A model generated the notes under the pieces. The model did not search any database and was not told the origin of the DNA. It saw only the letters and a program-made list of their open reading frames with translations. This document shows, in pieces, positions 1 through 64,000 of a stretch of DNA of 64,000 nt. Positions within the stretch are counted from its first letter, which is position 1. Every line of letters begins with the position of its first letter. The position numbers and the translations under genes were made by a program. This DNA is from Candidatus Hermodarchaeota archaeon (GTDB taxonomy: Archaea; Asgardarchaeota; Lokiarchaeia; Sigyniarchaeales; SOKP01): positions 1-64,000 of the forward strand of contig JBHLLP010000002.1 in assembly GCA_048885525.1 (NCBI GenBank), given 5' to 3'.

Positions 1-1221
1 TGAAAATCTTAAAAATTGTAAATATACTCCTCCAAATAAGCCGTGCCAATAACAATCATTACATTGAGCTTTGTAAAGTTCATCCCAGGCTTTATCTAAT
101 TTTTTAAGTATTAAAGAAATCAGTTGTTCTTCTTGAACTTTTAATACTTTTTCTTCAGTAGAAATTAGTTTGTTTCTTACGTGAAGCATTTTTTTATGCA
201 TATTATTAGATTCGGGGTATTTTACTAAAAAATATCTCCAAAATCCACCGCGGAGGAATTGATATATATCTTTCTTTTCTTCATCCCCTCTAAGCGATTT
301 TCTTATTATCTTAAAATTTTTACGAATTTTAGTAGGCAAAACCCATTCTTCCATTTTATCATAGCTTGCCGTTGGAAGATATACTAAATTTCTTGCACTA
401 AACTTGTTCATATATTCAGAAAGGGTTATAGATTTAATCCATGAATTACTTCTTATTTGTTCGAAAAATGCACGAATAAATGGTTTTCCTTCATCCCCAT
501 CTTTGTGCCCTTGTCCTTCTACATAACAAATTTGATGTGTAGTTCCCCAAACTCCCATTTTTTCAGCATCAGATATTAATAGTGCTAGTCTATCGCCAAC
601 ATTATCCGACATTTTTCTTAAATATTCAATTGATAAGTACGTTGGTTTCCAAGGGGTTAAATATCTTAATTCTTCATTAATAGAAAATATTCGCAAAATT
701 TTTCCTTCATCTTCAGTAGTATATGAATATAAAGTCCCTTCCTCCGTAATTCCCGTAGAACGGAAATGATTGTCATCGACAATAACATATTTTAATCCAG
801 CATCACTCAAGAATGAAGGATAATCCGGTTCCCAGACCCTTTCTGATAACCAAGCACCATTAACTTCTAATCCAAATTCATGTTTAATGAGATTAGTTAA
901 TTTTTTTATTTGAGCTATTTTATCACGATAAGGTATAATCGCAAATATTGGTTCATAATATCCTCCTCCAATAATTTCTATCTGACCTCTCTTTGCCATT
1001 TCTTTTAATTTTTTTATAAATTCAGGCTTATTGTTGAGAAGCCATTCTAATAAATTACCAGAGAAGTGAAGTGTAAATTTTATATCCTCAAATTTAAATA
1101 TATTGTCAATAAGAGGTCCATACGATTTCTGATAACAATCTTCTATTACCCAACCAAAATTATCGACTGGTTGGTGAAAATGAAAGATAATAGGCAGATT
1201 TATGCTTACATCTTTATCCAT
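1..1221 (-). CDS. GH57 alpha-amylase / 4-alpha-glucanotransferase (runs off the window; not in ORF track)
   Basis: Manual translation from ATG at 1221 (GAGGT upstream): MDKDVSINLPIIFHFHQPVDNFGWVIEDCYQKSYGP...LHFSGNLLEWL...GGGYYEPI...GAWLSERVWEP...SDAEKMGVW. Has GH57 HxHQP, nucleophile Glu and acid/base Asp motifs. Confidence 0.9.
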   Translation of the reverse strand, partial: MDKDVSINLPIIFHFHQPVDNFGWVIEDCYQKSYGPLIDNIFKFEDIKFTLHFSGNLLEWLLNNKPEFIKKLKEMAKRGQIEIIGGGYYEPIFAIIPYRDKIAQIKKLTNLIKHEFGLEVNGAWLSERVWEPDYPSFLSDAGLKYVIVDDNHFRSTGITEEGTLYSYTTEDEGKILRIFSINEELRYLTPWKPTYLSIEYLRKMSDNVGDRLALLISDAEKMGVWGTTHQICYVEGQGHKDGDEGKPFIRAFFEQIRSNSWIKSITLSEYMNKFSARNLVYLPTASYDKMEEWVLPTKIRKNFKIIRKSLRGDEEKKDIYQFLRGGFWRYFLVKYPESNNMHKKMLHVRNKLISTEEKVLKVQEEQLISLILKKLDKAWDELYKAQCNDCYWHGLFGGVYLQFLRFS

Positions 1222-1622
1222 TTAGTTTACCTCAATTAATATTTTCTTCATATAAAGTTTCTGAGTACTCTTTAAGACTTTTAGATTTTTACAATAATAA
1301 ATTCCATATAGATTAAAATTTAAAAATATAAAGAATCAAATGTTTAAAAAAGAATCTAAAACTTGTTGTTTTTTGTTCATATCCTTTTTATTTAATACTT
1401 CAAAATTGGAATATCCATTAATTTTTAAATATCACCATATAGATACATACATCAGAATATAATGGCATAGTATCCTTTTAATTAAGTTTAATATAGTTAT
1501 TTTTCATTCAATTGTAGCAAAACTGTCAATAATTAAATTTTTATAGATTATTACTTTAAATTCCTTCTATCAAAAAAAAAATTTATTCAAAAATGATTTA
1601 AATTCACAAAAAGTTGAAAAAA

Positions 1623-2118
1623 ATGGGAGCTGGTAAATTTTTAGCATTTTTGGGAGGTTTACTAACTTTACTTGGTACTTACATTTTTGCCCTTTATGGA
1701 GTTACAGGATCAGTGGGCTCTGGTATTCATTTTGCTATAAATATACCTGATTTATTTTACAAATGCTGAAACAATTGCTTCTAGTCTTGGTACTATATTA
1801 TGGCTTTTTTACATATATCTAGTTATCTTTATCATTTTTCTAGCGTCTGGAGTGCTACAGATGCTTAGTGTGCAGAGTAGAGTTGTGGGTTTTATTTTTT
1901 CACTCTTTCCTTTAGGTGTTGGACTAATGTTTATATTTTTATGGTATACAGACATTCTTGGAATTAAAGCATTCTTTTTTGCAACTGTTTTCGCTGGAGA
2001 TCAATTTGGGTATATTTTTCCATTTCTCTTAAACCTTGGAGATTTAGCGTTAGGTACCTACTTATTGATAGCAGGTGGAACTTTAGGAATAATTAGCGTT
2101 TTTACCGAACGTGATTAA
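1623..2118 (+). pseudogene. Multi-pass membrane protein split by a +1 frameshift in a T run at about 1755-1758 (pseudogene or sequencing error)
   Basis: ATG 1623 gives MGAGKFLAFLGGLLTLLGTYIFALYGVTGSVGSGIHFAINIPDLF. Removing one T continues TNAETIASSLGTILWLFYIYLVIFIIFLASGVLQMLSVQSR into track ORF 1852..2118. Confidence 0.7.
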
Positions 2119-2440
2119 ATATCTTGTTTAAAATTTATTTTTATTATTTTTTTTCATTTTATTAAGGATAAACTTTGATACTTGTTTTCATATAGTTATC
2201 AAGATACCCTTTAGGTTTATATTTCATTTTACCTAAAAACTTCTTTACACTCTTCTTTAATTCCATCCTATTGCACATTAAACCGTTATGAGATTTCCAT
2301 CTTGGAGAAAATGAAAGAAAATAAGGATTTAAATACCCCTTTCACACATATGTATGAATTCCCTATATAATAGGATTAAATATATGTAAAAATTTTTACT
2401 TATAAAAGATAACTAATTATATTATTAAAAACTGAAATTA

Positions 2441-4171
2441 TTGGTTTTTATGATAAATTATTTTGATAAAAATGTGATTCATGGAATATGTAATTCCAAC
2501 GAGTTTAAAGGGTTTCTCTTGTCCCGTAGATGGTTTGGAGACAAATCAGCCTTATCAAGTTTAGAGTTTGACGTCTTATTAAATTATTTTGAGCTAATAA
2601 GTGAAAGAATCTTTTTGATAATAATTGACGTAAATACTTCAGAGTACTCTAAAACTTATTTCCTTCCATTAATCTTTTATGAAAAAGTTGAAGATATTTT
2701 GGAACCAAATGAAAAAACACGTTCTAATATTTTAAAACTTACTGAAAATACATTTAGTAAAAAAATAGTTTTAACTATAGAAGATGAACAGAAAGTTATT
2801 ACACTCAATTTAATAGAAGCAGAGTTTTGTCTTTATTTCTGGAAAAAGATGTTATTTGATGCTAGTATTTCTGAAATGTTTCCCCAATTGAGTTTAGAAT
2901 TAACACTCTACAGTAAGCAGTTTGAAGATGAGATTAATATGAAAAAAGTGCAGAATTTAATAGAAGCAGGATTATATCCAGATCGATATGATCTATCAAT
3001 TAAGCAACTAGGTGGGGGAAATACAACAAATATCTTGTTTTCGCTAAATATTTCTAATAAGAGAGATCCAAAACAAAAACCAATTTCCTATGTTTTAAAA
3101 TCCTATAAAGATTATTCCGTAAGCTTAGAACCATCAGTTTTATATGTTTTAGTAAAAAATAAATTTACCCATACCCCGAAAATCTACGGAACAATTAAAG
3201 TAAGAGATAAAGAGACTATTGGAATTCTTGAAAATGTTCCTAACATTGGAAATTTAGGTGATATATATTGGGCAGAATTGAATAATATGATTAATACTAC
3301 ATTCAAAGATATTGAAGGCGATTTTTCTAAATTTAGTGAGAAAACTATTATCTCTCAACTAATTAAAGAGAGTTGTCCTGAGACTTTAAAAGTATCAAAA
3401 GAAATTGGAAATTATATTAAAAGTCTACATGAATCTTTAATTCTACCAGAACAAGTAGAATTTAGTTTAGAATTAGTAGATAGTAATTTTTATCTTGATA
3501 TTTATACAGATAGATTAAATTCAATGATTTCAGAATTACAATCCAACATGAATAATCAACCAGAAAGTGCCTTCTTCAATTTACCAAAGATAAGTTCTAT
3601 CCTTATTGACATTAAAGATATTATCGAACGATTTCACTTAGATTTTAAGGAACCAAAAATAATCATTCAACCTGTGCACCAAGATTTACATATGGAACAA
3701 ATTTTATACAATATGATAGATAATCAATATATTTTCTATTTTATTGACTTTGAAGGTGATCCACAACTTTCATTTGAAGAGAAAAAAGGAAAATTTCCAG
3801 TTGAAAAAGATTTAGCCTCTTTTCTAAGAGCTTTAAGTTATATAAAATTTAATACTTTATTGAGGTTTATTGAGCAAAAAATGATCCAAAAAGAGAAATA
3901 TGAAGTACCTGAAGAAATTCTTTACAATCTCTACTTTAGAAGAGCCGCTAGACCTATCAAAAAAGTTCTAGATATAATTCTCAATGTTCTTAATATATGG
4001 GAATCAAAACTAATAGGAAAAATACTGAAAGAATTAAAGCTAAATTATATCCTAATCACTTATTTCTATATAGAAAGAGCTTTGAATGAATTAAATTATG
4101 AAATTTTATTTCGACCTAATAAGACAATTGTACCTATTTTAGGTTTAAAAGAAATTATAGATAAAAGTTAA
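2441..4171 (+). CDS. Maltokinase (Mak/Pep2)-like sugar kinase, APH/kinase fold
   Basis: N-terminal RRWFGDK, catalytic HQDLHMEQIL, IDFEGDP, KDLASFLRALSY and C-terminal ELNYEILFRP match the maltokinase pattern. Start may be ATG 2450. Confidence 0.75.
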   Translation: MVFMINYFDKNVIHGICNSNEFKGFLLSRRWFGDKSALSSLEFDVLLNYFELISERIFLIIIDVNTSEYSKTYFLPLIFYEKVEDILEPNEKTRSNILKLTENTFSKKIVLTIEDEQKVITLNLIEAEFCLYFWKKMLFDASISEMFPQLSLELTLYSKQFEDEINMKKVQNLIEAGLYPDRYDLSIKQLGGGNTTNILFSLNISNKRDPKQKPISYVLKSYKDYSVSLEPSVLYVLVKNKFTHTPKIYGTIKVRDKETIGILENVPNIGNLGDIYWAELNNMINTTFKDIEGDFSKFSEKTIISQLIKESCPETLKVSKEIGNYIKSLHESLILPEQVEFSLELVDSNFYLDIYTDRLNSMISELQSNMNNQPESAFFNLPKISSILIDIKDIIERFHLDFKEPKIIIQPVHQDLHMEQILYNMIDNQYIFYFIDFEGDPQLSFEEKKGKFPVEKDLASFLRALSYIKFNTLLRFIEQKMIQKEKYEVPEEILYNLYFRRAARPIKKVLDIILNVLNIWESKLIGKILKELKLNYILITYFYIERALNELNYEILFRPNKTIVPILGLKEIIDKS

Positions 4172-4188
4172 TACATCTTATTTTTATA

Positions 4189-4851
4189 TTAAGTTACTTC
4201 TTCAGGTAATTTAGCAAATTCAAAAGAATAATGTGATGACGATCGTTCAATAGGTTGAACTTTATTATTGTATGCTGTTCTTATTTTACTTTGAGTGTCG
4301 ATCTTTGTTGATACCCAGTCTATATTGAAATCACTAGGTTGATTAAATATTCGCCAATTAAAAGATTCAACAAATTTTTGAGGTCCAAACTTTTTATCTA
4401 TTAATATATAATTTTCATCATCAATAAATTTAGGAAAAAATCCCAAGTTGTCACATAATTCTAGTTTATATTCAATATCATCTAATTTTCCATTAATTCT
4501 GGCAATATCATTAATAAAATTGCCTAATTTATTTCCTAAATTTATTTGTTTTTCTTCAGACTCATCTTCAATAAGCTTCCTTAAATAACTTCTTTTTATA
4601 ATAATAAAATCCCTATCATTTGATGATTTTATTGATCCTTTCTGTTTAATTATAAATTTAGATAATTCCAAATAATTTCTTATAAAATCAGCTTTAGATA
4701 AACCCAATTTATCTCTTGACTTATCAATATGGTTATTTAATTCTTCATCAATTCTAACAGTGATAACACTTGTTGATTCATGTAGCTTATTTCCCCTATC
4801 GGAAGTATAAATTCCCGAATTTCGAGGTTTAGGATTGGATTTAGGACTAAT
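4189..4851 (-). CDS. Ribbon-helix-helix (CopG-like) domain protein; extended upstream of the track ORF to a probable ATT start
   Basis: Frame is open from 4851: ISPKSNPKPRNSGIYTSDRGNKLHESTSVITVRIDEELNNHIDKSRDKLGLSKADFIRNYL. The RHH pattern straddles the track start at 4707. GAGGTGG at 4857-4863 precedes the ATT. Confidence 0.65.
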   Translation of the reverse strand: MSPKSNPKPRNSGIYTSDRGNKLHESTSVITVRIDEELNNHIDKSRDKLGLSKADFIRNYLELSKFIIKQKGSIKSSNDRDFIIIKRSYLRKLIEDESEEKQINLGNKLGNFINDIARINGKLDDIEYKLELCDNLGFFPKFIDDENYILIDKKFGPQKFVESFNWRIFNQPSDFNIDWVSTKIDTQSKIRTAYNNKVQPIERSSSHYSFEFAKLPEEVT

Positions 4852-5710
4852 TTATACCACCTCAATTTTTATTATCTGTATCATTTGTATGCATTATGCA
4901 ATATATGTAACAAAAAAATATAAATGATAGTATTTTTAAATTTTTGTCAAAAATTATCAAAGATTTTACACATATATAACATGCTTTTTATTACATAATT
5001 AATCAAATGGTTTTTATTAGAAGTTATATTGATATAATAACATCAAGATTTTAAGTCTACTGCCTTAACCTAATTTCGATTAAGCTTAAGTACTTATTTA
5101 AATATAATAGCAAAAAGCAATTAGATTTAAATATCAAGCTGAGTCTTGTCATCACAATTCTAAAGGGGATTGATATTGAAGACATTTAAAGGTGTTCAAT
5201 ATTCTTTAGTCGAGATCTTATTTATTATCTTTAATCTCTAAAAACTTTATTTTTTAAATTATATAAGTAACTTCTAATAAGTGTTTAAAAAATATCGCAA
5301 AAATATGAAAAAATCATAGATTATGTATAAGTGGGATTTTTATAGAAGTTTTAATAGTTTTTAGGAGAATTTTTAACAAAATAAAATTGTATGCTTTAGA
5401 AGAGTTTTGATTATAATAGTATACTAAAGGATATAAAAGTAATCTATAAAAACCTAGAATTGAGAATAAATACTAATTTTCAGGATTCAGGGATAGTTGA
5501 GAAATCTAATTTTATTAAAAGAATACTTTATTAAATAAATAATCCCAAATATAAAAACAAGAATTGTTCAATTTTAATATCAAATGTATATATTATAGTC
5601 TTATGTAATTTTGGGTTACAAATAAGACACAAGGTAAATATAAATATCGTCAAAAATATGAGTTTAATGTATATAAACATAAGAAATTTATTAAGGGTTG
5701 GAAAAAAGTT

Positions 5711-6034
5711 ATGCAAATTCCACAAACTGGTATTTTAGAATTAAATTTGCAGAATAAATCTGAATCAATATCAATAAATTCAGATGAGCAAATTGAAAAG
5801 ATTGTAAAAGCCCTGTCATCACGAACTAGACGCCGAATACTCCATTATATTCAAGAAGAACCAATGGATGTCTCAAATATTGCAGCTAATTTAGGTATGA
5901 CTGAAGCCAATATTTCTGCTCAAATTAAGAAACTTGAAGAAGCAAGTTTAATTACTTGTGATTATGCCTCAGGCGACCATGGAGTTCGTAAAATTAGTAA
6001 GTTAAAATTTAACAAACTTGTAATAGAATTTTAA
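5711..6034 (+). CDS. ArsR/SmtB-family winged-HTH transcriptional regulator
   Basis: KALSSRTRRRIL...MDVSNIAANLGMTEANISAQIKKLEEASLI. Confidence 0.85.
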   Translation: MQIPQTGILELNLQNKSESISINSDEQIEKIVKALSSRTRRRILHYIQEEPMDVSNIAANLGMTEANISAQIKKLEEASLITCDYASGDHGVRKISKLKFNKLVIEF

Positions 6035-6131
6035 AAACTATTAATTTACAACAGAAGGCCTATAATAAGCATCTAAACCATTTCTATACTTAAAATTCTA
6101 AGAATCAAATAAAATTTAACCCTAAGTTAAT

Positions 6132-7715
6132 TTAATTGTTTACTTTTACTGTTTTAATAACTTTTTTCACAATGGGAATAAATTCTTTTTCTTTTTCAAC
6201 AATTTTCGGTTTATTTGTAGTTGAGAGTTTACTTTTTTTTCCGTTTGCCATAATTTCTTTCATTTCATCGGAAATTATATCTGAGGTCATCCCCATGTTA
6301 TGAAGCATTTCTACCCCATTCACTATACACGTTTTAACAAATCGAGGAACGTTTCGTCCCATCCAATTATATCTACCAAATGGATTGCAGTATCTTTTAG
6401 CGAGTAATTTAAGCCAATTTCCACTAAGGTAATAGGCAGAATAAGCTTCAGCTACTAATCTATATATCTCTATATTTGTTAATTGTTCGGTTCTCATCAT
6501 CGGATGAAATAAATTGTAATGCTTATAATTGTGACTGGTGACCATTTTTTTTTCCGTCATTTCATTATAAAAATCAGTTCCAGGAAAAGCTGTAATAGGT
6601 GTGAATTGAATACATGTTAAATTAAGAGATCTCGCAAATTGAATGTTTTCTCTTACCATTGTTTTAGTTTCTCCAGGGAATCCTATAATCACTCCCCCAA
6701 AGATCGAAATTCCACGATCTTGAAGGGATGAGACAACTTTTCTAACCATAGCAGGTGTAGTATTTTGTTTATTCATTGCATCGAGGCTTTGTTGATGGAC
6801 AGATTCAATACCGAGGAAAATTTGTCTCATACCTGCTTTATGCATTAAATCAATTAACCAAGGATATCTATATAGCGTATCAACTCGGGATTGACAGGAG
6901 AAATATAATTTATTTGGAATTCCAGAGCGAATAATAGTTTCAAGGATCTCTTTCGTACGTTTTATTTTAATAGTAAAATTGTCTTCACAGAAAAAGATGA
7001 AATCATTTTTCCAATCAATTTTATAAATTTCTTGCATTATTCGCTTAGTAGATTTTGTTCTATAAGTTACAGGGCGATCCGTATTTCGCCACATTTTAAT
7101 AATACAACAGAATTTACAATTATGCGGACAACCCCGTGAACTTTCAAGTTGAGCGACTCTTGCACCTAAATAAATATATTTTTTATCATCTAATAAATCT
7201 CTACGTGGTATAGGAAAATTATCTAAATTTGGTTCTAATTTTCGGTCTTTATTATGTAGCACATGGTTTTCTTTATTCTTATATGAAATTCCATCAATAG
7301 TTCTTAATGATATATTACGCACATTTCCATCGATATAATCTACAAGCTCGCGAAAAGTGTGTTCTCCTTCACCACGAACAGCATAATCTATAGCAGGATG
7401 TTTTGCTACATATTCAGGAGCTAATGTTGGCTGATATCCACCGATTATGGTAATACACCCATGTTCTTTTGCTATTTGAGCTACTTCAAATGCATGTGAG
7501 ATTTGGGGAGTCATACTTGTGAGAGCTACAATATCGCTTTGATTTAATAATGAACGAAATCTCTTCTCATTATACTTATGGACTTTAAAATCGAATAATT
7601 TCGCATCATGTTCTGGAACCATTGCTGCAATTGAGATTAAACTTAAAGGAGGGCCTTTAATTATTGCATCAAGACCAGAACTTAGTCGAGCAGGATTCAC
7701 ATACAGAATCTTCAT
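6132..7715 (-). CDS. Cobalamin-binding radical SAM protein
   Basis: N-terminal B12-binding domain (PPLSL...IIGGYQPT...VRGEGE), SRGCPHNCKFC, GIES, IIGFPGET. Confidence 0.9.
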   Translation of the reverse strand: MKILYVNPARLSSGLDAIIKGPPLSLISIAAMVPEHDAKLFDFKVHKYNEKRFRSLLNQSDIVALTSMTPQISHAFEVAQIAKEHGCITIIGGYQPTLAPEYVAKHPAIDYAVRGEGEHTFRELVDYIDGNVRNISLRTIDGISYKNKENHVLHNKDRKLEPNLDNFPIPRRDLLDDKKYIYLGARVAQLESSRGCPHNCKFCCIIKMWRNTDRPVTYRTKSTKRIMQEIYKIDWKNDFIFFCEDNFTIKIKRTKEILETIIRSGIPNKLYFSCQSRVDTLYRYPWLIDLMHKAGMRQIFLGIESVHQQSLDAMNKQNTTPAMVRKVVSSLQDRGISIFGGVIIGFPGETKTMVRENIQFARSLNLTCIQFTPITAFPGTDFYNEMTEKKMVTSHNYKHYNLFHPMMRTEQLTNIEIYRLVAEAYSAYYLSGNWLKLLAKRYCNPFGRYNWMGRNVPRFVKTCIVNGVEMLHNMGMTSDIISDEMKEIMANGKKSKLSTTNKPKIVEKEKEFIPIVKKVIKTVKVNN

Positions 7716-7760
7716 CTTTCTAAAATCTTAATTTTATTTTTTTTTTTAGGTGCCTAATCT

Positions 7761-7833
7761 CCACTATCCATATATATAACTAAATAAAGTTAAAAGAGGA
7801 AAAGTGGTACAGAGAAACCTTCAGAGATTTCTC
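7761..7833 (-). promoter_or_regulatory. Putative structured 5' leader (two hairpins) of the B12 radical SAM gene
   Basis: Minus strand has a GAGAAAUC/GGUUUCUC stem, then nested CCACU/AGUGG, UCC/GGA and UAACU/AGUUA stems. TATA-like AAAAGTTTATAAG (7871-7883, minus) lies upstream. Confidence 0.3.
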
Positions 7834-8042
7834 AATAAATAAAACCTTAAGTATTAAAAAGCAGATGATCCTTATAAACTTTTTGTTATGTCTACATAGC
7901 TATAAAAAACACAAAGAAGGCTTAAAAACTAAATATTAAAAAATCATTTTGAGACTGTAGTGTAATAATTATTTAAAATCAATCAATCTTTCTATAAAAG
8001 ATAATTAAGTTTTTATAATTATCAATTATAAATACCATTGTT

Positions 8043-9092
8043 ATGGAAAAAGCAATAGTATCATGCGAAATGGCTAATCAAGGCTATCAAAAAGGTGCTT
8101 GCGAAGTAAAATTGAAAAATGATCTAATTCAACCAGCCTGTAAAGCCACTTTGAAATTCGAAAATGGCCAATATCATAGAGTTATATCGGCTATGCATTT
8201 ATCAAGACCAGAGGATTATTTCTCAATTTATCAATCGGGATGCAATCATAATTGCCTTAAATGCCATTCTTGGGAATTTTCAAAACATTTTAATGGAAAA
8301 TGGTATTCTACTGATGAAATTGCTGAAGAATGTAGAAAATATAAGCAATATGTTACAGTTTTTGAACCAAGAGAGCGTGCATTAATGTATTATGCTAATG
8401 ATTTATGCAGACATTGTGGTTCATGTATTCTTTTCAATAAACGAAATCCATTGTGTCCTAATAAAATTACTAAAGATAAAATCGTATTAGGACCCCAAGG
8501 TTTCGGACCAGCGAGAAATATTATTGCTTTTACAGGGGGGGATATTGCATGTCAAGCAAAATTTTATGCTGAGGCAACAAGTAAGATTAAGTTAAAATGT
8601 GAAAATCTTTGGGTGCTTTTAGAATCAAATGGATATGGACTTACATCAAAAAATCTAGATCTTTTCCAAAAAACAGGGTTGGATTCATTTTGGCTCGATA
8701 TTAAAGCATATGATGAAGAAATTTATAAGAAATTATGTGGAACCTCTAATAAAACTGTACTCAATTCAGTGAAAGAAATAGTTAAAAGAAATTTTATTTT
8801 AGAAATTCTTACTGTTTATATTCCTAATTTTATTGAAATAGACCAATTCGAAAAAATTGCTCAATTAATTGTTGAAATCGATGAGAATATACCTTTTCAT
8901 ATTTTAGCTTTTTTTCCTCAATATAAATTACTAAAAAATCGCCCACCAAATTTAGATGAAATTTTAGAAACTTTTAAGACATTAAAAAGTATTGGTTTAA
9001 AACACATACAAATCGGGAATGTTGGTGTTTTTGCCAAAACTGAGGAAGAAATTAAGAGATTAATAAAAACTGTAGGGCCAAATGCATTTTAA
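8043..9092 (+). CDS. Radical SAM protein, PFL-activating-enzyme-like
   Basis: GCNHNCLKC, FTGGD, ESNGY, WLDIKA, HILAFFPQYKL; extra Cys cluster CRHCGSC...C. Confidence 0.85.
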   Translation: MEKAIVSCEMANQGYQKGACEVKLKNDLIQPACKATLKFENGQYHRVISAMHLSRPEDYFSIYQSGCNHNCLKCHSWEFSKHFNGKWYSTDEIAEECRKYKQYVTVFEPRERALMYYANDLCRHCGSCILFNKRNPLCPNKITKDKIVLGPQGFGPARNIIAFTGGDIACQAKFYAEATSKIKLKCENLWVLLESNGYGLTSKNLDLFQKTGLDSFWLDIKAYDEEIYKKLCGTSNKTVLNSVKEIVKRNFILEILTVYIPNFIEIDQFEKIAQLIVEIDENIPFHILAFFPQYKLLKNRPPNLDEILETFKTLKSIGLKHIQIGNVGVFAKTEEEIKRLIKTVGPNAF

Positions 9093-9104
9093 TTACTCAA
9101 AGCC

Positions 9105-10244
9105 TTATTTAAAATAATCTATAAGAGTATTTTTTATCGATTCAAAATGACCTAAATGGGTTTTAGAAAGATCATCTAGAGCTTCTCTAATGCCTAATTT
9201 TTCAATTCTTTCAGTTATCTTATAATAAGGAGACCCTTTGATTTCCTTTACTAATTCTTTATTTTTTTCTAAATCTTCTAACAAAAACTCATTTGGATTT
9301 ACTTTATGGATTCCAAGCATTCCTTGAATGATTGAAATCAACATTGTATCGAAAGTAATTCTTAAAATCACTTCATGGTCAAAATCTGATTTTAAAGGAA
9401 GTAAATATGTTTTAAGCATAGATATTGACTCTTTAAAAAGGTCAAACGATTTATTTCCTAGTTCTTTAATCCTCTCATTATAGGTATGATCTTCGGATGC
9501 TCTTAAACATAATGCAGATACAGTTTGATATTCTGCAACAAAATGTATAAATCGTGCTTTAGCATTAAGATAGGTCCCTTTTGATTCTTCTGCATCAATT
9601 ATGTCGTCTAATTCATCTAAAGCTTTTCTGAAGTAATTAGCAATCTCGTAAAATTTTTTTGCAGAGGCATTGAATTCTCCTCCAGACAATAAATTGAATG
9701 CTTCTTTTTCTGACAAATCATAAAGTTCATCAAATTTATGTATTTTCATTACCGCTTTTAATATCAGACGTTTACCAATATCTTTTTTAATTCTGGATCG
9801 CTCAAAAGATTGTCCTGCTTTTAAAAGGAGTACTGAAGATAAATTTCTATATTCTTCAGGATCTGTTTCATGCAAATAATCTGAAGCAATTTGCCAAGAT
9901 TCTCCCGCAGTCTCCCAATCATGCATCTTAAAAGATATATTTCCTAATTGAATCAATAATTTTGCAGATACTTCATAAAGTTTTAATTCTTCAGTCTTTC
10001 TGATAATTGACTTCAATCTATAAATAGCTTGAAGATTATTCTTAAATTTTGAAATAATTTGAGTTATTCGTATAAATAATTCATCTAATTTAATATAACT
10101 CCCTAGATCAAGATAAATTGAAGCAGCCTTTTCATAAAAATTGATTGCATCTTCTCCCTTTCCGCGATCAGCTAGATTTTCAGCTTGATCTATTAATCTT
10201 ACAGCCTCCAACTCCTTCTCATCATTGTAACGATTATTAATCAA
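9105..10244 (-). CDS. Alpha-helical repeat (TPR/SNAP-like) protein
   Basis: Repeated helical motifs: AINFYEKAASIY, AGESWQIASDYL, SAKKFYEIANYF. Confidence 0.55.
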   Translation of the reverse strand: MINNRYNDEKELEAVRLIDQAENLADRGKGEDAINFYEKAASIYLDLGSYIKLDELFIRITQIISKFKNNLQAIYRLKSIIRKTEELKLYEVSAKLLIQLGNISFKMHDWETAGESWQIASDYLHETDPEEYRNLSSVLLLKAGQSFERSRIKKDIGKRLILKAVMKIHKFDELYDLSEKEAFNLLSGGEFNASAKKFYEIANYFRKALDELDDIIDAEESKGTYLNAKARFIHFVAEYQTVSALCLRASEDHTYNERIKELGNKSFDLFKESISMLKTYLLPLKSDFDHEVILRITFDTMLISIIQGMLGIHKVNPNEFLLEDLEKNKELVKEIKGSPYYKITERIEKLGIREALDDLSKTHLGHFESIKNTLIDYFK

Positions 10245-10411
10245 AATTTTCTCCTTTTAAATAACGTATTTAGTAATTAATTGATTTAATTAAATTATTT
10301 ATACAAATTACTTAGACTTAATTAAGATATTAAAACCTTAGTATTAATAGCTTTCTATCAATAATTATAACTCCAAACACTTTTAAGATTAAATTTAAAA
10401 GAGTGATTTAG

Positions 10412-11296
10412 TTAAAATTGTTTGAAAAGCTTTATATTTCTGCTTTTTATTATTCTTTTGAATTCAATTGATTGGTATGTAGAGGCAAATGATTCTTTTG
10501 CATCTTCAATTGCTCCATAAAAAATAAAATTGGAAAACCAGGATACAATAAACATAATACTAGCCCTTCTATATCTTGTGTGGTATTTAATATTCAACCT
10601 GGGGGAAGAATATTGAAAAAGAAAGAGATTTGCTGCTGTACCCACTGGAAATTTTAATGAGGTACTTATTAACTGATGAGTTTCAAGAATATGTGCTAAG
10701 CTTTCCAAATCGATAACTCCGCCATCAATCCAGAGTTTTTCAACACCTATTTTTTTTAATCCTTCGATTATATTTAGATTATTCGGCTGATTTCTTTCAA
10801 TAAGATATGCGTATCTTTGGGTTGAAGTCATATTTTCTGACCCAAGTACTAAAATTACAACAGATTTTATTTTGTAATTCTTAATGATTTCTATTTCCTT
10901 TTTGTTTTTTAAATTTGAAATTGTGTTATAAATATATTGATTTGGTTTAACTCCATGTTCAGTAAGATATTCGATTCCAGCTACTCTCGATTCGAAATTA
11001 CCTCCCAGTATAAATGGAGTGGTAAAATGATCAAGATAAAATTCCAAATAATTTATCATTGATTTAGGTGTTGTAGAAGATACTTCAATTAAATTAGGAA
11101 TTTTATATTTCTCAGATAATGATATTTGAGTTTCAATCCTTTTAATTGCTTTTGAAACATTAAAAACTTCTGGATTCCTTCTATCTACTAAAGTCTGGTT
11201 TTGATAAAAAATAGTACCAATTAAAACTGGGGGTAAATCAAAATTTCCCTTTCCTAATTTTATATTCCCATAGGAATAATATTCAGAATTATGCAT
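10412..11296 (-). CDS. MtrH-like (tetrahydromethanopterin S-methyltransferase subunit H family) methyltransferase, divergent
   Basis: PPVLIGTIFY, IYNTI, LKFPVGTAANL and FIFYGAIE follow the MtrH TIM-barrel pattern. No other mtr genes are adjacent. Confidence 0.7.
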   Translation of the reverse strand: MHNSEYYSYGNIKLGKGNFDLPPVLIGTIFYQNQTLVDRRNPEVFNVSKAIKRIETQISLSEKYKIPNLIEVSSTTPKSMINYLEFYLDHFTTPFILGGNFESRVAGIEYLTEHGVKPNQYIYNTISNLKNKKEIEIIKNYKIKSVVILVLGSENMTSTQRYAYLIERNQPNNLNIIEGLKKIGVEKLWIDGGVIDLESLAHILETHQLISTSLKFPVGTAANLFLFQYSSPRLNIKYHTRYRRASIMFIVSWFSNFIFYGAIEDAKESFASTYQSIEFKRIIKSRNIKLFKQF

Positions 11297-11525
11297 TTTT
11301 GATCAGTTATTAAAGATAATATTTAAAATAGGATTAAAGAACTATTTAAACTGGTTGATTTTTTAAGATACTTATACTTTTCAATTAATACATCTTATTA
11401 TAATTAGAGCAATTTTTATTAATTTATCTTATAAAAAATTTATTTTAATAAAAGGAATTAAATGTCAAAAAACTATTAATTAAATTAGAATTTACTAAAT
11501 TTTTCCAAAAAATAAATTGAATAAA

Positions 11526-11774
11526 ATGAGTGAAGATAAAATTTCATATATTAATATAGCAGCATATTTTTTAGCACAAAAAGGATATACCTACGATAAA
11601 TTGTGTTGGATGCTAGCTGAGAGGCAATTACTTATTCAAAAAGATCCTAGATATAATGTTGAAGATAGAATAAAAGAAAAAGCCGCAGAAATTTTTTTTT
11701 CTGGCCCCACTTATGATGTATTATGTTATTTAATCTCAGAAATAGATATAATGATGAAATCAGGAAAGAGATAG
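11526..11774 (+). CDS. Small hypothetical protein with an internal duplication
   Basis: ATG 11526 (MSEDK). Halves AAYFLAQKGYTYDKLCWMLAE and AAEIFFSGPTYDVLCYLISE align. Confidence 0.7.
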   Translation: MSEDKISYINIAAYFLAQKGYTYDKLCWMLAERQLLIQKDPRYNVEDRIKEKAAEIFFSGPTYDVLCYLISEIDIMMKSGKR

Positions 11775-11891
11775 AAACAAAATTTAAATATCAATTTTTA
11801 AACCAGTAAAGTTGGCATAAAGAAAATTAATTTTTAGTTTCAAATTAGCAATTTTTGAAGAATTTTTGAAAGAACCTTAAAAGATGGTTAT

Positions 11892-13097
11892 TTAATACAA
11901 ATGTAGTTTGACATCGCATTTTCTACAATGGCCTTTCTTTAATTTCTTAAAGCATTCTTCATGGTAAAGAGCATTACATTGAAAATTACTACATTGAACT
12001 GCTGTTTGGCCTTTCTCAAAAATCAAATAACAAACTGGGCATGCGTTAAATAGAGCTTCATCTCCAAGTAAACCTACGTTTTGAATATATTTAGCTGGCA
12101 TAATTTCGGGTTTTTGAGCAGTTTTATCTTTCGTTCCCTTAGTTAGAACACGTAATTTTTGTATTTGAGTAACTTCTTTAGGTATTTTTAGGAGATAAAA
12201 ACAATGTGGACACCTAGCTGTACCGGATCTTTTTACTTGATGATCTTTTTGAGAATCTGCCCACGCAACTAAACAATGTATATGAAATGGTGTAGTACAA
12301 TTAGGGCAATATCGCCCTGTAACATAAAAAGATCCTCTCGTGTAAGGATTTTGATCAGAAAAACAAATAGAGCATTTTTTAAAATCAATTTCTCCGCGTA
12401 TTTGTTTTGCTCGTTGTTCTTGGTCTTTTGTTAAATCTTGAACTCTTAATAGTTCTGCAGCAATTTTCCTAAGAAAAACGGGATTTTCGATCAAATTTTC
12501 TTTTTTGACTCCATAAGTTTTATAATTATCATCGGCAATTTCTTTCGATGATCTTATAAGAGATTCAAGATCATTATTGTAAAAGTATCGCCCACCTGTA
12601 ATATCACTTATCCTCTTAAGAATATTTTCTTTCCTTGTATTTCCAATACCCAAAGTGTCAATTCTAATATTTAGTCCTTGAGCTAGACGTGCCATCTTTA
12701 TCGGATCAGCTACAGTTCCCATATAATTTCCATCAGACATTAATACTATCCTGGGAGTCTTAGCACCAACTTTACGTAATTCAGCTATTAAAGTTTTAAT
12801 CGATAAAGCTATGGCATCACCCATAGCAGAGTAACCTCCACATTTTAGAGTATATAACACTTCAATGAGGTTATTTTCAAAATCTGAGGTGGTAAAGTCA
12901 ATAATCTTTTCTGCCTTATTAGAATATGCTATTAAAGAAAATGCACTTAAGTTATCTAGGTTAAATCTTTCTTTGATTAATGTTTTAATAGCAGAAATAC
13001 AACATGTTAATCGATTAGGCGCAAAATCCTTTCTAAACATCGATCGTGATGTATCTATGCAAATTACAAGATCTTCGGGGATTCTATTTTCAGACAT
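11892..13097 (-). CDS. vWA domain (Ssl1/p44- or Rpn10-like) plus two RING-like zinc fingers
   Basis: MIDAS-type DTSRSM..KDFAPNRL and MSDG; CSIC..CPNC..HIHC..W..CPHC and CPVC..C...C..YHEEC..CRKC. Confidence 0.8.
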   Translation of the reverse strand: MSENRIPEDLVICIDTSRSMFRKDFAPNRLTCCISAIKTLIKERFNLDNLSAFSLIAYSNKAEKIIDFTTSDFENNLIEVLYTLKCGGYSAMGDAIALSIKTLIAELRKVGAKTPRIVLMSDGNYMGTVADPIKMARLAQGLNIRIDTLGIGNTRKENILKRISDITGGRYFYNNDLESLIRSSKEIADDNYKTYGVKKENLIENPVFLRKIAAELLRVQDLTKDQEQRAKQIRGEIDFKKCSICFSDQNPYTRGSFYVTGRYCPNCTTPFHIHCLVAWADSQKDHQVKRSGTARCPHCFYLLKIPKEVTQIQKLRVLTKGTKDKTAQKPEIMPAKYIQNVGLLGDEALFNACPVCYLIFEKGQTAVQCSNFQCNALYHEECFKKLKKGHCRKCDVKLHLY

Positions 13098-13208
13098 ATT
13101 CTGTAAATTGTGTTTGGGATGTATCCTTTAAAGTATGGTAATTAATCTTTATGATTTAATCGATTTTTTAAATCTTTATTAATTATTAATTATATAAATA
13201 CTGCTTCA

Positions 13209-13262
13209 ATTAGATAAAGTTTATTTTTACCAAAAAAAAATATTATTAGATAAAGTTTATTT
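13209..13262 (+). repeat. 18-bp direct repeat ATTAGATAAAGTTTATTT x2 in a divergent promoter region
   Basis: Copies at 13209-13226 and 13245-13262. Each contains a BRE/TATA-like AAAG-TTTAT. Confidence 0.8.
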
Positions 13263-13304
13263 ATAAATTTAAGAATATTAGTAAAAACATAAATTTGATG
13301 CCTA

Positions 13305-14513
13305 ATGTCAGAAAATAGCAGCAAGAGTGTAGCGATTAAAGATTTTTTTAAAAGCAATATTCTCATCAATGAACTTGAAGAAGTTTTGAGATTGAAACCA
13401 GAATCACTCATCGGCATTGATAAGATTAGCTCTGATCATTTAATTGATGAAGGAATAAAAACTATTGAAGATTTAGCCAATCTTTCTGTATCCAACCTCC
13501 CTGAAATAAAGGAAATCCTTCCAAATATGTTATTAAAATGGGTAAAAGTTGCTCAAGTAATAAAAAATAATATAAAAGAACAACTAAAAAGGCATAAAAA
13601 AATATTGCTTACAGGCTTAGATAATGGAGGAAAAACATCTATTTTAGCAGTTGTTCAAGATAAATTCTCAATAATTAAATCTCTCTTACCTACAAGAGGT
13701 GTGAAAAGAGAGAAGCTAGACTTTTTTGGATACCCTATAATTAGTTGGGATCTAGGTGGACAAGTACAATATCGAGAAAAACTCTATTTCAATAGGCCAG
13801 AACTATTTTTCACTGAAGCAGATATAATATTATATGTTGTTGACTCACAAGATCCAGATAGAATTCCTGAAGCGGCAAATTATTTTAGGGAAGTATTAAA
13901 AGTTTTAACAGAGTTGAAAGAAAAACCTGAAATTTTAATAGTATTAAGTAAAAGTGATGAAGATATTCGGAAAACACTCCAATGGCAACAAAACGTGACA
14001 AGTGTAAAAAATAAATTTAGTAGTATTACCGATGAATTTGAGGATTTCACTGCGGATTATTGTGATACTACAGTTTTTCGACGAGAGACGATTATGCAAA
14101 TGTTTAGTGTTGCACTCAAGAAAGTATCTGATACCTCTGAAATAATTGAACACATTCTCGAGGAGTTTACAAATCAAACAGAAGCAAAAGCATCAAGTTT
14201 AGTATCGATGGATGGATTGATTTTTGGTAGTTTTACTAGAACAGATACTGATGAAATGATAGTAAATAATACAGCATTATTATTACAAACACTTTCAAAC
14301 TTTTATAATACAATAGGTTTAATGAGAGAAAAGTCAATAAAACTAGAGTTACCACTTAATGGGTTTACAATTCGAGGGGAGAAGTTATTTGAATATTCAG
14401 AATTACAGATCCCTGTATATTTATGGATGCTTTCTCAAAATCCAGAGTTATTAGAGGGGAAACTTGAATATTTTAAAGAACAATTACTTCCGTTGATTAA
14501 TCTCTTTCTATAA
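13305..14513 (+). CDS. Arf/Rag-like small GTPase with N-terminal helix-hairpin-helix-like and C-terminal roadblock-like domains
   Basis: G1 GLDNGGKT, G2 PTRG, G3 WDLGGQ, G4 SKSD; N-terminal LIGIDKISSDHLIDEGIKTIEDL; C-terminal SLVSMDGLIFGS. Confidence 0.85.
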   Translation: MSENSSKSVAIKDFFKSNILINELEEVLRLKPESLIGIDKISSDHLIDEGIKTIEDLANLSVSNLPEIKEILPNMLLKWVKVAQVIKNNIKEQLKRHKKILLTGLDNGGKTSILAVVQDKFSIIKSLLPTRGVKREKLDFFGYPIISWDLGGQVQYREKLYFNRPELFFTEADIILYVVDSQDPDRIPEAANYFREVLKVLTELKEKPEILIVLSKSDEDIRKTLQWQQNVTSVKNKFSSITDEFEDFTADYCDTTVFRRETIMQMFSVALKKVSDTSEIIEHILEEFTNQTEAKASSLVSMDGLIFGSFTRTDTDEMIVNNTALLLQTLSNFYNTIGLMREKSIKLELPLNGFTIRGEKLFEYSELQIPVYLWMLSQNPELLEGKLEYFKEQLLPLINLFL

Positions 14514-14581
14514 ATTTTTTTTTATTCGAATAAATTGGAAATCGAAGTTTTATACTTACAAACTTCTTATTTAATTATTGT

Positions 14582-14800
14582 TTACATCTCCTCTAAATCC
14601 TTATTTGCGGCGAGTAAAAATTCATTACATTTATCTAACATCTCAATCGCTTTATCTAACTGTCCCGCAACTAATTCTAATCCTTTTTCCAAGGCGATAT
14701 CTCTCCACTTTATAAAATTCTCTTTATGTGAATCGTTATGATCTGCCCAATGTTTACATAATTTTGTTAATTTTAATATCTCTTTATCTTGTTTGTCCAA
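14582..14800 (-). CDS. Small His-rich helical protein, putative metal-binding, downstream of cdhA
   Basis: LCKHWADHNDSHKENFIKW motif; TTG start. Confidence 0.6.
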   Translation of the reverse strand: MDKQDKEILKLTKLCKHWADHNDSHKENFIKWRDIALEKGLELVAGQLDKAIEMLDKCNEFLLAANKDLEEM

Positions 14801-15004
14801 AAAATCTCACTTCCTTAATGCTAAACCAATCTAACCATGAGAATATTCATTAACACATTAATTTTTAGTTTTTGTATTTAGCAAGAGTTGAATTAAACTC
14901 TCTTATTATTGAAATATTTTTTCAAACTAAATTTTCATGAAAAATGTTATTTCATTTCATTTAAATTAAAACAAAAAAAAAGAATTAAAAGAAGAAATAT
15001 AAAA

Positions 15005-17384
15005 TTAAGTTCTGCACAATCTTTTTAAGAGTGTTGGATCTATTATTTCTTTTGGTTCCCAACCTTTCTCCTTTAGATATGCTTGTATTTCATCCTTTAT
15101 ATTAATTGGGATATCCGCTTCAAGACGAATGAATTTTTCTAAATCGTTTGGGAACTTAACACCTTTATACTTCCGTTCCAAATCGATCCAATGAGATAAT
15201 TTTATCATTCGTCCCTTGGAGTTATCTGCGGGTCTTAAAGCCATTTTAGCAACTAAACAGATAGCTTGTTCAATACTTTCTGCTGTTGTCAATAAGTGCT
15301 CTGGACCAGGACCAACTAAATGATTTGCAGTTCCATCTCTAGCATTAAATACTTTCCAAACATACTCATCATCAGACCTTCCAATATACATTCGTCGATA
15401 CTCTGCTGCATGTGGACCAACAACAGCAGGAATACCTAAGCCATTTGCCATGCTAGCTATACTTGCCGCCTTCTGGGACATAGCACCCCAGGCAACGCCC
15501 ACAGCTCCAACTCTATTTAAAATATAATCTGCAATTTCTTCAAAATTACCTCGTAATGGTCTTCGAGCGAATATATTGGCTACTTTAATTGCGGCACCTG
15601 TAATGTGTGGATTGGCTACACATGAACCAACATTAACTAAACAGCCACGATCAAAATCTCCAGGGAAACGGTCATATAGAGTTTTACCCTCTTTGTCTTT
15701 CACAAGACCTATATCCATTGCTCCACAGCCAGATACTACTACAATATAATTTCTCATTAAGAATTCTTCAGCCATCTTATATAATTCTTGGATCTCATGT
15801 GCATAATTACCACATCCTATAATTGCAACTATTCCTGGAATCTCTCCTAATACGATTGGAGCCCCTACATTTCGTATCTCGGTATCTTGAATTGGACCTC
15901 TCCCAGCTCGGCAGTTATATTTCTCTGTCTTAATGTATTCTCGACCAGCATATTGTATTAATGTTAAAGGTGAAACGTTCTTCATACAATCAGATTCACA
16001 TCTACCACAACCTAAACAATCATGGAAAATAGTTTCTAAAACTGAAAAATCTGCATCTTTTGCCAAATTTATACCTTCTACAAGTGGGAGATCATTAGGA
16101 CAGTTTCTCTGACAGTTACCACAACCATTACAATTCATAGCCATATCTTGGCATCCTTTTTCATCTGGAACTCCACTTTTTCCTCTTCGAATTGGCTTAA
16201 TCTTAATAGCTGTCTCAGCAGCAACTTCACCAGCTTTAATTGGATCTAAGATTAAAACTCCATCCATTTTTCCACTAACTAAGTCTTCAACAATTTCTAT
16301 TACTGAATCATCTGTTCTGTCAGGAAAACCACCCATTATTTTCTCATTTGTGGTAATATAAGGTGCTCCAACTGCTTTTGATTCCTCATATGTTCTTAAA
16401 TTAACACATTGTTCATCTACCATAACTACATCTGCCAAACCAGAACGAATGTAGTGTAGTTGTCTTGAATAAGATCCAATTATTTTTGCTGCAGAATAAT
16501 AACGAGTAAGATCATGAGAAGTACAACAAATCGCACCTACATCGATTTTATCTTCATAGCCTTTCTCTCTTATATAATCTACTAATTCAACTCCTGGTGC
16601 AACATTATGTCCAATCATTAAAACTGTTGCTTTATTTTCCGTATCCATGGTACCCATCCCTAATTCAACAATCGGAACATTAGGATCTCCTATGGGCATT
16701 CCATACGCACATATTTGAACCGCATCTGAAATTTCCATTCCTACGGAATCACATAGACCTGCTAAGAAACTTTTAGATTCATAATCGAGATAACTTGATT
16801 CTTGACCAGTATGACCGGCTGCTAATAATTGAGTAAGGGTATAATGAACCCATTCCATTGCAGTTTCTAAATCCTCTAAATTCTCTGGTTTCATACCAAG
16901 AACTAAACGAGTGTGTGGCATTTCTACAGCAATATTATTCCCATAATTTATTGGTACATTTCCATATTTTTCTTTTAACCAATGAAGTAAATGATCTCCA
17001 TGAGCTGAATGGCATGCAGCACCAATACAACATGCAATCTCAACAATTCTAGCTTGTTGAGTCTCCATATTGATACCGCATGCACCAGTTCTGCCTTTAG
17101 AGAGATTACATTTGCCATATGTGCAATAGCCTTCGTAAAAGTTAATTTTCACAAATTAAGCAACACATATCGCAAATAGGCATATAGAAAGGTTTGTATC
17201 TTTCCATTAATTTAAAGAACCACGATCTTAAATCTCTCAACCCCGGAGATGGGTGGGGTCCCATTGGTTCCCATTCTGTCTCATCACCAAAAGATATTTT
17301 ACCAGTAGTCAATTCAAATCCTTTAATTGTGCCGAGGGGGCCTTTATATTCATCAATCTTTACCTTTGCTCCTCTTTTTTCCAA
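15005..17384 (-). CDS. cdhA: CO dehydrogenase/acetyl-CoA synthase alpha subunit; spliced join(17384..17157,17125..15005), 782 aa
   Basis: Exon 1 (76 codons) ends RYKPFYMPICDMCCL and exon 2 starts CTYGKCNLS. C-cluster ligand motifs (GHN, ICCT, DEQC, IGCG, SGCG, GSCV) and two ferredoxin-type CxxCxxCxxxC motifs are intact. Confidence 0.92.
17126..17156 (-). other. Putative 31-nt bulge-helix-bulge (tRNA-type) intron in cdhA mRNA
   Basis: Intron AUUUGUGAAAAUUAACUUUUACGAAGGCUAU. Exon-exon helix AUAUGUGU/GCACAUAU, central helix UGCU/GGCU, bulges UAA and AUU, intron stem UUUGUGAAA/UUUUACGAA. Cutting after nt 2 of each bulge restores the frame and the Cys motif. Confidence 0.8.
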
Positions 17385-17518
17385 AGGTTTCTCACATCAA
17401 ATTTTATTTTTAATTTTATGATTTTTAGATATTTGATTATAAATAGAGTTATATTAGATTTTATTTTAATTATTATATTCCAAAACTCAAAATCTAATCT
17501 ATATTAATTGAAAAAAGT

Positions 17519-17600
17519 GTGAAATTTCACTCAATTTAATTTATTTAGATTTAGTAATTTCAACAAGGTCCCCCAATACATAGAAATTTAACAGTTAAAT
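17519..17600. promoter_or_regulatory. Palindromic candidate operator sites upstream of cdhA
   Basis: Perfect palindrome GTGAAATTTCAC (17519-17530) and ATTTAAC-A-GTTAAAT (17586-17600). Confidence 0.3.
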
Positions 17601-17701
17601 GCATGATAGAACTCTAACTGAGAAGAGTATGATAAAACTGTTAAGAAAAAATGCTGAGAGCAAAATAGAATTGATAATAGTCTAATAATAAAAAATTATC
17701 T

Positions 17702-18295
17702 TTAGAGCGTAGATAAGAATTCTGAGACGGTTTCTCCGGAATCCTCATCTATGAGACTTTCTTCTAGTTCTACTCCAATGAAATTAAACTTAAATACACA
17801 ATTCTCAGTTCCTAATAAAACACATTCAATTTCTTCACCATCAACATCAATCTGCAAGGTTTCAAACATTCCTAGAAAAATTCCTTGATAAAGTAGACAT
17901 AGATTTTTAGCCATAATGTTATCAGATTCTTCCGATGTTAAGGATTCTGAGACTTTAATTAAGATATGGTCTTTTTTAAACAATCCTATTAATTCTCCAT
18001 AGCCCATGAGTTCTAATGCTTCAAGGTTCCCTTGGACAACTTCTTTTTTTGTTGCTAAAGGTTCTATACTCCAATCCTTATTATAGAAGAATTTTTCCGT
18101 ATATGATTTCCCAAGAGTCTTTCCTACCCAAATGAGTATATCATCTGCATTTGCACCAGCGAACTCAGAAAATTCGATTAAGTCAATTGGTCTTAGCATT
18201 ATTAAACGGAGATCTTTCTTTTGGTCACCGAAGAATAATTGTCCTAATTTCTCATCGATCATAACTTGTAGTTCCTTTTTAAGTCTTTTAGACAT
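17702..18295 (-). CDS. V4R (4-vinyl reductase) domain protein
   Basis: VGKTLGKSY, LELMGYG, LCLLYQGIFLGMF...EIECVLLGTENCVFKF. Confidence 0.75.
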   Translation of the reverse strand: MSKRLKKELQVMIDEKLGQLFFGDQKKDLRLIMLRPIDLIEFSEFAGANADDILIWVGKTLGKSYTEKFFYNKDWSIEPLATKKEVVQGNLEALELMGYGELIGLFKKDHILIKVSESLTSEESDNIMAKNLCLLYQGIFLGMFETLQIDVDGEEIECVLLGTENCVFKFNFIGVELEESLIDEDSGETVSEFLSTL

Positions 18296-18458
18296 ATTTT
18301 CTCCCTAATTTATTATAAATAGAGAATTATTAAGTTTTTATTACATATAATAGAAATTTAAACTGCTAGGTATTTAAATTTAATGTTTAGTACTTCAAAA
18401 CCCTAAAAATATTAGATTTAAGAATTTTTTATTTAAAAAATACTTTTAAATTATCAAT

Positions 18459-19457
18459 TTAAGAAGAGATCAAATCTAAAATTACCGGGATTACATTATC
18501 AATATTATAATTAGTTTTTACTGAAGTAAATAAGTAAGTCCATTTTCGATTTTGGATCTTGTCGAAATTATAAAAATTTGAAATTTCTTTATGTAAATTT
18601 TGAAGTTGTATTCCTAGAGATTCTTTAGAATGTATGACTAAATCAGTTTTATTACATATTATTAGTAATGGAATTCCAATTAATGCATCATTTTTCAATA
18701 TATTCCAAAATTCGTTTTTAGATTCCTCAAATCTTCTCTGATTGGCAATATCAATCATATAAATAATAATATTAGAATCTTGGAGTCCTTTCAACCATTT
18801 TGATCTGAAAGCTTTTTGTCCCGGCATGTCCCATACAGCAAATAATCCGTTTTCTTCAGCTGGAATATATTCAATATTGAATTTTCGTGTTGGAGTAAAG
18901 TAATTATCATTGAATTGGCCTGTTTTTAATCGTCTTACTAAGCTTGATTTTCCAACCTCATCAATTCCGAATAGGAAGACTTTGAAAAAGTTTTCTCTTT
19001 GATAATAATATTCAATTTCTGGAGGCTTTTCGATTACTTCATCATAAAATCTTCGAATATCAATAAACATAGAAATTAGTAAATTTTCAATTTCAATTTC
19101 TTCATTAAGGGAATATCCATTACCATTGTTTAATATTTCATTCAATAAATCCTTGAATATTTCCTTGTAGTCATAAGGATTATCTTCGTTATCAAAAATT
19201 AAACCAATAATAATTTTCCCGTTAATGCATGAAGTATATAAATTTAAATTATTAATAAATTGAGCAATAGGTTCATCAATTTTAAAATTATTTAAGGGTG
19301 ATTGTTGAGGAATATCTTTTTTATCATGCTCTTTGATAATCTTATTCACAAGGATTTTATCTTTGATGCTAATTATATCGCTAGGGTAACTATAAATATT
19401 AAGATCTGCTAAATCTTGAAATTTCTTTCCTCTGAATAAAAAGATGTTATGTAACAA
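18459..19457 (-). CDS. Arf-like small GTPase with N-terminal longin-like domain
   Basis: G1 GIDEVGKSS, PTRK, WDMPGQ, NKTD, TSVK; N-terminal IIIGLIFDNEDNPYDY segment. Confidence 0.85.
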   Translation of the reverse strand: MLHNIFLFRGKKFQDLADLNIYSYPSDIISIKDKILVNKIIKEHDKKDIPQQSPLNNFKIDEPIAQFINNLNLYTSCINGKIIIGLIFDNEDNPYDYKEIFKDLLNEILNNGNGYSLNEEIEIENLLISMFIDIRRFYDEVIEKPPEIEYYYQRENFFKVFLFGIDEVGKSSLVRRLKTGQFNDNYFTPTRKFNIEYIPAEENGLFAVWDMPGQKAFRSKWLKGLQDSNIIIYMIDIANQRRFEESKNEFWNILKNDALIGIPLLIICNKTDLVIHSKESLGIQLQNLHKEISNFYNFDKIQNRKWTYLFTSVKTNYNIDNVIPVILDLISS

Positions 19458-19636
19458 AAATATTTCCAGAAGGCTTAATTCCTATATGTTTGAAAATAAA
19501 AGTAACTTAAAAAAAGTTTGGAATCTTGCCGAATTTATTTACTTTTAAAGTTTTTGGTTTAGATCATAAAAGGCAATCAATTTTTTGCTATTTATAAAGG
19601 AAACTAAAAACAAAATATTAAAAAAGGTAGAGTTTT

Positions 19637-21049
19637 TTATTGATCCTCTTTTATTTCCTCATTATCCACTGGTAATTCATCTTCTTTTTCTTCATTTGGC
19701 TCCATTTCAGGTTCATCTAGTGGTTTTGAAGGAAGTTGCTCAATGGTCTCCGGTTCTGGTTTAACATCTACAGGAGTTTCACAAACAGGACACCGACTCC
19801 AACCAGGTCTCAAACTATAACCACATTTAACACATTCCTTCATACTGTCATCCACTTTCCATTCTGGTATGTTTAGACCTCCTTGTCTCTTCTTTGCTAA
19901 ATCCTGCAATTCTTCCTCAGTCCATACTTCCATTCCTTCTGGAAGTCCTGCTCCTCTCTCGGATGCAAATTTAGACAATTCTTCTTCCGTCCAAGCGGGT
20001 ATATTTGGCTGAGAGGCCATTCGTTTTTGTGCTTCTTCTGTTAGTTCCTCAGCTGTCCAAGTTTTAAGTTCTTGGCCTCCGGGAGTCATAACTGCGCCGG
20101 GTGCGGAGGGAGTAGCTTGTCTAGGAGCTTGAGCTTGTTGAGAAGGGACATTACAACATTCTGCAGAGAATCTTAATAGAGCTTCAAAACATCGGGAGTA
20201 TTTATTAGGATCTTTACCTTCATCTGTAACTAATAGTAAAGTAGTTTTATCAGCATTTTGAGGGATTGCTATGCTAAAAATGGCTATATCTGATGATATT
20301 CTACCGGATTCTATACCAGAAGTTATTCTTTCCAGTGAATTCATCAATTCATTATTTTTCATTAAAAAATCACAAATTGGATCACCATGTCTTTGATAAC
20401 CTTCGTGATATTTTGCGAGATGGTTTTTTGTGACAATAGAATCAAATGAATTAACGATAGCACTTACATAAGAATATATTTGAGATTTAGGATCTTTCTG
20501 AGATTCATCTAACTTATAACCTCCTAAATCAATAGCTCCCATAATTGGAGCGAATAAAGGTTTTTCATTTCTCATCTTACCAAAAATAGTTGATCGGGAA
20601 ATAACACACTTAATTTCTCCGTAATAAGCAATAGCATTATCCAAAAGATCTACGTTCTTGTTAATTATTATACGAGGAACAGTCCGGAATAATACATTAA
20701 CCCATGGCATTTCTTTTACAGGAATTATTGCAATACAAGTTTTTTCTATTAAATCTCTTAGATTTTTAACGTAATTTTTTAATTGTTTTTTTAAATCTTC
20801 ATACTCCTCGTTTTTTAATTCTTCATTAGCCCTATTCTCGAGTTCTTTAAATTTTTCTTCATGTATTTTAACATTTCCTCCAAATGATTTAATCTCACCT
20901 ACAATATTATCTTTCATAATAGAGGTTGCTTTTTCAATTACTTTTTTTTGAAAATCATTCAGTTCTTGTTCTTCGCTTGATACTAAATAATCTGCGGGAT
21001 CAAATTCTAATTTGTTAATAAATACTTGTATTAGCTTTTGTTCTGCCAA
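19637..21049 (-). CDS. Hypothetical protein with C-terminal WTxEEL tandem repeats, zinc ribbon and acidic tail
   Basis: KTWTAEEL, PAWTEEEL, EVWTEEEL; CVKCG...CPVC. Confidence 0.75.
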   Translation of the reverse strand: MAEQKLIQVFINKLEFDPADYLVSSEEQELNDFQKKVIEKATSIMKDNIVGEIKSFGGNVKIHEEKFKELENRANEELKNEEYEDLKKQLKNYVKNLRDLIEKTCIAIIPVKEMPWVNVLFRTVPRIIINKNVDLLDNAIAYYGEIKCVISRSTIFGKMRNEKPLFAPIMGAIDLGGYKLDESQKDPKSQIYSYVSAIVNSFDSIVTKNHLAKYHEGYQRHGDPICDFLMKNNELMNSLERITSGIESGRISSDIAIFSIAIPQNADKTTLLLVTDEGKDPNKYSRCFEALLRFSAECCNVPSQQAQAPRQATPSAPGAVMTPGGQELKTWTAEELTEEAQKRMASQPNIPAWTEEELSKFASERGAGLPEGMEVWTEEELQDLAKKRQGGLNIPEWKVDDSMKECVKCGYSLRPGWSRCPVCETPVDVKPEPETIEQLPSKPLDEPEMEPNEEKEDELPVDNEEIKEDQ

Positions 21050-21209
21050 TTTCTTTCCCTTTTTTTCCTTAATAATTTTGAATTAAAGATATTTATTATT
21101 ATAGCAGCGGTATGTATATAAAAATTTATTTGAATTAAGTATAATTTAATAGAAATAAGCAAAAAGGCATAGTTTTATTATGTTAAACAAATCATAAGAT
21201 TCTAGAATT

Positions 21210-22262
21210 ATGAATAATTCTGATAATTTAAAAAGCAATTCATATAAAAACGTCTTTGTATGTTTTATTTCTAATATTTCTAAACAAGTAAGAGATTATC
21301 TAACTGAGAAATTAAAGTCTTTAAATAATGTTCAGATTATATTTCGAAGAGATAAATCGCTAAAAGAATTGTTAAAGGTTGTTCCTAAAGCAGATATTCT
21401 TATTGGTTGGCGTCCTTCAAAGAAAATATTAAAATCCGCTAAAAATGTTCAATTATTTATCAACCCTGGAGCAGGTGTCCAACACCTTATTGATCTCTTC
21501 CGAGAATTAAATAGAGAAAGGAAGGTTCTTTTAATTAATGGTCATGGAAATTCTTATTTTGTAGCTCAACACGCAGTAGCACTTTTAATGACTCTAATGA
21601 ATAAAATAGTCCCTCATCATGAATGGATGCGTCAGGGAAAATGGCGAACTGGGGATAAAGATGCAGAGTCAATTCCATTAAGATTTAGAAAGATCGGATT
21701 GCTGGGTTATGGTTCTATAAATCAAAAAGTTCATCGTTTTCTTAGTGGATTTGACGTAGAATTTTCAGTTTTAAGAAAACATTGGGAAAAGCAGACATCT
21801 CTCCTACCTACTCGAATAAAAAAATACAAATTATCTCAATTACACGATTTTCTTGAAAATATTGATACTCTTATAGTTGCGGTACCTTTAACTTCTTTAA
21901 CAATTAAAATGATCAAAAGAGATGAATTGGAACTCCTAGGTCCTAGTGGTTTAATAGTGAACATTAGTAGAGGTGATATTATCGATGAGAAAAGCTTATA
22001 TAATGCATTGAAAGATAAAGTTATACAGGGTGCTGCAATTGATGTTTGGTATAATTATTCTCCAGAAAAAAATGAGCAAGGTAAAAAATTTCCATTCAAT
22101 TTTCCTTTTCATTCCTTAGAGAATATAATACTCTCACCCCATAGAGGATATTCACCTTTTAATGATTTACTAAGATGGGATGAGGTTATTGAAAATGTTA
22201 CTCGAATGGCACGAGGGCGCCAAGATTTTATTAATGTAGTAGATTTAGAGGAGGAGTATTAA
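21210..22262 (+). CDS. D-isomer-specific 2-hydroxyacid dehydrogenase (NAD-binding)
   Basis: GLLGYGSI, VNISRG, AAIDVW, ILSPHRG. Confidence 0.9.
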   Translation: MNNSDNLKSNSYKNVFVCFISNISKQVRDYLTEKLKSLNNVQIIFRRDKSLKELLKVVPKADILIGWRPSKKILKSAKNVQLFINPGAGVQHLIDLFRELNRERKVLLINGHGNSYFVAQHAVALLMTLMNKIVPHHEWMRQGKWRTGDKDAESIPLRFRKIGLLGYGSINQKVHRFLSGFDVEFSVLRKHWEKQTSLLPTRIKKYKLSQLHDFLENIDTLIVAVPLTSLTIKMIKRDELELLGPSGLIVNISRGDIIDEKSLYNALKDKVIQGAAIDVWYNYSPEKNEQGKKFPFNFPFHSLENIILSPHRGYSPFNDLLRWDEVIENVTRMARGRQDFINVVDLEEEY

Positions 22263-22724
22263 AAGGCAATATTTTTGAGCTTTTAATTATATTATGATTT
22301 GAGTTTCCTTAAATAAGTAGTTATTTAAATTGAAAAATTGTATATGATTATTTAAATAAGTAAACAATTTTTCCAGTTATAAAAATTCTTTATAGAGTCT
22401 TTCATCTTTTTTTATAATTATTTATATAACTGTTCACACATCTATATATAATAATTTAAACTTCAAAAATGTCATTAAATTTAAGGAGTATAAAAACATT
22501 TTAAAAATTAATACATTAATATACAATTTGGAATATTTATGACAAGACATTATAGTATTACTTTAAATATGTTAATCCAATAAAAAAAAACATTTATATA
22601 TTAATGTGTAATAAAATAAAATATAAAAAAATTTGTGGTTTAAGGCGATAGTTTTAAAAAAAGCTTTAGTCATTTTGCCGATTTTATAATTTGGCATATT
22701 TAAGAAATTATAAGGTGTAATTAT

Positions 22725-23015
22725 ATGAAAATTGTCACAGTTAACATCCCAGAATCTTATCTTGATAGTATTCAAAAATTAGTTGGGGAAAATGGGCTCT
22801 ATCCATCTAGGTCAGAATTAATTCGAGTAGCTGTGAGAGACTTTTTGCTTCGAGAATTAAAACTAGCCGACAATATGGCTAAATATAAAGAAACAGAAAT
22901 TGATGATTTTGATGATGAGAATTATGTAAGAGTTCCAGTTGAACGTTTAAACGACTCCAATGAACCAGTTAGAGAGTTCAAGACGTACAAGATAATTAAA
23001 AAGTTAGAATATTAA
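22725..23015 (+). CDS. Ribbon-helix-helix (CopG/Arc/MetJ) regulator
   Basis: MKIVTVNIPESYLDSIQKLV...YPSRSELIRVAVRDFL; AAGGTG SD upstream. Confidence 0.9.
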   Translation: MKIVTVNIPESYLDSIQKLVGENGLYPSRSELIRVAVRDFLLRELKLADNMAKYKETEIDDFDDENYVRVPVERLNDSNEPVREFKTYKIIKKLEY

Positions 23016-23241
23016 GATTATTACAATTTACGGTTTTGTTAAATTTAGTACAAATTGGCTAGATAAAGCTCTTTTCTTTTTTTCCTTTTTTTTATTGTTT
23101 TGTGTATCAATACTTTTTCTAAATAGAGTAAAAAATAAATAACATTGAAATAATATTTATAAAATTGTATATAAAAAAGAAACGAGGGAATTTGTTATTT
23201 CTGATGTAAAATTAAATCCTAATCGTTATAATCCTAAATTT

Positions 23242-24474
23242 ATGGAATGGGGAATCATAAATAAGCAAAATTGGGAGGGTCAGACAACATATGACGTTCC
23301 TATTAAGAGATGGGATCCATTATCAACAGTGAGTATACGTACTGAGGATTTTGGCCTTCGAAAAGAACGTATAAGATATTATGGGCATTATTCTTACATA
23401 TCACCAATCAGAGGAATAAGACCGAAAGGATTTAAGACTGATGAGGAAGAAAAGCAATTTCTGGATTGTTCAAAAAAAATATTACGAAAATATAAAGATG
23501 TTTTTAGTTCTGTAACAGAGGGTAGAATTGTTTACGATGATTGGGGAATTCCACTTAGCGATGGTTTTACTATGATTATTACTCAAGATGAAATAAGACG
23601 AGATAATCCGTTTTCAGATACACCACATCAAATAGAAAGAATTCCGGATGCTTGCAAAGCTATAACTTTAATTAACAGGTATCCTTCAATGGCAAGAATT
23701 ATAGATCCCGAAATAGAGAAAGAAATTGTTAAAAAGCTTCCTTCGCATATAAAACTTTCACGCGGTATTAACTTAGTAACGATTTCTCGAAATTTCTATC
23801 CCTCTTTGTGTTTTGATTTAATTCCAGAAGATGTATTAGCAGGTATATTTCTATCTATGAGAGCAGCAATATTATATTGTATTGAAGAATCTATAAATAG
23901 AGACTATTACGATATTCCTGTGATGCCCTTTTTCAATATTGGAACTAAAGTTGGAGGATCTCAACCAAGAATTCATAGTCAAATCTACATAGACCTAGCA
24001 ATGGATGGTCATGGAAGTAGATTAGAGGGATATCTTAGAGCTTTTAAAGAAATGGGAGATAGATGTCATTTATGTAAAACGACGCATGGTGGATCTGATC
24101 GCATTATATTAGAAACGGGATTCTGGACTTTTTACACTACTGGAAGCCCTGTAAGAAATTATCACATAAGATTTCATCCAAATGAGCATATCCGAAGATT
24201 TGCTCAATTAAAAGTCAATCAAATTGAAGATTTGGCAAAATCACTAAAAATAATTTTTCAAGCATTAGATGATATTGAGATCGATAAAAATCGAAATATT
24301 TTATTCAATTGCTGTCCATATGGTTATGATGCTGATTTCCATATGTTTGCTGATATTATCCCTCATGAAATAATTGGTGGCGCTGAAATGGCTGATGATA
24401 TGCGAGTTGCAAGAAAATTACCTCACATTGCAGCTCAAGAAATCAGAAATTCTTTACAAAAGTACTTAATATAA
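23242..24474 (+). CDS. GalT/HIT-superfamily nucleotidyltransferase-like protein (possible ATT start at 23197)
   Basis: DNPF, INRYP, FFNIGTKVGGSQPRIHSQI (compare GalT N.G..AGAS..HPHSQ), CHLC, FHMFADIIP. Confidence 0.7.
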   Translation: MEWGIINKQNWEGQTTYDVPIKRWDPLSTVSIRTEDFGLRKERIRYYGHYSYISPIRGIRPKGFKTDEEEKQFLDCSKKILRKYKDVFSSVTEGRIVYDDWGIPLSDGFTMIITQDEIRRDNPFSDTPHQIERIPDACKAITLINRYPSMARIIDPEIEKEIVKKLPSHIKLSRGINLVTISRNFYPSLCFDLIPEDVLAGIFLSMRAAILYCIEESINRDYYDIPVMPFFNIGTKVGGSQPRIHSQIYIDLAMDGHGSRLEGYLRAFKEMGDRCHLCKTTHGGSDRIILETGFWTFYTTGSPVRNYHIRFHPNEHIRRFAQLKVNQIEDLAKSLKIIFQALDDIEIDKNRNILFNCCPYGYDADFHMFADIIPHEIIGGAEMADDMRVARKLPHIAAQEIRNSLQKYLI

Positions 24475-24659
24475 ACTCATCATAATTTAATCTTAGAATT
24501 TAATAAATTCTTTCAATTTAATATGATTAAATGAAATATTCTAATTGGGTTATTCTATAGTTTTAGTCTTAATGGATAAGTTTTAAATTTCAATTAAAAT
24601 TACATTTAAATCTACTAAACTTTATATATTAAATGAAAATTTTTTGAGAGATTCAAAAA

Positions 24660-25808
24660 TTGAGAGAATGGTCTGCGATTATCTTAGCTGGTGGTAAAGG
24701 TAAACGGTTAATGCCTTTGACTTCACTAATTCCAAAACCGCTTGTTAAAGTCACAAATGTTCCTATGGTTGATTATGCGATTGCACATTTAGTGTATGCT
24801 GATATTAAACATATAATTTTAGCATTGGCATATATGGGCAAAGAAATGAAGGATTATATTGAAAAGACATGGACACCCGATAATTTAGGAGATGTGGAAT
24901 TAGAATGTGTGATTCAAGCGAGTAAAGGTACAGCAGACGCATATAGACTTTTAGCTGATCGTATAGATTCTAAAAAAATTGTAGTATCGATGGCAGACAT
25001 AGTAACAAATCTTCCTATGATGCGTTTTATGGAATTTCATTCAGATAAAGGGGGTTTAGCCACAATTTCAATGAAAACTGTTGAGAGCCATATTTCTCAA
25101 TATGGTGTTGTATTATTAGATAAGAACAGAAAGATTTATCTCTTCTTAGAGAAACCTGCACCAATGGAGTTATATTTAAGCAGCATGGCTCAACGAGAAG
25201 ATCTATTTTTACACACAAATATAATTAATACAGGCATTTACTGTTTTAGTAAGGAAATAGGAAGTATTCTTCATGAAACGGGTTTAATGGATTTTGGAAG
25301 TGAGGTTTTCCCATATCTTCTAGAAAACACGTATGATCTATTCGGATTTGTTGAAAATTATTATTGGATGGATGCTGGAAATGCAACAACTTATCTTTGG
25401 GCGAATTGGGATTTACTCCGTAAATATGCCTGGCCGATTTTGCCTAATGGTGTTGAGTATGATGGAATTTATGTAATGGGAATTATAAATTCAGGACAGA
25501 ATATTACAATTAATAGACCAACTTGTTTTGGAGAATTTGTTCAGTTGGCGAACCGAGTTAAGATTAAAGAATTAACTTCAATAGGTCATAATGTTACAAT
25601 TGGTGAAGATACCATGATTGAGAAAAGCGTTATCTGGGATGAGATAAAAATAGGGGCAGGTTGTATAATAACAGAAAGTATAATTTGTAATAACTGTGAA
25701 ATTGGAGATAATGTTGTTTTAGAGAGGGCAATTATTGCACCTAATTGTAAAATTAGTAGTAATTCTCAAATTAGAGATAAAACTTTGAAGTTGGGATACG
25801 AAATTTAG
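24660..25808 (+). CDS. NDP-sugar pyrophosphorylase (mannose-1-P guanylyltransferase / glucose-1-P nucleotidyltransferase family) with LbH domain
   Basis: ILAGGKGKRLMPLT..IPKPLV, GTAD, YGVV, FLEKP, INTGIY, YWMDAG, hexapeptide repeats. Confidence 0.9.
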   Translation: MREWSAIILAGGKGKRLMPLTSLIPKPLVKVTNVPMVDYAIAHLVYADIKHIILALAYMGKEMKDYIEKTWTPDNLGDVELECVIQASKGTADAYRLLADRIDSKKIVVSMADIVTNLPMMRFMEFHSDKGGLATISMKTVESHISQYGVVLLDKNRKIYLFLEKPAPMELYLSSMAQREDLFLHTNIINTGIYCFSKEIGSILHETGLMDFGSEVFPYLLENTYDLFGFVENYYWMDAGNATTYLWANWDLLRKYAWPILPNGVEYDGIYVMGIINSGQNITINRPTCFGEFVQLANRVKIKELTSIGHNVTIGEDTMIEKSVIWDEIKIGAGCIITESIICNNCEIGDNVVLERAIIAPNCKISSNSQIRDKTLKLGYEI

Positions 25809-25897
25809 CTAAATAAGATTTTAGATCTCTTTATAAGTTGAAATTTTAAAAAAAAAAATGAAATATTTATATTTAAGACAGTAATAAAATAAGTATT

Positions 25898-26344
25898 ATG
25901 AGTCCATATTGTACGAATTGTGGTACTGAATTAGAGGAATCATGGAATGCGTGCCCAAATTGCGGGAAAACATTAAAACAAGAACAGATTTCTCAATCAC
26001 TACCTCAACAGCAACCATATATACCAACACAACCACAAGCAGTTCAGGTTCAACCATATCATCGTACCTATAGACCAAGTGGGTCCAATACTTATGGAAT
26101 TGCTGCATTGATTTGTGGTTTAATTGGTTTAGTTTTAAGTTTTACTTATGGGGCTCCAGTTTTAGGATTGGCAGCAATAGTTTTGGGTGGTCTTGGTATA
26201 AGTAGAGATGACAATAATGCAATGGCAATGATTGGTGTGATTTTAGGAATAGTTGACTTTGTCTTCTTCCTTTTATTTTACTTTCTGTTCTTTTCAATAT
26301 TTAATTGGTTCAATTGGTTCAATTGGTTTGATTGGTTGGATTAA
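25898..26344 (+). CDS. Zinc-ribbon / DUF4190-like membrane protein
   Basis: YCTNCG...CPNCG, Q/P-rich linker, GIAALICGLIG transmembrane segments, FNW repeats. Confidence 0.8.
   Translation: MSPYCTNCGTELEESWNACPNCGKTLKQEQISQSLPQQQPYIPTQPQAVQVQPYHRTYRPSGSNTYGIAALICGLIGLVLSFTYGAPVLGLAAIVLGGLGISRDDNNAMAMIGVILGIVDFVFFLLFYFLFFSIFNWFNWFNWFDWLD
26300..26335 (+). repeat. 9-bp tandem repeat (TTYAATTGG x3 plus TTTGATTGG) encoding FNWFNWFNWFDW
   Basis: Read directly from the sequence. Confidence 0.85.
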
Positions 26345-26458
26345 TCTTGAAAGATTTTCTTTTAAATCAATAGATGGAAGATATAATAAACAAAGAGAAA
26401 TTTTACCTAAATAAGAATTACAAAAGTTCTAATCAAATTAACTTTTTTTAAAAGTACG

Positions 26459-27703
26459 ATGAAATTACAAAAATATTCAATTGGTACAGGAGATCGGTTT
26501 GGATTTCAAGGAAAAGCACTCTTGAGGGCAATTTTAAAAGCAGAAGAGATTGGTATTAATCTCGCCATTGTATGGAATAAATCTCACAGAGAACATTTAA
26601 TCACGAAAACAACATCGTCAGACGTATTAAATGAAGCTCAACAGGCTGTAAAGGACTTTAATTGGAAAGGTAATTACTATATTGATGCCGATCACATTGG
26701 TCTTTCTAATGTAGGCTTATATATAGATTCATGTAATTTTTTTACTCTAGATGTCGCTGAATTTATAGGAATAAGAGCTTTTAATAACGATATCAAAGCT
26801 TTTATAGATAAATATAAAAAATATATAGGAAAAATATCAATTCCAAATATCGAGGAGTCGTTAATTGTTAGCGAGGAACAGTTACGGAATATCACTAGAG
26901 AATATATCTTTGCAATAAAAGAAGCTGGGAAAATTTATCGTAAGATTAAGGCGAAGAAAGGTAAAAATAATTTTATTATTGAAATCTCTATGGACGAATC
27001 AAGTACACCTCAAACACCAATTGAATTACTTTTTATCTTAGCGTTAATAGCCGAAGAAAAAATCCCTCTTCAAACATTTGCACCTCGATTTCATGGTAAT
27101 TTTTATAAAGGTATTGATTATATAGGAAATATTCAGCGTTTTGCAAAAGAGTTTGAGATACTTCTAGCAGTTATCCAATTTGCGGTAAAAGAATTTTCAA
27201 TACCTAATAATTTAAAGCTAAGTATTCATTCAGGAAGTGATAAATTCTCTATATATGATGCTATTAATAAAGCAATTAAAAAGTTTAATACAGGAGTCCA
27301 TTTAAAGACATCTGGAACTACATGGTTAGAAGAATTAGCTGGTTTAGTCATGGTAGGAGATGAAGGCTTAAAAATAGTTAAAGAAATTTATAAGAAGGCT
27401 TATAATAAGTTTGATGAATTGTGCATTCCTTATAGAACCGTAATTAATATTAAAAAAACTAAATTACCACTTCCAAAACTTGTAAATAAATGGACTGGTG
27501 AGGAATTTGTAAGAAACCTTCGCCATGATATCACTTGTAAAGATTATAATCCAAATTTTCGACAATTGCTTCATATTGGATATAAAATTGCAGCAGAAAT
27601 GGGTTCCCGTTATACAAGAGTTTTAAAAAAAAATGAGGAAATAATTGGTTCATATGTTACTGAAAATATATATGAAAGACATATAGTGAAGTTATTTCGA
27701 TAA
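26459..27703 (+). CDS. uxaE: Tagaturonate/fructuronate epimerase (UxaE family)
   Basis: GTGDRFG, DADHI, EISMDE, APRF.G.FYKGIDY, KLSIHSGSDKFSIY, HLKTSGTTWLE. Confidence 0.9.
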   Translation: MKLQKYSIGTGDRFGFQGKALLRAILKAEEIGINLAIVWNKSHREHLITKTTSSDVLNEAQQAVKDFNWKGNYYIDADHIGLSNVGLYIDSCNFFTLDVAEFIGIRAFNNDIKAFIDKYKKYIGKISIPNIEESLIVSEEQLRNITREYIFAIKEAGKIYRKIKAKKGKNNFIIEISMDESSTPQTPIELLFILALIAEEKIPLQTFAPRFHGNFYKGIDYIGNIQRFAKEFEILLAVIQFAVKEFSIPNNLKLSIHSGSDKFSIYDAINKAIKKFNTGVHLKTSGTTWLEELAGLVMVGDEGLKIVKEIYKKAYNKFDELCIPYRTVINIKKTKLPLPKLVNKWTGEEFVRNLRHDITCKDYNPNFRQLLHIGYKIAAEMGSRYTRVLKKNEEIIGSYVTENIYERHIVKLFR

Positions 27704-27734
27704 AAATTATAAATTTGATAACAATTCTTTTCGA

Positions 27735-27986
27735 TTAAAACAAATCCATATATTCTTTTTCGATTTGTTCTAAAGTTTCATTTAATAAATTAATTAGAAT
27801 AATATTATCATATACGTAGGTGTTTTCTAAAATATAATCTAAGATATCATTTGCGAGCTTTTTATCCTTTTTAGTTAAATTATTTATTCTAGATTTGAAT
27901 AAAATTACAAATTCCTCCTTTAGCCAATCCATTTCTTTTTCTAAAAAATCTTCTAAAATTTCATGATATCTTATACTAACTTTCAT
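27735..27986 (-). CDS. Hypothetical protein
   Basis: 83-aa ORF with GAGGT SD upstream; fills the intergenic space. Confidence 0.65.
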   Translation of the reverse strand: MKVSIRYHEILEDFLEKEMDWLKEEFVILFKSRINNLTKKDKKLANDILDYILENTYVYDNIILINLLNETLEQIEKEYMDLF

Positions 27987-28251
27987 ATTAATACCTCAAC
28001 CCTTTTATATTTAAAGAAACTCGCTTTTTCTTTATATTAAATGAATTAGAACTGCTATAAATATTTTTTATAGACCGTTTTTTATAAAAATGGAGAATTA
28101 ATTATGATTAATTCATTAGATATCGCTAAATACTTCGAGATTCTATAAAAAAATTAATCATGATAAAAAGTAAGATGCAAAAAACTATAGTAATTTATAA
28201 AAGTTGATTTAGTTTTTTTAGATTTGAATTTTATAAAGAGCTATTTTTAGC

Positions 28252-29298
28252 ATGGATATCATACCAAGGAATGGAGATTTCAACTCGAAAAGATTATCTC
28301 TTATAAAAAAGGGAATTATAGTAATTAGTATAGTATTTTTGGCTGTTTTAATACCTATAATAATTAAAAAGCCCTCCACTGATGAGTTTATTTTAACTGA
28401 TGACCAAGGAAAAATATTATTTGATGTAGAAAGAATTGATAGTCATCCTTTATATTTAATGAACTTCTACAGCGATTACGCTTTTGAGGATTATTTAATA
28501 ACTGGTATAAGTTATCTTAATCAAGAGGTTTTAGAAATTGAGTGGGCTTGTACTAGCTTTGCTACTTTAAATAATGAAAGTGATATGTTATTTGGAAGAA
28601 ATTTTGATTGGTCCCATAATCCAGCACTAATTTTATTTACGGACCCCATTGATGGCTATAAAAGTATCTCAATGGTAGATTTAGGATTAATTGGTACAAA
28701 TGATGATTTTCAAGTATCAAATAATCTTCAAGCTCTTCTTAGGGCACCTTATTATGTATTAGATGGTATGAATGAATATGGTTTGACTATATCATGTATG
28801 GCTATCGATAATGCTGAGAATATGCTTGATCCAGAGAAGGTTACCTTAGGTAGTTTAGATTTTATAAGATTAGGTTTAGATTATGCTAGAAATGTAGAGG
28901 AAGTTATCGATTTATGGGATAATTTTAATGTATATTTTCCTCCAGGGCCAGATTTACATTATTTAATTGCAGATCCATGTGGGAATTCTGCTGTAATTGA
29001 GTGGGTTGATGGTGAAATGAAAATTCTTAGAAATGTCTATTTATGGCAAGTATCAACGAATTTTGTTATTTATGAAAGTAGTGAGATTGAACAACAAAAT
29101 TGTATTAGATATATTACTTGTGAATCTTTTTTAAGTGAAAAATATGGTAGAATTGATAAAAAAGATGCTTTCAATCTATTGGAAGCTGTATCTCAAAGCA
29201 TTACTCAATGGTCTGCCGTTTATAATATGGAAAAGAGAAAAGTAAGTATAATAATGGGAAGAAATTATAACAATCCCATTCATGAATTTGTTTTGTGA
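28252..29298 (+). CDS. Membrane-anchored Ntn hydrolase (choloylglycine hydrolase / linear amide C-N hydrolase family)
   Basis: N-terminal TM, ACTSF nucleophile, GRNFDW, DGMNEYGL, HYLIAD, STNF, TQWSAVY. Confidence 0.85.
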   Translation: MDIIPRNGDFNSKRLSLIKKGIIVISIVFLAVLIPIIIKKPSTDEFILTDDQGKILFDVERIDSHPLYLMNFYSDYAFEDYLITGISYLNQEVLEIEWACTSFATLNNESDMLFGRNFDWSHNPALILFTDPIDGYKSISMVDLGLIGTNDDFQVSNNLQALLRAPYYVLDGMNEYGLTISCMAIDNAENMLDPEKVTLGSLDFIRLGLDYARNVEEVIDLWDNFNVYFPPGPDLHYLIADPCGNSAVIEWVDGEMKILRNVYLWQVSTNFVIYESSEIEQQNCIRYITCESFLSEKYGRIDKKDAFNLLEAVSQSITQWSAVYNMEKRKVSIIMGRNYNNPIHEFVL

Positions 29299-29371
29299 TT
29301 TTAGAGCCGATTAATTCTTTTAATTATCGTTAAAGATCTTTAAAAGCGTTTAATCTCAAATTAGATTGATT

Positions 29372-30775
29372 TTAAACTTTATGATAAAGATACCTGTCAT
29401 ATGTAACATATTCAACTTTTCCCGTCTTAGAATCTTGATAAAATTTAACTTCTAGTAGATCTGAGGGAATTGTTGAAAATAATTTGAAAGTTAAATCATC
29501 GAAGTCTTCAATAATAAGAGGGAAATTAAAGATTCCATCATCCGTTTCAACTTTAATATGAATGGACATAGCTTTAAAAGACACTTCTAATTTATATAAA
29601 CCTAAGGATGATTTATAAGTACCAGCAATTTTATCATAGATTTCAATTAATTTTAGTTTTTCATTATTTTTTTCAGGATCTTCCCCAAGCATCAACGTTA
29701 AAGCACAAACTCCAATTATTCCACAAATTCCACTATCATCATTTTCAGCAACACTTACTGCAATATTTAACTCTGGAATTAACCCAAAAAAGGAAGTACT
29801 CACACCTAGCCCTCCTCCATGATGAATTAACGTGTTATTCAGAAAGTCTTCCTCCCGAACCCAACCTAAACAATATTTCGGATCTTTACCATACCCATAT
29901 GGTGATTTAATTCTGGGAGTCCAGAGCAACTCTAAAGAGTCTGATTTAATTATCTGCTTATCTTTATAAACGCCCTTATTTAACAAACATTTTGCATAAT
30001 TTGACATTTCATGCATACTTGTGTATAAACCACCAGGAGCTTGAAGATACTCTGAAAAAGGTAACTTAGGTTTATCAAATTCCAATTTTTCCTCTGTACC
30101 TTTATGAATATAGCCGGTAATATAATCTTTCATTGGATCCTTTTCTAGTTGTTCTCGATTGACCGTAGCTCGTGTCATTTCTAATGGTATTAATAGGAAT
30201 TCTCTTAAAACCTCCTCAAATGTTTTTCCAGTTACTTTTTCTACTATCATTCCGAGAAGTGTATACATATCATTATTATAGAAGAATTTTTCCCCTGGCT
30301 TAAAGAAAATCTCATCTTTAGTTTCGGATAAATGATAAAGATAGTCATCAAGAGAACCTATTGGATAAATACGTTGATAACTCCCATAAGTTATAGCAAT
30401 AGGAAGCCATTGTGCATCAACTGAAGGTATTCCACTGCTATGTGATAAGAGATGAATGATTTCAATATCTGGATGGCTTAAAAAGGGTTCGATTTCCAAA
30501 TATTTTTTAACAGGATCATCTAAGTTCAACAAACCTTTCTCTTGTAATTTTAATATTAAAAGGGCAGTAAACGACTTTGAGATACTACCAATCCCTATTA
30601 AAGAATTAGGTGTCATGGGTAAATTTTCTTCAAGATTACGGGCACCAAATCCCTTCTCATATATATTTTTATCATTATGAAAAATATTAATTGCTAAACC
30701 CGGAACCTTAAATTTCCGCATAAGTTTTACAATTATCTTTTGAAGTTGGTTAAATTTGGCATTCATTTGGATCAT
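29372..30775 (-). CDS. Serine hydrolase, beta-lactamase class C / AmpC-like family
   Basis: GSISKSF (SxxK), LLSHSSG, FFYNN, APGGLYTS, HGGG. Confidence 0.9.
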   Translation of the reverse strand: MIQMNAKFNQLQKIIVKLMRKFKVPGLAINIFHNDKNIYEKGFGARNLEENLPMTPNSLIGIGSISKSFTALLILKLQEKGLLNLDDPVKKYLEIEPFLSHPDIEIIHLLSHSSGIPSVDAQWLPIAITYGSYQRIYPIGSLDDYLYHLSETKDEIFFKPGEKFFYNNDMYTLLGMIVEKVTGKTFEEVLREFLLIPLEMTRATVNREQLEKDPMKDYITGYIHKGTEEKLEFDKPKLPFSEYLQAPGGLYTSMHEMSNYAKCLLNKGVYKDKQIIKSDSLELLWTPRIKSPYGYGKDPKYCLGWVREEDFLNNTLIHHGGGLGVSTSFFGLIPELNIAVSVAENDDSGICGIIGVCALTLMLGEDPEKNNEKLKLIEIYDKIAGTYKSSLGLYKLEVSFKAMSIHIKVETDDGIFNFPLIIEDFDDLTFKLFSTIPSDLLEVKFYQDSKTGKVEYVTYDRYLYHKV

Positions 30776-30992
30776 TTTTCTTTTTTATTTTTAATTCTTA
30801 ATCCATTTGTTTATTTTTATCATTTTTGCTTTTAGAGTTTTAAATAAAAAAAATTTAAGTATATATGTTAAAAAATAGTATAATTGATTATTAATGATAA
30901 TTTGAATTATAAATTAATTTTACATTTAAAATTAGAAAAAGAAATTATAACTCTTAATAGAAATCAGCTTTCCTTAAAAAAAGTGATAAAAA

Positions 30993-32273
30993 TTGGAACC
31001 CAGTTCTATAGATCAAATTTCAAGAAGTAAGAGAAAGTTAAAAATTCGTAAAGCTTGGATACTAGCTTTATGTCTTTTAGCTTTTGGTACAACTCTTTAT
31101 TCAGAAATTGAAGGTCAATGGTTTTCTTCTTTTGCACGTGTAATTGCAAATGTGAGTTATTTTAGTGTTTCCATTATGGTGGCATTAGCTGGTATTTTCA
31201 GTACGATTTTTTATTTAACATGGGGGGCAATTTCTGATAATTTACGAACAAATCTTGGACGACGGATCCCTATTATTTTGATTGGTATGATATCAACAGC
31301 GGGGTTAATGATATTCTATATTTCAACCACATATTTTTTACTTATACTAGTTATTGGAGGTTTTCTATTAGCAGTTACTTCAAATATGTTTCATGTTACA
31401 AACAAATCTTTAATTGGGGATTTAATCCCAAAAGAAAAGAGAGGGAGAATTAATTCTATTTTGTTTATAGCTACAAATATGGGTTCCATGACAGTTTGGA
31501 TACCTGCAATAATTCTTTTACCTGAAGGGACGGAAACTTATTCAAGAGGAATCCATTCTATCTTTATTGGAGGAGGAGCTTTACTATTAATCTTTGTAGG
31601 GATTCTTGTAACTTTATTAGTGAAAGAACCTAAAGTGAATACACCTCCAAGTAACTGGCTTCATGATATTAAGAAATTGCTAAATCGTACGGAAATGATG
31701 AAACATAAAGATTTTTTACGCTTATTTGTGGCGATGTTATTTCTAATTATGAGTCAGCATGCTTTTACTCCATTTTTATTAATACTACTTCAAGAAATTC
31801 CATTAGGTCTTATAGAAATTTTAATATTTTTACCTATTATAGGAACAGCTATTGGTTTAGGGATATTTCTTCTAGGAAAATATGTGGATACAATAGGAAG
31901 AAGAAAAGTTGCTTTAATTTGTTTGATAATTTCTCCAATTGGTTGTTTTATTATTACATTTTTGGGGTCGAGTTATCAATTATTATTAATAGGTTTTGGG
32001 ATAATGATGCCTTTTAACATCGGATTATGGCTAGCAACAGATGCATGGACATTAGATTTACTTCCTGAAGAATCACGAGGAAGATTTTTGGGAATAATAA
32101 ATATAGGAAATGCAATTGCAAAAGCACCAGGTGTTCTTATTGCAGGTTATTTAGCAGATAACTTTGGAATTTTATGGGTATTTCTTGTAACGGGTATAAT
32201 ATTATGGATTGGTATTCCATTTTTCTTACGAGTACCAGAAACAATAAAACCAAGAAATGATAATAGTGAGTAA
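30993..32273 (+). CDS. MFS transporter
   Basis: About 12 TM segments; GAISDNLRTNLGRRIP and GKYVDTIGRRKV motif A. Confidence 0.9.
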   Translation: MEPSSIDQISRSKRKLKIRKAWILALCLLAFGTTLYSEIEGQWFSSFARVIANVSYFSVSIMVALAGIFSTIFYLTWGAISDNLRTNLGRRIPIILIGMISTAGLMIFYISTTYFLLILVIGGFLLAVTSNMFHVTNKSLIGDLIPKEKRGRINSILFIATNMGSMTVWIPAIILLPEGTETYSRGIHSIFIGGGALLLIFVGILVTLLVKEPKVNTPPSNWLHDIKKLLNRTEMMKHKDFLRLFVAMLFLIMSQHAFTPFLLILLQEIPLGLIEILIFLPIIGTAIGLGIFLLGKYVDTIGRRKVALICLIISPIGCFIITFLGSSYQLLLIGFGIMMPFNIGLWLATDAWTLDLLPEESRGRFLGIINIGNAIAKAPGVLIAGYLADNFGILWVFLVTGIILWIGIPFFLRVPETIKPRNDNSE

Positions 32274-33762
32274 CGGTAAGTATAAAATTGTTTACATTGG
32301 AGCAGGATCATATCGCTTTTCTATTCCATGCACAATGAATATACTAGACTTCGCTAAAGATTTTAATCCTATTGAGTTATGGCTAGTGGATATTGATGTT
32401 TATTCACTATCCATGATAAGAGAAGTAGTTTGGCGCATGGTTCAACTACATAAAAAAGAGATAGAAATTCATTCCACAGTTGATAGAAGAATAGCACTTC
32501 CTAGTGCAGATTATGTGTTAATTTCAATCTCTGTAGGGATACAAAAATCCGAGTGGATTGATATTCATATTCCATTGAAGTTTGGAATGCCTCAAAATAC
32601 AGGAGATACCGTAGGTCCAGGAGGGATATTTCGTGGTCTTAGAACGATACCTTTAATTGTTGAAATTTTAAAAGATATTAAACAATTATGCCCTAAAGCA
32701 ATAGTTTTAAATTATACAAACCCACAAAGTACTACAATGCTCAGTACTTATCAAACAGCGCCTAATGTTCAATCAGTAGGTCTCTGTCATGAACTATTTT
32801 ATTTAGAGTCGAAAAAATTTAGTAAAGTTTTGAAGTATTGTAAAATAAATACCTCAACCAAAAAGAAATTTCAAATTCTATATGGAGGTCTTAACCATTT
32901 TTCTTGGATAACTAAGTTTGAATACGGCGGAGAAGATCTATATCCAATATTACGAGAAGAGGCAGAATATATGTATAAATCAGGAAAGTTTGGCAGACCA
33001 TTTAATTTTTATCTTCTAAAACAGACGGGTTATCTAACATATGTAGAGGATAGACATGTGGCTGAATTTTTACCTAAATATTATAATTATTTTAATCATT
33101 GGGATAAGCCTTTTAACATCACTGATTTAAGAAGTGTAAGTAGAGTTAATTTAGAAAGAAAATTTATGTACTCTTTGATTAAAGCTCTAAAAAGAAAAAG
33201 ATTTAGTTGGATTATTAAATTATTTTTACGCCCAACTGAAGGTATAGAAAAAGCTTTATTAATGGCTAAAGATAAAGAGAGGAACATTTCAAGACATCAT
33301 GTATGTAATGTATTGAATAATGGAACTATCCCATCCTTACCAAATAACTGTGTAATCGAAATTCCTTGTTATTTCAAAAACGAAAAGATTCATAAAGTAG
33401 TCATAGGGAATCTTCCTAATCCTATTGAAGAATGGGTTATTCTTCATGCAAAAAATCAACAATTGGTTGTAGATGCAGCACTTTCAGGGAATCTTGATGA
33501 TTTGATTAAAGTCTTACTAGCTGATCCTATGTGTAGCTTTATAGAAGATGAAGAAAAAATAGATGCTTTAATGTTTAATATGTTATATTATCAGAAGGAA
33601 TGGTTACCTAATTTCTCGGAGTCCATTCCAGAGTATAGTGATTTAAAAAAAATGAAATATTATATTGAAAAAAAGGAATTATCCACAAGAAAACTTTCAA
33701 GAGAGGAAAAATATCATCCAAATAATTATATTAAAGAGAATTCATGGCCTTTTTGCGCTTAA
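32257..33762 (+). CDS. Glycoside hydrolase family 4 (NAD/Mn-dependent), alpha-galacturonidase-like signature
   Basis: IGAGS, GDTVGPGG, NYTNP, GLCHEL, GLNHF, DRHVAEF. Confidence 0.85.
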   Translation: MIIVSNGKYKIVYIGAGSYRFSIPCTMNILDFAKDFNPIELWLVDIDVYSLSMIREVVWRMVQLHKKEIEIHSTVDRRIALPSADYVLISISVGIQKSEWIDIHIPLKFGMPQNTGDTVGPGGIFRGLRTIPLIVEILKDIKQLCPKAIVLNYTNPQSTTMLSTYQTAPNVQSVGLCHELFYLESKKFSKVLKYCKINTSTKKKFQILYGGLNHFSWITKFEYGGEDLYPILREEAEYMYKSGKFGRPFNFYLLKQTGYLTYVEDRHVAEFLPKYYNYFNHWDKPFNITDLRSVSRVNLERKFMYSLIKALKRKRFSWIIKLFLRPTEGIEKALLMAKDKERNISRHHVCNVLNNGTIPSLPNNCVIEIPCYFKNEKIHKVVIGNLPNPIEEWVILHAKNQQLVVDAALSGNLDDLIKVLLADPMCSFIEDEEKIDALMFNMLYYQKEWLPNFSESIPEYSDLKKMKYYIEKKELSTRKLSREEKYHPNNYIKENSWPFCA

Positions 33763-33930
33763 ACATTATGGAATTTCTATAATTAACAACAAATCTAATC
33801 GAAATTTTAAAAGTATTAAATAATGCTCATAATTAACATGCATAAAATAAAATAAATGATTTGTAGATTTGATAATACTGTGTAAATTTACTATTAATCA
33901 ATTATTAATTATTTTTGAGAGGTAGTTTAG

Positions 33931-34848
33931 TTGGAATTAAAATTCTGTTGTGCTTGGCTTTATGCTATTTCAAAATACAATAAATACGCTGAAAATTTTA
34001 AAGTTAAAGACGTTTTAATTGCTTTAAAACAAATTAAAGAATTAGGTTTTAATACAACTGAATTGGAAGTAATGCGGAAAAAAAATCTTAAAGAAATGTA
34101 TAAAAACAAAAAATTAATCTTAGAGAACTTGGAAAATTTAAATTTGAAAGCTAATAATTTTTGTGCAGTATTTCCAGAATTAATGACGACAGAATGGAAA
34201 AATCATATTGATTTATTCGAAAGATCTACTGAATTAGCAGTATACTTTGGATGTGATACAATTCAAGTGGACTCTCATTTACCTCCTTTAAAATATAATT
34301 CAGAACATCCCTATGATGAAACGATAAAGTTTGATGTAAATATTAAAGTTAAAGTAGAAGAGGGTCTTGATTCTTTTAATTGGAACAATCATTGGAATAA
34401 TCTCGTGGATTCTATAAAAAAATGTGATTCAATTGCATATGATAATGGTTTAAAACTATGTTTAGAACCTAGAGTTCACGAATCAATACCTAATACCGAA
34501 GCAATATTAAGATTGTTTGATTGGGTTAATTCTGATAATTTTGGAGCAGTTTTAGATTGTGGACATTTACATGCTCAAAAAGAAAGCATTCCACTTTCCG
34601 TTGAAAAATTAGGAAAGAAAATATTTTTTGTACACGCCTCTGATAACGATGGACGTGATAACAAGCATCTAGGCATTGGTCGAGGGAACATTGATTGGGA
34701 AGGAACACTTAAAACGCTGAAGAAACATAAATATAAAGGTTTTATTGCTATAGATATTGGAAAACTACCTCCTGAATACGATTTAGACCAAGAAATTCAT
34801 AATTCTATTAGATATCTTAAAAATCTTGCTAATAAAATTTTAGATTAA
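33931..34848 (+). CDS. Sugar phosphate isomerase/epimerase (xylose-isomerase-like TIM barrel)
   Basis: LCLEP, LDCGH, VHASDN, HLGIGRGNIDW. Confidence 0.85.
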   Translation: MELKFCCAWLYAISKYNKYAENFKVKDVLIALKQIKELGFNTTELEVMRKKNLKEMYKNKKLILENLENLNLKANNFCAVFPELMTTEWKNHIDLFERSTELAVYFGCDTIQVDSHLPPLKYNSEHPYDETIKFDVNIKVKVEEGLDSFNWNNHWNNLVDSIKKCDSIAYDNGLKLCLEPRVHESIPNTEAILRLFDWVNSDNFGAVLDCGHLHAQKESIPLSVEKLGKKIFFVHASDNDGRDNKHLGIGRGNIDWEGTLKTLKKHKYKGFIAIDIGKLPPEYDLDQEIHNSIRYLKNLANKILD

Positions 34849-34897
34849 AATAAATATAGTTAATTATGTATTCAGAGACTATAAGAGTATTAGATTA

Positions 34898-36259
34898 ATG
34901 AAACAATTAACAGGTATAGTAATAGGTGCGGGAAACCGTGGGGCAGATGCTTATGCTTCCTATGCCTTAGCTTATCCCAAAGAATTAAAAATTGTGAGTG
35001 TTGCAGAACCAAATCCAATTAGACGTGAAAATTTAGCATTTAGTCACAAAATCCCAAAAAACTATGAATATGATGATTGGAAAGAGATTCTAGAACAACC
35101 GAAATTGGCTGATGTTGCAATTATCACTACACAGGATAAAATGCATTATGAACCCGCAATGAATGCTATGAAACAAGGTTATCATGTGCTTTTAGAAAAA
35201 CCAATGGCTACGACAGAAAAGGAATGTCGCAATTTAGCACAAACTTCTGAAGATACCGGTGTTATTTTACAAATATGCCATGTTCTTAGGTATACTAAAT
35301 TATTTAGTTATTTAAAAGAAATTATTGATTCTGGAAAATTGGGAGCTATTATTAATATTAACTACTCTATTAACCTTGGTCATTGGATTTATGCCCATAG
35401 CTTTGTCCGAGGGAGCTGGAGAAACCAAGAAGAAACATCTCCTATGATATTAGCTAAAGCTTGCCATGATTTTGATATTCTTTATTGGTTTGCAGGTGCA
35501 GATCCGATTAAAATTTCTTCTTTTGCCAGATCAAGTTATTTAACAAGCGAAAATCGTCCTAAAGGTGCTACTAAAAGATGTGCTGATGGATGTCCCCATT
35601 TAAATACATGTCAATATAATGCTATCAATACATATCTTAACACTGTTCAATTCCATAATGATCTTTTACAAACTGAAAAAAAAGGGATGAGATGGTTTAT
35701 CAAACTGTGGAAAAATCATCCTAAAATTACTAAATTATTAATACCTCAATTCAGAAAAAATACACCATATCGTGGTTGGCCCATTAATACGATTTCAGAA
35801 GATCTATCAGATGAAGGTATATTAAAAGTACTAAAAGAGGGTCCTTACGGAAGATGTGTATTTAACTGTGATAATGATCAACCTTCAGCTCAAATAACTA
35901 ATATTGAGTTTTCAAATCAAATCATTGCGACATTAACAATGCATGGACACTCTCATAGAGAAGGTCGATTTGTTCGAATTGATGGAACAAAAGCAAGTTT
36001 AATTGGAGAATTTACTCTAATGGGAATGCCCGTCACCCTATATGATCATCTAACAGGGAAAAAATTTCACTATAAAATAAAACTTACAAAAAATCCACAT
36101 GAATATGAGGATTATCCTCTAATAAGAAGATTTCTAGCAGCAGTTCGAGGTGAAGAAAAACCCTTGACTACTGCTCGAGAATCTCTTCAAAGTCATCTAA
36201 TGTCTTTTGCTGCTGATCAATCTCTCAAAGAAGAGAAGATTATTCATATCAAGAATTAA
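34898..36259 (+). CDS. Gfo/Idh/MocA family oxidoreductase
   Basis: IGAGNRG, VLLEKPMA, CHVLRY, HSFVRGSWR, KACHDFD. Confidence 0.9.
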   Translation: MKQLTGIVIGAGNRGADAYASYALAYPKELKIVSVAEPNPIRRENLAFSHKIPKNYEYDDWKEILEQPKLADVAIITTQDKMHYEPAMNAMKQGYHVLLEKPMATTEKECRNLAQTSEDTGVILQICHVLRYTKLFSYLKEIIDSGKLGAIININYSINLGHWIYAHSFVRGSWRNQEETSPMILAKACHDFDILYWFAGADPIKISSFARSSYLTSENRPKGATKRCADGCPHLNTCQYNAINTYLNTVQFHNDLLQTEKKGMRWFIKLWKNHPKITKLLIPQFRKNTPYRGWPINTISEDLSDEGILKVLKEGPYGRCVFNCDNDQPSAQITNIEFSNQIIATLTMHGHSHREGRFVRIDGTKASLIGEFTLMGMPVTLYDHLTGKKFHYKIKLTKNPHEYEDYPLIRRFLAAVRGEEKPLTTARESLQSHLMSFAADQSLKEEKIIHIKN

Positions 36260-36272
36260 ATTGGTGAATATT

Positions 36273-37343
36273 ATGACTCCATTCAAAATATCGTCCAAAT
36301 TAAAAAAAAAATTAGGAAAAATTGATCGAAAAAACGATAACTTGAATTATTCTTTACAACCTTTTGTTACAAAATGGTTAAAGGAGCATCCCCCTAAAAT
36401 GACTTATACATTAAAGCCACAAGAAATGAGCTTTGAATCATGGAAACAACAAGTTAGAGAATTAATCATTAATAAGATACCCACTATAGAACCACTACCT
36501 CTTGAAAAACAACAATTAAAAATATATGGTGAAACAACGTCAAATGGAATTAAAATTACTCAATTTTCTTTAATGGCAATTCCGGGATTAAGAGTACCAG
36601 CAATAATGTGTATTCCTGAAAATCTTGATCATAAGAAACCTGTTTGTATTTGCATACATGGACATGATCAAAGTATTTACAATTCTGTTGGAATTAAAAA
36701 ATCCAAGAATAAAGAATATTTTGGATATGAACTCGCTAATTTAGGATTAATAACACTTTCTTTTGATTGGATTGGAAGTGGGGTTCGGGAATCTTTTAAG
36801 AATAAATTTCTTTTTTTCCTAAAAGATGAGGGGCAAAGAACCAATTGGCTGAGATTTATAGGATTGGATATGATGGGACTCCGTATAACTGAAGTAAAAG
36901 CATTATTAAATTATTTAGAAAATCAAGATCAAGTAGACCCTACACGTTTAGGAATAATCGGCCATTCAGGAGGGGGAACACTTTCTTTATTTGCCACACT
37001 TTTTGATGATAGAATTAAAGTATGTGCGACTTCAGGATACTTTAGTACATGGGATCACTCAATTCTAGCGATGTATCATTGTGGTTGTAATTATATCGCA
37101 GATCTGAGAAAATATCTTGAATTATATGATGTGTATGCTTCTTTAGCACCACGCCCTTTAGCGATTACAATAGGAGAAAAAGATAAGATATTTCCCTACA
37201 AAGGAACTAAAATCTCTATCCCGATAATCGAAGAAGCTTATAAGGAAACAAATCATCCCGAAAATTTGCTAATTCATGTACAAAAAGAAGGTCATAGATT
37301 TAGTGGAGAAAAGATATATCCATTCATGTTAAAACATCTATAA
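36273..37343 (+). CDS. Alpha/beta hydrolase (dienelactone hydrolase / carbohydrate esterase-like)
   Basis: IHGH, GHSGGG nucleophile elbow, GEKD, GH. ATG 36273 follows GGTGA, so it is preferred over the track TTG. Confidence 0.85.
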   Translation: MTPFKISSKLKKKLGKIDRKNDNLNYSLQPFVTKWLKEHPPKMTYTLKPQEMSFESWKQQVRELIINKIPTIEPLPLEKQQLKIYGETTSNGIKITQFSLMAIPGLRVPAIMCIPENLDHKKPVCICIHGHDQSIYNSVGIKKSKNKEYFGYELANLGLITLSFDWIGSGVRESFKNKFLFFLKDEGQRTNWLRFIGLDMMGLRITEVKALLNYLENQDQVDPTRLGIIGHSGGGTLSLFATLFDDRIKVCATSGYFSTWDHSILAMYHCGCNYIADLRKYLELYDVYASLAPRPLAITIGEKDKIFPYKGTKISIPIIEEAYKETNHPENLLIHVQKEGHRFSGEKIYPFMLKHL

Positions 37344-37482
37344 ATATATTGAAAAACTGAAAATTAAAGTTATTTCTCAGAATTGAAATAGCCTTTATTT
37401 ATTAGCAAAATTTAAATAATTCCTTTACAAAATTATATTCTATTATAATTAAACAAATTTATTATTTTTAAGGTGATGTTAT

Positions 37483-38217
37483 ATCTCTAAATTTAAAGAA
37501 TCGTTAGGGAACATTCGGGAAAAATATAAAAGTATAAAAGAAATTAATAGAAATATAATTTCCACAATTTTCATAGCTATCATAACTTTATTCATTGGAT
37601 TATTAATAACTTATATTGTTTTTCATTTAATACCTGGAGATCCAATTTTAGCTCAATTACCACTACACTTTACTGAAGAACAGTATATCTATATGGCCAA
37701 TCGATTAGGATTTGAATATAATCCATTTTTAGATACCTATATCCTACAATTTTCTCGCTTTCTTGGTGATCTGCTCAATGGTGCTTGGGGTTGGTCAAGT
37801 TCTTTAAACCGAGGCATGCCTGTTTATGAAATGCTTTCTGAATACACTATATTTCTACATTTGATAATAATAGCTATAATCCCACTAATCATTGGTATAG
37901 TTTATATGATAAAGTCAACGCATCGAAAATTAATAGTTTTCAATACACTAGTAATTGTAATAACTCTGGGTTGTACCTTTGGAGTATATATGGCATTTAG
38001 TGAACTATTTAATATCAGAGGATTTGGATCACTTTTAATAGATGCCTACATCTACTATGATCATTACGTTATAGTTGGATGTTCATTCATAATAGTGATA
38101 ATGTTTGTTCTCATACCTTTAATATCAAATGTTATCCTTAGCGTCTATAAATTGCGATTAAGTAAATCTCTTGAGAGAGATATCGAATCAAATTTGAAAA
38201 ATGCTACAAATGCATAA
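37483..38217 (+). CDS. Shortened DppB/OppB-like ABC permease; probable ATC start
   Basis: Frame is open from 37477. IITLFIGLLITYIVFHLIPGDP...RLG...QFSRFLGDLLNGAWGWS and ELFNIRGFGSLLIDA...DHYVIVG are DppB motifs. AAGGTGAT at 37470-37477. Confidence 0.65.
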   Translation: MSKFKESLGNIREKYKSIKEINRNIISTIFIAIITLFIGLLITYIVFHLIPGDPILAQLPLHFTEEQYIYMANRLGFEYNPFLDTYILQFSRFLGDLLNGAWGWSSSLNRGMPVYEMLSEYTIFLHLIIIAIIPLIIGIVYMIKSTHRKLIVFNTLVIVITLGCTFGVYMAFSELFNIRGFGSLLIDAYIYYDHYVIVGCSFIIVIMFVLIPLISNVILSVYKLRLSKSLERDIESNLKNATNA

Positions 38218-38223
38218 TAAAAA

Positions 38224-39942
38224 TTATGCTTTTTTAGCAAAAGGTTCAAGATCTAAGGCTTCAAAAATATCATCTACTGATTCAATTGTTCCTAAAAAGT
38301 GCCATTCCCCTTCATCGACATTCTGACCAGATCCATATCTCGAAGCCATATTATAAAGTCTATTAAAATTTTCATAATGCAGAGCAACTCTATTTTCTGC
38401 ATAATCTCGAGCAGACCAAGTTGTTATCAAAAATTGCCAATCGCTACTTTCTAAGAGGAGGAGTTCTCGCGCCATCTGCTTCAAGATTTTAATTAGATTA
38501 GGATCACTAGAGTCTTTAAATTTTGCTATAATATCTTCACTCTTAGCTTCGCATTCATATATTCTCTCCCATGTCCACGTCGTCCACTCATTAAGCCACA
38601 CCCAGTGAGATGAAGCTTGACCCCAAGAACCCTCAATTACACTTACCACCTTGCTTGGTGGATTTGCTTCAAGATACAACTTTGAATTTGTCAGATTTAT
38701 TTCGGGATCATCTTCCATCCAACGAAGAATACGTGATATCCACCAATTTCCCTCGAACCACCAGTGACCAAATAGTTCAGCATCATAAGGTGCTACAATT
38801 ATACCTTCATTTCCATTTCTATTTTTATAATCTCTCAAAATATCCTTAACTAGATTTAAATAATGTCCGGCATTTTCATCCAATTTTCCTGGGACATCTT
38901 CGGGCCAATATAACATCTTCTTTCCCAAATCTAGCTTTGGGCTAGTAACTTTCCAATATTTCATCCCTCCAGGCCAGTGCTTCTTATGAAAATCGAGATA
39001 TTCAGCGCAGCCAGGATATCCATGTTCTCCGCTCCATACCACAATCCCTGTTTTTTCATCTCTTGTAAAAAAACCAACTGGTCCAGGAGTGCTGGGATCA
39101 GTAGAAACTAAGTAAGGTTCATATTGAGACTTTTCAAAAGAGGTTGGAATTTCTTCATATTGAGATTCAAATTGTTTCCAGAGTTCTGCAAGCAAAGGAA
39201 ATCGAGCAGCATAGACACCCTGTGATTTACCACCTAAGAGTAATGTGGTATCAATGAAGAAATACTTTAAACCATTTTTAGCAAGAAAATATTCTACACC
39301 AGGGCGATTATATTCTTCCCCAGTTATGGGGTTTTTCCAACGATATCCGGGACGATAAGCGCACTCAGGTAACCATGCACCTGTAGGCGCTCTCCCAAAA
39401 TGACGTTTATAATTATCTACTGCTGTCTTAAATTGGGCATCAATTGATGTTTCTTTAGAAAGCAATGGTGCATATCCATGAGTTGCCCCACAAGTAATAA
39501 TATCAACATGTCCCATATCTTGTAAGTTCTTAAAAGCCCCCACGATATCCTTATTGTATCTGTGTATAAAATTATCTCTAACTCGGTCATAGAACTCCTG
39601 CCACCACTTTGTTAATTTGATTCTCCCTTCTTCATATTTGTTTTCTGTAAAATCTTCAAAATCGAATAAAGCGGCATTATGTTTTTCTTCCAAATAGCCT
39701 AAAAACCCTTCAGTAAATTTGGGATTTCGAAGCATTTCACATAAGACAGGAGTAAGACCAACAGTAAGTTTTGGATGATATCCTTCATCTACGAGTTTGT
39801 ATAATTCTATCAAGAGGGGAATATATGTTTCTGCCGCTGCTTCATTAACCCAATCCATACCATGGGGCCATACACCATGGCCTAATACCCATGGGAGGTG
39901 GCTATGTAAGACCAGACAGAAGGAGCCTAAAATTTCAGTCAT
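38224..39942 (-). CDS. GH57 1,4-alpha-glucan branching enzyme (DUF1957 C-terminus)
   Basis: LHSHLPWV, ETYIP, THGYAP, WLPECAY, YDAELFGHWWFEG, RELLLLESSDWQF. Confidence 0.93.
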   Translation of the reverse strand: MTEILGSFCLVLHSHLPWVLGHGVWPHGMDWVNEAAAETYIPLLIELYKLVDEGYHPKLTVGLTPVLCEMLRNPKFTEGFLGYLEEKHNAALFDFEDFTENKYEEGRIKLTKWWQEFYDRVRDNFIHRYNKDIVGAFKNLQDMGHVDIITCGATHGYAPLLSKETSIDAQFKTAVDNYKRHFGRAPTGAWLPECAYRPGYRWKNPITGEEYNRPGVEYFLAKNGLKYFFIDTTLLLGGKSQGVYAARFPLLAELWKQFESQYEEIPTSFEKSQYEPYLVSTDPSTPGPVGFFTRDEKTGIVVWSGEHGYPGCAEYLDFHKKHWPGGMKYWKVTSPKLDLGKKMLYWPEDVPGKLDENAGHYLNLVKDILRDYKNRNGNEGIIVAPYDAELFGHWWFEGNWWISRILRWMEDDPEINLTNSKLYLEANPPSKVVSVIEGSWGQASSHWVWLNEWTTWTWERIYECEAKSEDIIAKFKDSSDPNLIKILKQMARELLLLESSDWQFLITTWSARDYAENRVALHYENFNRLYNMASRYGSGQNVDEGEWHFLGTIESVDDIFEALDLEPFAKKA

Positions 39943-40134
39943 TTTTTAATACTCTTTATAAATAATATTCTATAATTTTAAATTAGTTATAAGTACATAA
40001 TTTTTCATTTCTTAAATACCAAAAAGATGGTAAAAATATTCTAAAAACGTTAAAGTTATATATTCTTATTTAGCTTTTAAACATATATAATTTCCAATTG
40101 AAATTTCATTGAGATACTAAAAAAGTAGTAATTA

Positions 40135-41523
40135 ATGAGTCATATTCCAATAAAAAACCTTAACGAGTTAAAAAAGAACGGAAGAATTATAGGTAAAGCG
40201 AATTACGTATTTACACCAGAGATTTCAAGCTCGATAGGATCTATTCACGGTAGTTTATTCAAACAAAATGAATCTATTGTAATGGGGAGAGATTTCCATA
40301 ATGATAGCCGTATGTTAAAAAGAGCATACACCTCAGGTATGATGTCTACTGGAATTAATCTTTTAAATCTCTCAGATTGCACTTTTCCATTATTACAATT
40401 TACGATCAGACGCTTTGGGGCGAGTGGAGGAGTTTATTTCTCTGGAGGTCATTTATATAGCGAAGATGTAGGAATTAGGTTCTTAGATGCGGGAGGTATT
40501 GAGTTACCTCAATCAGAAATTCAGAGAATAATTGAGTCTTACAACAATTATCCGCAACAAGTAAGGAGAGTAGATCCAAACGAAATAGGACAAATAACAG
40601 CAATACCACAAACTGCAGATGTTTACATCAAATCTCTTCAACAGTTTGTCGATAAAAAAAAGATAAAGAAAGCGAATTTAAAGATTGTTGTGGATTGTTC
40701 CTATGGGCCTACAGGAAAAATAACACCACTTTTAATTAATGAGATTGGAGTCGAAGTTATAGCTTTAAACACTCATTATCGTGAGAGATCTTCAAGTCCA
40801 GTACCAAGTATTAATACTGTACGAAATACAGCAGATATTGTAAAAGCATCAAATAGTCATCTGGGAGTATGTTTTGATGTGGATGGTTCAAGAATATTGG
40901 TGATAGATGAGAATGGGCTTGAAATAAATTTCGAAGACTTATTAATGCTTTTTATTACATTTGATAAAAGAATACAAAGATCGAAAGCTAATACTATTAT
41001 TACCACCCCTTCTATATCTCCAGTTGTGAGAAATTTTATTGAAGATGGTGATTTTCCGATAAAGCTAGTAGAGAACTATCCAGGAGAGATTTCAAGGCAA
41101 ATAAGAGAGGAGCGTGCATGTTTTGCTGCTGCGGATACATTAAAGTTTTATTTCACAGAGTACGCTCCATTTAGTGATGGTAACTTTATTCTACTCAAAA
41201 TTCTCGAGATTATGACTACAGAAAATGATCTTCTTAGTTCACTTACGAGAGGATTTCCTAAAGGAACAAAAATTAATAAAACTATTCCAGTATCAGCAGA
41301 ACTGATTGATAATATACATAATCGATTAAGGGAAATGGCAGATGAACAAGGATATAAATATCATGATATAATAAATGAGTTAAAGATAATCAATGACGAT
41401 ACTTATACAACTATTAAAGTAGCATTATATAGAAATGCATTACTTCTATCTGCTGAGTCAGAAGATAAAGAGAAAGCACAAGAAATGATTGTTGAATTAG
41501 AAGAAATTATATCCAAACTTTAG
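40135..41523 (+). CDS. Phosphoglucomutase/phosphomannomutase-like protein with degenerate active site
   Basis: GRD...SRML, VVDCSYG and the overall fold motifs are present; SGGHLY replaces TASHNP and DVDGSR replaces DGDGDR. Confidence 0.75.
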   Translation: MSHIPIKNLNELKKNGRIIGKANYVFTPEISSSIGSIHGSLFKQNESIVMGRDFHNDSRMLKRAYTSGMMSTGINLLNLSDCTFPLLQFTIRRFGASGGVYFSGGHLYSEDVGIRFLDAGGIELPQSEIQRIIESYNNYPQQVRRVDPNEIGQITAIPQTADVYIKSLQQFVDKKKIKKANLKIVVDCSYGPTGKITPLLINEIGVEVIALNTHYRERSSSPVPSINTVRNTADIVKASNSHLGVCFDVDGSRILVIDENGLEINFEDLLMLFITFDKRIQRSKANTIITTPSISPVVRNFIEDGDFPIKLVENYPGEISRQIREERACFAAADTLKFYFTEYAPFSDGNFILLKILEIMTTENDLLSSLTRGFPKGTKINKTIPVSAELIDNIHNRLREMADEQGYKYHDIINELKIINDDTYTTIKVALYRNALLLSAESEDKEKAQEMIVELEEIISKL

Positions 41524-41626
41524 AATTATATTTTCTGTCTAATAAGGAATTAAAATTTAAAATAAATAGAACCAATTATATAATAATATAAAAATAACTT
41601 AAGATTCAAAAAAAGATGATCTAATC

Positions 41627-42283
41627 ATGGCATTTGACATTAGTTCAATAATAATTCTGATAACTTTAAGTATTATATTTGTAATTTTTTTAGTTTTTGA
41701 TTTATTTGGTAGGAACGAGAAATATGGATATTTAGCTTATATTGTTGCGGTAGTACCGGTTAATTATTTTTGGGCTATAGGAGGAGACCCTCTATTCGCT
41801 TATATCCTTCTTTTCCTTTTATGGATTGCTACAATACTACGAGATACAATAGGTGTATACCTCAAAAAAGATAAAGAAATAAATGAAATACTTATGTATC
41901 TTGCTCTTGGAATACTTATCCAATTGATTATTACTGCAATTATACCAGAAACAATTCCAGTATTACAAAACACTACAGTAAAATATTGGTTTTTCTGGTT
42001 ACCTAATGTACATTCAGCAATTTTTAGTGCTTCAATGGCATTAGGATTTAAAATTAGTGCTACGATTTTAATATTTCTAGTTATTATTCCATTAATCCTC
42101 GATATTAAAGATGAAGAAATACCTTTACCTATAGTTATAGTATTCGTTGCCATATTTGTTATCCCTTTTCTATATTTAAGTTATGTATGGATTCCAGAAG
42201 CAATGGGTGTGCTAACATTTCTATTTTCAGTCATTTTATTTGTAATTCTATTGCTTATAACAAGAGGTAAAGAATCAAAATAA
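41627..42283 (+). CDS. Hypothetical multi-pass membrane protein
   Basis: About 7 hydrophobic segments, ATG start. Confidence 0.75.
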   Translation: MAFDISSIIILITLSIIFVIFLVFDLFGRNEKYGYLAYIVAVVPVNYFWAIGGDPLFAYILLFLLWIATILRDTIGVYLKKDKEINEILMYLALGILIQLIITAIIPETIPVLQNTTVKYWFFWLPNVHSAIFSASMALGFKISATILIFLVIIPLILDIKDEEIPLPIVIVFVAIFVIPFLYLSYVWIPEAMGVLTFLFSVILFVILLLITRGKESK

Positions 42284-42299
42284 AATATCTTAATTCTTT

Positions 42300-43610
42300 T
42301 TATTTTTCTAAGTCGAGGATAAGATATTTTCTTGTGTAAAGGAACGCAATTATTAATATTAAAGAACAAATTGGACTCCAGATAATTAATCCCATTGAAT
42401 ATGAAAAGGAACCTACCGTAATTTGTGGTAACTCATTTAAAGCTCCTAATAAAAATACTCCAAGAGCTTGAAAAATGTTTAAAAAAATCGATGGAACGCC
42501 TGTATATGTTCCAGCTTTTAATTCTCCGGTGGTTCTTTCATCATATTCAGCTAGATCAGCAAAAATGACAGCAGGTAATAAATACCATCCCCCCAACGAT
42601 GCACCAATACCGAACATAAAGAGCAACCCTATTAATAAAAAATTATTTAAAGGTATTAATCCTAATAAGGTAATCGGAAGAATTAAAGCAGCCAAAATGT
42701 AAATAAATAGCATTGTTTGTTTCTTTCCGTATTTCTTTATTACTCTTCTCCAGATTTCAAGGAATATGATAATACAAAAGAAATTAAAGCTAAAAATTAA
42801 TAAATACTCACTTAGTTCTAAATTTAAAACCGATTCAAAAAAAGGGAGCATCTGAGTGGTTATTATAACCCATGCAATACTCGAAAGTCCAATCGTTATA
42901 GCAACGGCCATAAAATTCTTATTTTTTACACATATTATCAAAATTTCTTTAAGAGTTGATTTTATCTTAGTTCTAGGCTCTATTGGCATTAAGAAGGCAT
43001 TTAAACAAAAAAGAATAATAGTTAAAATACCAAAAAGGCATATGGGAATAATAAAAGAGAAAGGAAGAACATTCGGATTAGTAGAAATTTGATCAAAAAC
43101 TTGGGTTAAAACTAAGTAAGTATAACTCCAATAAAATAAAGTTCCTAACAAATTAAATGTATTCTGTATTTGAGAGACTTTTGGACGTTCATTTATATCA
43201 AACTGTTCAGCCATCCATGCTTGATATGGTACAATTATACCATAACTTGCCTTAAACAGAATTTCCCAGATTAACAACCATATGAAAATAATGACTTTAT
43301 TATCCATATCAGGTAATAATAACGAAGGTAACATCAGGAATATGAAAGAAAACCCAATAACAGGAGCAAAAATAATAATATATGGTTTTCTCCGACCCCA
43401 CTTTGTATATTTTCTATCACTAATCCATCCAAATAAAAATGAAAAAAATGCAATGCTAATATAGCCTATAGATAAGGCAAGCCCTACAAGAAAAGGAGTC
43501 ACTTGATATCCTATAGTATATAAGGCAAATACACTAAATCCCTCAATTCCAAGTACCATTGACAGCCCTATCCTGGGCATACCAAAAATAATAGCTTTTT
43601 TTATACCCAT
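42300..43610 (-). CDS. MFS transporter, GPH/MelB-like
   Basis: GWISDRKYTKWGRRKPY, VPYQAW, ADLAEYDERTTGELKAGTY. Confidence 0.9.
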   Translation of the reverse strand: MGIKKAIIFGMPRIGLSMVLGIEGFSVFALYTIGYQVTPFLVGLALSIGYISIAFFSFLFGWISDRKYTKWGRRKPYIIIFAPVIGFSFIFLMLPSLLLPDMDNKVIIFIWLLIWEILFKASYGIIVPYQAWMAEQFDINERPKVSQIQNTFNLLGTLFYWSYTYLVLTQVFDQISTNPNVLPFSFIIPICLFGILTIILFCLNAFLMPIEPRTKIKSTLKEILIICVKNKNFMAVAITIGLSSIAWVIITTQMLPFFESVLNLELSEYLLIFSFNFFCIIIFLEIWRRVIKKYGKKQTMLFIYILAALILPITLLGLIPLNNFLLIGLLFMFGIGASLGGWYLLPAVIFADLAEYDERTTGELKAGTYTGVPSIFLNIFQALGVFLLGALNELPQITVGSFSYSMGLIIWSPICSLILIIAFLYTRKYLILDLEK

Positions 43611-43903
43611 AGGTAATACATCGATTTAAATGATTTATTTCGCTTGAAATTTTTAATGTTTTATCTATATAAAATGTTAATCCTTGTGTTCTTTTTTTCC
43701 AATTTTAACACTATATAAATAATTTTATACCCTTAAAATCTAAAGGACTTAAAAAAAGATTAATTTAAAAGATTAGTTTATATAACCTAGTGTAACTCAC
43801 AATTTAAATAATCAATTATTTATTTATTTCATAGATCTTATTTTATGATATAAAAACAAATTTATTATTAATTCATATTAAAATTTGGATTAAATATTAA
43901 ATA

Positions 43904-44902
43904 ATGGCAAAGAAAAAAAGCAATACAGATGAAGATAGTACGGATAAAGTTCTAAATTCAAAATCTTCTTACAGTTTAAAAGATTTGCCGGGAGTGGGAG
44001 ATGCAACTGTTAAAAAACTGATGGAAGCAGGAATTATATCTATAAGAACTCTCGCAATGTACCCATTGAGAAAATTAATGGATGAAGCAGGCATTGGTGA
44101 AAAAACAGCTGAAAAAATAATAAAAGTAGCACAAGATATAGAAAAAATGGGATTCAAGTCAGCTGATAAAATATGGGAGAAAAGAAAGGCTTTAAATAAA
44201 TTAACTACTGGTAGTCAAAATTTAGATGATTTATTAATCGGAGGGATTGAACCAGGCGCGGTTACAGAATTGTTTGGAGAATATCGAACTGGAAAAACGC
44301 AATTAACACATCAGTTATGTGTTAATGTACAATTATCTTATGAGGAAGGAGGTCTTGAAGGAGGAGCTTTATATATTGATACTGAAGGTACGTTTAGACC
44401 GGAAAGATTAATCCAGATGGCAATTGCAAAAGATTTGGATCATAATTTAATTTTAAAAAATATAACAGTCGGAAGAGCCTATAATAGTGATCATCAAATT
44501 TTACTAGCTAGAGAAGCTCCAAAAATCATAAATGAAAAAAATATCAAATTAATTATAGTAGATTCACTAATAGGACATTTTCGTAGTGAGTACGTAGGAA
44601 GAGGTACATTAGCAGAGCGTCAACAAATCATTAACACTCATATACACGATTTATTACGATTAACTGAAACATATGATGAATTAGCAGTAGTATTTACAAA
44701 TCAGGTATCTGCAAAACCAGACGTATTTTATGGTAATCCTTTAACACATACGGGGGGACATGTTGTTGCACACGGCGCTACAATTAGAATATACTTACGC
44801 AAGGGAAAAGGGGAACAAAGAATAGCCAAGGTTGTAGATGCACCACATATTCCTGAGAATGATGCGATATTTTCTATTACTGAAGATGGAATTACAGATT
44901 AA
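43904..44902 (+). CDS. radA: DNA repair and recombination protein RadA
   Basis: N-terminal HhH LPGVG, FKSA polymerisation motif, GEYRTGKT, YIDTEGTFRPER, IVDS, GRGTLAERQQ, GGHVVAH. Confidence 0.93.
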   Translation: MAKKKSNTDEDSTDKVLNSKSSYSLKDLPGVGDATVKKLMEAGIISIRTLAMYPLRKLMDEAGIGEKTAEKIIKVAQDIEKMGFKSADKIWEKRKALNKLTTGSQNLDDLLIGGIEPGAVTELFGEYRTGKTQLTHQLCVNVQLSYEEGGLEGGALYIDTEGTFRPERLIQMAIAKDLDHNLILKNITVGRAYNSDHQILLAREAPKIINEKNIKLIIVDSLIGHFRSEYVGRGTLAERQQIINTHIHDLLRLTETYDELAVVFTNQVSAKPDVFYGNPLTHTGGHVVAHGATIRIYLRKGKGEQRIAKVVDAPHIPENDAIFSITEDGITD

Positions 44903-44943
44903 TTTGTGTAAAGCTTTATTAATTTTATAATTTAAAGAAAAAA

Positions 44944-45381
44944 TTAATAATCAAGATTGACATTAATTTCAATTCCTTTTCTTAAGGATTCTGATATTAT
45001 GCAATATTGTTCAAAAAATCTTTGACATTGATCTGCTCTTTTACGCATTTCAGGGTTTTTTATTATTGGTTCGATATTAACATCGATCTTTTTTATTCTC
45101 CAAAAATCTTTATCATTACGAGCAATTATAACTTCAGCGCTTCCATTAAGATCTGATAAAATGAAACCTGTTTTTTGCAAACAAAATTCAAAACTTAAAC
45201 TTAAACAACTTAGAATAGATAAAGCTAATAATTTTGCAGGAGAGGGTCCTATTTTCTCTTTGATATTTTTACGACTTTCGTCAATATATAAACTTTGCAT
45301 TTTAATTCCTCCAAGATCACATCTATATATCATCTCTTCTTCCTTTTTTAAGCTTACTTTAGGTCTTAATTCGTGAGACAT
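44944..45381 (-). CDS. OsmC/Ohr family protein
   Basis: GPSPAKLLALSILSCLSLSFEFCL...FEQYCIISESL. Confidence 0.85.
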   Translation of the reverse strand: MSHELRPKVSLKKEEEMIYRCDLGGIKMQSLYIDESRKNIKEKIGPSPAKLLALSILSCLSLSFEFCLQKTGFILSDLNGSAEVIIARNDKDFWRIKKIDVNIEPIIKNPEMRKRADQCQRFFEQYCIISESLRKGIEINVNLDY

Positions 45382-45421
45382 ATGAAATCACTGTTCTTTT
45401 TTATTTTTCAATTTAAAAAAA

Positions 45422-45898
45422 TTATAAATTAAGATTAACATTAACCTCGATTCCTGCTCTGACACTTTGTGTTACTATACAATATTGCTCAAAGAAGTTA
45501 ACTCCGTTGCTTGTTTCTTTAAGGCATTGCTTTGCTCTTTTAAGTGCCTCAGGGTCGGTAATTGTAGGATCTACTTCAACGTTGATATTTTTTATTCTCC
45601 AAAATCCTTTTTCATTTCTCATAATAGTCACTTCCGCTTCTGCCTTAAAATCATCTACATGTAAATTTCTTTTCTTCAAACAAAAGATAAAACTGGCGCT
45701 TAGGCAGCCAGTGACTCCCAAAGCTAAAAGCCTTGAAGGATTTGGTCCAAGCATATCCACTTCTTCATGATGTTCTTCATCAATATAACAATCTTTAACC
45801 TTCATATTGCCTAAATCGCATTTAAAAATCATTTGCGATTCAGATTCACCTAGTTTAATACCAACTTTAGTTTTTATTTCATTCGAAATAAGAATCAC
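45422..45898 (-). CDS. OsmC/Ohr family protein (start may be ATT at 45889)
   Basis: GPNPSRLLALGVTGCLSASFIFCL...FEQYCIVTQSV. Confidence 0.85.
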   Translation of the reverse strand: MILISNEIKTKVGIKLGESESQMIFKCDLGNMKVKDCYIDEEHHEEVDMLGPNPSRLLALGVTGCLSASFIFCLKKRNLHVDDFKAEAEVTIMRNEKGFWRIKNINVEVDPTITDPEALKRAKQCLKETSNGVNFFEQYCIVTQSVRAGIEVNVNLNL

Positions 45899-45910
45899 CC
45901 TATTAGTATA

Positions 45911-46426
45911 TCATTTAGAGCTTAAATTTTTAAAAAGAGAGAATAAATTTTCTTTTTTTGACTTGTCATCTCTAATTTCTTGGAATAATTGTTCAATTTC
46001 AGCTAATTTTATTTTGTAATACTTCAAATCCTCCTTGATTTCTGATTGAATTATTGATAATTGAAAAGAATCATTCATTTTACATGCAGTCTTAACAAAT
46101 TTTAAACATTGATTAATTCTTTCATAAACTATAGCATCATCAAATAATTTATCGACTATGATATTAATTTGATTAACTAGCCAATCTCCGCTTTCTTTTT
46201 TCATAATATGCAATTGAACTTTAGGAAAATCTAATTCTTGTCTATTAATTCTCAAGCAATTAACTAAACTTGCGTTTAGGCAATTTATTATTGTCTTACT
46301 GTTAATTATTGGATCATGTGTAGTTAACAAGTTAATATCTTCTTCATTTAGTTCTTCAAGAATACAACTATATAAGTTAGTATCATTTAAATCACAATTA
46401 AATACTTTTATCTCATTCTGATTCAA
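45911..46426 (-). CDS. Divergent OsmC-like paralog with C-terminal helical extension
   Basis: FNCDL, INCLNASLVNCL, DWLVNQINI and QCLKFVKTAC align with the two neighbouring OsmC proteins. Confidence 0.55.
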   Translation of the reverse strand: MNQNEIKVFNCDLNDTNLYSCILEELNEEDINLLTTHDPIINSKTIINCLNASLVNCLRINRQELDFPKVQLHIMKKESGDWLVNQINIIVDKLFDDAIVYERINQCLKFVKTACKMNDSFQLSIIQSEIKEDLKYYKIKLAEIEQLFQEIRDDKSKKENLFSLFKNLSSK

Positions 46427-46507
46427 AGCTATCCACTTAAGAGATGATTTTTTTATTTTCTTTAGATTAAATAATTAAAAGTTTTACAAAAACTTTTTAA
46501 TTTTGAT

Positions 46508-47116
46508 TTAAAAGCTAGATTTCGTATTATTTTTTTCAATTTTTTTTAAAACAAAATGACGATGTAAATGAAAATAAAAACCAAGAAAATATAATAAAAT
46601 TAAAAAAATATATTGTGGAGCAAAAATAGTAATAAATATTATCATTAAAACAAAACTTATAACTTCTATTCCAATACATATTTTATTACCGTAATATTTC
46701 TCATCAAAAAAGGAAGCTGGTACTTTATAATTAGCTAAGTATTTTGATAAATTTTCGGTTTCTTCTTTTGAAATTAATAACTTTAATCCAACTAGCTTAT
46801 TTTGAAAATAAAAGAAGTTTGTGCCCCAATCAGTAGTATCAATAATGATATGCAATGCATAACTATAACCAATAAAAATTAAAACTGACCATCTCAAAAT
46901 ATACCCAATAATAATAATTAGTATACTTGGAATTATAGAGTGAGTTATCAATAATCTATGATTATTGTCTTTTGCAAATTTGGATAAAAAGACATCAAAA
47001 TCACAAATAAAGGAAAAAAGAACAATAGCTATAAATTCTAATATTGTAAAATTAAAGAAATAATCTAAAACTGATGTAATGATGACTCCAATTGCCATAT
47101 GAACATTAATATGCAT
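46508..47116 (-). CDS. Membrane-bound metal-dependent hydrolase (YdjM-like)
   Basis: H..H N-terminus, CDFD, HRLLITHS, LHIIID. Confidence 0.75.
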   Translation of the reverse strand: MHINVHMAIGVIITSVLDYFFNFTILEFIAIVLFSFICDFDVFLSKFAKDNNHRLLITHSIIPSILIIIIGYILRWSVLIFIGYSYALHIIIDTTDWGTNFFYFQNKLVGLKLLISKEETENLSKYLANYKVPASFFDEKYYGNKICIGIEVISFVLMIIFITIFAPQYIFLILLYFLGFYFHLHRHFVLKKIEKNNTKSSF

Positions 47117-47134
47117 GATAAATATAGAATATAG

Positions 47135-48118
47135 TTAATTGACATATTTCTTTTTCATTACTCTTTTTAAGACTCTACTTTTTGTCTCAAAACCCGCAGG
47201 ACCTTTTTTTTCTATCAAGAAAGAAGCTGCAGAGGATGCTAAAAGAGCAGCTTTTTCAATTGATTCCCAAGATTTATCAGAATGAATAAATTCATATAAA
47301 AATATTGAAAAATATACATCACCAGCACCAGTTTCATCCATAATTTTCTTGGGTTTGAAAGCGGGTATTTTCAATATTTTTTCTCCTTTTTTTGTGAGCA
47401 TGGACCCCTTTTCTCCCAATGTCATAATATAAATTCCATAGTTATCATAATTATTGCAGTGAGTCATTACTTTTTCAAACTCATCATATTCACCAGCAAG
47501 AAGTTTCATTTCTTCCTCTGATCCTTTTAATATCAACCTATCTCCAATTAACTCAATTATATTCTTTATATTAGAGATTATTTCATTATCATAAATGTAT
47601 GTAACTTTACCAGTCTCATCTATTTTTCTAATAAAACCTTGCAAATCTATACCGATAAATGCTCTAGGGAATTTTTTTAAGATTTGTATTATATATTCAT
47701 AAGATATTTCATTACATAACGGAACAAATACAAAAATATCAGGTGGATCATTAAGATATTCTAAAGGTATATCTTTAAAATTAAGATTAGGGCTTTTAGA
47801 TTTGAGAGTCAAAGTCCTAGCATGATCGAAGTAATCTAAAACGAAATTTGTGTTCTTTACTTGAGAATATTTAATTCCTCTTAAATCAATATCTTTATTT
47901 TTAATTTTTTCTAATAAAGAATCATCAAAGTTCAACGTACCAATATGAGAAATTATACCAATATTTACATCTTTGGTATAAGTTCTTAATGATAAAGAAC
48001 AATATGTTACACTTCCTCCCAAACTTGGTTTATTCTTTAATAGAAATCGGATAATATTATCAATCGAAAAATGGCCAGTAAAGAAAATTGTTTTATGGTT
48101 ATGGTTTTGATAAGTCAT
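47135..48118 (-). CDS. PfkB-family carbohydrate kinase
   Basis: LGGSVTY, IDLQG, TLGEKGS, DETGAGDVY. Confidence 0.9.
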   Translation of the reverse strand: MTYQNHNHKTIFFTGHFSIDNIIRFLLKNKPSLGGSVTYCSLSLRTYTKDVNIGIISHIGTLNFDDSLLEKIKNKDIDLRGIKYSQVKNTNFVLDYFDHARTLTLKSKSPNLNFKDIPLEYLNDPPDIFVFVPLCNEISYEYIIQILKKFPRAFIGIDLQGFIRKIDETGKVTYIYDNEIISNIKNIIELIGDRLILKGSEEEMKLLAGEYDEFEKVMTHCNNYDNYGIYIMTLGEKGSMLTKKGEKILKIPAFKPKKIMDETGAGDVYFSIFLYEFIHSDKSWESIEKAALLASSAASFLIEKKGPAGFETKSRVLKRVMKKKYVN

Positions 48119-49246
48119 TTAAGTCGATCTTAATTCTTCAATAATTTTATTTTTTTCTTCTATTGCTATTTTTAATTTATTTATTCTACTTTGTAAATCT
48201 TCTACTAAATCTGACATCGGACCCTCATGAACTATAGATTCGGGTTTCTCAATTGCTTTTAGTTCTGCTATCAAGTGATCCTTTTCATTCAATTGTTCTT
48301 GCAATTTAGCAATTTGTTTTCCAAGGTTGCTAATTTGTGGAGTAGATACAGATTCTTGTGATTTCTCCTGCAATGATCTTTGTATTTTTGCTAGTTCAGT
48401 TTTTAAGTCTTCATTCTCTTTCTTAAGTTCTTTTATTTCATTAGGCTCTAATTTGAATCCCCTGCTTTCAACTGTTACTTGAAGTTCAGCTTTTTCTTTA
48501 TTTAATACATCCACAATTCGCTTATATCTATTTAAATCTGATTGAAGATCTTGACATAATAGTTCTAATGTTTGTGATGAGGATTGTGTTGATTTTGGTC
48601 TTATAACAGGAGACTCAGGCGGTTCTACGGGAATAACATAATCAATTGGTAATTTTTTCATTTTTTCTATTAATTGTTCACTCAACGCTTCATTTTCTTC
48701 AGTTAGATCGTTAATTTTTTTTTCTAGTTCATCAATCTGTACCTTCTTTTTAGATAAATCAGATTTCAAACCATCAATCAAAGCGGTGGTTACTTCAGAA
48801 TTTCTTTCAGTGAAGGAACTGCTTATTGATTCAGATGTTCTTGAAGCCACTTCTAATTTCGTTTTTAATTCAGTAATTTCAAGATTTCTTGCCCTTAATT
48901 CTACTTCTTTTTCAGATAGATCTTTTTCTAAGCGGATTATTTGATTATTAAGTTCTGCATTTTGTTGTTGAATTTCATCTACAATTCTTCCACTAATCAT
49001 CCCTGCTTGGTTTAACTGTTCTTTTAATCTCTTATTCTCTTCAATAGTATTCTTAACAATTTTTTCCGTCTTGCTTATTAATTCTACATTTTCTTGTATT
49101 TTATTTCTTAATTGTTCATTCTCTTCTTCGATTTCTTTTATTCTATCTATCGTATCTCCAAGGACATTGGGTTTTTTGATTTCATTTTCCATCTTTTTTC
49201 TCCATAAACTTATGAAATCCTCAACTTTCTCATTATCTTCTGGCAT
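48119..49246 (-). CDS. Long coiled-coil protein with internal repeats
   Basis: Heptad-rich, E/K/L-rich sequence with repeated L..DL.S.L..K segments. Confidence 0.75.
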   Translation of the reverse strand: MPEDNEKVEDFISLWRKKMENEIKKPNVLGDTIDRIKEIEEENEQLRNKIQENVELISKTEKIVKNTIEENKRLKEQLNQAGMISGRIVDEIQQQNAELNNQIIRLEKDLSEKEVELRARNLEITELKTKLEVASRTSESISSSFTERNSEVTTALIDGLKSDLSKKKVQIDELEKKINDLTEENEALSEQLIEKMKKLPIDYVIPVEPPESPVIRPKSTQSSSQTLELLCQDLQSDLNRYKRIVDVLNKEKAELQVTVESRGFKLEPNEIKELKKENEDLKTELAKIQRSLQEKSQESVSTPQISNLGKQIAKLQEQLNEKDHLIAELKAIEKPESIVHEGPMSDLVEDLQSRINKLKIAIEEKNKIIEELRST

Positions 49247-49303
49247 TTTAATTCTAGACTTTTTTTTACCCTAATTTTTGTATTTTAAATTAATTTATTA
49301 ATT

Positions 49304-50188
49304 TTATTTCATTAGCACTCCTGAAAAATATCCTACACAATATCCACTAATACTTCCAGTTTTTTCAGAACTTGTATAATATTGTAGTAGTTTACCTTTA
49401 CTTGCATCTAAATTTTTACAAATCATAATTAAGGATGTAATTGTCTGAGCTCCGCATACAGTTGTTTTTGAAGCAGCTTCAAATGTTTTCTCAGGGTTAA
49501 GATCAATAAACGCATCAATTACTTTTCGATCCCCTTCCTTAAATTTCTCCAATTGCTTAGAATCATAAACTTCTTTATGAGTCATATCAGAAGAAGCAAT
49601 TATAACCACATCTTTGTTATAGGAATTAATAACTTCTGCGATATCGGTTGATAATCTACTCATAACACCAATATCCTTAGTTGCAACTTTTATTGGTATA
49701 AAGCTAATGTTTTTTTCTTGAGCACAGTATTTAATAAATGGTAATTGTACTTCGATATTATGTTCTCTTCCAAAAGGGAATCCAATAAATGCAGATTCAT
49801 CCCTTATAATTATTTCACTATTATCTAAAATCTTATTAGATAGTTCATTATTAATGGCAATATTCCCCAATGGAGTTTCCCATTCTCCCTCATCCATTAA
49901 TGCAACTTTTCCATAACCAATATGATCAGTTCCTAAGACAATAACTGTATCAGGGATTTTTTCTTTGAATAAATTCAAAAAAGTAAATGCTGCGGTACAA
50001 CCAGAGTAAACATATCCTGCATGAGGTGAAACCCCACCTATAATAGTTCTCTTATCTTTATTTAAAGACTTAAAATCTTCGCCTGGACCAAATTCTTTAT
50101 CTAAAAAGGATTTTCTTATTAAATTTATTAAATCTGGTTTATAACGTGGATAAAAACTTCCAGCCACAGCTGCCCGTCGAGTAACCAT
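49304..50188 (-). CDS. MEMO1-family protein (AmmeMemoRadiSam protein B)
   Basis: RRAAVAGSFYP, PHAGYVYSG, WETPLG, EHNIEVQLPF, ASSDMTH, CG, VGY. Confidence 0.92.
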   Translation of the reverse strand: MVTRRAAVAGSFYPRYKPDLINLIRKSFLDKEFGPGEDFKSLNKDKRTIIGGVSPHAGYVYSGCTAAFTFLNLFKEKIPDTVIVLGTDHIGYGKVALMDEGEWETPLGNIAINNELSNKILDNSEIIIRDESAFIGFPFGREHNIEVQLPFIKYCAQEKNISFIPIKVATKDIGVMSRLSTDIAEVINSYNKDVVIIASSDMTHKEVYDSKQLEKFKEGDRKVIDAFIDLNPEKTFEAASKTTVCGAQTITSLIMICKNLDASKGKLLQYYTSSEKTGSISGYCVGYFSGVLMK

Positions 50189-50307
50189 ATTTTATCATAT
50201 CTATTTTTTAGTTATACTATTAAGATCATTAATGTTGAAATTTATATAATTTCATCTAATTGGAGTAAAATTGAAAGAATTATTAAGTTATTTTAAATAT
50301 CTCTTTA

Positions 50308-50904
50308 ATGATGAATCAAACAAATGATGAACAAGTCTCTCTTGATGATATTGAAATACCAGATAAAATTCCAGCAAAGTTCATCAATTCTAGAGTGATA
50401 GTCTTCAACCCTTTGTATGCCTCGTATTTGTATGTAAAAAAAGGTTTTTTTGGTTCCCCATTGGGAATAAACAAGCCTAGATTAGAATATTTTTCCAAAC
50501 CAAGCGAATTATCTTTAATAGAAGCCTATTATTTATTGGAAAAGAATCAAATAACAATTTATGATGTAAAGGAGAAGAATTTTTTAAACTCTGAGAAATT
50601 TCATGAGATTGCTAAAAAAACTCATCATAAATTTGAAGAAAAGTATATTATTTACAAAGATTTAAGAGAAAGAGGATACATCCCTAGACCTGGACTTAAA
50701 TTTGGAGCCGATTTTGTTGTCTATAAAAAAGGCCCTGGGCTTGAACATTCCCTTTTTATGGTTCATGTCTTACCACATGATTCTGAGATTACTGCTATTG
50801 ATATGGTAAGAGCTGGTCGCTTGGCAACATCTGTTAGAAAAAGATTTGTAATAGCGAATCCACTTACATGTAGCTATTACTTTTTTGAATGGTTTAAACC
50901 ATAA
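50308..50904 (+). CDS. endA: tRNA-intron (splicing) endonuclease, catalytic subunit
   Basis: LSLIEAYYL, YKDLRERGY..RPGLKFGADFVVY (Tyr), GPGLEHS (His), SVRK (Lys), WFKP end. Confidence 0.95.
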   Translation: MMNQTNDEQVSLDDIEIPDKIPAKFINSRVIVFNPLYASYLYVKKGFFGSPLGINKPRLEYFSKPSELSLIEAYYLLEKNQITIYDVKEKNFLNSEKFHEIAKKTHHKFEEKYIIYKDLRERGYIPRPGLKFGADFVVYKKGPGLEHSLFMVHVLPHDSEITAIDMVRAGRLATSVRKRFVIANPLTCSYYFFEWFKP

Positions 50905-50932
50905 TATTCAAAAAATTTAATGTTTAGATATA

Positions 50933-52756
50933 CTAAATAGATTGTATTCTTATTTTATGTATAAGTTTATTTTTTATTTCTTCAAGCTGTTGGAACTCAT
51001 CATTTGGTACCATTTGGCTGATACGTAAAATAGAGGTTGTAAGGTCTGGATCTAATATATCTTTAATTAACTTTCCTTGTTTTATTAGGTTTTTACCTTC
51101 TTTGTATAAAATAAGGATGATTTTGATTAAACCTAATAATTTTGTTATATTAGTATGATTGTCAATCTCATCATATGCATTTTGAATTAAAAATCCATTT
51201 TTTATCATTTTTGCTATAAAGAGTGTTAATTGCTGGTCTTCTAGTAAATTTTTATCTCCAGCTAACTGAATTACATGCTCTAAATCTTGTTCTTGAGATA
51301 AAATTTCGTTAACTAGTTTTCTACATTCTGACCACTCAATTTCTATTTCTGGCCAATCAATATCTCTCTCATACCACCAATCTGCAATAAATTGAGGGTA
51401 ATTTGAATATGAATTATTCCAATTAATGGCAGGATAATGCTTTAAATATGCCAATTTTGGATCTAACGCCCAAAAAGTTTGAACTAATCGTTTAGTTGTT
51501 GAGGTAACTGGTTCACTAAAATCTCCCGCTGGAGGAGAAATTGTACCTACAATAGTTATTGAACCATTTCTCTCATTTCCTTTTTGATCCGTCCCCAAAG
51601 TTTTAACAAAACCAGCTCTTTCATAAAAACTTGACAATTTCGATGGTAGGTAGGCAGGATATCCTTCTTCAGCGGGCATTTCTTCTAATAATCCCGAAAT
51701 TTCTCGTAAAGATTCAGCCCATCTTGATATACTATCCGCAAGAACAACAACATCATAACCCATGTCCCTATAATATTCTGCAATTGTTACTCCAGAAAAT
51801 AAGCTAGCTTCCCGAGCAGAAACTGGCATATTAGAAGTATTAGCCATAAGTATAATTCGGTCTGACAAAGTTCTTCCACTTTTAGAGTCTATTATTTCAG
51901 AGAATTCCTTCATTATATTAGCAATTTCGTTTCCTGGTTCGCCGCAACCAACATATACAATCAAATCTGCTCTACACCATTTAGCTAACATTTGTTGGAT
52001 AACAGTTTTTCCTGTTCCAAAACCACCCGGAATTGCTGTCGTTCCTCCTTTAGCGATTGGAAATAATAAATCAATAGTGCGAATTCCGGTAATTAATGGT
52101 TCTATAGGATTTAATCTCTTATTATATGGACGTCTTTTTGTAATCGGCCACTTTTGTAACATCGCAAATGATTTTTCTTCATGTTTCAGTTTTATTCTAA
52201 ATATCTCATCAATGATCGTATAAGTACCTTCATTTACAATAAAGGAAAGGGTTCCGGTAATATTAGGAGGGACCATGATTCTGTGTTCTATAGATGAAGT
52301 TTCTTGGACAGCTCCAATTATATCCCCATTTTCAACTTTGTCATTAATTTTTCTTAATGGTTTAAAATACCATTTTTTGCTTCTTGAGATAGAAGGATAT
52401 TGTATACCTCTTTCTAACATTCCAGAAAGGATATCCTCAAAAACTATTCCTAAAGGTCTCTGTAATCCATCGAACACATTTGAAAGAAGGCCAGGAGCCA
52501 ATTCCATGGAAAGAGGTTCATTCAAACTAATAACGTCATCATAGAGTTTCAAGTTTGTAGTATTTTCGAAACATTGAGCAACAATATGGTCTGAATAAAT
52601 TTGGATTACTTCACCCAAAATGTTATATTTAGTAATTTTAATTAAATCATGAAGACGAGTTTGATTTTCTAGTCCTTTGACTTTAATCAATGATCCTATG
52701 ATTGCTGAGATATATCCACAATTGAATTTCTTTTTTGAATCATTTTGATTAAGCAT
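50933..52756 (-). CDS. atpA: A/V-type ATP synthase subunit A, second copy with GEPGNE instead of GERGNE
   Basis: GGFGTGKT, NTSNMPVSAREAS, SRWAESLREISG, PAEEGYPAYL, SPPAGDFSEPVT. Confidence 0.9.
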   Translation of the reverse strand: MLNQNDSKKKFNCGYISAIIGSLIKVKGLENQTRLHDLIKITKYNILGEVIQIYSDHIVAQCFENTTNLKLYDDVISLNEPLSMELAPGLLSNVFDGLQRPLGIVFEDILSGMLERGIQYPSISRSKKWYFKPLRKINDKVENGDIIGAVQETSSIEHRIMVPPNITGTLSFIVNEGTYTIIDEIFRIKLKHEEKSFAMLQKWPITKRRPYNKRLNPIEPLITGIRTIDLLFPIAKGGTTAIPGGFGTGKTVIQQMLAKWCRADLIVYVGCGEPGNEIANIMKEFSEIIDSKSGRTLSDRIILMANTSNMPVSAREASLFSGVTIAEYYRDMGYDVVVLADSISRWAESLREISGLLEEMPAEEGYPAYLPSKLSSFYERAGFVKTLGTDQKGNERNGSITIVGTISPPAGDFSEPVTSTTKRLVQTFWALDPKLAYLKHYPAINWNNSYSNYPQFIADWWYERDIDWPEIEIEWSECRKLVNEILSQEQDLEHVIQLAGDKNLLEDQQLTLFIAKMIKNGFLIQNAYDEIDNHTNITKLLGLIKIILILYKEGKNLIKQGKLIKDILDPDLTTSILRISQMVPNDEFQQLEEIKNKLIHKIRIQSI

Positions 52757-52780
52757 TTAACATCATATAATTCAATTAAC

Positions 52781-53200
52781 TTAACTTATTTGTTTATTAC
52801 AAAATGGACATTTTTTAACGAAACTTGGCAAAATATTTCCACAACTTTGACATTTTTTAATTAAAGGTTTATGAGACCGAATTTCTAAATTTATAGGTCC
52901 AGGTATTCTTGGTAGGGATGTTTTTTCTCTTATCATTCTAGTTCGTTTATTAACTGAAGATTTTCGCTTTCTATCTGGAAACATTTCAGAATATAACGAT
53001 CTTTTAGTTCCTTTAAAGAATAAGCCAAGTCCAACTAGAAATAAGAAGGATAATCCAAAAATTACGATAAAAGGGTTAAAATTTAAACTTATTAAATAAA
53101 AGAATAGGATTAAGAGGACTAAGGAGTATATAACTAAAAGTACAATTCTTTTTTTATTTCTTTTATATGTATATCTATTTTGGATATTTTCGGTTGCCAT
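52781..53200 (-). CDS. Two-TM protein with C-terminal zinc ribbon, inside the ATP synthase operon
   Basis: Two hydrophobic helices; CQSCG...CPFC. Confidence 0.75.
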   Translation of the reverse strand: MATENIQNRYTYKRNKKRIVLLVIYSLVLLILFFYLISLNFNPFIVIFGLSFLFLVGLGLFFKGTKRSLYSEMFPDRKRKSSVNKRTRMIREKTSLPRIPGPINLEIRSHKPLIKKCQSCGNILPSFVKKCPFCNKQIS

Positions 53201-53238
53201 TTATTATTAACTTACATTTTAAATACTTGGTTGATAAC

Positions 53239-55725
53239 TCATCTATATTTTTTAGAGATATAATTAAACGCCTTATCAATTTCCTCTCTAATAGATTCTG
53301 TTTCTATTTCTTTATCAATTTCCTCAGAAATAATATCTTTTTCAGTTATTGTTCTAAAATTGATGATTGAATAATCACTATCTAAATGGAATGGTATATA
53401 TCCAATTCCTGAACCTTGGAAAAATTTAAAAAAGAACTCATAAAAATGCAATCTGAGCGTATTTAGAAAGACTAATAATCCTTCTAATAAAATAACTACC
53501 AGATTTCCGAAGATTAAACCAACCAAATTTATTATTTCTACTCCAATACCTTCTCCTTGAATTAAATCACCCATAAGATTTATCGCATACAATAAAGCAA
53601 TATGGGCTAATGCTAAAGCTAGTATTCTGAGATAAGAAGCAGCATTACTCATAACAGATAATACCGTGTCAAATGTTTCAAGTGAGCCTTCACCGATTAA
53701 TGAAGTATAAGATTCTTTTTTTAGATATGAAATTCTAATTAATTTTCCAAAAGGTTTCAGAACTAATAATAATAAACCAGGTATTATCACTAATAAAATA
53801 GGATATGGAAAAGCTAACCATCCATAAATATCAAATCCGTATACGAAAATTAAGATCGTTCCTCCTGTTAATAGAAAAATTTTCATTAAAGAATCACTTA
53901 GAGCTAAATACTTTCTATGTTGTTTCCAATAATTCAAAAATTGGATAAGCCAACCTAAATTGATATGGAAAACACCTATAATAATCGCAAAATAAAACAC
54001 AGACAATATGTTACCTAGTGGATTATATAAAGTGATATTGAAAAGAGATAAACTAAAGATTCCTAGAAGATTAAATATATACATTATTAGACTAAAAATT
54101 TCTATGACAACGCCTAGGTTAATAAGAAATTTCGCTCCTCTGTACTTCAATGCAAGATCTAAAACTCCCAAAATAATAATTATTCCACCACCTATAGCAA
54201 TATATCCTAAGATTTGTAGAATTTTCGATATAATTGAAGCTATTGAAATTGGGTTAAGATGCCACAGAACATTTCCAAAAATTTCAATTTCATGGAGTCC
54301 AAAAAACTCCCCATATAAAAAACCAACAAAAAATGAAGCCCATCCACAGAAAAAGATAATCCAAGAAAAATTAACAATATCACCACCTCTTTTTCTAAAA
54401 ACTAAAGCTCCAATTAAACCCGAGATAATAAGAACTAATCCATGACCGATATCTCCAAACATTAATCCAAATAATATTGGAAAAGTTATAGCAATAATCG
54501 GTGTAGGATCAATTTCAGAATATGTAGGTGTACCATACATTTTAGTAAGTGCTTCAAAAGGTTTAATTAAAAAGAAATTCTTCATAATTGTTGGAGTTAT
54601 TTCACGTATATCTTTTTCGTCTTCAACATCTTCTAATTCATCCTCTTCTTCTACAGGTTCTTCATCATATTTTAATTTTTTAATAGATTTTTTCTTTTTT
54701 ATTTCTTCTAAACTATATTTTTCTTTTGTAGCACTTTTTTTTGAAATATAAATTGATTCAATTGTAATATTAGTCTTAAAAGTATTAAATAAATTAGTTT
54801 GAACATGATCTTTTTTGGAAGCAGGCACGAAAAATTTTAGAATTAAGCGATTATTTGACTTTCTTTCAAATTGTCTGTTTGCCCAGTTATATTCTTCAAT
54901 ATTTTGTACAATTTCATTGATTCCAGCGAATTTTATCAGGTTATCTCTACCAATTCGATTAAGTTCCTTATAATATCTTACGAGCATCCTTTCAATAAAA
55001 TTAATTTCTTTATTAATTCTTATATGGTTTATTCCCGATTCTGTAAAATATTTCTGTACGATTGGAACTTCTTCAGAATGAATAAGGCGAATCCTTCCAT
55101 TAAACTCAGTTTCTTTATCTCTAGGATAGATTATATAAAATCCAATCCTTTCTTTAGATACTTCAAAAGTCTGATAAAAGTTAGGAAATACAGCAAAATC
55201 GAAGAGATTATTTAAATTATTAAGATTTTTAGTGAAAGTAGTAAATATTCTAAATCTAAATTGATTGATATCCACAAGTGAATCTTTTTTCATATTCAGT
55301 TTCTCTAAACTTTTATAACAAACTTTTAACATATTCAAATTTTCTAATTCAATAGTTCCTTTAGTAACAAAACTTTGTAATTCGTTTAATCGATTAATAT
55401 AGAAATCTACTTCTTCAAAAAGATGGTTAATTAACTCTGATAAATCATTTGCGGTAAATTGGATTTTTTCAGGTTCATTAATTTTCAATTCTGAGAGAAT
55501 AAACTCATTAATATTAAGCTTTTTTAATAAATTATTTAAATTTTGTCTTAAATCTTTAATTTTATTGGAAATTGGTTCTTGTTCTTCTGATTCTTCTTTA
55601 ATTTTAGGTTTATCTTTAGTTTTTATATGAACTGAGGCTAAATTAGATAATTCAATTAGAAATTGATCTCTATAAAGGGGGCTTATTTCTGTTTTCATCA
55701 GATAAAAGTTATCTTTTTTCACCAT
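53239..55725 (-). CDS. atpI: A/V-type ATP synthase subunit I (a)
   Basis: PT...N...PFE.LT.MYGTP.Y.EIDPT, FGLMFGDIGHG, SYLRILALALAH, LRLHFYEFF. ATG 55725 preferred over the track TTG. Confidence 0.93.
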   Translation of the reverse strand: MVKKDNFYLMKTEISPLYRDQFLIELSNLASVHIKTKDKPKIKEESEEQEPISNKIKDLRQNLNNLLKKLNINEFILSELKINEPEKIQFTANDLSELINHLFEEVDFYINRLNELQSFVTKGTIELENLNMLKVCYKSLEKLNMKKDSLVDINQFRFRIFTTFTKNLNNLNNLFDFAVFPNFYQTFEVSKERIGFYIIYPRDKETEFNGRIRLIHSEEVPIVQKYFTESGINHIRINKEINFIERMLVRYYKELNRIGRDNLIKFAGINEIVQNIEEYNWANRQFERKSNNRLILKFFVPASKKDHVQTNLFNTFKTNITIESIYISKKSATKEKYSLEEIKKKKSIKKLKYDEEPVEEEDELEDVEDEKDIREITPTIMKNFFLIKPFEALTKMYGTPTYSEIDPTPIIAITFPILFGLMFGDIGHGLVLIISGLIGALVFRKRGGDIVNFSWIIFFCGWASFFVGFLYGEFFGLHEIEIFGNVLWHLNPISIASIISKILQILGYIAIGGGIIIILGVLDLALKYRGAKFLINLGVVIEIFSLIMYIFNLLGIFSLSLFNITLYNPLGNILSVFYFAIIIGVFHINLGWLIQFLNYWKQHRKYLALSDSLMKIFLLTGGTILIFVYGFDIYGWLAFPYPILLVIIPGLLLLVLKPFGKLIRISYLKKESYTSLIGEGSLETFDTVLSVMSNAASYLRILALALAHIALLYAINLMGDLIQGEGIGVEIINLVGLIFGNLVVILLEGLLVFLNTLRLHFYEFFFKFFQGSGIGYIPFHLDSDYSIINFRTITEKDIISEEIDKEIETESIREEIDKAFNYISKKYR

Positions 55726-55749
55726 AATTATCACTTTCAATTTATTTTT

Positions 55750-56385
55750 TTATTTTTCAATAATTAGATCTTTAGTTTTTTTTAATCTGACATAATTTTC
55801 TCTGTCAACTTCCTCTAATATATCTTTTATTAGTTTTATATTAGATTGTAATTGAGGAATTATGATGTTTTTTAAACCATTTATCCTACGATTGATTTTC
55901 TTAAAGTTTATTGCTTGCTTTAAAAGTAAATCTTCAATTTCAGAAAATTCAATTATCTTATTAAAAAATGATTTTAAAGATTTAATTAAATCATCTAAAT
56001 AATGACTCGTATTGTCAAATGTATAAGCAGGTAATTTTTCTTCTTGAATTAGTTCATATGAAATTTGGGGATTAGTAATTCCTACTACTTTTTTGTAAAA
56101 AATCTCAATTGTAGGTTTGTATTGAATTCTACTTAAATTACTTATCAAAAATAATTCATTTTTACCCATCTCTTCATAAGTAAGATTTAATAATTTCATT
56201 GATTCTTTAAAAAGGGTGAGAAATTCTTTTCTAGATTTATTATAATCTTTCCATATAGAACGAAGTAAAATAATTAATTGTTCTCTTCTTAATTCTAAAA
56301 AATTTTCTCCTTTTTGAGCAAAATTTAATCTCTTACGTAAATTTATTAAGTTCGTTTTACTGGGTTTTATCTCTCTAAAACTTAT
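55750..56385 (-). CDS. atpD: A/V-type ATP synthase subunit D; probable ATA start
   Basis: Conserved N-terminus KPSKTNLINLRKRLNFAQKGENFLELRREQL lies 62 codons upstream of the first ATG. C-terminus KINRRINGLKNIIIP...EVDRENYVRLKKTK. Confidence 0.88.
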   Translation of the reverse strand: MSFREIKPSKTNLINLRKRLNFAQKGENFLELRREQLIILLRSIWKDYNKSRKEFLTLFKESMKLLNLTYEEMGKNELFLISNLSRIQYKPTIEIFYKKVVGITNPQISYELIQEEKLPAYTFDNTSHYLDDLIKSLKSFFNKIIEFSEIEDLLLKQAINFKKINRRINGLKNIIIPQLQSNIKLIKDILEEVDRENYVRLKKTKDLIIEK

Positions 56386-56388
56386 TCT

Positions 56389-57780
56389 TTACACCTTTCC
56401 AGAATAATATTTATCAATAAATTTTTGATGAATTCGAAGTAATTGATTTTCAGTTAAATTACCTAATACATCCCAAGCGATATTAAGAGTATGTTCGAAA
56501 TTACGGTTCTCATCTGGTTGTTGATTTAAAAATGTTTGTTCAAATTCTTTCCCGTATTTCAACAAATTATTCTGTTCATAGTTTAACCCATCTTCTCCGA
56601 CAATTGAAATAAGGTCTTTAACTTCTAAATAATTTGAATAAGATGCTAATAATTGAGAGGATGTGTCTGCATGATCCTCTCTTGTTTTTTCACTACCAAT
56701 AGCATCCTTCATTAAACGTGATATTGAAGCTAAAACTTCAAAAGGAGGGTAGATACCTTTTTGGTGCAAACTTCGACTTAAAACTAATTGCCCTTCAGTG
56801 ATGTATCCTGTTGTATCTGGAATAGGATGAGATATATCATCATTAGGCATAGTTAAAATAGGTATTTGAGTAATTGAACCCTTTTTACCTTTAATTTTTC
56901 CTGTTCTTTCATAAATAGATGCAAAATCTGAATAGATGTATCCTGGATATCCTTTTCTGCTAGGAATTTCTTCCTTTGCTGAACTAAGTTCTCTTAACGC
57001 CTCAGCATAGTTCGTTATGTCTATTAGAATAACAAGAACATGCATGTCTTTTTCAAAAGCAAAGTATTCTGCAGTAGTCAAAGCTACTCTAGGTATAATT
57101 AACCTTTCAATTATTGGATCATCTGCAAAATTTATGAATGAAATTATATTTTGGATTGTACCCCGTTCTTGAAATTTATTTAAAAAATAAATTGCTTCAT
57201 CTTGAATAATCCCAATTCCACAAAATATAATTACAAAAGGTTCTTCTGAAGTAACTTTTGCCTGAGTTGCTATTTGAGCAGCTAACTTATTGTGTGGTAA
57301 TCCTTGTGCGCTAAAGATTGGAAGTTTTTGGCCTCTAATTAAAGTAAATAACCCATCTATAACAGATACTCCTGTTTGTATAACATCGACAGGATATTCT
57401 CTCGCATATGGATTAATTGGAAGGCCATTTATATCTCTTTGAATATCAGTTAGAACCTCAGATTCTGAAATCATTTTAGTTTTTATGTCTATGGGTTTAC
57501 CTAGTGAATTAAAAGTCTGCCCAAACATATCTTTAGAAATGTTTACTTTAAAAACATCTTCCGTAAATATTATCTCAGCATTTTCAGATGACAATCCAGA
57601 AGTATCTTCAAAAACTTCCACAACTATTACGTCCTCATTCAATTTTACTATCTGACCCGTACGAGTTTTGCCATCATCTGTGTTAATTTTAACAATCTCA
57701 CCATATTGAGCATCATGTTCGTTTTTAAGAAATACTAATGGACCTATTATTTGGTGAATTTTTCTATAAATTACACTCAT
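56389..57780 (-). CDS. atpB: A/V-type ATP synthase subunit B
   Basis: RGQKLPIFS, GLPHN, ALTTAEY, YAEALRE, RKGYPGY, HPIPDTTGYITEGQ, SRLM. Confidence 0.95.
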   Translation of the reverse strand: MSVIYRKIHQIIGPLVFLKNEHDAQYGEIVKINTDDGKTRTGQIVKLNEDVIVVEVFEDTSGLSSENAEIIFTEDVFKVNISKDMFGQTFNSLGKPIDIKTKMISESEVLTDIQRDINGLPINPYAREYPVDVIQTGVSVIDGLFTLIRGQKLPIFSAQGLPHNKLAAQIATQAKVTSEEPFVIIFCGIGIIQDEAIYFLNKFQERGTIQNIISFINFADDPIIERLIIPRVALTTAEYFAFEKDMHVLVILIDITNYAEALRELSSAKEEIPSRKGYPGYIYSDFASIYERTGKIKGKKGSITQIPILTMPNDDISHPIPDTTGYITEGQLVLSRSLHQKGIYPPFEVLASISRLMKDAIGSEKTREDHADTSSQLLASYSNYLEVKDLISIVGEDGLNYEQNNLLKYGKEFEQTFLNQQPDENRNFEHTLNIAWDVLGNLTENQLLRIHQKFIDKYYSGKV

Positions 57781-57782
57781 TC

Positions 57783-59621
57783 TTATTTAAATACCCCATG
57801 GGTTAATTTTAAAGATTCTATTTCATTCAGTAAATTACTTTTTAAATTGTCAATTTTGTCGAAATTTTCGTTCTCAATTGTACGATTAATTCTTAAAATG
57901 TCACGTATCACTTTTAGTTCTTTAATTTCTTCTATAAAAAATCCTTTTTCTAACAGTTCTTCGCCTTCTTTATATAATAATAGAATAATTTTAATCATTC
58001 CTAAAAGTTTTTTCGCGTTTGTAAAGTTATCAATATTATCGAAAGCATTTTGGATTAAAAACCCATCTTTGATTAACTTAGCAATAAATATAATTAATCG
58101 TTGATCTTCTGGGAGATTTTCCTCTCCGATAAGTTGTACAATATATCTTAACTCATTATCTTTTGAGAGAATCTCATTTACTTGTTGACGACAATCATGC
58201 CAATCTATATCAATTTCTGTCCAATCTATATCTCTTTCATACCACCATTCGGAAATATAATCTGGATAATTAGAATAAGAATTTAGCCAATTAATTGCAG
58301 GATAGTGCTTTGAATATGCTAACGCAGCATCTAAAGCCCAGATACCTTGTACAAAATTTTTAGTCGTAGCTGTAACTGGTTCACTAAAATCTCCTGCTGG
58401 AGGTGAAATAGAACCTATAATAGTTAAAGATCCTACTTTTTCTTCTTTAGTTTCTTTTTTTCCAATTAATTTAACAGCTCCAGCCCGTTCATAAAAACTT
58501 GAAAGTTTTGAAGGTAAATATGCAGGATAACCTTCTTCTGCAGGCATTTCTTCTAATAATCCAGAGATTTCTCTTAAGGATTCTGCCCATCTTGATGTGC
58601 TATCTGCAAGAACTGCAACGTCATACCCCATATCTCGATAGTATTCAGCAATCGTTACACCAGAGAAGATGCTAGCTTCACGTGCTGAAACTGGCATGTT
58701 TGAAGTGTTAGCAATCAAAATTATTCGATCTAATAGAGGTTGACCAGATTTAGGATCAATTAATTCAGAAAATTGTTTTAAAACATCGGCTATCTCGTTA
58801 CCACGTTCGCCACAACCTACAAATACAATTACATCGGCATCACACCATTTTGCTAATGATTGTTGAATGACTGTTTTACCGGTCCCGAAACCTCCAGGAA
58901 CTCCAATTGTACCACCTTTAGTAATGGGAAATAATAAATCTATTACTCTTATCCCTGTGATTAAAGGTTCATTAGGTAATTTTCTCTCTTTAAAGGGACG
59001 TGAAATAGTTATTGGCCATTTTTGTAGCATTGAAAAACTTTTTTCTGTATCCCCAATTTGCAATTTATAGATTTTATCAATAATTGTAAAGTCTCCTTCA
59101 TCTGCTAGGAAAGTTAATTTTCCTGAAGTATTAGGAGGTATCATTATTTTGTGTTGTATAATTGGAGTTTCTTGGACTGTACCAATAATATCACCACCAC
59201 TTACATATTTATCAATATTATCATTAGGTAAAAAATGCCATTTCTTTGAACGTGAAAGGGAGGGGATTTCTAATCCTCTATGTAATCCTCCACTTTTAAA
59301 AAAATCGAAAGCTTCTTGTAAAGGTCTTTGAATTCCATCAAAGAAATTCCTCAGTAATCCAGGTGCTAATTCCATAGAAAGAGGTTCTCTCAAATTAACA
59401 ACTTCTTCATTGATTCGTAAATTATTAGTATCCTCAAAGCATTGACAAACTACATGATCAGAATATATTTGAATAACTTCTCCTAAAATGTTATGTTTAG
59501 ATATTTTAACAAGATCATGAATTCGAATCTGGGTTTCTAGTCCTTTAACTTTAATCAATGAGCCAATTACAGCTGAGATATACCCAACTTTAAAATTGGT
59601 TTCAGAATTGGATTTGTTCAT
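57783..59621 (-). CDS. atpA: A/V-type ATP synthase subunit A (canonical catalytic copy)
   Basis: GGFGTGKT, GCGERGNE, NTSNMPVSAREAS, DSTSRWAE. Confidence 0.95.
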   Translation of the reverse strand: MNKSNSETNFKVGYISAVIGSLIKVKGLETQIRIHDLVKISKHNILGEVIQIYSDHVVCQCFEDTNNLRINEEVVNLREPLSMELAPGLLRNFFDGIQRPLQEAFDFFKSGGLHRGLEIPSLSRSKKWHFLPNDNIDKYVSGGDIIGTVQETPIIQHKIMIPPNTSGKLTFLADEGDFTIIDKIYKLQIGDTEKSFSMLQKWPITISRPFKERKLPNEPLITGIRVIDLLFPITKGGTIGVPGGFGTGKTVIQQSLAKWCDADVIVFVGCGERGNEIADVLKQFSELIDPKSGQPLLDRIILIANTSNMPVSAREASIFSGVTIAEYYRDMGYDVAVLADSTSRWAESLREISGLLEEMPAEEGYPAYLPSKLSSFYERAGAVKLIGKKETKEEKVGSLTIIGSISPPAGDFSEPVTATTKNFVQGIWALDAALAYSKHYPAINWLNSYSNYPDYISEWWYERDIDWTEIDIDWHDCRQQVNEILSKDNELRYIVQLIGEENLPEDQRLIIFIAKLIKDGFLIQNAFDNIDNFTNAKKLLGMIKIILLLYKEGEELLEKGFFIEEIKELKVIRDILRINRTIENENFDKIDNLKSNLLNEIESLKLTHGVFK

Positions 59622-60330
59622 AATACTTTAAGTATTCTGTTATTTTTCCCCTCTGTTTATTGATAAATTTTTCATATTCTTTTTCAATTTCTTTAATTTC
59701 TGAATCATCTATAATTTTAGTAACTTTGTTTTGGATAAATGGTGATGCCTTATCTATCAAATTATTAATAGTGTAATCATACGAGATAATCCCTCCTATA
59801 AGTGATATTTTGAAACCTCCTATAAAATCACGTAGATCTTTGTTAATTTCAACAGGATCTTTAAATAAATTTCCAATTTTATCAAAATTTTTGATAAAAT
59901 AATTATAGTCTTTTGAATTAAATAAAATTTCTATGGAATGAGCTTTATCCATGGTATTTTTAACTTCTTCAATAGATTTTAATAAGTAATCAATATATCC
60001 TGAATAATTTTTCTTAATTTTGTTTTCAATAAGAATAAATAAGCTTTTTTTTAACTCCTGAATTAGATTATTCTTTAATCCAAGAAATTTATTTTTTCCT
60101 TCTAAAAGTGTTGATGATAAGGATTGATTTAGAAACTGCTCATAAGTTTCTATAAGATGACTTTTTAATCTTTGAGATCTTTCATTACTTCTTTCTAAAA
60201 ACCTTTTCATAATTTCAGCTTTTTGAAATAAGGTTTTTTGACTTAATTCTTTTATCTCTCTTTGAGCCTTCTCGATAAAGTAATACCCTAATTGACTAAA
60301 TTGTTTCTTTAATTCTTTTTCTTCTGAAAT
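59602..60330 (-). CDS. atpE: A/V-type ATP synthase subunit E; probable ATT start
   Basis: Lies between F and A; coiled-coil N-terminus, C-terminal IGGFKI....ISYDYTI. Frame is open 40 codons upstream of the track ATG. Confidence 0.75.
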   Translation of the reverse strand: MSEEKELKKQFSQLGYYFIEKAQREIKELSQKTLFQKAEIMKRFLERSNERSQRLKSHLIETYEQFLNQSLSSTLLEGKNKFLGLKNNLIQELKKSLFILIENKIKKNYSGYIDYLLKSIEEVKNTMDKAHSIEILFNSKDYNYFIKNFDKIGNLFKDPVEINKDLRDFIGGFKISLIGGIISYDYTINNLIDKASPFIQNKVTKIIDDSEIKEIEKEYEKFINKQRGKITEYLKYYEQIQF

Positions 60331-60331
60331 T

Positions 60332-60667
60332 TTAACTCAACTCATTTTTAAAAACAATATCACCTAAAGCATCTTGAATCTTATTAAAGATAATGTCTCC
60401 TTTCTCAATGTTAGTTTCAAAAATATCTGGTAAAATAAATACAAAGGGCTTTTTATTAGCTTTTTTAAAATCCAATAAAAAGTCAATTATATCATCTCGC
60501 AATGGTATAGATACAAGCAATATACCAATTGATTCTATTTTTATTAAATCTAAGAATTTTTGTAAAAATTCCTCCTCATTTCTAACAACAGTACCTTCTA
60601 TTCCTAAAAGTCCTAATAATATTACTATTTCATCCTCTCCTATGATATGAATTTTTTGAACTTCCAT
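60332..60667 (-). CDS. atpF: A/V-type ATP synthase subunit F
   Basis: IHIIGEDEIVILLGLLGIEG...IGILLV...PFVFILPD. Confidence 0.85.
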   Translation of the reverse strand: MEVQKIHIIGEDEIVILLGLLGIEGTVVRNEEEFLQKFLDLIKIESIGILLVSIPLRDDIIDFLLDFKKANKKPFVFILPDIFETNIEKGDIIFNKIQDALGDIVFKNELS

Positions 60668-60978
60668 TAAAAATCAAGTCCTACTTTTTCTATAATTAGT
60701 TTTTGTAAATTTCCTGAATTTTTTTTAAAATCGATTTCAATTTTTTTAAGTGCATTATCCAAATTTTTTTCATAAACATTAGTTTCTTTGTCTATATCAA
60801 CAGTTAGATTTCCTATGGCCGTCTGTACAAGTACATTTATTTTGGTCAGATATTCTTCAAATTTTTGGTTTTGTTTTTCTCTAAATTCTTCGATCTCTTT
60901 CAAGTTGAGGCTTTTAGCGTCACTTATTAAATTATCATAAACTTTTTCAATATCCTTTACCCATTCAAAAATATCCAT
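60667..60978 (-). CDS. Probable ATP synthase subunit H/G (peripheral stalk)
   Basis: 103-aa charged coiled coil within the operon (VKDIEKVYDNLISDAK). Confidence 0.6.
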   Translation of the reverse strand: MDIFEWVKDIEKVYDNLISDAKSLNLKEIEEFREKQNQKFEEYLTKINVLVQTAIGNLTVDIDKETNVYEKNLDNALKKIEIDFKKNSGNLQKLIIEKVGLDF

Positions 60979-61026
60979 TAATCATCCCGTTTCTTACTCT
61001 TTTTCTTATTCTTTATAATAATGTTA

Positions 61027-62088
61027 TTACAGGATTTTATATTTTTCATTGATAATACTAACTAATTTTGGTAAAATGTATAAACGTATTTCTTTATCTT
61101 TTTTGATTAATATTTCTATAATCTTAAAAATTGTTAGATAATCAATGTCTCCGGTTCTAATCTTAAATTTTCTAAAAAAATAATCTAAATATAAAGTTTC
61201 AACTGACCATATTAAATGATTTTTATCAATTTTAAAATTTGAAAAAAGTGATCTGAGTTCTTTTATTTTACCTAATTTTTGATATAGCACTGAGATAAAA
61301 TCTTCTATATTTGATTGTTCGGTTAAAAATAACAGAATGTTACTGTCAAAGAATAAATATGTGTCAACTAAAAATTGTTGTAACAAATTTCTATCAAAAT
61401 TATTATTAATTCCTCTATAAATTATATTTAAATTATAAATCTCAGAGATATATCTTATATAAAAAGAAATTATTGTTTTTTCTTTTGGTTTTAAATATTT
61501 TATCTCATCTATTAAGGTATTGTAAAATAATTGATCTAAAAAAGCTTCAAGAACAAAAATTTCATTAGTTTTTTTAAAATAAAGAATTCCTTCTCTTATT
61601 ACTCTATTATATTTAGTACGTTTCATAAATAATTGAATTTGATCTAAAGAGGATAATTCAATTAGTTCTCTCATGAACTCTGTATTATTTAAGTACTTTT
61701 CAACTAACATATTTACCATTTGCAGTTTTTCTTGAGTACTCATACCTAAAATTGTACCAAGGATGACATGTTTAATATTCATCACTTCATATTTAGACAG
61801 AAAATTCTTCAGAAAATTCTTCATATTTTCCGGAGAATATGATAAAATTTTACCAATTAATTTTATATATGTATGGAAAAGTGCTCTTTCAATATCTTCT
61901 ATTGTATATGTATTAAAACTAAGACCCGGATAATAAACCTTAATATATTCAATAAACTCATTAATATCAGTAATTTCATCTAACTTTTGAAATGTAGATT
62001 CATCCATTATTAGTTGTTTTAAAAAACCAATCTTAATTAAAGTATATGCGTAGTTGGGGACGGTAACACTCGTAAGAAATTCACTCAT
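61027..62088 (-). CDS. atpC: A/V-type ATP synthase subunit C (d)
   Basis: NYAY..IKI, IERAL, KYEVMNIK, LEAFLDQ, EIYNLNIIYRG; operon context. Confidence 0.85.
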   Translation of the reverse strand: MSEFLTSVTVPNYAYTLIKIGFLKQLIMDESTFQKLDEITDINEFIEYIKVYYPGLSFNTYTIEDIERALFHTYIKLIGKILSYSPENMKNFLKNFLSKYEVMNIKHVILGTILGMSTQEKLQMVNMLVEKYLNNTEFMRELIELSSLDQIQLFMKRTKYNRVIREGILYFKKTNEIFVLEAFLDQLFYNTLIDEIKYLKPKEKTIISFYIRYISEIYNLNIIYRGINNNFDRNLLQQFLVDTYLFFDSNILLFLTEQSNIEDFISVLYQKLGKIKELRSLFSNFKIDKNHLIWSVETLYLDYFFRKFKIRTGDIDYLTIFKIIEILIKKDKEIRLYILPKLVSIINEKYKIL

Positions 62089-62124
62089 TAAGTAATTTTT
62101 ATATATTAGTTAAAAAAGTTATGT

Positions 62125-62493
62125 TTAAGCTGCTGGTGTTGGGATCTTTGTCCAAAGTAAAATTCCAACAATTAAACCATAAAGTGCTAAGGCTTCACAT
62201 AAAGCTACAACTAAAAAGGCTTTAAAAAATGCTTCTTCTCTCTCTGAAAGAGCTGAAATTGCTGCTGTGCCAACTGTTTTCATAGCCAATGCACTTCCAA
62301 TTACAGAAAGACCAACTGCCAACGAAGCACTTATAGCCATTGCTGCGGCAGTTACTGAATTATAGTAATCAAATGTATCAGGGATTTGTGCTGCAACAAA
62401 AGTAATAATTCCATTTGACGTAAAAATTACTAAGAAAATCAATACTACTTGAAATAACCCTAAACACAAATAAAATTTCTGTTTGCCGTTCAT
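62125..62493 (-). CDS. atpK: A/V-type ATP synthase proteolipid subunit K (c)
   Basis: LAVGLSVIGSALAM..VGTAAISALSER...FLVVALCEALALYGLIVGILL. Confidence 0.92.
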   Translation of the reverse strand: MNGKQKFYLCLGLFQVVLIFLVIFTSNGIITFVAAQIPDTFDYYNSVTAAAMAISASLAVGLSVIGSALAMKTVGTAAISALSEREEAFFKAFLVVALCEALALYGLIVGILLWTKIPTPAA

Positions 62494-62648
62494 ATATTTT
62501 ACATCTTAGCTTTAGTTTATATAAATTTCTAATTTAAATGAGAATAATGCAATTTTGCGTATAAATATTCTTATTAATAATAAAAAGAAAGAAGGTTCTA
62601 TTAATGATAAAATAGTGTTGAAGATAGAATTGAAATTATCAATTCTAT

Positions 62649-63284
62649 TTACATATAAAGCAAGACTCGTATTCGGTCAGCAATGTCATGTATCCTATCA
62701 GCTAATTGTTCTAATAAAACAATACTATCTCTTAGCCGCAAGAGTATCCTAATATTCAAATCATCATTTCCATATAAATATTCAAGAAACTGTCTGTATA
62801 TTGCATCAACTTCGTTTTCAATCTCATGGATCTTTGTTGTATTACTAAATACAACATCTGGTTTATCTCTTAAACTTTTTATGGTTGATTTTAATACATT
62901 TGCCATCTCAATAGTCTTATTGATCAATTTCTCATATCTTTTAGTTATCTCTTGGTTTTTTTTAGTATCTATTTTTATCTTAGGCAGCATATCGACGAAC
63001 TCTAAAGGATAGTTGATAACATTATCCATTTGGAGGATTAGAGCCACAAAATCACCTAATCCCGCTCCAGATTCAGAAAAGTTTTGAATTAGTTGGATTT
63101 TTATCCCATCTGCATCTTCTTCAGATAGTTGCATCTTACTTTTTTTCTTTTCAAGTGATGATTTGTGCTTCTCATAATCTTCTACCCATCTGTTATAAAA
63201 AACGCCCATATCACTGAGAACAGAATAAATAATTCGAGAGTGTTCAATAAGCATTGTTATGATTTCTTCCCTAATTTTATTCAT
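62649..63284 (-). CDS. DUF47 / PhoU-like phosphate transport regulator
   Basis: EEDADGIK, MDNV, IHEIENEVDAIYR, LEQLADRIHDIAD. Confidence 0.85.
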   Translation of the reverse strand: MNKIREEIITMLIEHSRIIYSVLSDMGVFYNRWVEDYEKHKSSLEKKKSKMQLSEEDADGIKIQLIQNFSESGAGLGDFVALILQMDNVINYPLEFVDMLPKIKIDTKKNQEITKRYEKLINKTIEMANVLKSTIKSLRDKPDVVFSNTTKIHEIENEVDAIYRQFLEYLYGNDDLNIRILLRLRDSIVLLEQLADRIHDIADRIRVLLYM

Positions 63285-63542
63285 AAAAATTACCTTTTTT
63301 TTAATGATTATAAAGAATTATCTTATTCATGAATATTCAATTTAAATATTTAATTTACTCTTATAAATATAAAAAATTAGATCAATAAAAAATATAGTAT
63401 TCAGAGAAATTTTAATATATTCTAAATTTAATTTATAAATAAATTCTAAAAGTAATGAAATATCTATTTAATAAAACAGTTTTTTTTAGATTTATGGTAT
63501 TTTTGTTTGTTCAAATTTATGAAAAGGTGAAAAAGAAGCTTA

Positions 63543-64000
63543 ATGAACATTAAGGATAAAATAACGCAATGGAGAGAATATTCGAAAATATCTGATTTAG
63601 GAATTATAGCTAGAAGGAAGTTCTTTAATAATGCCTTTGATGGTGCATTAACGTGTGCCGGAATTATAAGTGGAATTTTCATAATATTCTTAGCAGAACC
63701 TTTAACATTTGAAAGCCAAGATGTGCTTATAACTGGATTTGCTACGGCACTAGCTATAGGAATTAGTGGTTTATGGGGTGCATTTCTTTCTGAAGAAGCT
63801 GAACGAAAGAAAAAAGTTATAGATATGAAGAGGGACATGGCGGAGTTTGAAGAAGAATCTGAAAATCTGGAATTGTTACATATAAAGGATAAATATACGA
63901 AAGGAAATAAAAAAAAACCAAGGTCATTACTAGAAAAAGCAGAAAAATACGCCACAATTGTAGCTTCTTTAGTAGATGGTGGAGCACCAGTTTTAGGAAG
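63543..64000 (+). CDS. VIT1/CCC1-family membrane protein (runs off the window; not in ORF track)
   Basis: MNIKDKITQWREYSKISDLGIIARRKFFNNAFDGALTCAGII...ALAIGISGLWGAFLSEEAER; AAGGTGA upstream. Confidence 0.8.
   Translation, partial: MNIKDKITQWREYSKISDLGIIARRKFFNNAFDGALTCAGIISGIFIIFLAEPLTFESQDVLITGFATALAIGISGLWGAFLSEEAERKKKVIDMKRDMAEFEEESENLELLHIKDKYTKGNKKKPRSLLEKAEKYATIVASLVDGGAPVLG

Follow-up and report, generated by a model that had tools for sequence, protein, structure and literature searches.

Isoleucine codons as probable translation starts behind Shine-Dalgarno sequences in a Lokiarchaeia genome

Do genes of a Lokiarchaeia archaeon begin at the isoleucine codons ATT, ATA and ATC (ATH in DNA, AUH in mRNA)? 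Reviews give AUG, GUG and UUG as the only archaeal starts and describe Shine-Dalgarno sequences (SDs) as rare in Lokiarchaea (PMC7531240, PMC12993045), and a search of the openly accessible literature turned up no account of AUH initiation in Asgard archaea. A sequence-only reading of the window, the whole 64,000-nucleotide stretch analysed here, had placed such starts at six genes, and the coordinates, codons and SDs or neighbouring stops that it gave match the sequence. The source is a MAG of uncultured Lokiarchaeia (Promethearchaeia), a free-living archaeon with a genome of 3.6 Mb. Judging from sequence, about 3-5 of every 100 genes in this Loki-type Asgard archaeon and its relatives very probably start at ATT, ATA or ATC, and these codons very probably sit 6-8 nt downstream of a GGTG-type SD. 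The proposal that the lineage uses such starts is supported by three independent lines: genome-wide SD-by-frame statistics, ATG/TTG swaps in orthologues, and N-terminal homology. The six genes and their SDs are as follows.

4189..4851, minus strand: 220-aa conserved protein, start ATT at 4851 (no Pfam match; model posterior 1.00)
4858..4863, minus strand: SD GAGGTG, 6 nt ahead of ATT 4851 (complementary to the 16S tail GAUCACCUCC)
23184..23189, plus strand: SD-like GAGGGA of gene 23197 (from the sequence and relatives, most of which have GAGGTA)
23197..24474, plus strand: 425-aa strongly conserved protein, start ATT (no Pfam match; genus loci)
37471..37477, plus strand: SD AGGTGAT of gene 37483 (from the sequence)
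37483..38217, plus strand: 244-aa membrane protein, start ATC (no Pfam match; posterior 0.93)
45422..45889, minus strand: OsmC-like protein, start ATT (Pfam PF02566; posterior 0.97)
45894..45899, minus strand: SD GGTGAT of the OsmC-like gene (from the sequence)
55750..56385, minus strand: atpD (A/V-type ATP synthase subunit D), start ATA (Pfam PF01813; PDB alignment from residue 5)
56392..56396, minus strand: SD AGGTG of atpD, within the final codons of atpB (GGTG core in all 21 genus genomes)
59602..60330, minus strand: probable atpE, by operon position, start ATT (no Pfam match)
60337..60343, minus strand: one-mismatch SD GAGTTGA of atpE, within the end of atpF (AGGTGA in G014 and G016)

At 4851 the start is ATT-AGT, with a TAA immediately upstream and the nearest downstream canonical start at codon 49; at 23197 it is ATT-TCT, with the first downstream ATG at codon 16. 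Gene 37483, whose product looks like a peptide ABC permease, opens with ATC-TCT, three codons after an in-frame TGA, and reaches its first ATG at codon 71. The OsmC-like gene opens with ATT-TCG at 45889 and has a rival GTG at 45898, in frame three codons upstream and within the SD. For atpD (ATA-AGT at 56385) a TAA lies two codons upstream and the first ATG at codon 63. For atpE (ATT-TCA at 60330) an in-frame TGA lies three codons upstream, the first ATG is codon 41, and the atpF stop TAA at 60334-60332 ends 2 nt ahead of the ATT. Residues 5 onward of the atpD product match solved V/A-ATPase D chains from their residues 2-3, and the Pfam model begins at residue 12; the stretch that precedes the first canonical start is thus coding sequence, as had been claimed for these genes.

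The genome-wide statistics agree with the local picture. In this genome 199 of 615 SD-led ORFs have no canonical start; in an AT-rich bacterial control, the Clostridium plasmid pSOL1, the figure is 6/92, with at most ~1 plausible ATH. Genome-wide SD-spacing statistics, which the sequence-only reading had proposed as a check, show that where SD-led ORFs lack a canonical start, ATH stands at SD spacing in 96/251 cases in frame but in only 33/520 out of frame (p=5e-27); a separate comparison of the two frame classes for ATH at SD spacing gave p=4e-17. An EM model trained on ATG genes, with the start codon freely chosen among 61 codons, selected, where the SD was strong, no codons but AUG and its near-cognates (ATG 226, TTG 63, ATT 49, ATA 26, GTG 17, ATC 11, ACG 4, CTG 3), and without an SD the ATH calls dropped to background. 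AUH accounts for 16-21% of strong-SD starts and for ~3-5% of all genes, which comes to some 80-150 genes, the ribosomal proteins uS12, uL16, L7Ae and eS26 among them. Because ATH is absent from the ATG/GTG/TTG model, standard gene finders very probably misplace N-termini: among 69 confident ATH genes, a status partly determined by the EM's SD class and spacing window, callers restricted to that model would truncate 52, by a median of 23.5 codons, in line with the predicted truncation. The remaining 17 have a canonical codon available upstream, mostly the GTG of the SD.

The dependence on the SD extends to its type and spacing. The 16S tail, GGAUCACCUCC, is standard and complementary to the SDs of ATH genes, and the spacing peak of ATH starts equals that of ATG and TTG starts. 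Among strong-SD starts, the SD is of the inner GGTG(A) type in 59/64 with ATH and in 125/224 with ATG (p=2e-8). A model-free count of in-frame codons at aligned spacing 4-6 found ATH in 79/152 cases behind inner SDs and 10/45 behind outer ones (p=5e-4). No difference between ATH and ATG genes stood out in the -3/+4 context. Serine does follow the ATH at all six sites, as had been noticed, but the preference is not specific to ATH: Ser occupies +2 about as often in SD-led ATH candidates (21%) as in ATG genes (20%), vs 7% of positions after internal Ile, and the 34% among model calls is a circular figure, the second codon being scored by the model. Residue 2 is Gly in uS12, Ala in uL16, Pro in eS26 and Lys in aIF1. 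The suggestion that either an SD or a coupling stop permits these starts is supported for the SD; the upstream stops near the atpD and atpE starts shift frame or distance in relatives while SD and spacing are kept. Stop-start coupling may help initiation; the conserved feature is the SD.

Conservation of the start class is likewise observed directly. The atpD start is ATA in 11, ATT in 6 and ATC in 4 of 21 genus genomes, and ATG in none; other families have ATG (7) or TTG (2), one form of the interchange that had been named as a check. All 16 genus relatives of atpE have ATH (ATT 12, ATA 4, ATG 0), and both relatives found for gene 37483 have ATT-TCT at the equivalent codon. The two sites rated weaker at the outset are conserved as well: gene 23197 has ATT or ATC behind GAGG(T/C/G) in 25/25 genus loci, one shifted by a codon, with an in-frame stop 3-7 codons upstream in several, and the OsmC-like gene has ATT, ATA or ATC at the equivalent codon in eight relatives. 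In a survey of lineages, the ATH excess reached significance in further genomes of f2 (p=0.005, 0.02) and in G070 (p=0.004); the pooled value for other families (p=5e-4) is inflated since the loci had been picked for their aIF1 genes. In G038, f4, G080, G106 and G094 the excess was not significant, in samples of 120-440 kb that are too small to show absence.

The best overall explanation, which we consider probable, is that AUH codons are genuine starts, positioned by the SD and read by the ordinary initiator Met-tRNA with anticodon CAU, so that residue 1 would be Met. A GGUG(A)-type SD would pair with the inner 16S tail (UCACC) and, from a constant distance of 6-8 nt, place the codon in the P site; its initial two bases, A-U, would pair with the anticodon, and the third-base mismatch (U, A or C against C34) would be tolerated, as at bacterial infC. 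AUG would then serve with any SD type, over a broad range of spacing or with no SD, and AUH almost exclusively with a tight SD anchor. Output from AUH is expected to fall below that from AUG, although the codons may be almost as efficient in this lineage: their presence at uS12, uL16, L7Ae and eS26 is hard to reconcile with a start of 10% efficiency and argues for a small loss.

A possible but rather less likely account is that fidelity is relaxed under AT mutation pressure, so that AUH is tolerated behind a good SD and drifts, with no regulatory role; the starts would still be real. G makes up just 8.6% of four-fold sites, which makes ATG to ATH the favoured mutation, and AUH is tolerated in ribosomal proteins. 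Gene 4851 interchanges freely within the genus, with ATG in 15, TTG in 6 and ATT in 5 orthologues at one codon position (this genome counted), the ATG/ATH interchange that the sequence-only reading had named as a check. Other genes keep to one class: four (atpB, atpH, atpK and atpF) are nearly always AUG, and four (atpD, atpE, 23197 and aIF1) always AUH; all 17 genus genomes have ATG at atpB although the sequence upstream is SD-like, vs no ATG at 83 genus sites of the latter four, a contrast that is suggestive only, kin not being independent. The aIF1 gene retains ATT alone, in 21/21 genus genomes, and its first canonical codon comes only at codon 89 of 107. A start class that is gene-specific and conserved suggests the setting or coupling of initiation rates. 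At 4851 the SD is stronger where the orthologue starts at ATT than where it starts at ATG (p=0.005, among kin that are not independent). GUG and UUG starts are known to be offset by stronger SDs (PMC5622118), and compensation of this kind fits a lower AUH output.

It is very unlikely that these codons are read by a tRNA charged with Ile or by an additional initiator tRNA that matches AUH, possibly in connection with loss of TiaS. The start class is precisely the three Ile codons, and a search for TiaS gave 0/41 hits among the order's genomes and none in several other Asgard families, among them f5, which shows ATH starts. Against this, the sole initiator-type tRNA found has a CAU anticodon, with A1-U72 and three G-C pairs, and looks standard; tRNA-Ile(GAU) has elongator features, and neither a second initiator nor tRNA-Ile(UAU) was found in a tRNA set that is incomplete owing to introns. 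ACG and CTG are used likewise (atpC starts at ACG in 13 relatives), which an Ile tRNA cannot explain. ATA or CTG starts of aIF1 occur in TiaS-positive families also, and the small sample from TiaS-negative f15 showed no excess of ATH; without clean co-variation across families, we rejected TiaS loss as the cause. Internal ATA is still Ile: it aligns with Met in 3% of cases, with a profile like that of ATT and ATC, vs 34% for internal ATG, and a mitochondria-type reassignment of AUA to Met was rejected on this ground.

Even less credible is a true start at the GTG of the SD, bridged to the frame by stop readthrough, frameshift or reinitiation, or a readthrough fusion with the upstream gene. GGTG does include GTG, which is in frame at 45889, and atpD here reads GTG-TAA-AGA-ATA in frame with atpB. 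The idea is largely refuted, however, by the GTG occurring in all three frames (16/25/11), and such a start would be without any SD of its own. Among relatives, the frame of the GTG and of the atpB stop varies at atpD while the ATH keeps its 6-9 nt distance, and the conserved GGTG core is read in varying frames; in relative G008 an in-frame stop parts the GTG of the OsmC-like gene from its ATH. Errors of sequencing or assembly, or start mutations in pseudogenes, have a negligible chance even for a MAG, because ATH recurs at the same codon in genus relatives (for each gene, an equivalent class in 16-25 genomes that were assembled independently) and the genes are essential, single-copy and intact in frame.

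Initiation at AUH has parallels elsewhere. NCBI table 11 lists ATT, ATC and ATA as alternative starts, and animal mitochondria have AUH starts, AUA as Met and no SDs. E. coli has two AUU genes (infC, pcnB), and AUU, AUC, AUA and CUG make up 0.004-0.024% of annotated bacterial starts (PMC5499595), a paper that also mentions AUU/AUC starts in Mycoplasma gallisepticum. Mycoplasma and mitochondria share frequent AUH initiation and AT-rich DNA with our archaeon, but theirs are reduced parasite or organelle genomes, in contrast to a 3.6-Mb free-living one with internal AUA as Ile and strict SD dependence. In S. aureus, Ribo-Ret and reporters identified infC (AUA), cvfC1 (AUU), ccpN (AUA) and citZ (AUA) behind extended SD motifs, at ~10-30% of AUG output (PMC13009471). 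There too a strong start-proximal SD selects a conserved near-cognate, but in four genes, whereas here the order is 80-150, ribosomal proteins included, recognized from sequence alone.

The closest likeness is to infC, the gene of the start-proofreading factor IF3, with an SD-led AUU/AUA start and translational autoregulation; here the factors are archaeal aIF1, aIF1A and aIF2, and the conserved AUU belongs to aIF1. Archaeal aIF1 destabilises non-AUG complexes (PMC6237735), and the AUU suggests that aIF1 synthesis responds to aIF1 proofreading, as for IF3. Eukaryotes use near-cognate initiation, and eIF1 autoregulates through a poor start context, according to references in PMC6237735; eIF1 is homologous and has a suboptimal start of its own, but it starts at AUG within a scanning, Kozak-context system, whereas in our archaeon a codon other than AUG is positioned by an SD. 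The start of aIF1 is ATT or ATA in other genera of the family, with near-cognate candidates (ATA or CTG) in a further five or six Asgard families. Its AUH start makes autoregulation of stringency by aIF1 (cf. IF3, eIF1), a long-standing question, directly testable. Tentatively, Asgard archaea might have two tiers, one in which starts that lack an SD or are only loosely positioned use AUG, the other a tight-SD route accepting AUH (plus ACG/CUG), with the near-cognate start of aIF1 setting stringency for ~100 genes (ribosome, proteasome, ATP-synthase subunits) as a forerunner of eukaryotic eIF1 feedback.

For annotation, restriction to ATG, GTG and TTG very probably leaves a few % of Lokiarchaeia proteins truncated, mis-started or missed, including ribosomal proteins, ATP-synthase stalk subunits, proteasome alpha and aIF1, in genomes used for phylogenomic and structural studies of eukaryote origins. 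The SD-led minority holds a start class at least 100-fold above bacterial annotation rates, with aIF1 among its members.

The factors aIF1A, aIF2-beta, aIF2-gamma and KsgA are all present. We rejected aIF2-gamma as a non-canonical start, the gene being an ATG gene interrupted by a 30-nt insert; in-frame stops occur in only 3/18 genus matches, so the insert cannot account for a trait shared across the genus. Also rejected as an ATH case was an HdrA-like ORF that lacks a start, being an instance of UGA at Cys (Sec). Inspection of aIF1 and the initiator tRNA had been proposed; the tRNA looks standard, and loop 1 of aIF1 showed no lineage-specific defect, having R/K-R/K-W-G as in other Asgards. 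After loop 1, a Gly-to-Phe change is common to the order, and f1 and f2 have ASGG for ACGG.

Initiation at AUH codons (ATT, ATA or ATC), which the sequence-only reading proposed as routine in this lineage, is supported with two corrections. In the source MAG (3.58 Mb, 29% GC, 99% complete), we considered ORFs that have an SD match of at least 5 nt and lack a canonical start at SD distance. ATH occupied 96 of 251 in-frame positions versus 33 of 520 out of frame (p=5e-27), and a stricter test gave 61/149 versus 19/281. The excess of about 80 genes corresponds to 16% of SD-led starts. An EM model in which all 61 sense codons were allowed as starts assigned, behind strong SDs, 226 starts to ATG, 63 to TTG, 49 to ATT, 26 to ATA, 17 to GTG, 11 to ATC, 4 to ACG and 3 to CTG, with at most one for each remaining codon; among SD-less starts, ATH was at noise level. 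The ATH-started total is estimated at 80-150 of about 3,100 ORFs (3-5%). In the AT-rich control pSOL1, 6 of 92 SD-led ORFs had no canonical start, at most about one of them plausibly ATH. Confident calls include uS12 (compared with PDB), uL16, L7Ae, eS26, proteasome alpha and a TFB-like protein, all identified from sequence.

The signal that accompanies these starts is narrow. An inner SD (GGTGA, AGGTG or GTGAT) precedes 59 of 64 ATH starts versus 125 of 224 ATG starts (p=2e-8), and the 16S rRNA 3' tail of the source genome reads GGAUCACCUCC. Independently of any model, the in-frame ATH fraction peaks sharply 6-8 nt past GGTG (26/55, 36/59 and 17/38), the out-of-frame level being about 6%; canonical starts span a broader spacing range. 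GTG within the SD is found in all reading frames. Serine at the second position, noted earlier at all six sites, is no more frequent than after ATG to any notable degree (21% versus 20%) and is not required.

The six ATH codons of the window (contig C2, 1-64000), four of them on the minus strand, matched their earlier description together with the upstream motifs and stops. The next ATG, GTG or TTG lies 15-70 codons downstream at every site but 45889, where an in-frame GTG is located within the SD itself. In atpD (56385), the Pfam domain begins within the 62 codons before the first canonical start, and this stretch aligns to the N-terminal end of D subunits of solved structure. An ambiguous seventh candidate, TTG-ATT at 10241/10244 (minus strand), immediately follows AAAGGAG, with model weights of 0.85 for ATT and 0.12 for TTG. 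The OsmC-like gene at 45889 belongs to a minus-strand cluster (44944-45387, 45422-45889 and 45911-46474) of two tandem paralogues, one ATG-started and one ATT-started, and a third, more distant gene. The A/V-ATPase cluster holds two A-subunit-like genes (50933-52756 and 57783-59627, minus strand) in the order K, C, H, F, E, A, B, D, I, small membrane protein, second A, an arrangement common to relatives.

Orthologue codon patterns rule out assembly or sequencing errors and pseudogenes at these sites, and largely rule out readthrough. Across 21 genomes of the genus, atpD starts with ATA in 11, ATT in 6, ATC in 4 and ATG in none; nine genes from other families have ATG (seven) or TTG (two) at the homologous or adjoining codon. 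The atpB stop shifts frame among atpD relatives, yet the GGTG core is retained. The start is ATT or ATA at 16/16 atpE loci and ATT or ATC at 25/25 loci of gene 23197, ATT in both relatives found for gene 37483, and ATH in eight relatives for the OsmC gene. The codon homologous to 4851 is ATG in 15, TTG in 6 and ATT in 5, a stronger SD accompanying ATT. By contrast, atpB has ATG in 17/17 and atpF in 15/16. The atpC gene, ATG-started in the source genome, begins with ACG in 13 relatives of the genus and with ATA in another (loci L061-L080). Several family f2 genomes start atpK with ACG or ATT (L083-L085, L089).

The gene for aIF1 itself belongs to this class, and the source genome carries two copies, both of which appear to have near-cognate starts:

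Contig C32, 32305-32520, minus strand: aIF1/SUI1 gene, near-cognate start ATT
Contig C2, 79646-79861, plus strand: aIF1/SUI1 paralogue, start probably ATA

The aIF1 start is ATT in 21/21 genus genomes, the first canonical codon coming only at codon 89; it is ATT or ATA in other genera of the family and ATA in two f2 genomes. Five or six further Asgard families have ATA or CTG candidates behind SDs, and other families ATG, GTG or TTG. A similar second copy occurs in genomes G175 and G155. The source genome is assigned to Lokiarchaeia because its AtpD is 72-93% identical to named Promethearchaeota/Promethearchaeia records, Loki_b32 among them. The trait extends beyond that class, since G070, a 1.42-Mb single contig from the distant family f5, has ATA and ATT starts behind GGTGAT-type SDs (L242-L245, L153), with ATH at 5/15 in frame versus 1/42.

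We consider it probable that the SD pre-places the AUH codon in the P site, where ordinary Met-tRNAi would accept a third-base mismatch. An Ile-specific tRNA as initiator is argued against by the ACG and CTG starts, which obey the same near-cognate logic. The gene for the initiator tRNA contains an intron and encodes an A1-U72 pair, three G-C pairs and a CAU anticodon. Internal ATA still encodes Ile and is a common Ile codon. That AUH starts exist through tolerance and AT drift is a fair rival; gene-specific conservation suggests selection behind the class. The most interesting possible case is aIF1 feedback, because archaeal aIF1 destabilises non-AUG complexes (PMC6237735).

Loss of TiaS (agmatidine synthetase) was considered as a possible cause and set aside. 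None was found in the source genome and 40 relatives of its order, nor in five other Asgard families searched, and it was found in most remaining families; its loss does not track cleanly with the trait, and internal ATA remains Ile.

This kind of start is already known, since ATT, ATC and ATA are listed starts of table 11 and bacterial and staphylococcal cases precede it. The AUH starts predicted here would share their mode of working with bacterial infC/pcnB (PMC5499595) and the extended-SD starts of S. aureus (PMC13009471). Profiling in Haloferax detected near-cognate alternative sites, which were then left aside (PMC7261190), and our literature search found no paper on AUH starts in Asgard archaea. 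What appears new is the scale on which such starts are used, their occurrence in an archaeon, their strict dependence on an inner SD and the presence of ribosomal proteins among the genes.

Genes for aIF1A, aIF2-beta, aIF2-gamma and KsgA were found in the source genome, all with ATG starts. In aIF2-gamma (contig C19, 31922-33175, minus strand, outside the window), a hairpin insert of 30 nt that contains a TGA in frame interrupts the P-loop (GHVDHG-K-T), and Gly-Lys-Thr is restored once the insert is removed. The insert looks like a bulge-helix-bulge intron within a protein-coding gene; in-frame stops occur in 3/18 genus matches. The protein also has an additional N-terminal extension of ~105 aa with helix-hairpin-helix-like repeats. 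Selenoprotein use is a known trait of Lokiarchaeia, and the source genome probably shares it: an HdrA-like ORF has TGA at a conserved Cys position (contig C64, near 11434, plus strand), and a tRNA-Sec gene lies on contig C8 (66342-66434, minus strand).

What the first reader, a model, noticed from the sequence alone, without database searches (positions are those of the whole stretch)
17110..17177. Candidate tRNA-type (bulge-helix-bulge) intron inside the mRNA of CO dehydrogenase cdhA
Seen: cdhA is split into two ORFs in the middle of its N-terminal Fe-S motif. The mRNA reads AUUUGC G AUAUGUGU UGCU UA^A UUUGUGAAA AUUAAC UUUUACGAA GGCU AU^U GCACAUAU G GCAAAU. This gives an 8-bp exon-exon helix (extended by 6 more bp past a G.G mismatch), a 4-nt central helix (U.U, G-C, C-G, U.G), two 3-nt bulges on opposite strands and a 9-bp intron hairpin. 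Established: archaeal EndA cuts after the second nucleotide of each BHB bulge, and BHB introns in mRNA are best known from crenarchaeal cbf5. Applying that rule removes exactly 17126-17156 (31 nt, containing an in-frame UAA), joins UGU UGC UUA to UGC ACA UAU, and yields CDMCCLCTYGKC in a 782-aa CdhA with all other cluster ligands intact. Inference: a Wood-Ljungdahl enzyme in a probable Asgard archaeon depends on endonuclease/ligase mRNA splicing, which could be a regulatory switch reminiscent of HAC1/XBP1 splicing.
Basis: partly seen in the sequence, partly recalled or inferred. Interest (0 to 1): 0.97.

Follow-up and report, generated by a model that had tools for sequence, protein, structure and literature searches.

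The report
tRNA-type mini-intron in Asgard cdhA
The only CO-dehydrogenase (cdhA) gene of this Loki-type Asgard archaeon is broken by a 31-base insert shaped like the introns archaea cut out of tRNAs, and comparison with about 130 related copies indicates that the messenger RNA is cut and rejoined, which the papers I could search confirm inside a coding region for only one other archaeal gene (cbf5).

Summary
Confirmed, on the minus strand. The single cdhA of this Promethearchaeota (Loki) genome carries a 31-nt insert (17126-17156) that shifts the frame and holds a stop. It is present base for base in two other DNA samples. Cutting by the bulge-helix-bulge (BHB) rule restores the Cys motif of intronless relatives (782 aa). 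Six other distinct 31-nt inserts occupy the same site in relatives, with compensatory changes in 8 of 9 intron-stem pairs. About 30 inserts lie at 8 cdhA positions, and the BHB register is the protein-optimal one in 30 of 31. The gene is under purifying selection (dN/dS about 0.02). The genome encodes an Aeropyrum-type EndA alpha with triad and specificity loop, a likely beta subunit and RtcB. At least six more genes of this genome carry such inserts. Best reading: an EndA/RtcB-spliced mRNA intron from a patchy, apparently mobile family (0.90). A regulatory switch is not supported, because the closest relatives lack the intron. No RNA data were available, so splicing is inferred, not shown. 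The scan noted this intron type before on other DNA, including other cdhA genes.

The parts
17157..17384 (-). cdhA exon 1 (76 codons, TTG start, ends with the Leu76 codon)
   Evidence: 91-97% identical to the N-terminus of intronless CdhA of congeners; ATG at the same codon in L032
17126..17156 (-). 31-nt intron, phase 0, between Leu76 and Cys77; shifts the frame and holds UAA at 17142-17144
   Evidence: absent from about 85% of homologs; removal gives the conserved peptide in this register only
15005..17125 (-). cdhA exon 2 (706 codons plus stop)
   Evidence: TIGR00314 cdhA 945 bits, cut-off 781; Prismane/CODH and 4Fe-4S domains
17159..17162 (-). 5' (exon) strand of the 4-nt central helix
   Evidence: pairs with 17128-17131; 92.9% of cells paired over 7 same-site sequences
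17156..17158 (-). first 3-nt bulge; predicted 5' cut between 17157 and 17156
   Evidence: BHB rule (PMC2738675)
17132..17155 (-). intron hairpin: 9-bp stem (17147-17155 with 17132-17140), 6-nt loop
   Evidence: 8 of 9 pairs show changes on both sides among 7 sequences; 96.8% of cells paired
17128..17131 (-). 3' (intron) strand of the central helix
17125..17127 (-). second 3-nt bulge; predicted 3' cut between 17126 and 17125
17110..17177 (-). whole structure including the exon-exon helix (8 bp) and its 6-bp extension; after splicing an 8-bp stem closes a 7-nt loop with the junction at the tRNA 37/38-like place
   Evidence: this stem already exists in intronless relatives (rank 2 of 560 junction positions)
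50308..50904 (+). EndA catalytic (alpha) subunit, the probable cutting enzyme (in trans)
   Evidence: TIGR00324 above cut-off; best solved relative is A. pernix EndA alpha, with Y139/H147/K178, R171, W195 and loop K56/R58 aligning to Y125/H133/K164, R157, W183, K44/R46

Best explanation
The insert is a real protein-spliced intron in the cdhA messenger RNA. The pre-mRNA folds into a relaxed bulge-helix-bulge motif; the cell's two-subunit tRNA-splicing endonuclease cuts after the second base of each bulge; RtcB joins the exons; the joined message encodes the 782-aa CdhA with its N-terminal Fe-S cysteine motif intact. Unspliced message would give a dead 80-aa peptide. It is one member of a family of 28-34-nt introns, too short to encode any protein, that come and go at many sites of cdhA and of other genes in Promethearchaeota and are tolerated because the splicing enzyme is permissive. 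Shown: insert, structure, covariation, cut register, selection on the host gene, presence of the enzymes. Inferred: cleavage, ligation, and how the introns move.
For: (1) Seven distinct 31-nt inserts at exactly this site; 92.5% of cells paired, 9 pairs with double changes, 0 of 500 shuffles on all five measures, slid controls far lower. (2) About 30 distinct inserts of 29-34 nt at 8 cdhA positions and in all three codon phases; the register chosen by pairing alone is among the protein-optimal ones in 30 of 31, and is the only optimal one of about 25 for this insert. (3) Some genes carry two inserts. (4) dN/dS 0.014-0.028 to the four closest intronless copies at dS above 1; of 24 changes unique to this copy only 2 fall in the 60% of columns that are at least 97% conserved. 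(5) Only cdhA found in a 99%-complete genome; matches to the CdhB, CdhC and CdhD/E families lie in long open frames. (6) EndA alpha with triad and specificity loop, a second EndA-family gene lacking the His, and full-length RtcB; many tRNA introns. (7) Genome against genome, the clean frame-breaking inserts in identical flanking peptides are 28-31 nt and BHB-shaped in both directions, while the roughly 110 other 20-70-nt gaps mostly have poor flanks and weak pairing. (8) Precedent: cbf5 (PMC2738675).
Against: No spliced read, cleavage assay or peptide has been seen. The central helix has a U.U mismatch and RNAfold leaves it open. The seven same-site sequences are related, so the shuffle counts are not probabilities. 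This copy has somewhat more amino-acid changes than its intronless sisters (20 against 7, 24 against 5, but 15 against 12 with another outgroup). One relative (G022) has inserts in a copy that looks decayed or misassembled.
Confidence: 0.9

Rival explanations
1. The intron is spliced, and splicing is a regulated switch for CO dehydrogenase (HAC1/XBP1-like). This concerns function and is compatible with the best explanation.
For: The intron lies early in the gene and carries a stop, so unspliced mRNA is non-productive. Co-transcriptional translation could compete with folding (inference).
Against: Only 20 of 130 distinct cdhA copies in the tree carry any intron; the sister species at 96-97% identity lack it; positions and sequences vary; same-site introns fall on six separate tips. 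The same kind of insert is in aIF2-gamma, AMP phosphorylase and a receiver domain. HAC1/XBP1 use IRE1, not EndA (PMC13149111; established knowledge).
Confidence: 0.1
2. cdhA is a recent pseudogene and the hairpin is a chance or inert insertion.
For: Frameshift plus stop in DNA; a mild excess of amino-acid changes on this branch.
Against: Changes avoid conserved columns (2 of 24 against about 14 expected at random); no other lesion in 2.3 kb; only copy; the same site is hit in six lineages with compensated structure.
Confidence: 0.02
3. The ribosome gets past the insert by programmed frameshifting or hopping, without splicing.
For: Removing a single base near 17142-17157 also opens the frame; a hairpin is present.
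Against: A one-base shift would leave 10 extra residues inside a Cys motif whose length is fixed in intronless relatives and in the solved structure 8RIU. The family includes inserts of every length class modulo 3, with stops, some splitting codons. Take-off and landing codons do not match. Selection is on BHB geometry.
Confidence: 0.03
4. The insert is removed from RNA or DNA by something other than EndA/RtcB (unknown nuclease, or precise excision from DNA in part of the population).
For: Patchy presence with intronless close sisters shows that precise loss or gain at the DNA level happens.
Against: The cut register matches the EndA rule in 30 of 31 inserts; exact-match contigs of this strain carry the insert, and the contigs that skip it list different neighbouring bases, as other strains would.
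Confidence: 0.04
5. Assembly or sequencing artefact.
For: Metagenome-assembled genome.
Against: Identical sequence in contigs of two further samples; analogous inserts in independent GTDB and JGI assemblies.
Confidence: 0.005

Closest known systems
cbf5 pre-mRNA intron of Desulfurococcales and Sulfolobales (Watanabe 2002; Yoshinari 2006; Yokobori 2009, PMC2738675)
   Same: Short insert in a coding sequence, BHB or relaxed BHB at the borders, cuts between the second and third bulge residues, disrupts an essential motif, host has a hetero-oligomeric EndA; gain and loss among relatives.
   Different: cbf5 is one gene with one site and has cDNA and in vitro proof. Here: another phylum (Promethearchaeota), a central-metabolism gene, at least 8 sites in one gene, up to two per copy, at least 7 genes in one genome, very patchy presence, and no RNA proof yet.
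HVO_1309 5' UTR BHB intron of Haloferax volcanii (Schwarz 2020, PMC7714728)
   Same: mRNA substrate of the splicing endonuclease.
   Different: Lies in the untranslated leader; does not break a reading frame; homodimeric enzyme.
Non-canonical, repeatedly gained tRNA introns of Asgard archaea and Thermoproteales (bioRxiv 10.64898/2026.10.13.758758; PMC11291895; PMC4090602)
   Same: Same motif, same size class, same enzyme type, repeated gains on terminal branches, unknown route of arrival; intron transposition proposed for Thermoproteales.
   Different: Those are in tRNA genes; the Asgard preprint has no occurrence of 'mRNA' or 'cbf5'.
HAC1/XBP1 unconventional splicing
   Same: Endonuclease-plus-ligase removal of a small intron that changes the reading frame; metazoans use RtcB (established knowledge).
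   Different: Cut by IRE1 at two stem-loops, conserved and stress-regulated; none of that is shown here.

Membership tests
Archaeal BHB (EndA-spliced) intron | Two 3-nt bulges on opposite strands around a 4-bp central helix, flanked by intron and exon helices | tested here: met
   Relaxed form: 3 of 4 central pairs here, 4 of 4 in five of the six same-site relatives; 9-bp intron helix; 8-bp exon helix
Archaeal BHB (EndA-spliced) intron | Cuts after the second nucleotide of each bulge restore the functional sequence | tested here: met
   Only optimal register for this insert; 30 of 31 across the family
Archaeal BHB (EndA-spliced) intron | Structure kept by selection (compensatory change) while sequence varies | tested here: met
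   9 pairs with double changes, 0 of 500 shuffles; slid controls lower; sequences are related, so not a p-value
Archaeal BHB (EndA-spliced) intron | Host encodes an EndA able to cut relaxed motifs, and RtcB | tested here: met
   Alpha subunit with triad and K44/R46-type loop, second EndA-family gene, RtcB 509-aa frame; sequence only
Archaeal BHB (EndA-spliced) intron | Spliced RNA and EndA cleavage observed | not testable with these tools
   No RNA run is listed for this stretch; no assay possible
cbf5-type mRNA intron (orthologous family) | Sits in cbf5 at the catalytic Asp codon | tested here: not met
   Host gene is cdhA; it works like the cbf5 intron but is not that intron
Group I / group II self-splicing intron or homing-endonuclease intron | Catalytic RNA core or intron-encoded protein | tested here: not met
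   31 nt, one hairpin; no Rfam match at E up to 1 in 14500-18500
HAC1/XBP1-type regulated intron | Conserved position across relatives and condition-dependent cleavage by a sensor nuclease | tested here: not met
   Position not conserved; absent from closest relatives. Condition dependence could not be tested

The most novel reading that the evidence does not exclude
Loki-type Asgard archaea host a population of mobile mini-introns without any encoded protein that spread among sites in ordinary protein-coding genes and are removed by the tRNA-splicing machinery, so that mRNA splicing is routine in the archaeal relatives of eukaryotes. Support for movement between sites: same-site introns on six separate tips of the cdhA tree, and related intron sequences at different cdhA sites (sites 231, 133 and 219; 0-2 of 3000 hairpin-preserving shuffles, best of 461 pairs, so only suggestive).
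Probability: 0.6. Interest if true: 0.92.

Novelty: new variant of a known kind. Interest (0 to 1): 0.8.

Why it matters
In the papers I could search, splicing inside an archaeal coding sequence is confirmed only for cbf5, and searches for such introns in Asgard protein genes found none. If right, a Wood-Ljungdahl enzyme and other core proteins of Asgard archaea depend on mRNA splicing, and intron gain and loss in protein genes can be followed in a prokaryote. That bears on how intron-containing mRNAs and endonuclease/RtcB mRNA splicing arose near the root of eukaryotes, and on how archaeal introns move, which the 2026 preprint leaves open. It also matters in practice: gene callers split or truncate these genes, so metabolic reconstructions of Loki genomes may wrongly call cdhA broken.

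Tried and rejected
The look-up of sequencing runs: no RNA holder listed; this says nothing about expression. Joints that skip 31-39 bases in DNA contigs were laid at 80% likeness and come with different neighbouring bases; I read them as intronless relatives, not as splicing. A motif-only BHB scan of the genome was useless: 3002 candidates, and the tightened version lost the positive control. A first scan for introns shared with G006 was swamped by false hits; the filtered version left one convincing case, so my count of introns in this genome is a lower bound (only 2.8 of 3.3 Mb of G006 could be fetched). The idea that all intron sites are pre-existing anticodon-like hairpins holds for this site (rank 2 of 560) but not for the others tested (ranks 57-524). 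No Rfam family. Selenocysteine or other stop read-through is irrelevant: the stop is UAA and the frame also shifts, although the genome has a tRNA-Sec. Inserts in G061 (L192), the second insert of G069 (L077/L198) and G022 (L021) could not be placed cleanly and were left out of the tree; L192 and the second L077 insert were also left out of the register test. Tocchini-Valentini 2011 (PMC3064391) is not held. One search failed on wrong coordinates and one search stopped after printing the dN/dS rows. I did not compare the intron with this genome's tRNA introns, and did not run a formal test of monophyly.

Full report
Observation. The finding lies on the minus strand. The window has a 715-aa frame at 15005-17152 that scores 945 bits on TIGR00314 cdhA but starts at profile position 68. 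The missing N-terminus is in another frame just upstream. Removing 17126-17156 joins the two into one frame. The minus strand of 17100-17190 folds at -25.8 kcal/mol, z -5.4; the plus strand gives z -0.9. All helices and bulges are at the stated places. Shuffling the 31 bases in place gives an equally good motif in 0.0075% of trials. Contigs from two other samples of the same study match the stretch with no difference and no gap, so the insert is in the DNA.

Organism. The named relatives are mostly labelled Promethearchaeota (Lokiarchaeia) assemblies. The genome is 3.58 Mb and 99% complete. It has one cdhA, and matches to the CdhB, CdhC and CdhD/E families in long open frames on other contigs.

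Relatives. Most homologs are uninterrupted and have exactly the joined peptide, with a fixed 156-nt spacing between two anchors. The solved structure 8RIU has the same cysteine spacing. The B- and D-clusters are bound by this N-terminal domain (PMC11474084); from memory of the M. barkeri structure, the intron falls between a D-cluster and a B-cluster cysteine. Across 210 loci (with duplicates) from GTDB genomes and metagenomes, I found about 30 distinct inserts of 29-34 nt at eight positions of cdhA (reference nt 133, 211, 212, 217, 219, 231, 346, 513; ours is 231), some genes with two. In the genus search about a dozen of the 49 genomes with a match have a short open frame at this place.

Cut rule. 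For each insert I chose the register with the best BHB pairing, without looking at the protein, then asked whether it gives the best match to the intronless protein. It does in 30 of 31; usually only 1-3 of about 25 registers are optimal, and for our insert only one. The exception is a copy that looks decayed or misassembled. The inserts are not independent, but the eight sites are, and they cover all three codon phases and all length classes modulo 3.

Covariation. Seven distinct 31-nt inserts occupy our site. Over the 21 pairs 92.5% of cells pair, 9 pairs show changes on both sides (8 of the 9 intron-stem pairs), none of 500 shuffles reaches any measure, and slid structures score 0.06-0.25 against 0.48. 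Relatedness inflates such counts, so this is support, not a probability. The U.U of our central helix is U-A in five of the seven. After splicing, the message forms an 8-bp stem with a 7-nt loop and the junction at the place of tRNA position 37/38. That stem is already present in intronless relatives and ranks second of 560 positions; the other sites tested do not share this.

Selection. Against the four closest intronless copies identity is 94-97%, dS above 1 and dN/dS 0.014-0.028. This copy has more private amino-acid changes than its sisters with two outgroups but not with a third. Only 2 of its 24 private changes fall in highly conserved columns, which make up 60% of the protein, and 18 are residues seen in other homologs. 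A pseudogene would not look like this.

Machinery. The gene at 50308-50904 is closest to the A. pernix EndA alpha subunit among solved structures. Reading that alignment against PMC3241643, the triad, both substrate-binding residues and the specificity-loop Lys and Arg are present. A second EndA-family gene on C9 lacks the catalytic His and is the probable beta subunit. RtcB is full length. Enzymes of this type cut relaxed motifs and the cbf5 pre-mRNA. Activity on this RNA is inferred.

Not a single case. Aligning about 2300 open frames between this genome and 2.8 Mb of congener G006, the clean frame-breaking inserts within identical flanking peptides are 28-31 nt and BHB-shaped in both directions: five in this genome, including ours, and four in G006. 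Hosts here include AMP phosphorylase, a receiver domain and aIF2-gamma. Two more turned up: one after an in-frame TGA and one shared by both genomes with compensatory changes. That makes at least seven genes, a lower bound.

History. On a cdhA tree of 130 distinct copies, 20 carry introns; same-site introns fall on six separate tips, each beside intronless sisters, some at very short distance. Repeated gain, lateral spread by recombination, or many precise losses could each give this; I did not separate them. Related intron sequences at different sites hint at movement, as proposed for Thermoproteales tRNA introns (PMC4090602). This pattern argues for a tolerated, possibly selfish element and against a conserved regulatory switch.

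Comparison with what is known. It works like the cbf5 intron and meets every sequence-level feature of an archaeal BHB intron; the RNA-level feature could not be tested, since no RNA run is listed. As of 2009 and 2020, cbf5 was the only confirmed coding-region case, others being predicted, with one 5' UTR case added in Haloferax. Work on Asgard introns concerns tRNAs. Four searches found no paper on such introns in Asgard protein genes; the library is incomplete. Earlier notes of this scan report the same kind of intron in many other genes and genomes, including other cdhA copies and this genome. They are unchecked leads; one mentions joined transcripts, which I could not verify and do not count.

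Verdict. Observation confirmed; interpretation supported except for the regulatory switch. Spliced BHB intron in cdhA mRNA: 0.90. New variant of a known kind. Interest 0.80.

Noticed in passing
G000 C6:109044-109073 (+), C52:11536-11566 (-), C7:62562-62592 (+), C19:33097-33126 (-): Four more 30-31-nt BHB-shaped, frame-breaking inserts in conserved motifs of AMP phosphorylase, a response-regulator receiver domain, an unnamed 329-aa gene and aIF2-gamma, absent from the G006 orthologs.
   Followed up: partly
   Followed up: partly
G000 C7:103980-104009 (-) and its G006 ortholog: 30-nt BHB insert shared by both genomes with compensatory changes in the stem.
   Followed up: partly
G006 (loci L216-L355): Four clean 28-30-nt BHB inserts absent from G000; flanking peptides suggest ribosomal protein uL11, a CinA-like protein, undecaprenyl-diphosphate synthase and an unnamed gene (names from memory of the motifs).
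   Followed up: no
L191, L140, L145, L102, L172, L182: Related intron sequences at different positions of cdhA, hinting at movement between sites.
   Followed up: partly
L021/L200 (G022): cdhA copy with two BHB-like inserts plus altered residues, foreign GC-rich sequence and an N run: decayed or misassembled.
   Followed up: no
L029/L203 and L015 (G002): Genome with two cdhA copies, one intronless and one with a 34-nt intron.
   Followed up: no
window 11892-13097 (-), 13305-14513 (+), 18459-19457 (-): Neighbours with eukaryote-like domains: a vWA/Ssl1-like protein with a weak RING match, a Gtr1/RagA-like GTPase and an Arf-like GTPase.
   Followed up: no
window 15005-17384: cdhA stands alone; cdhB and cdhC are adjacent on contig C73, and CdhD-family genes are on C20 and C21.
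   Followed up: partly
G000 genome: ARAGORN lists 33 tRNA calls, many with introns at odd positions and several with doubtful anticodons, plus a tRNA-Sec on C8.
   Followed up: no
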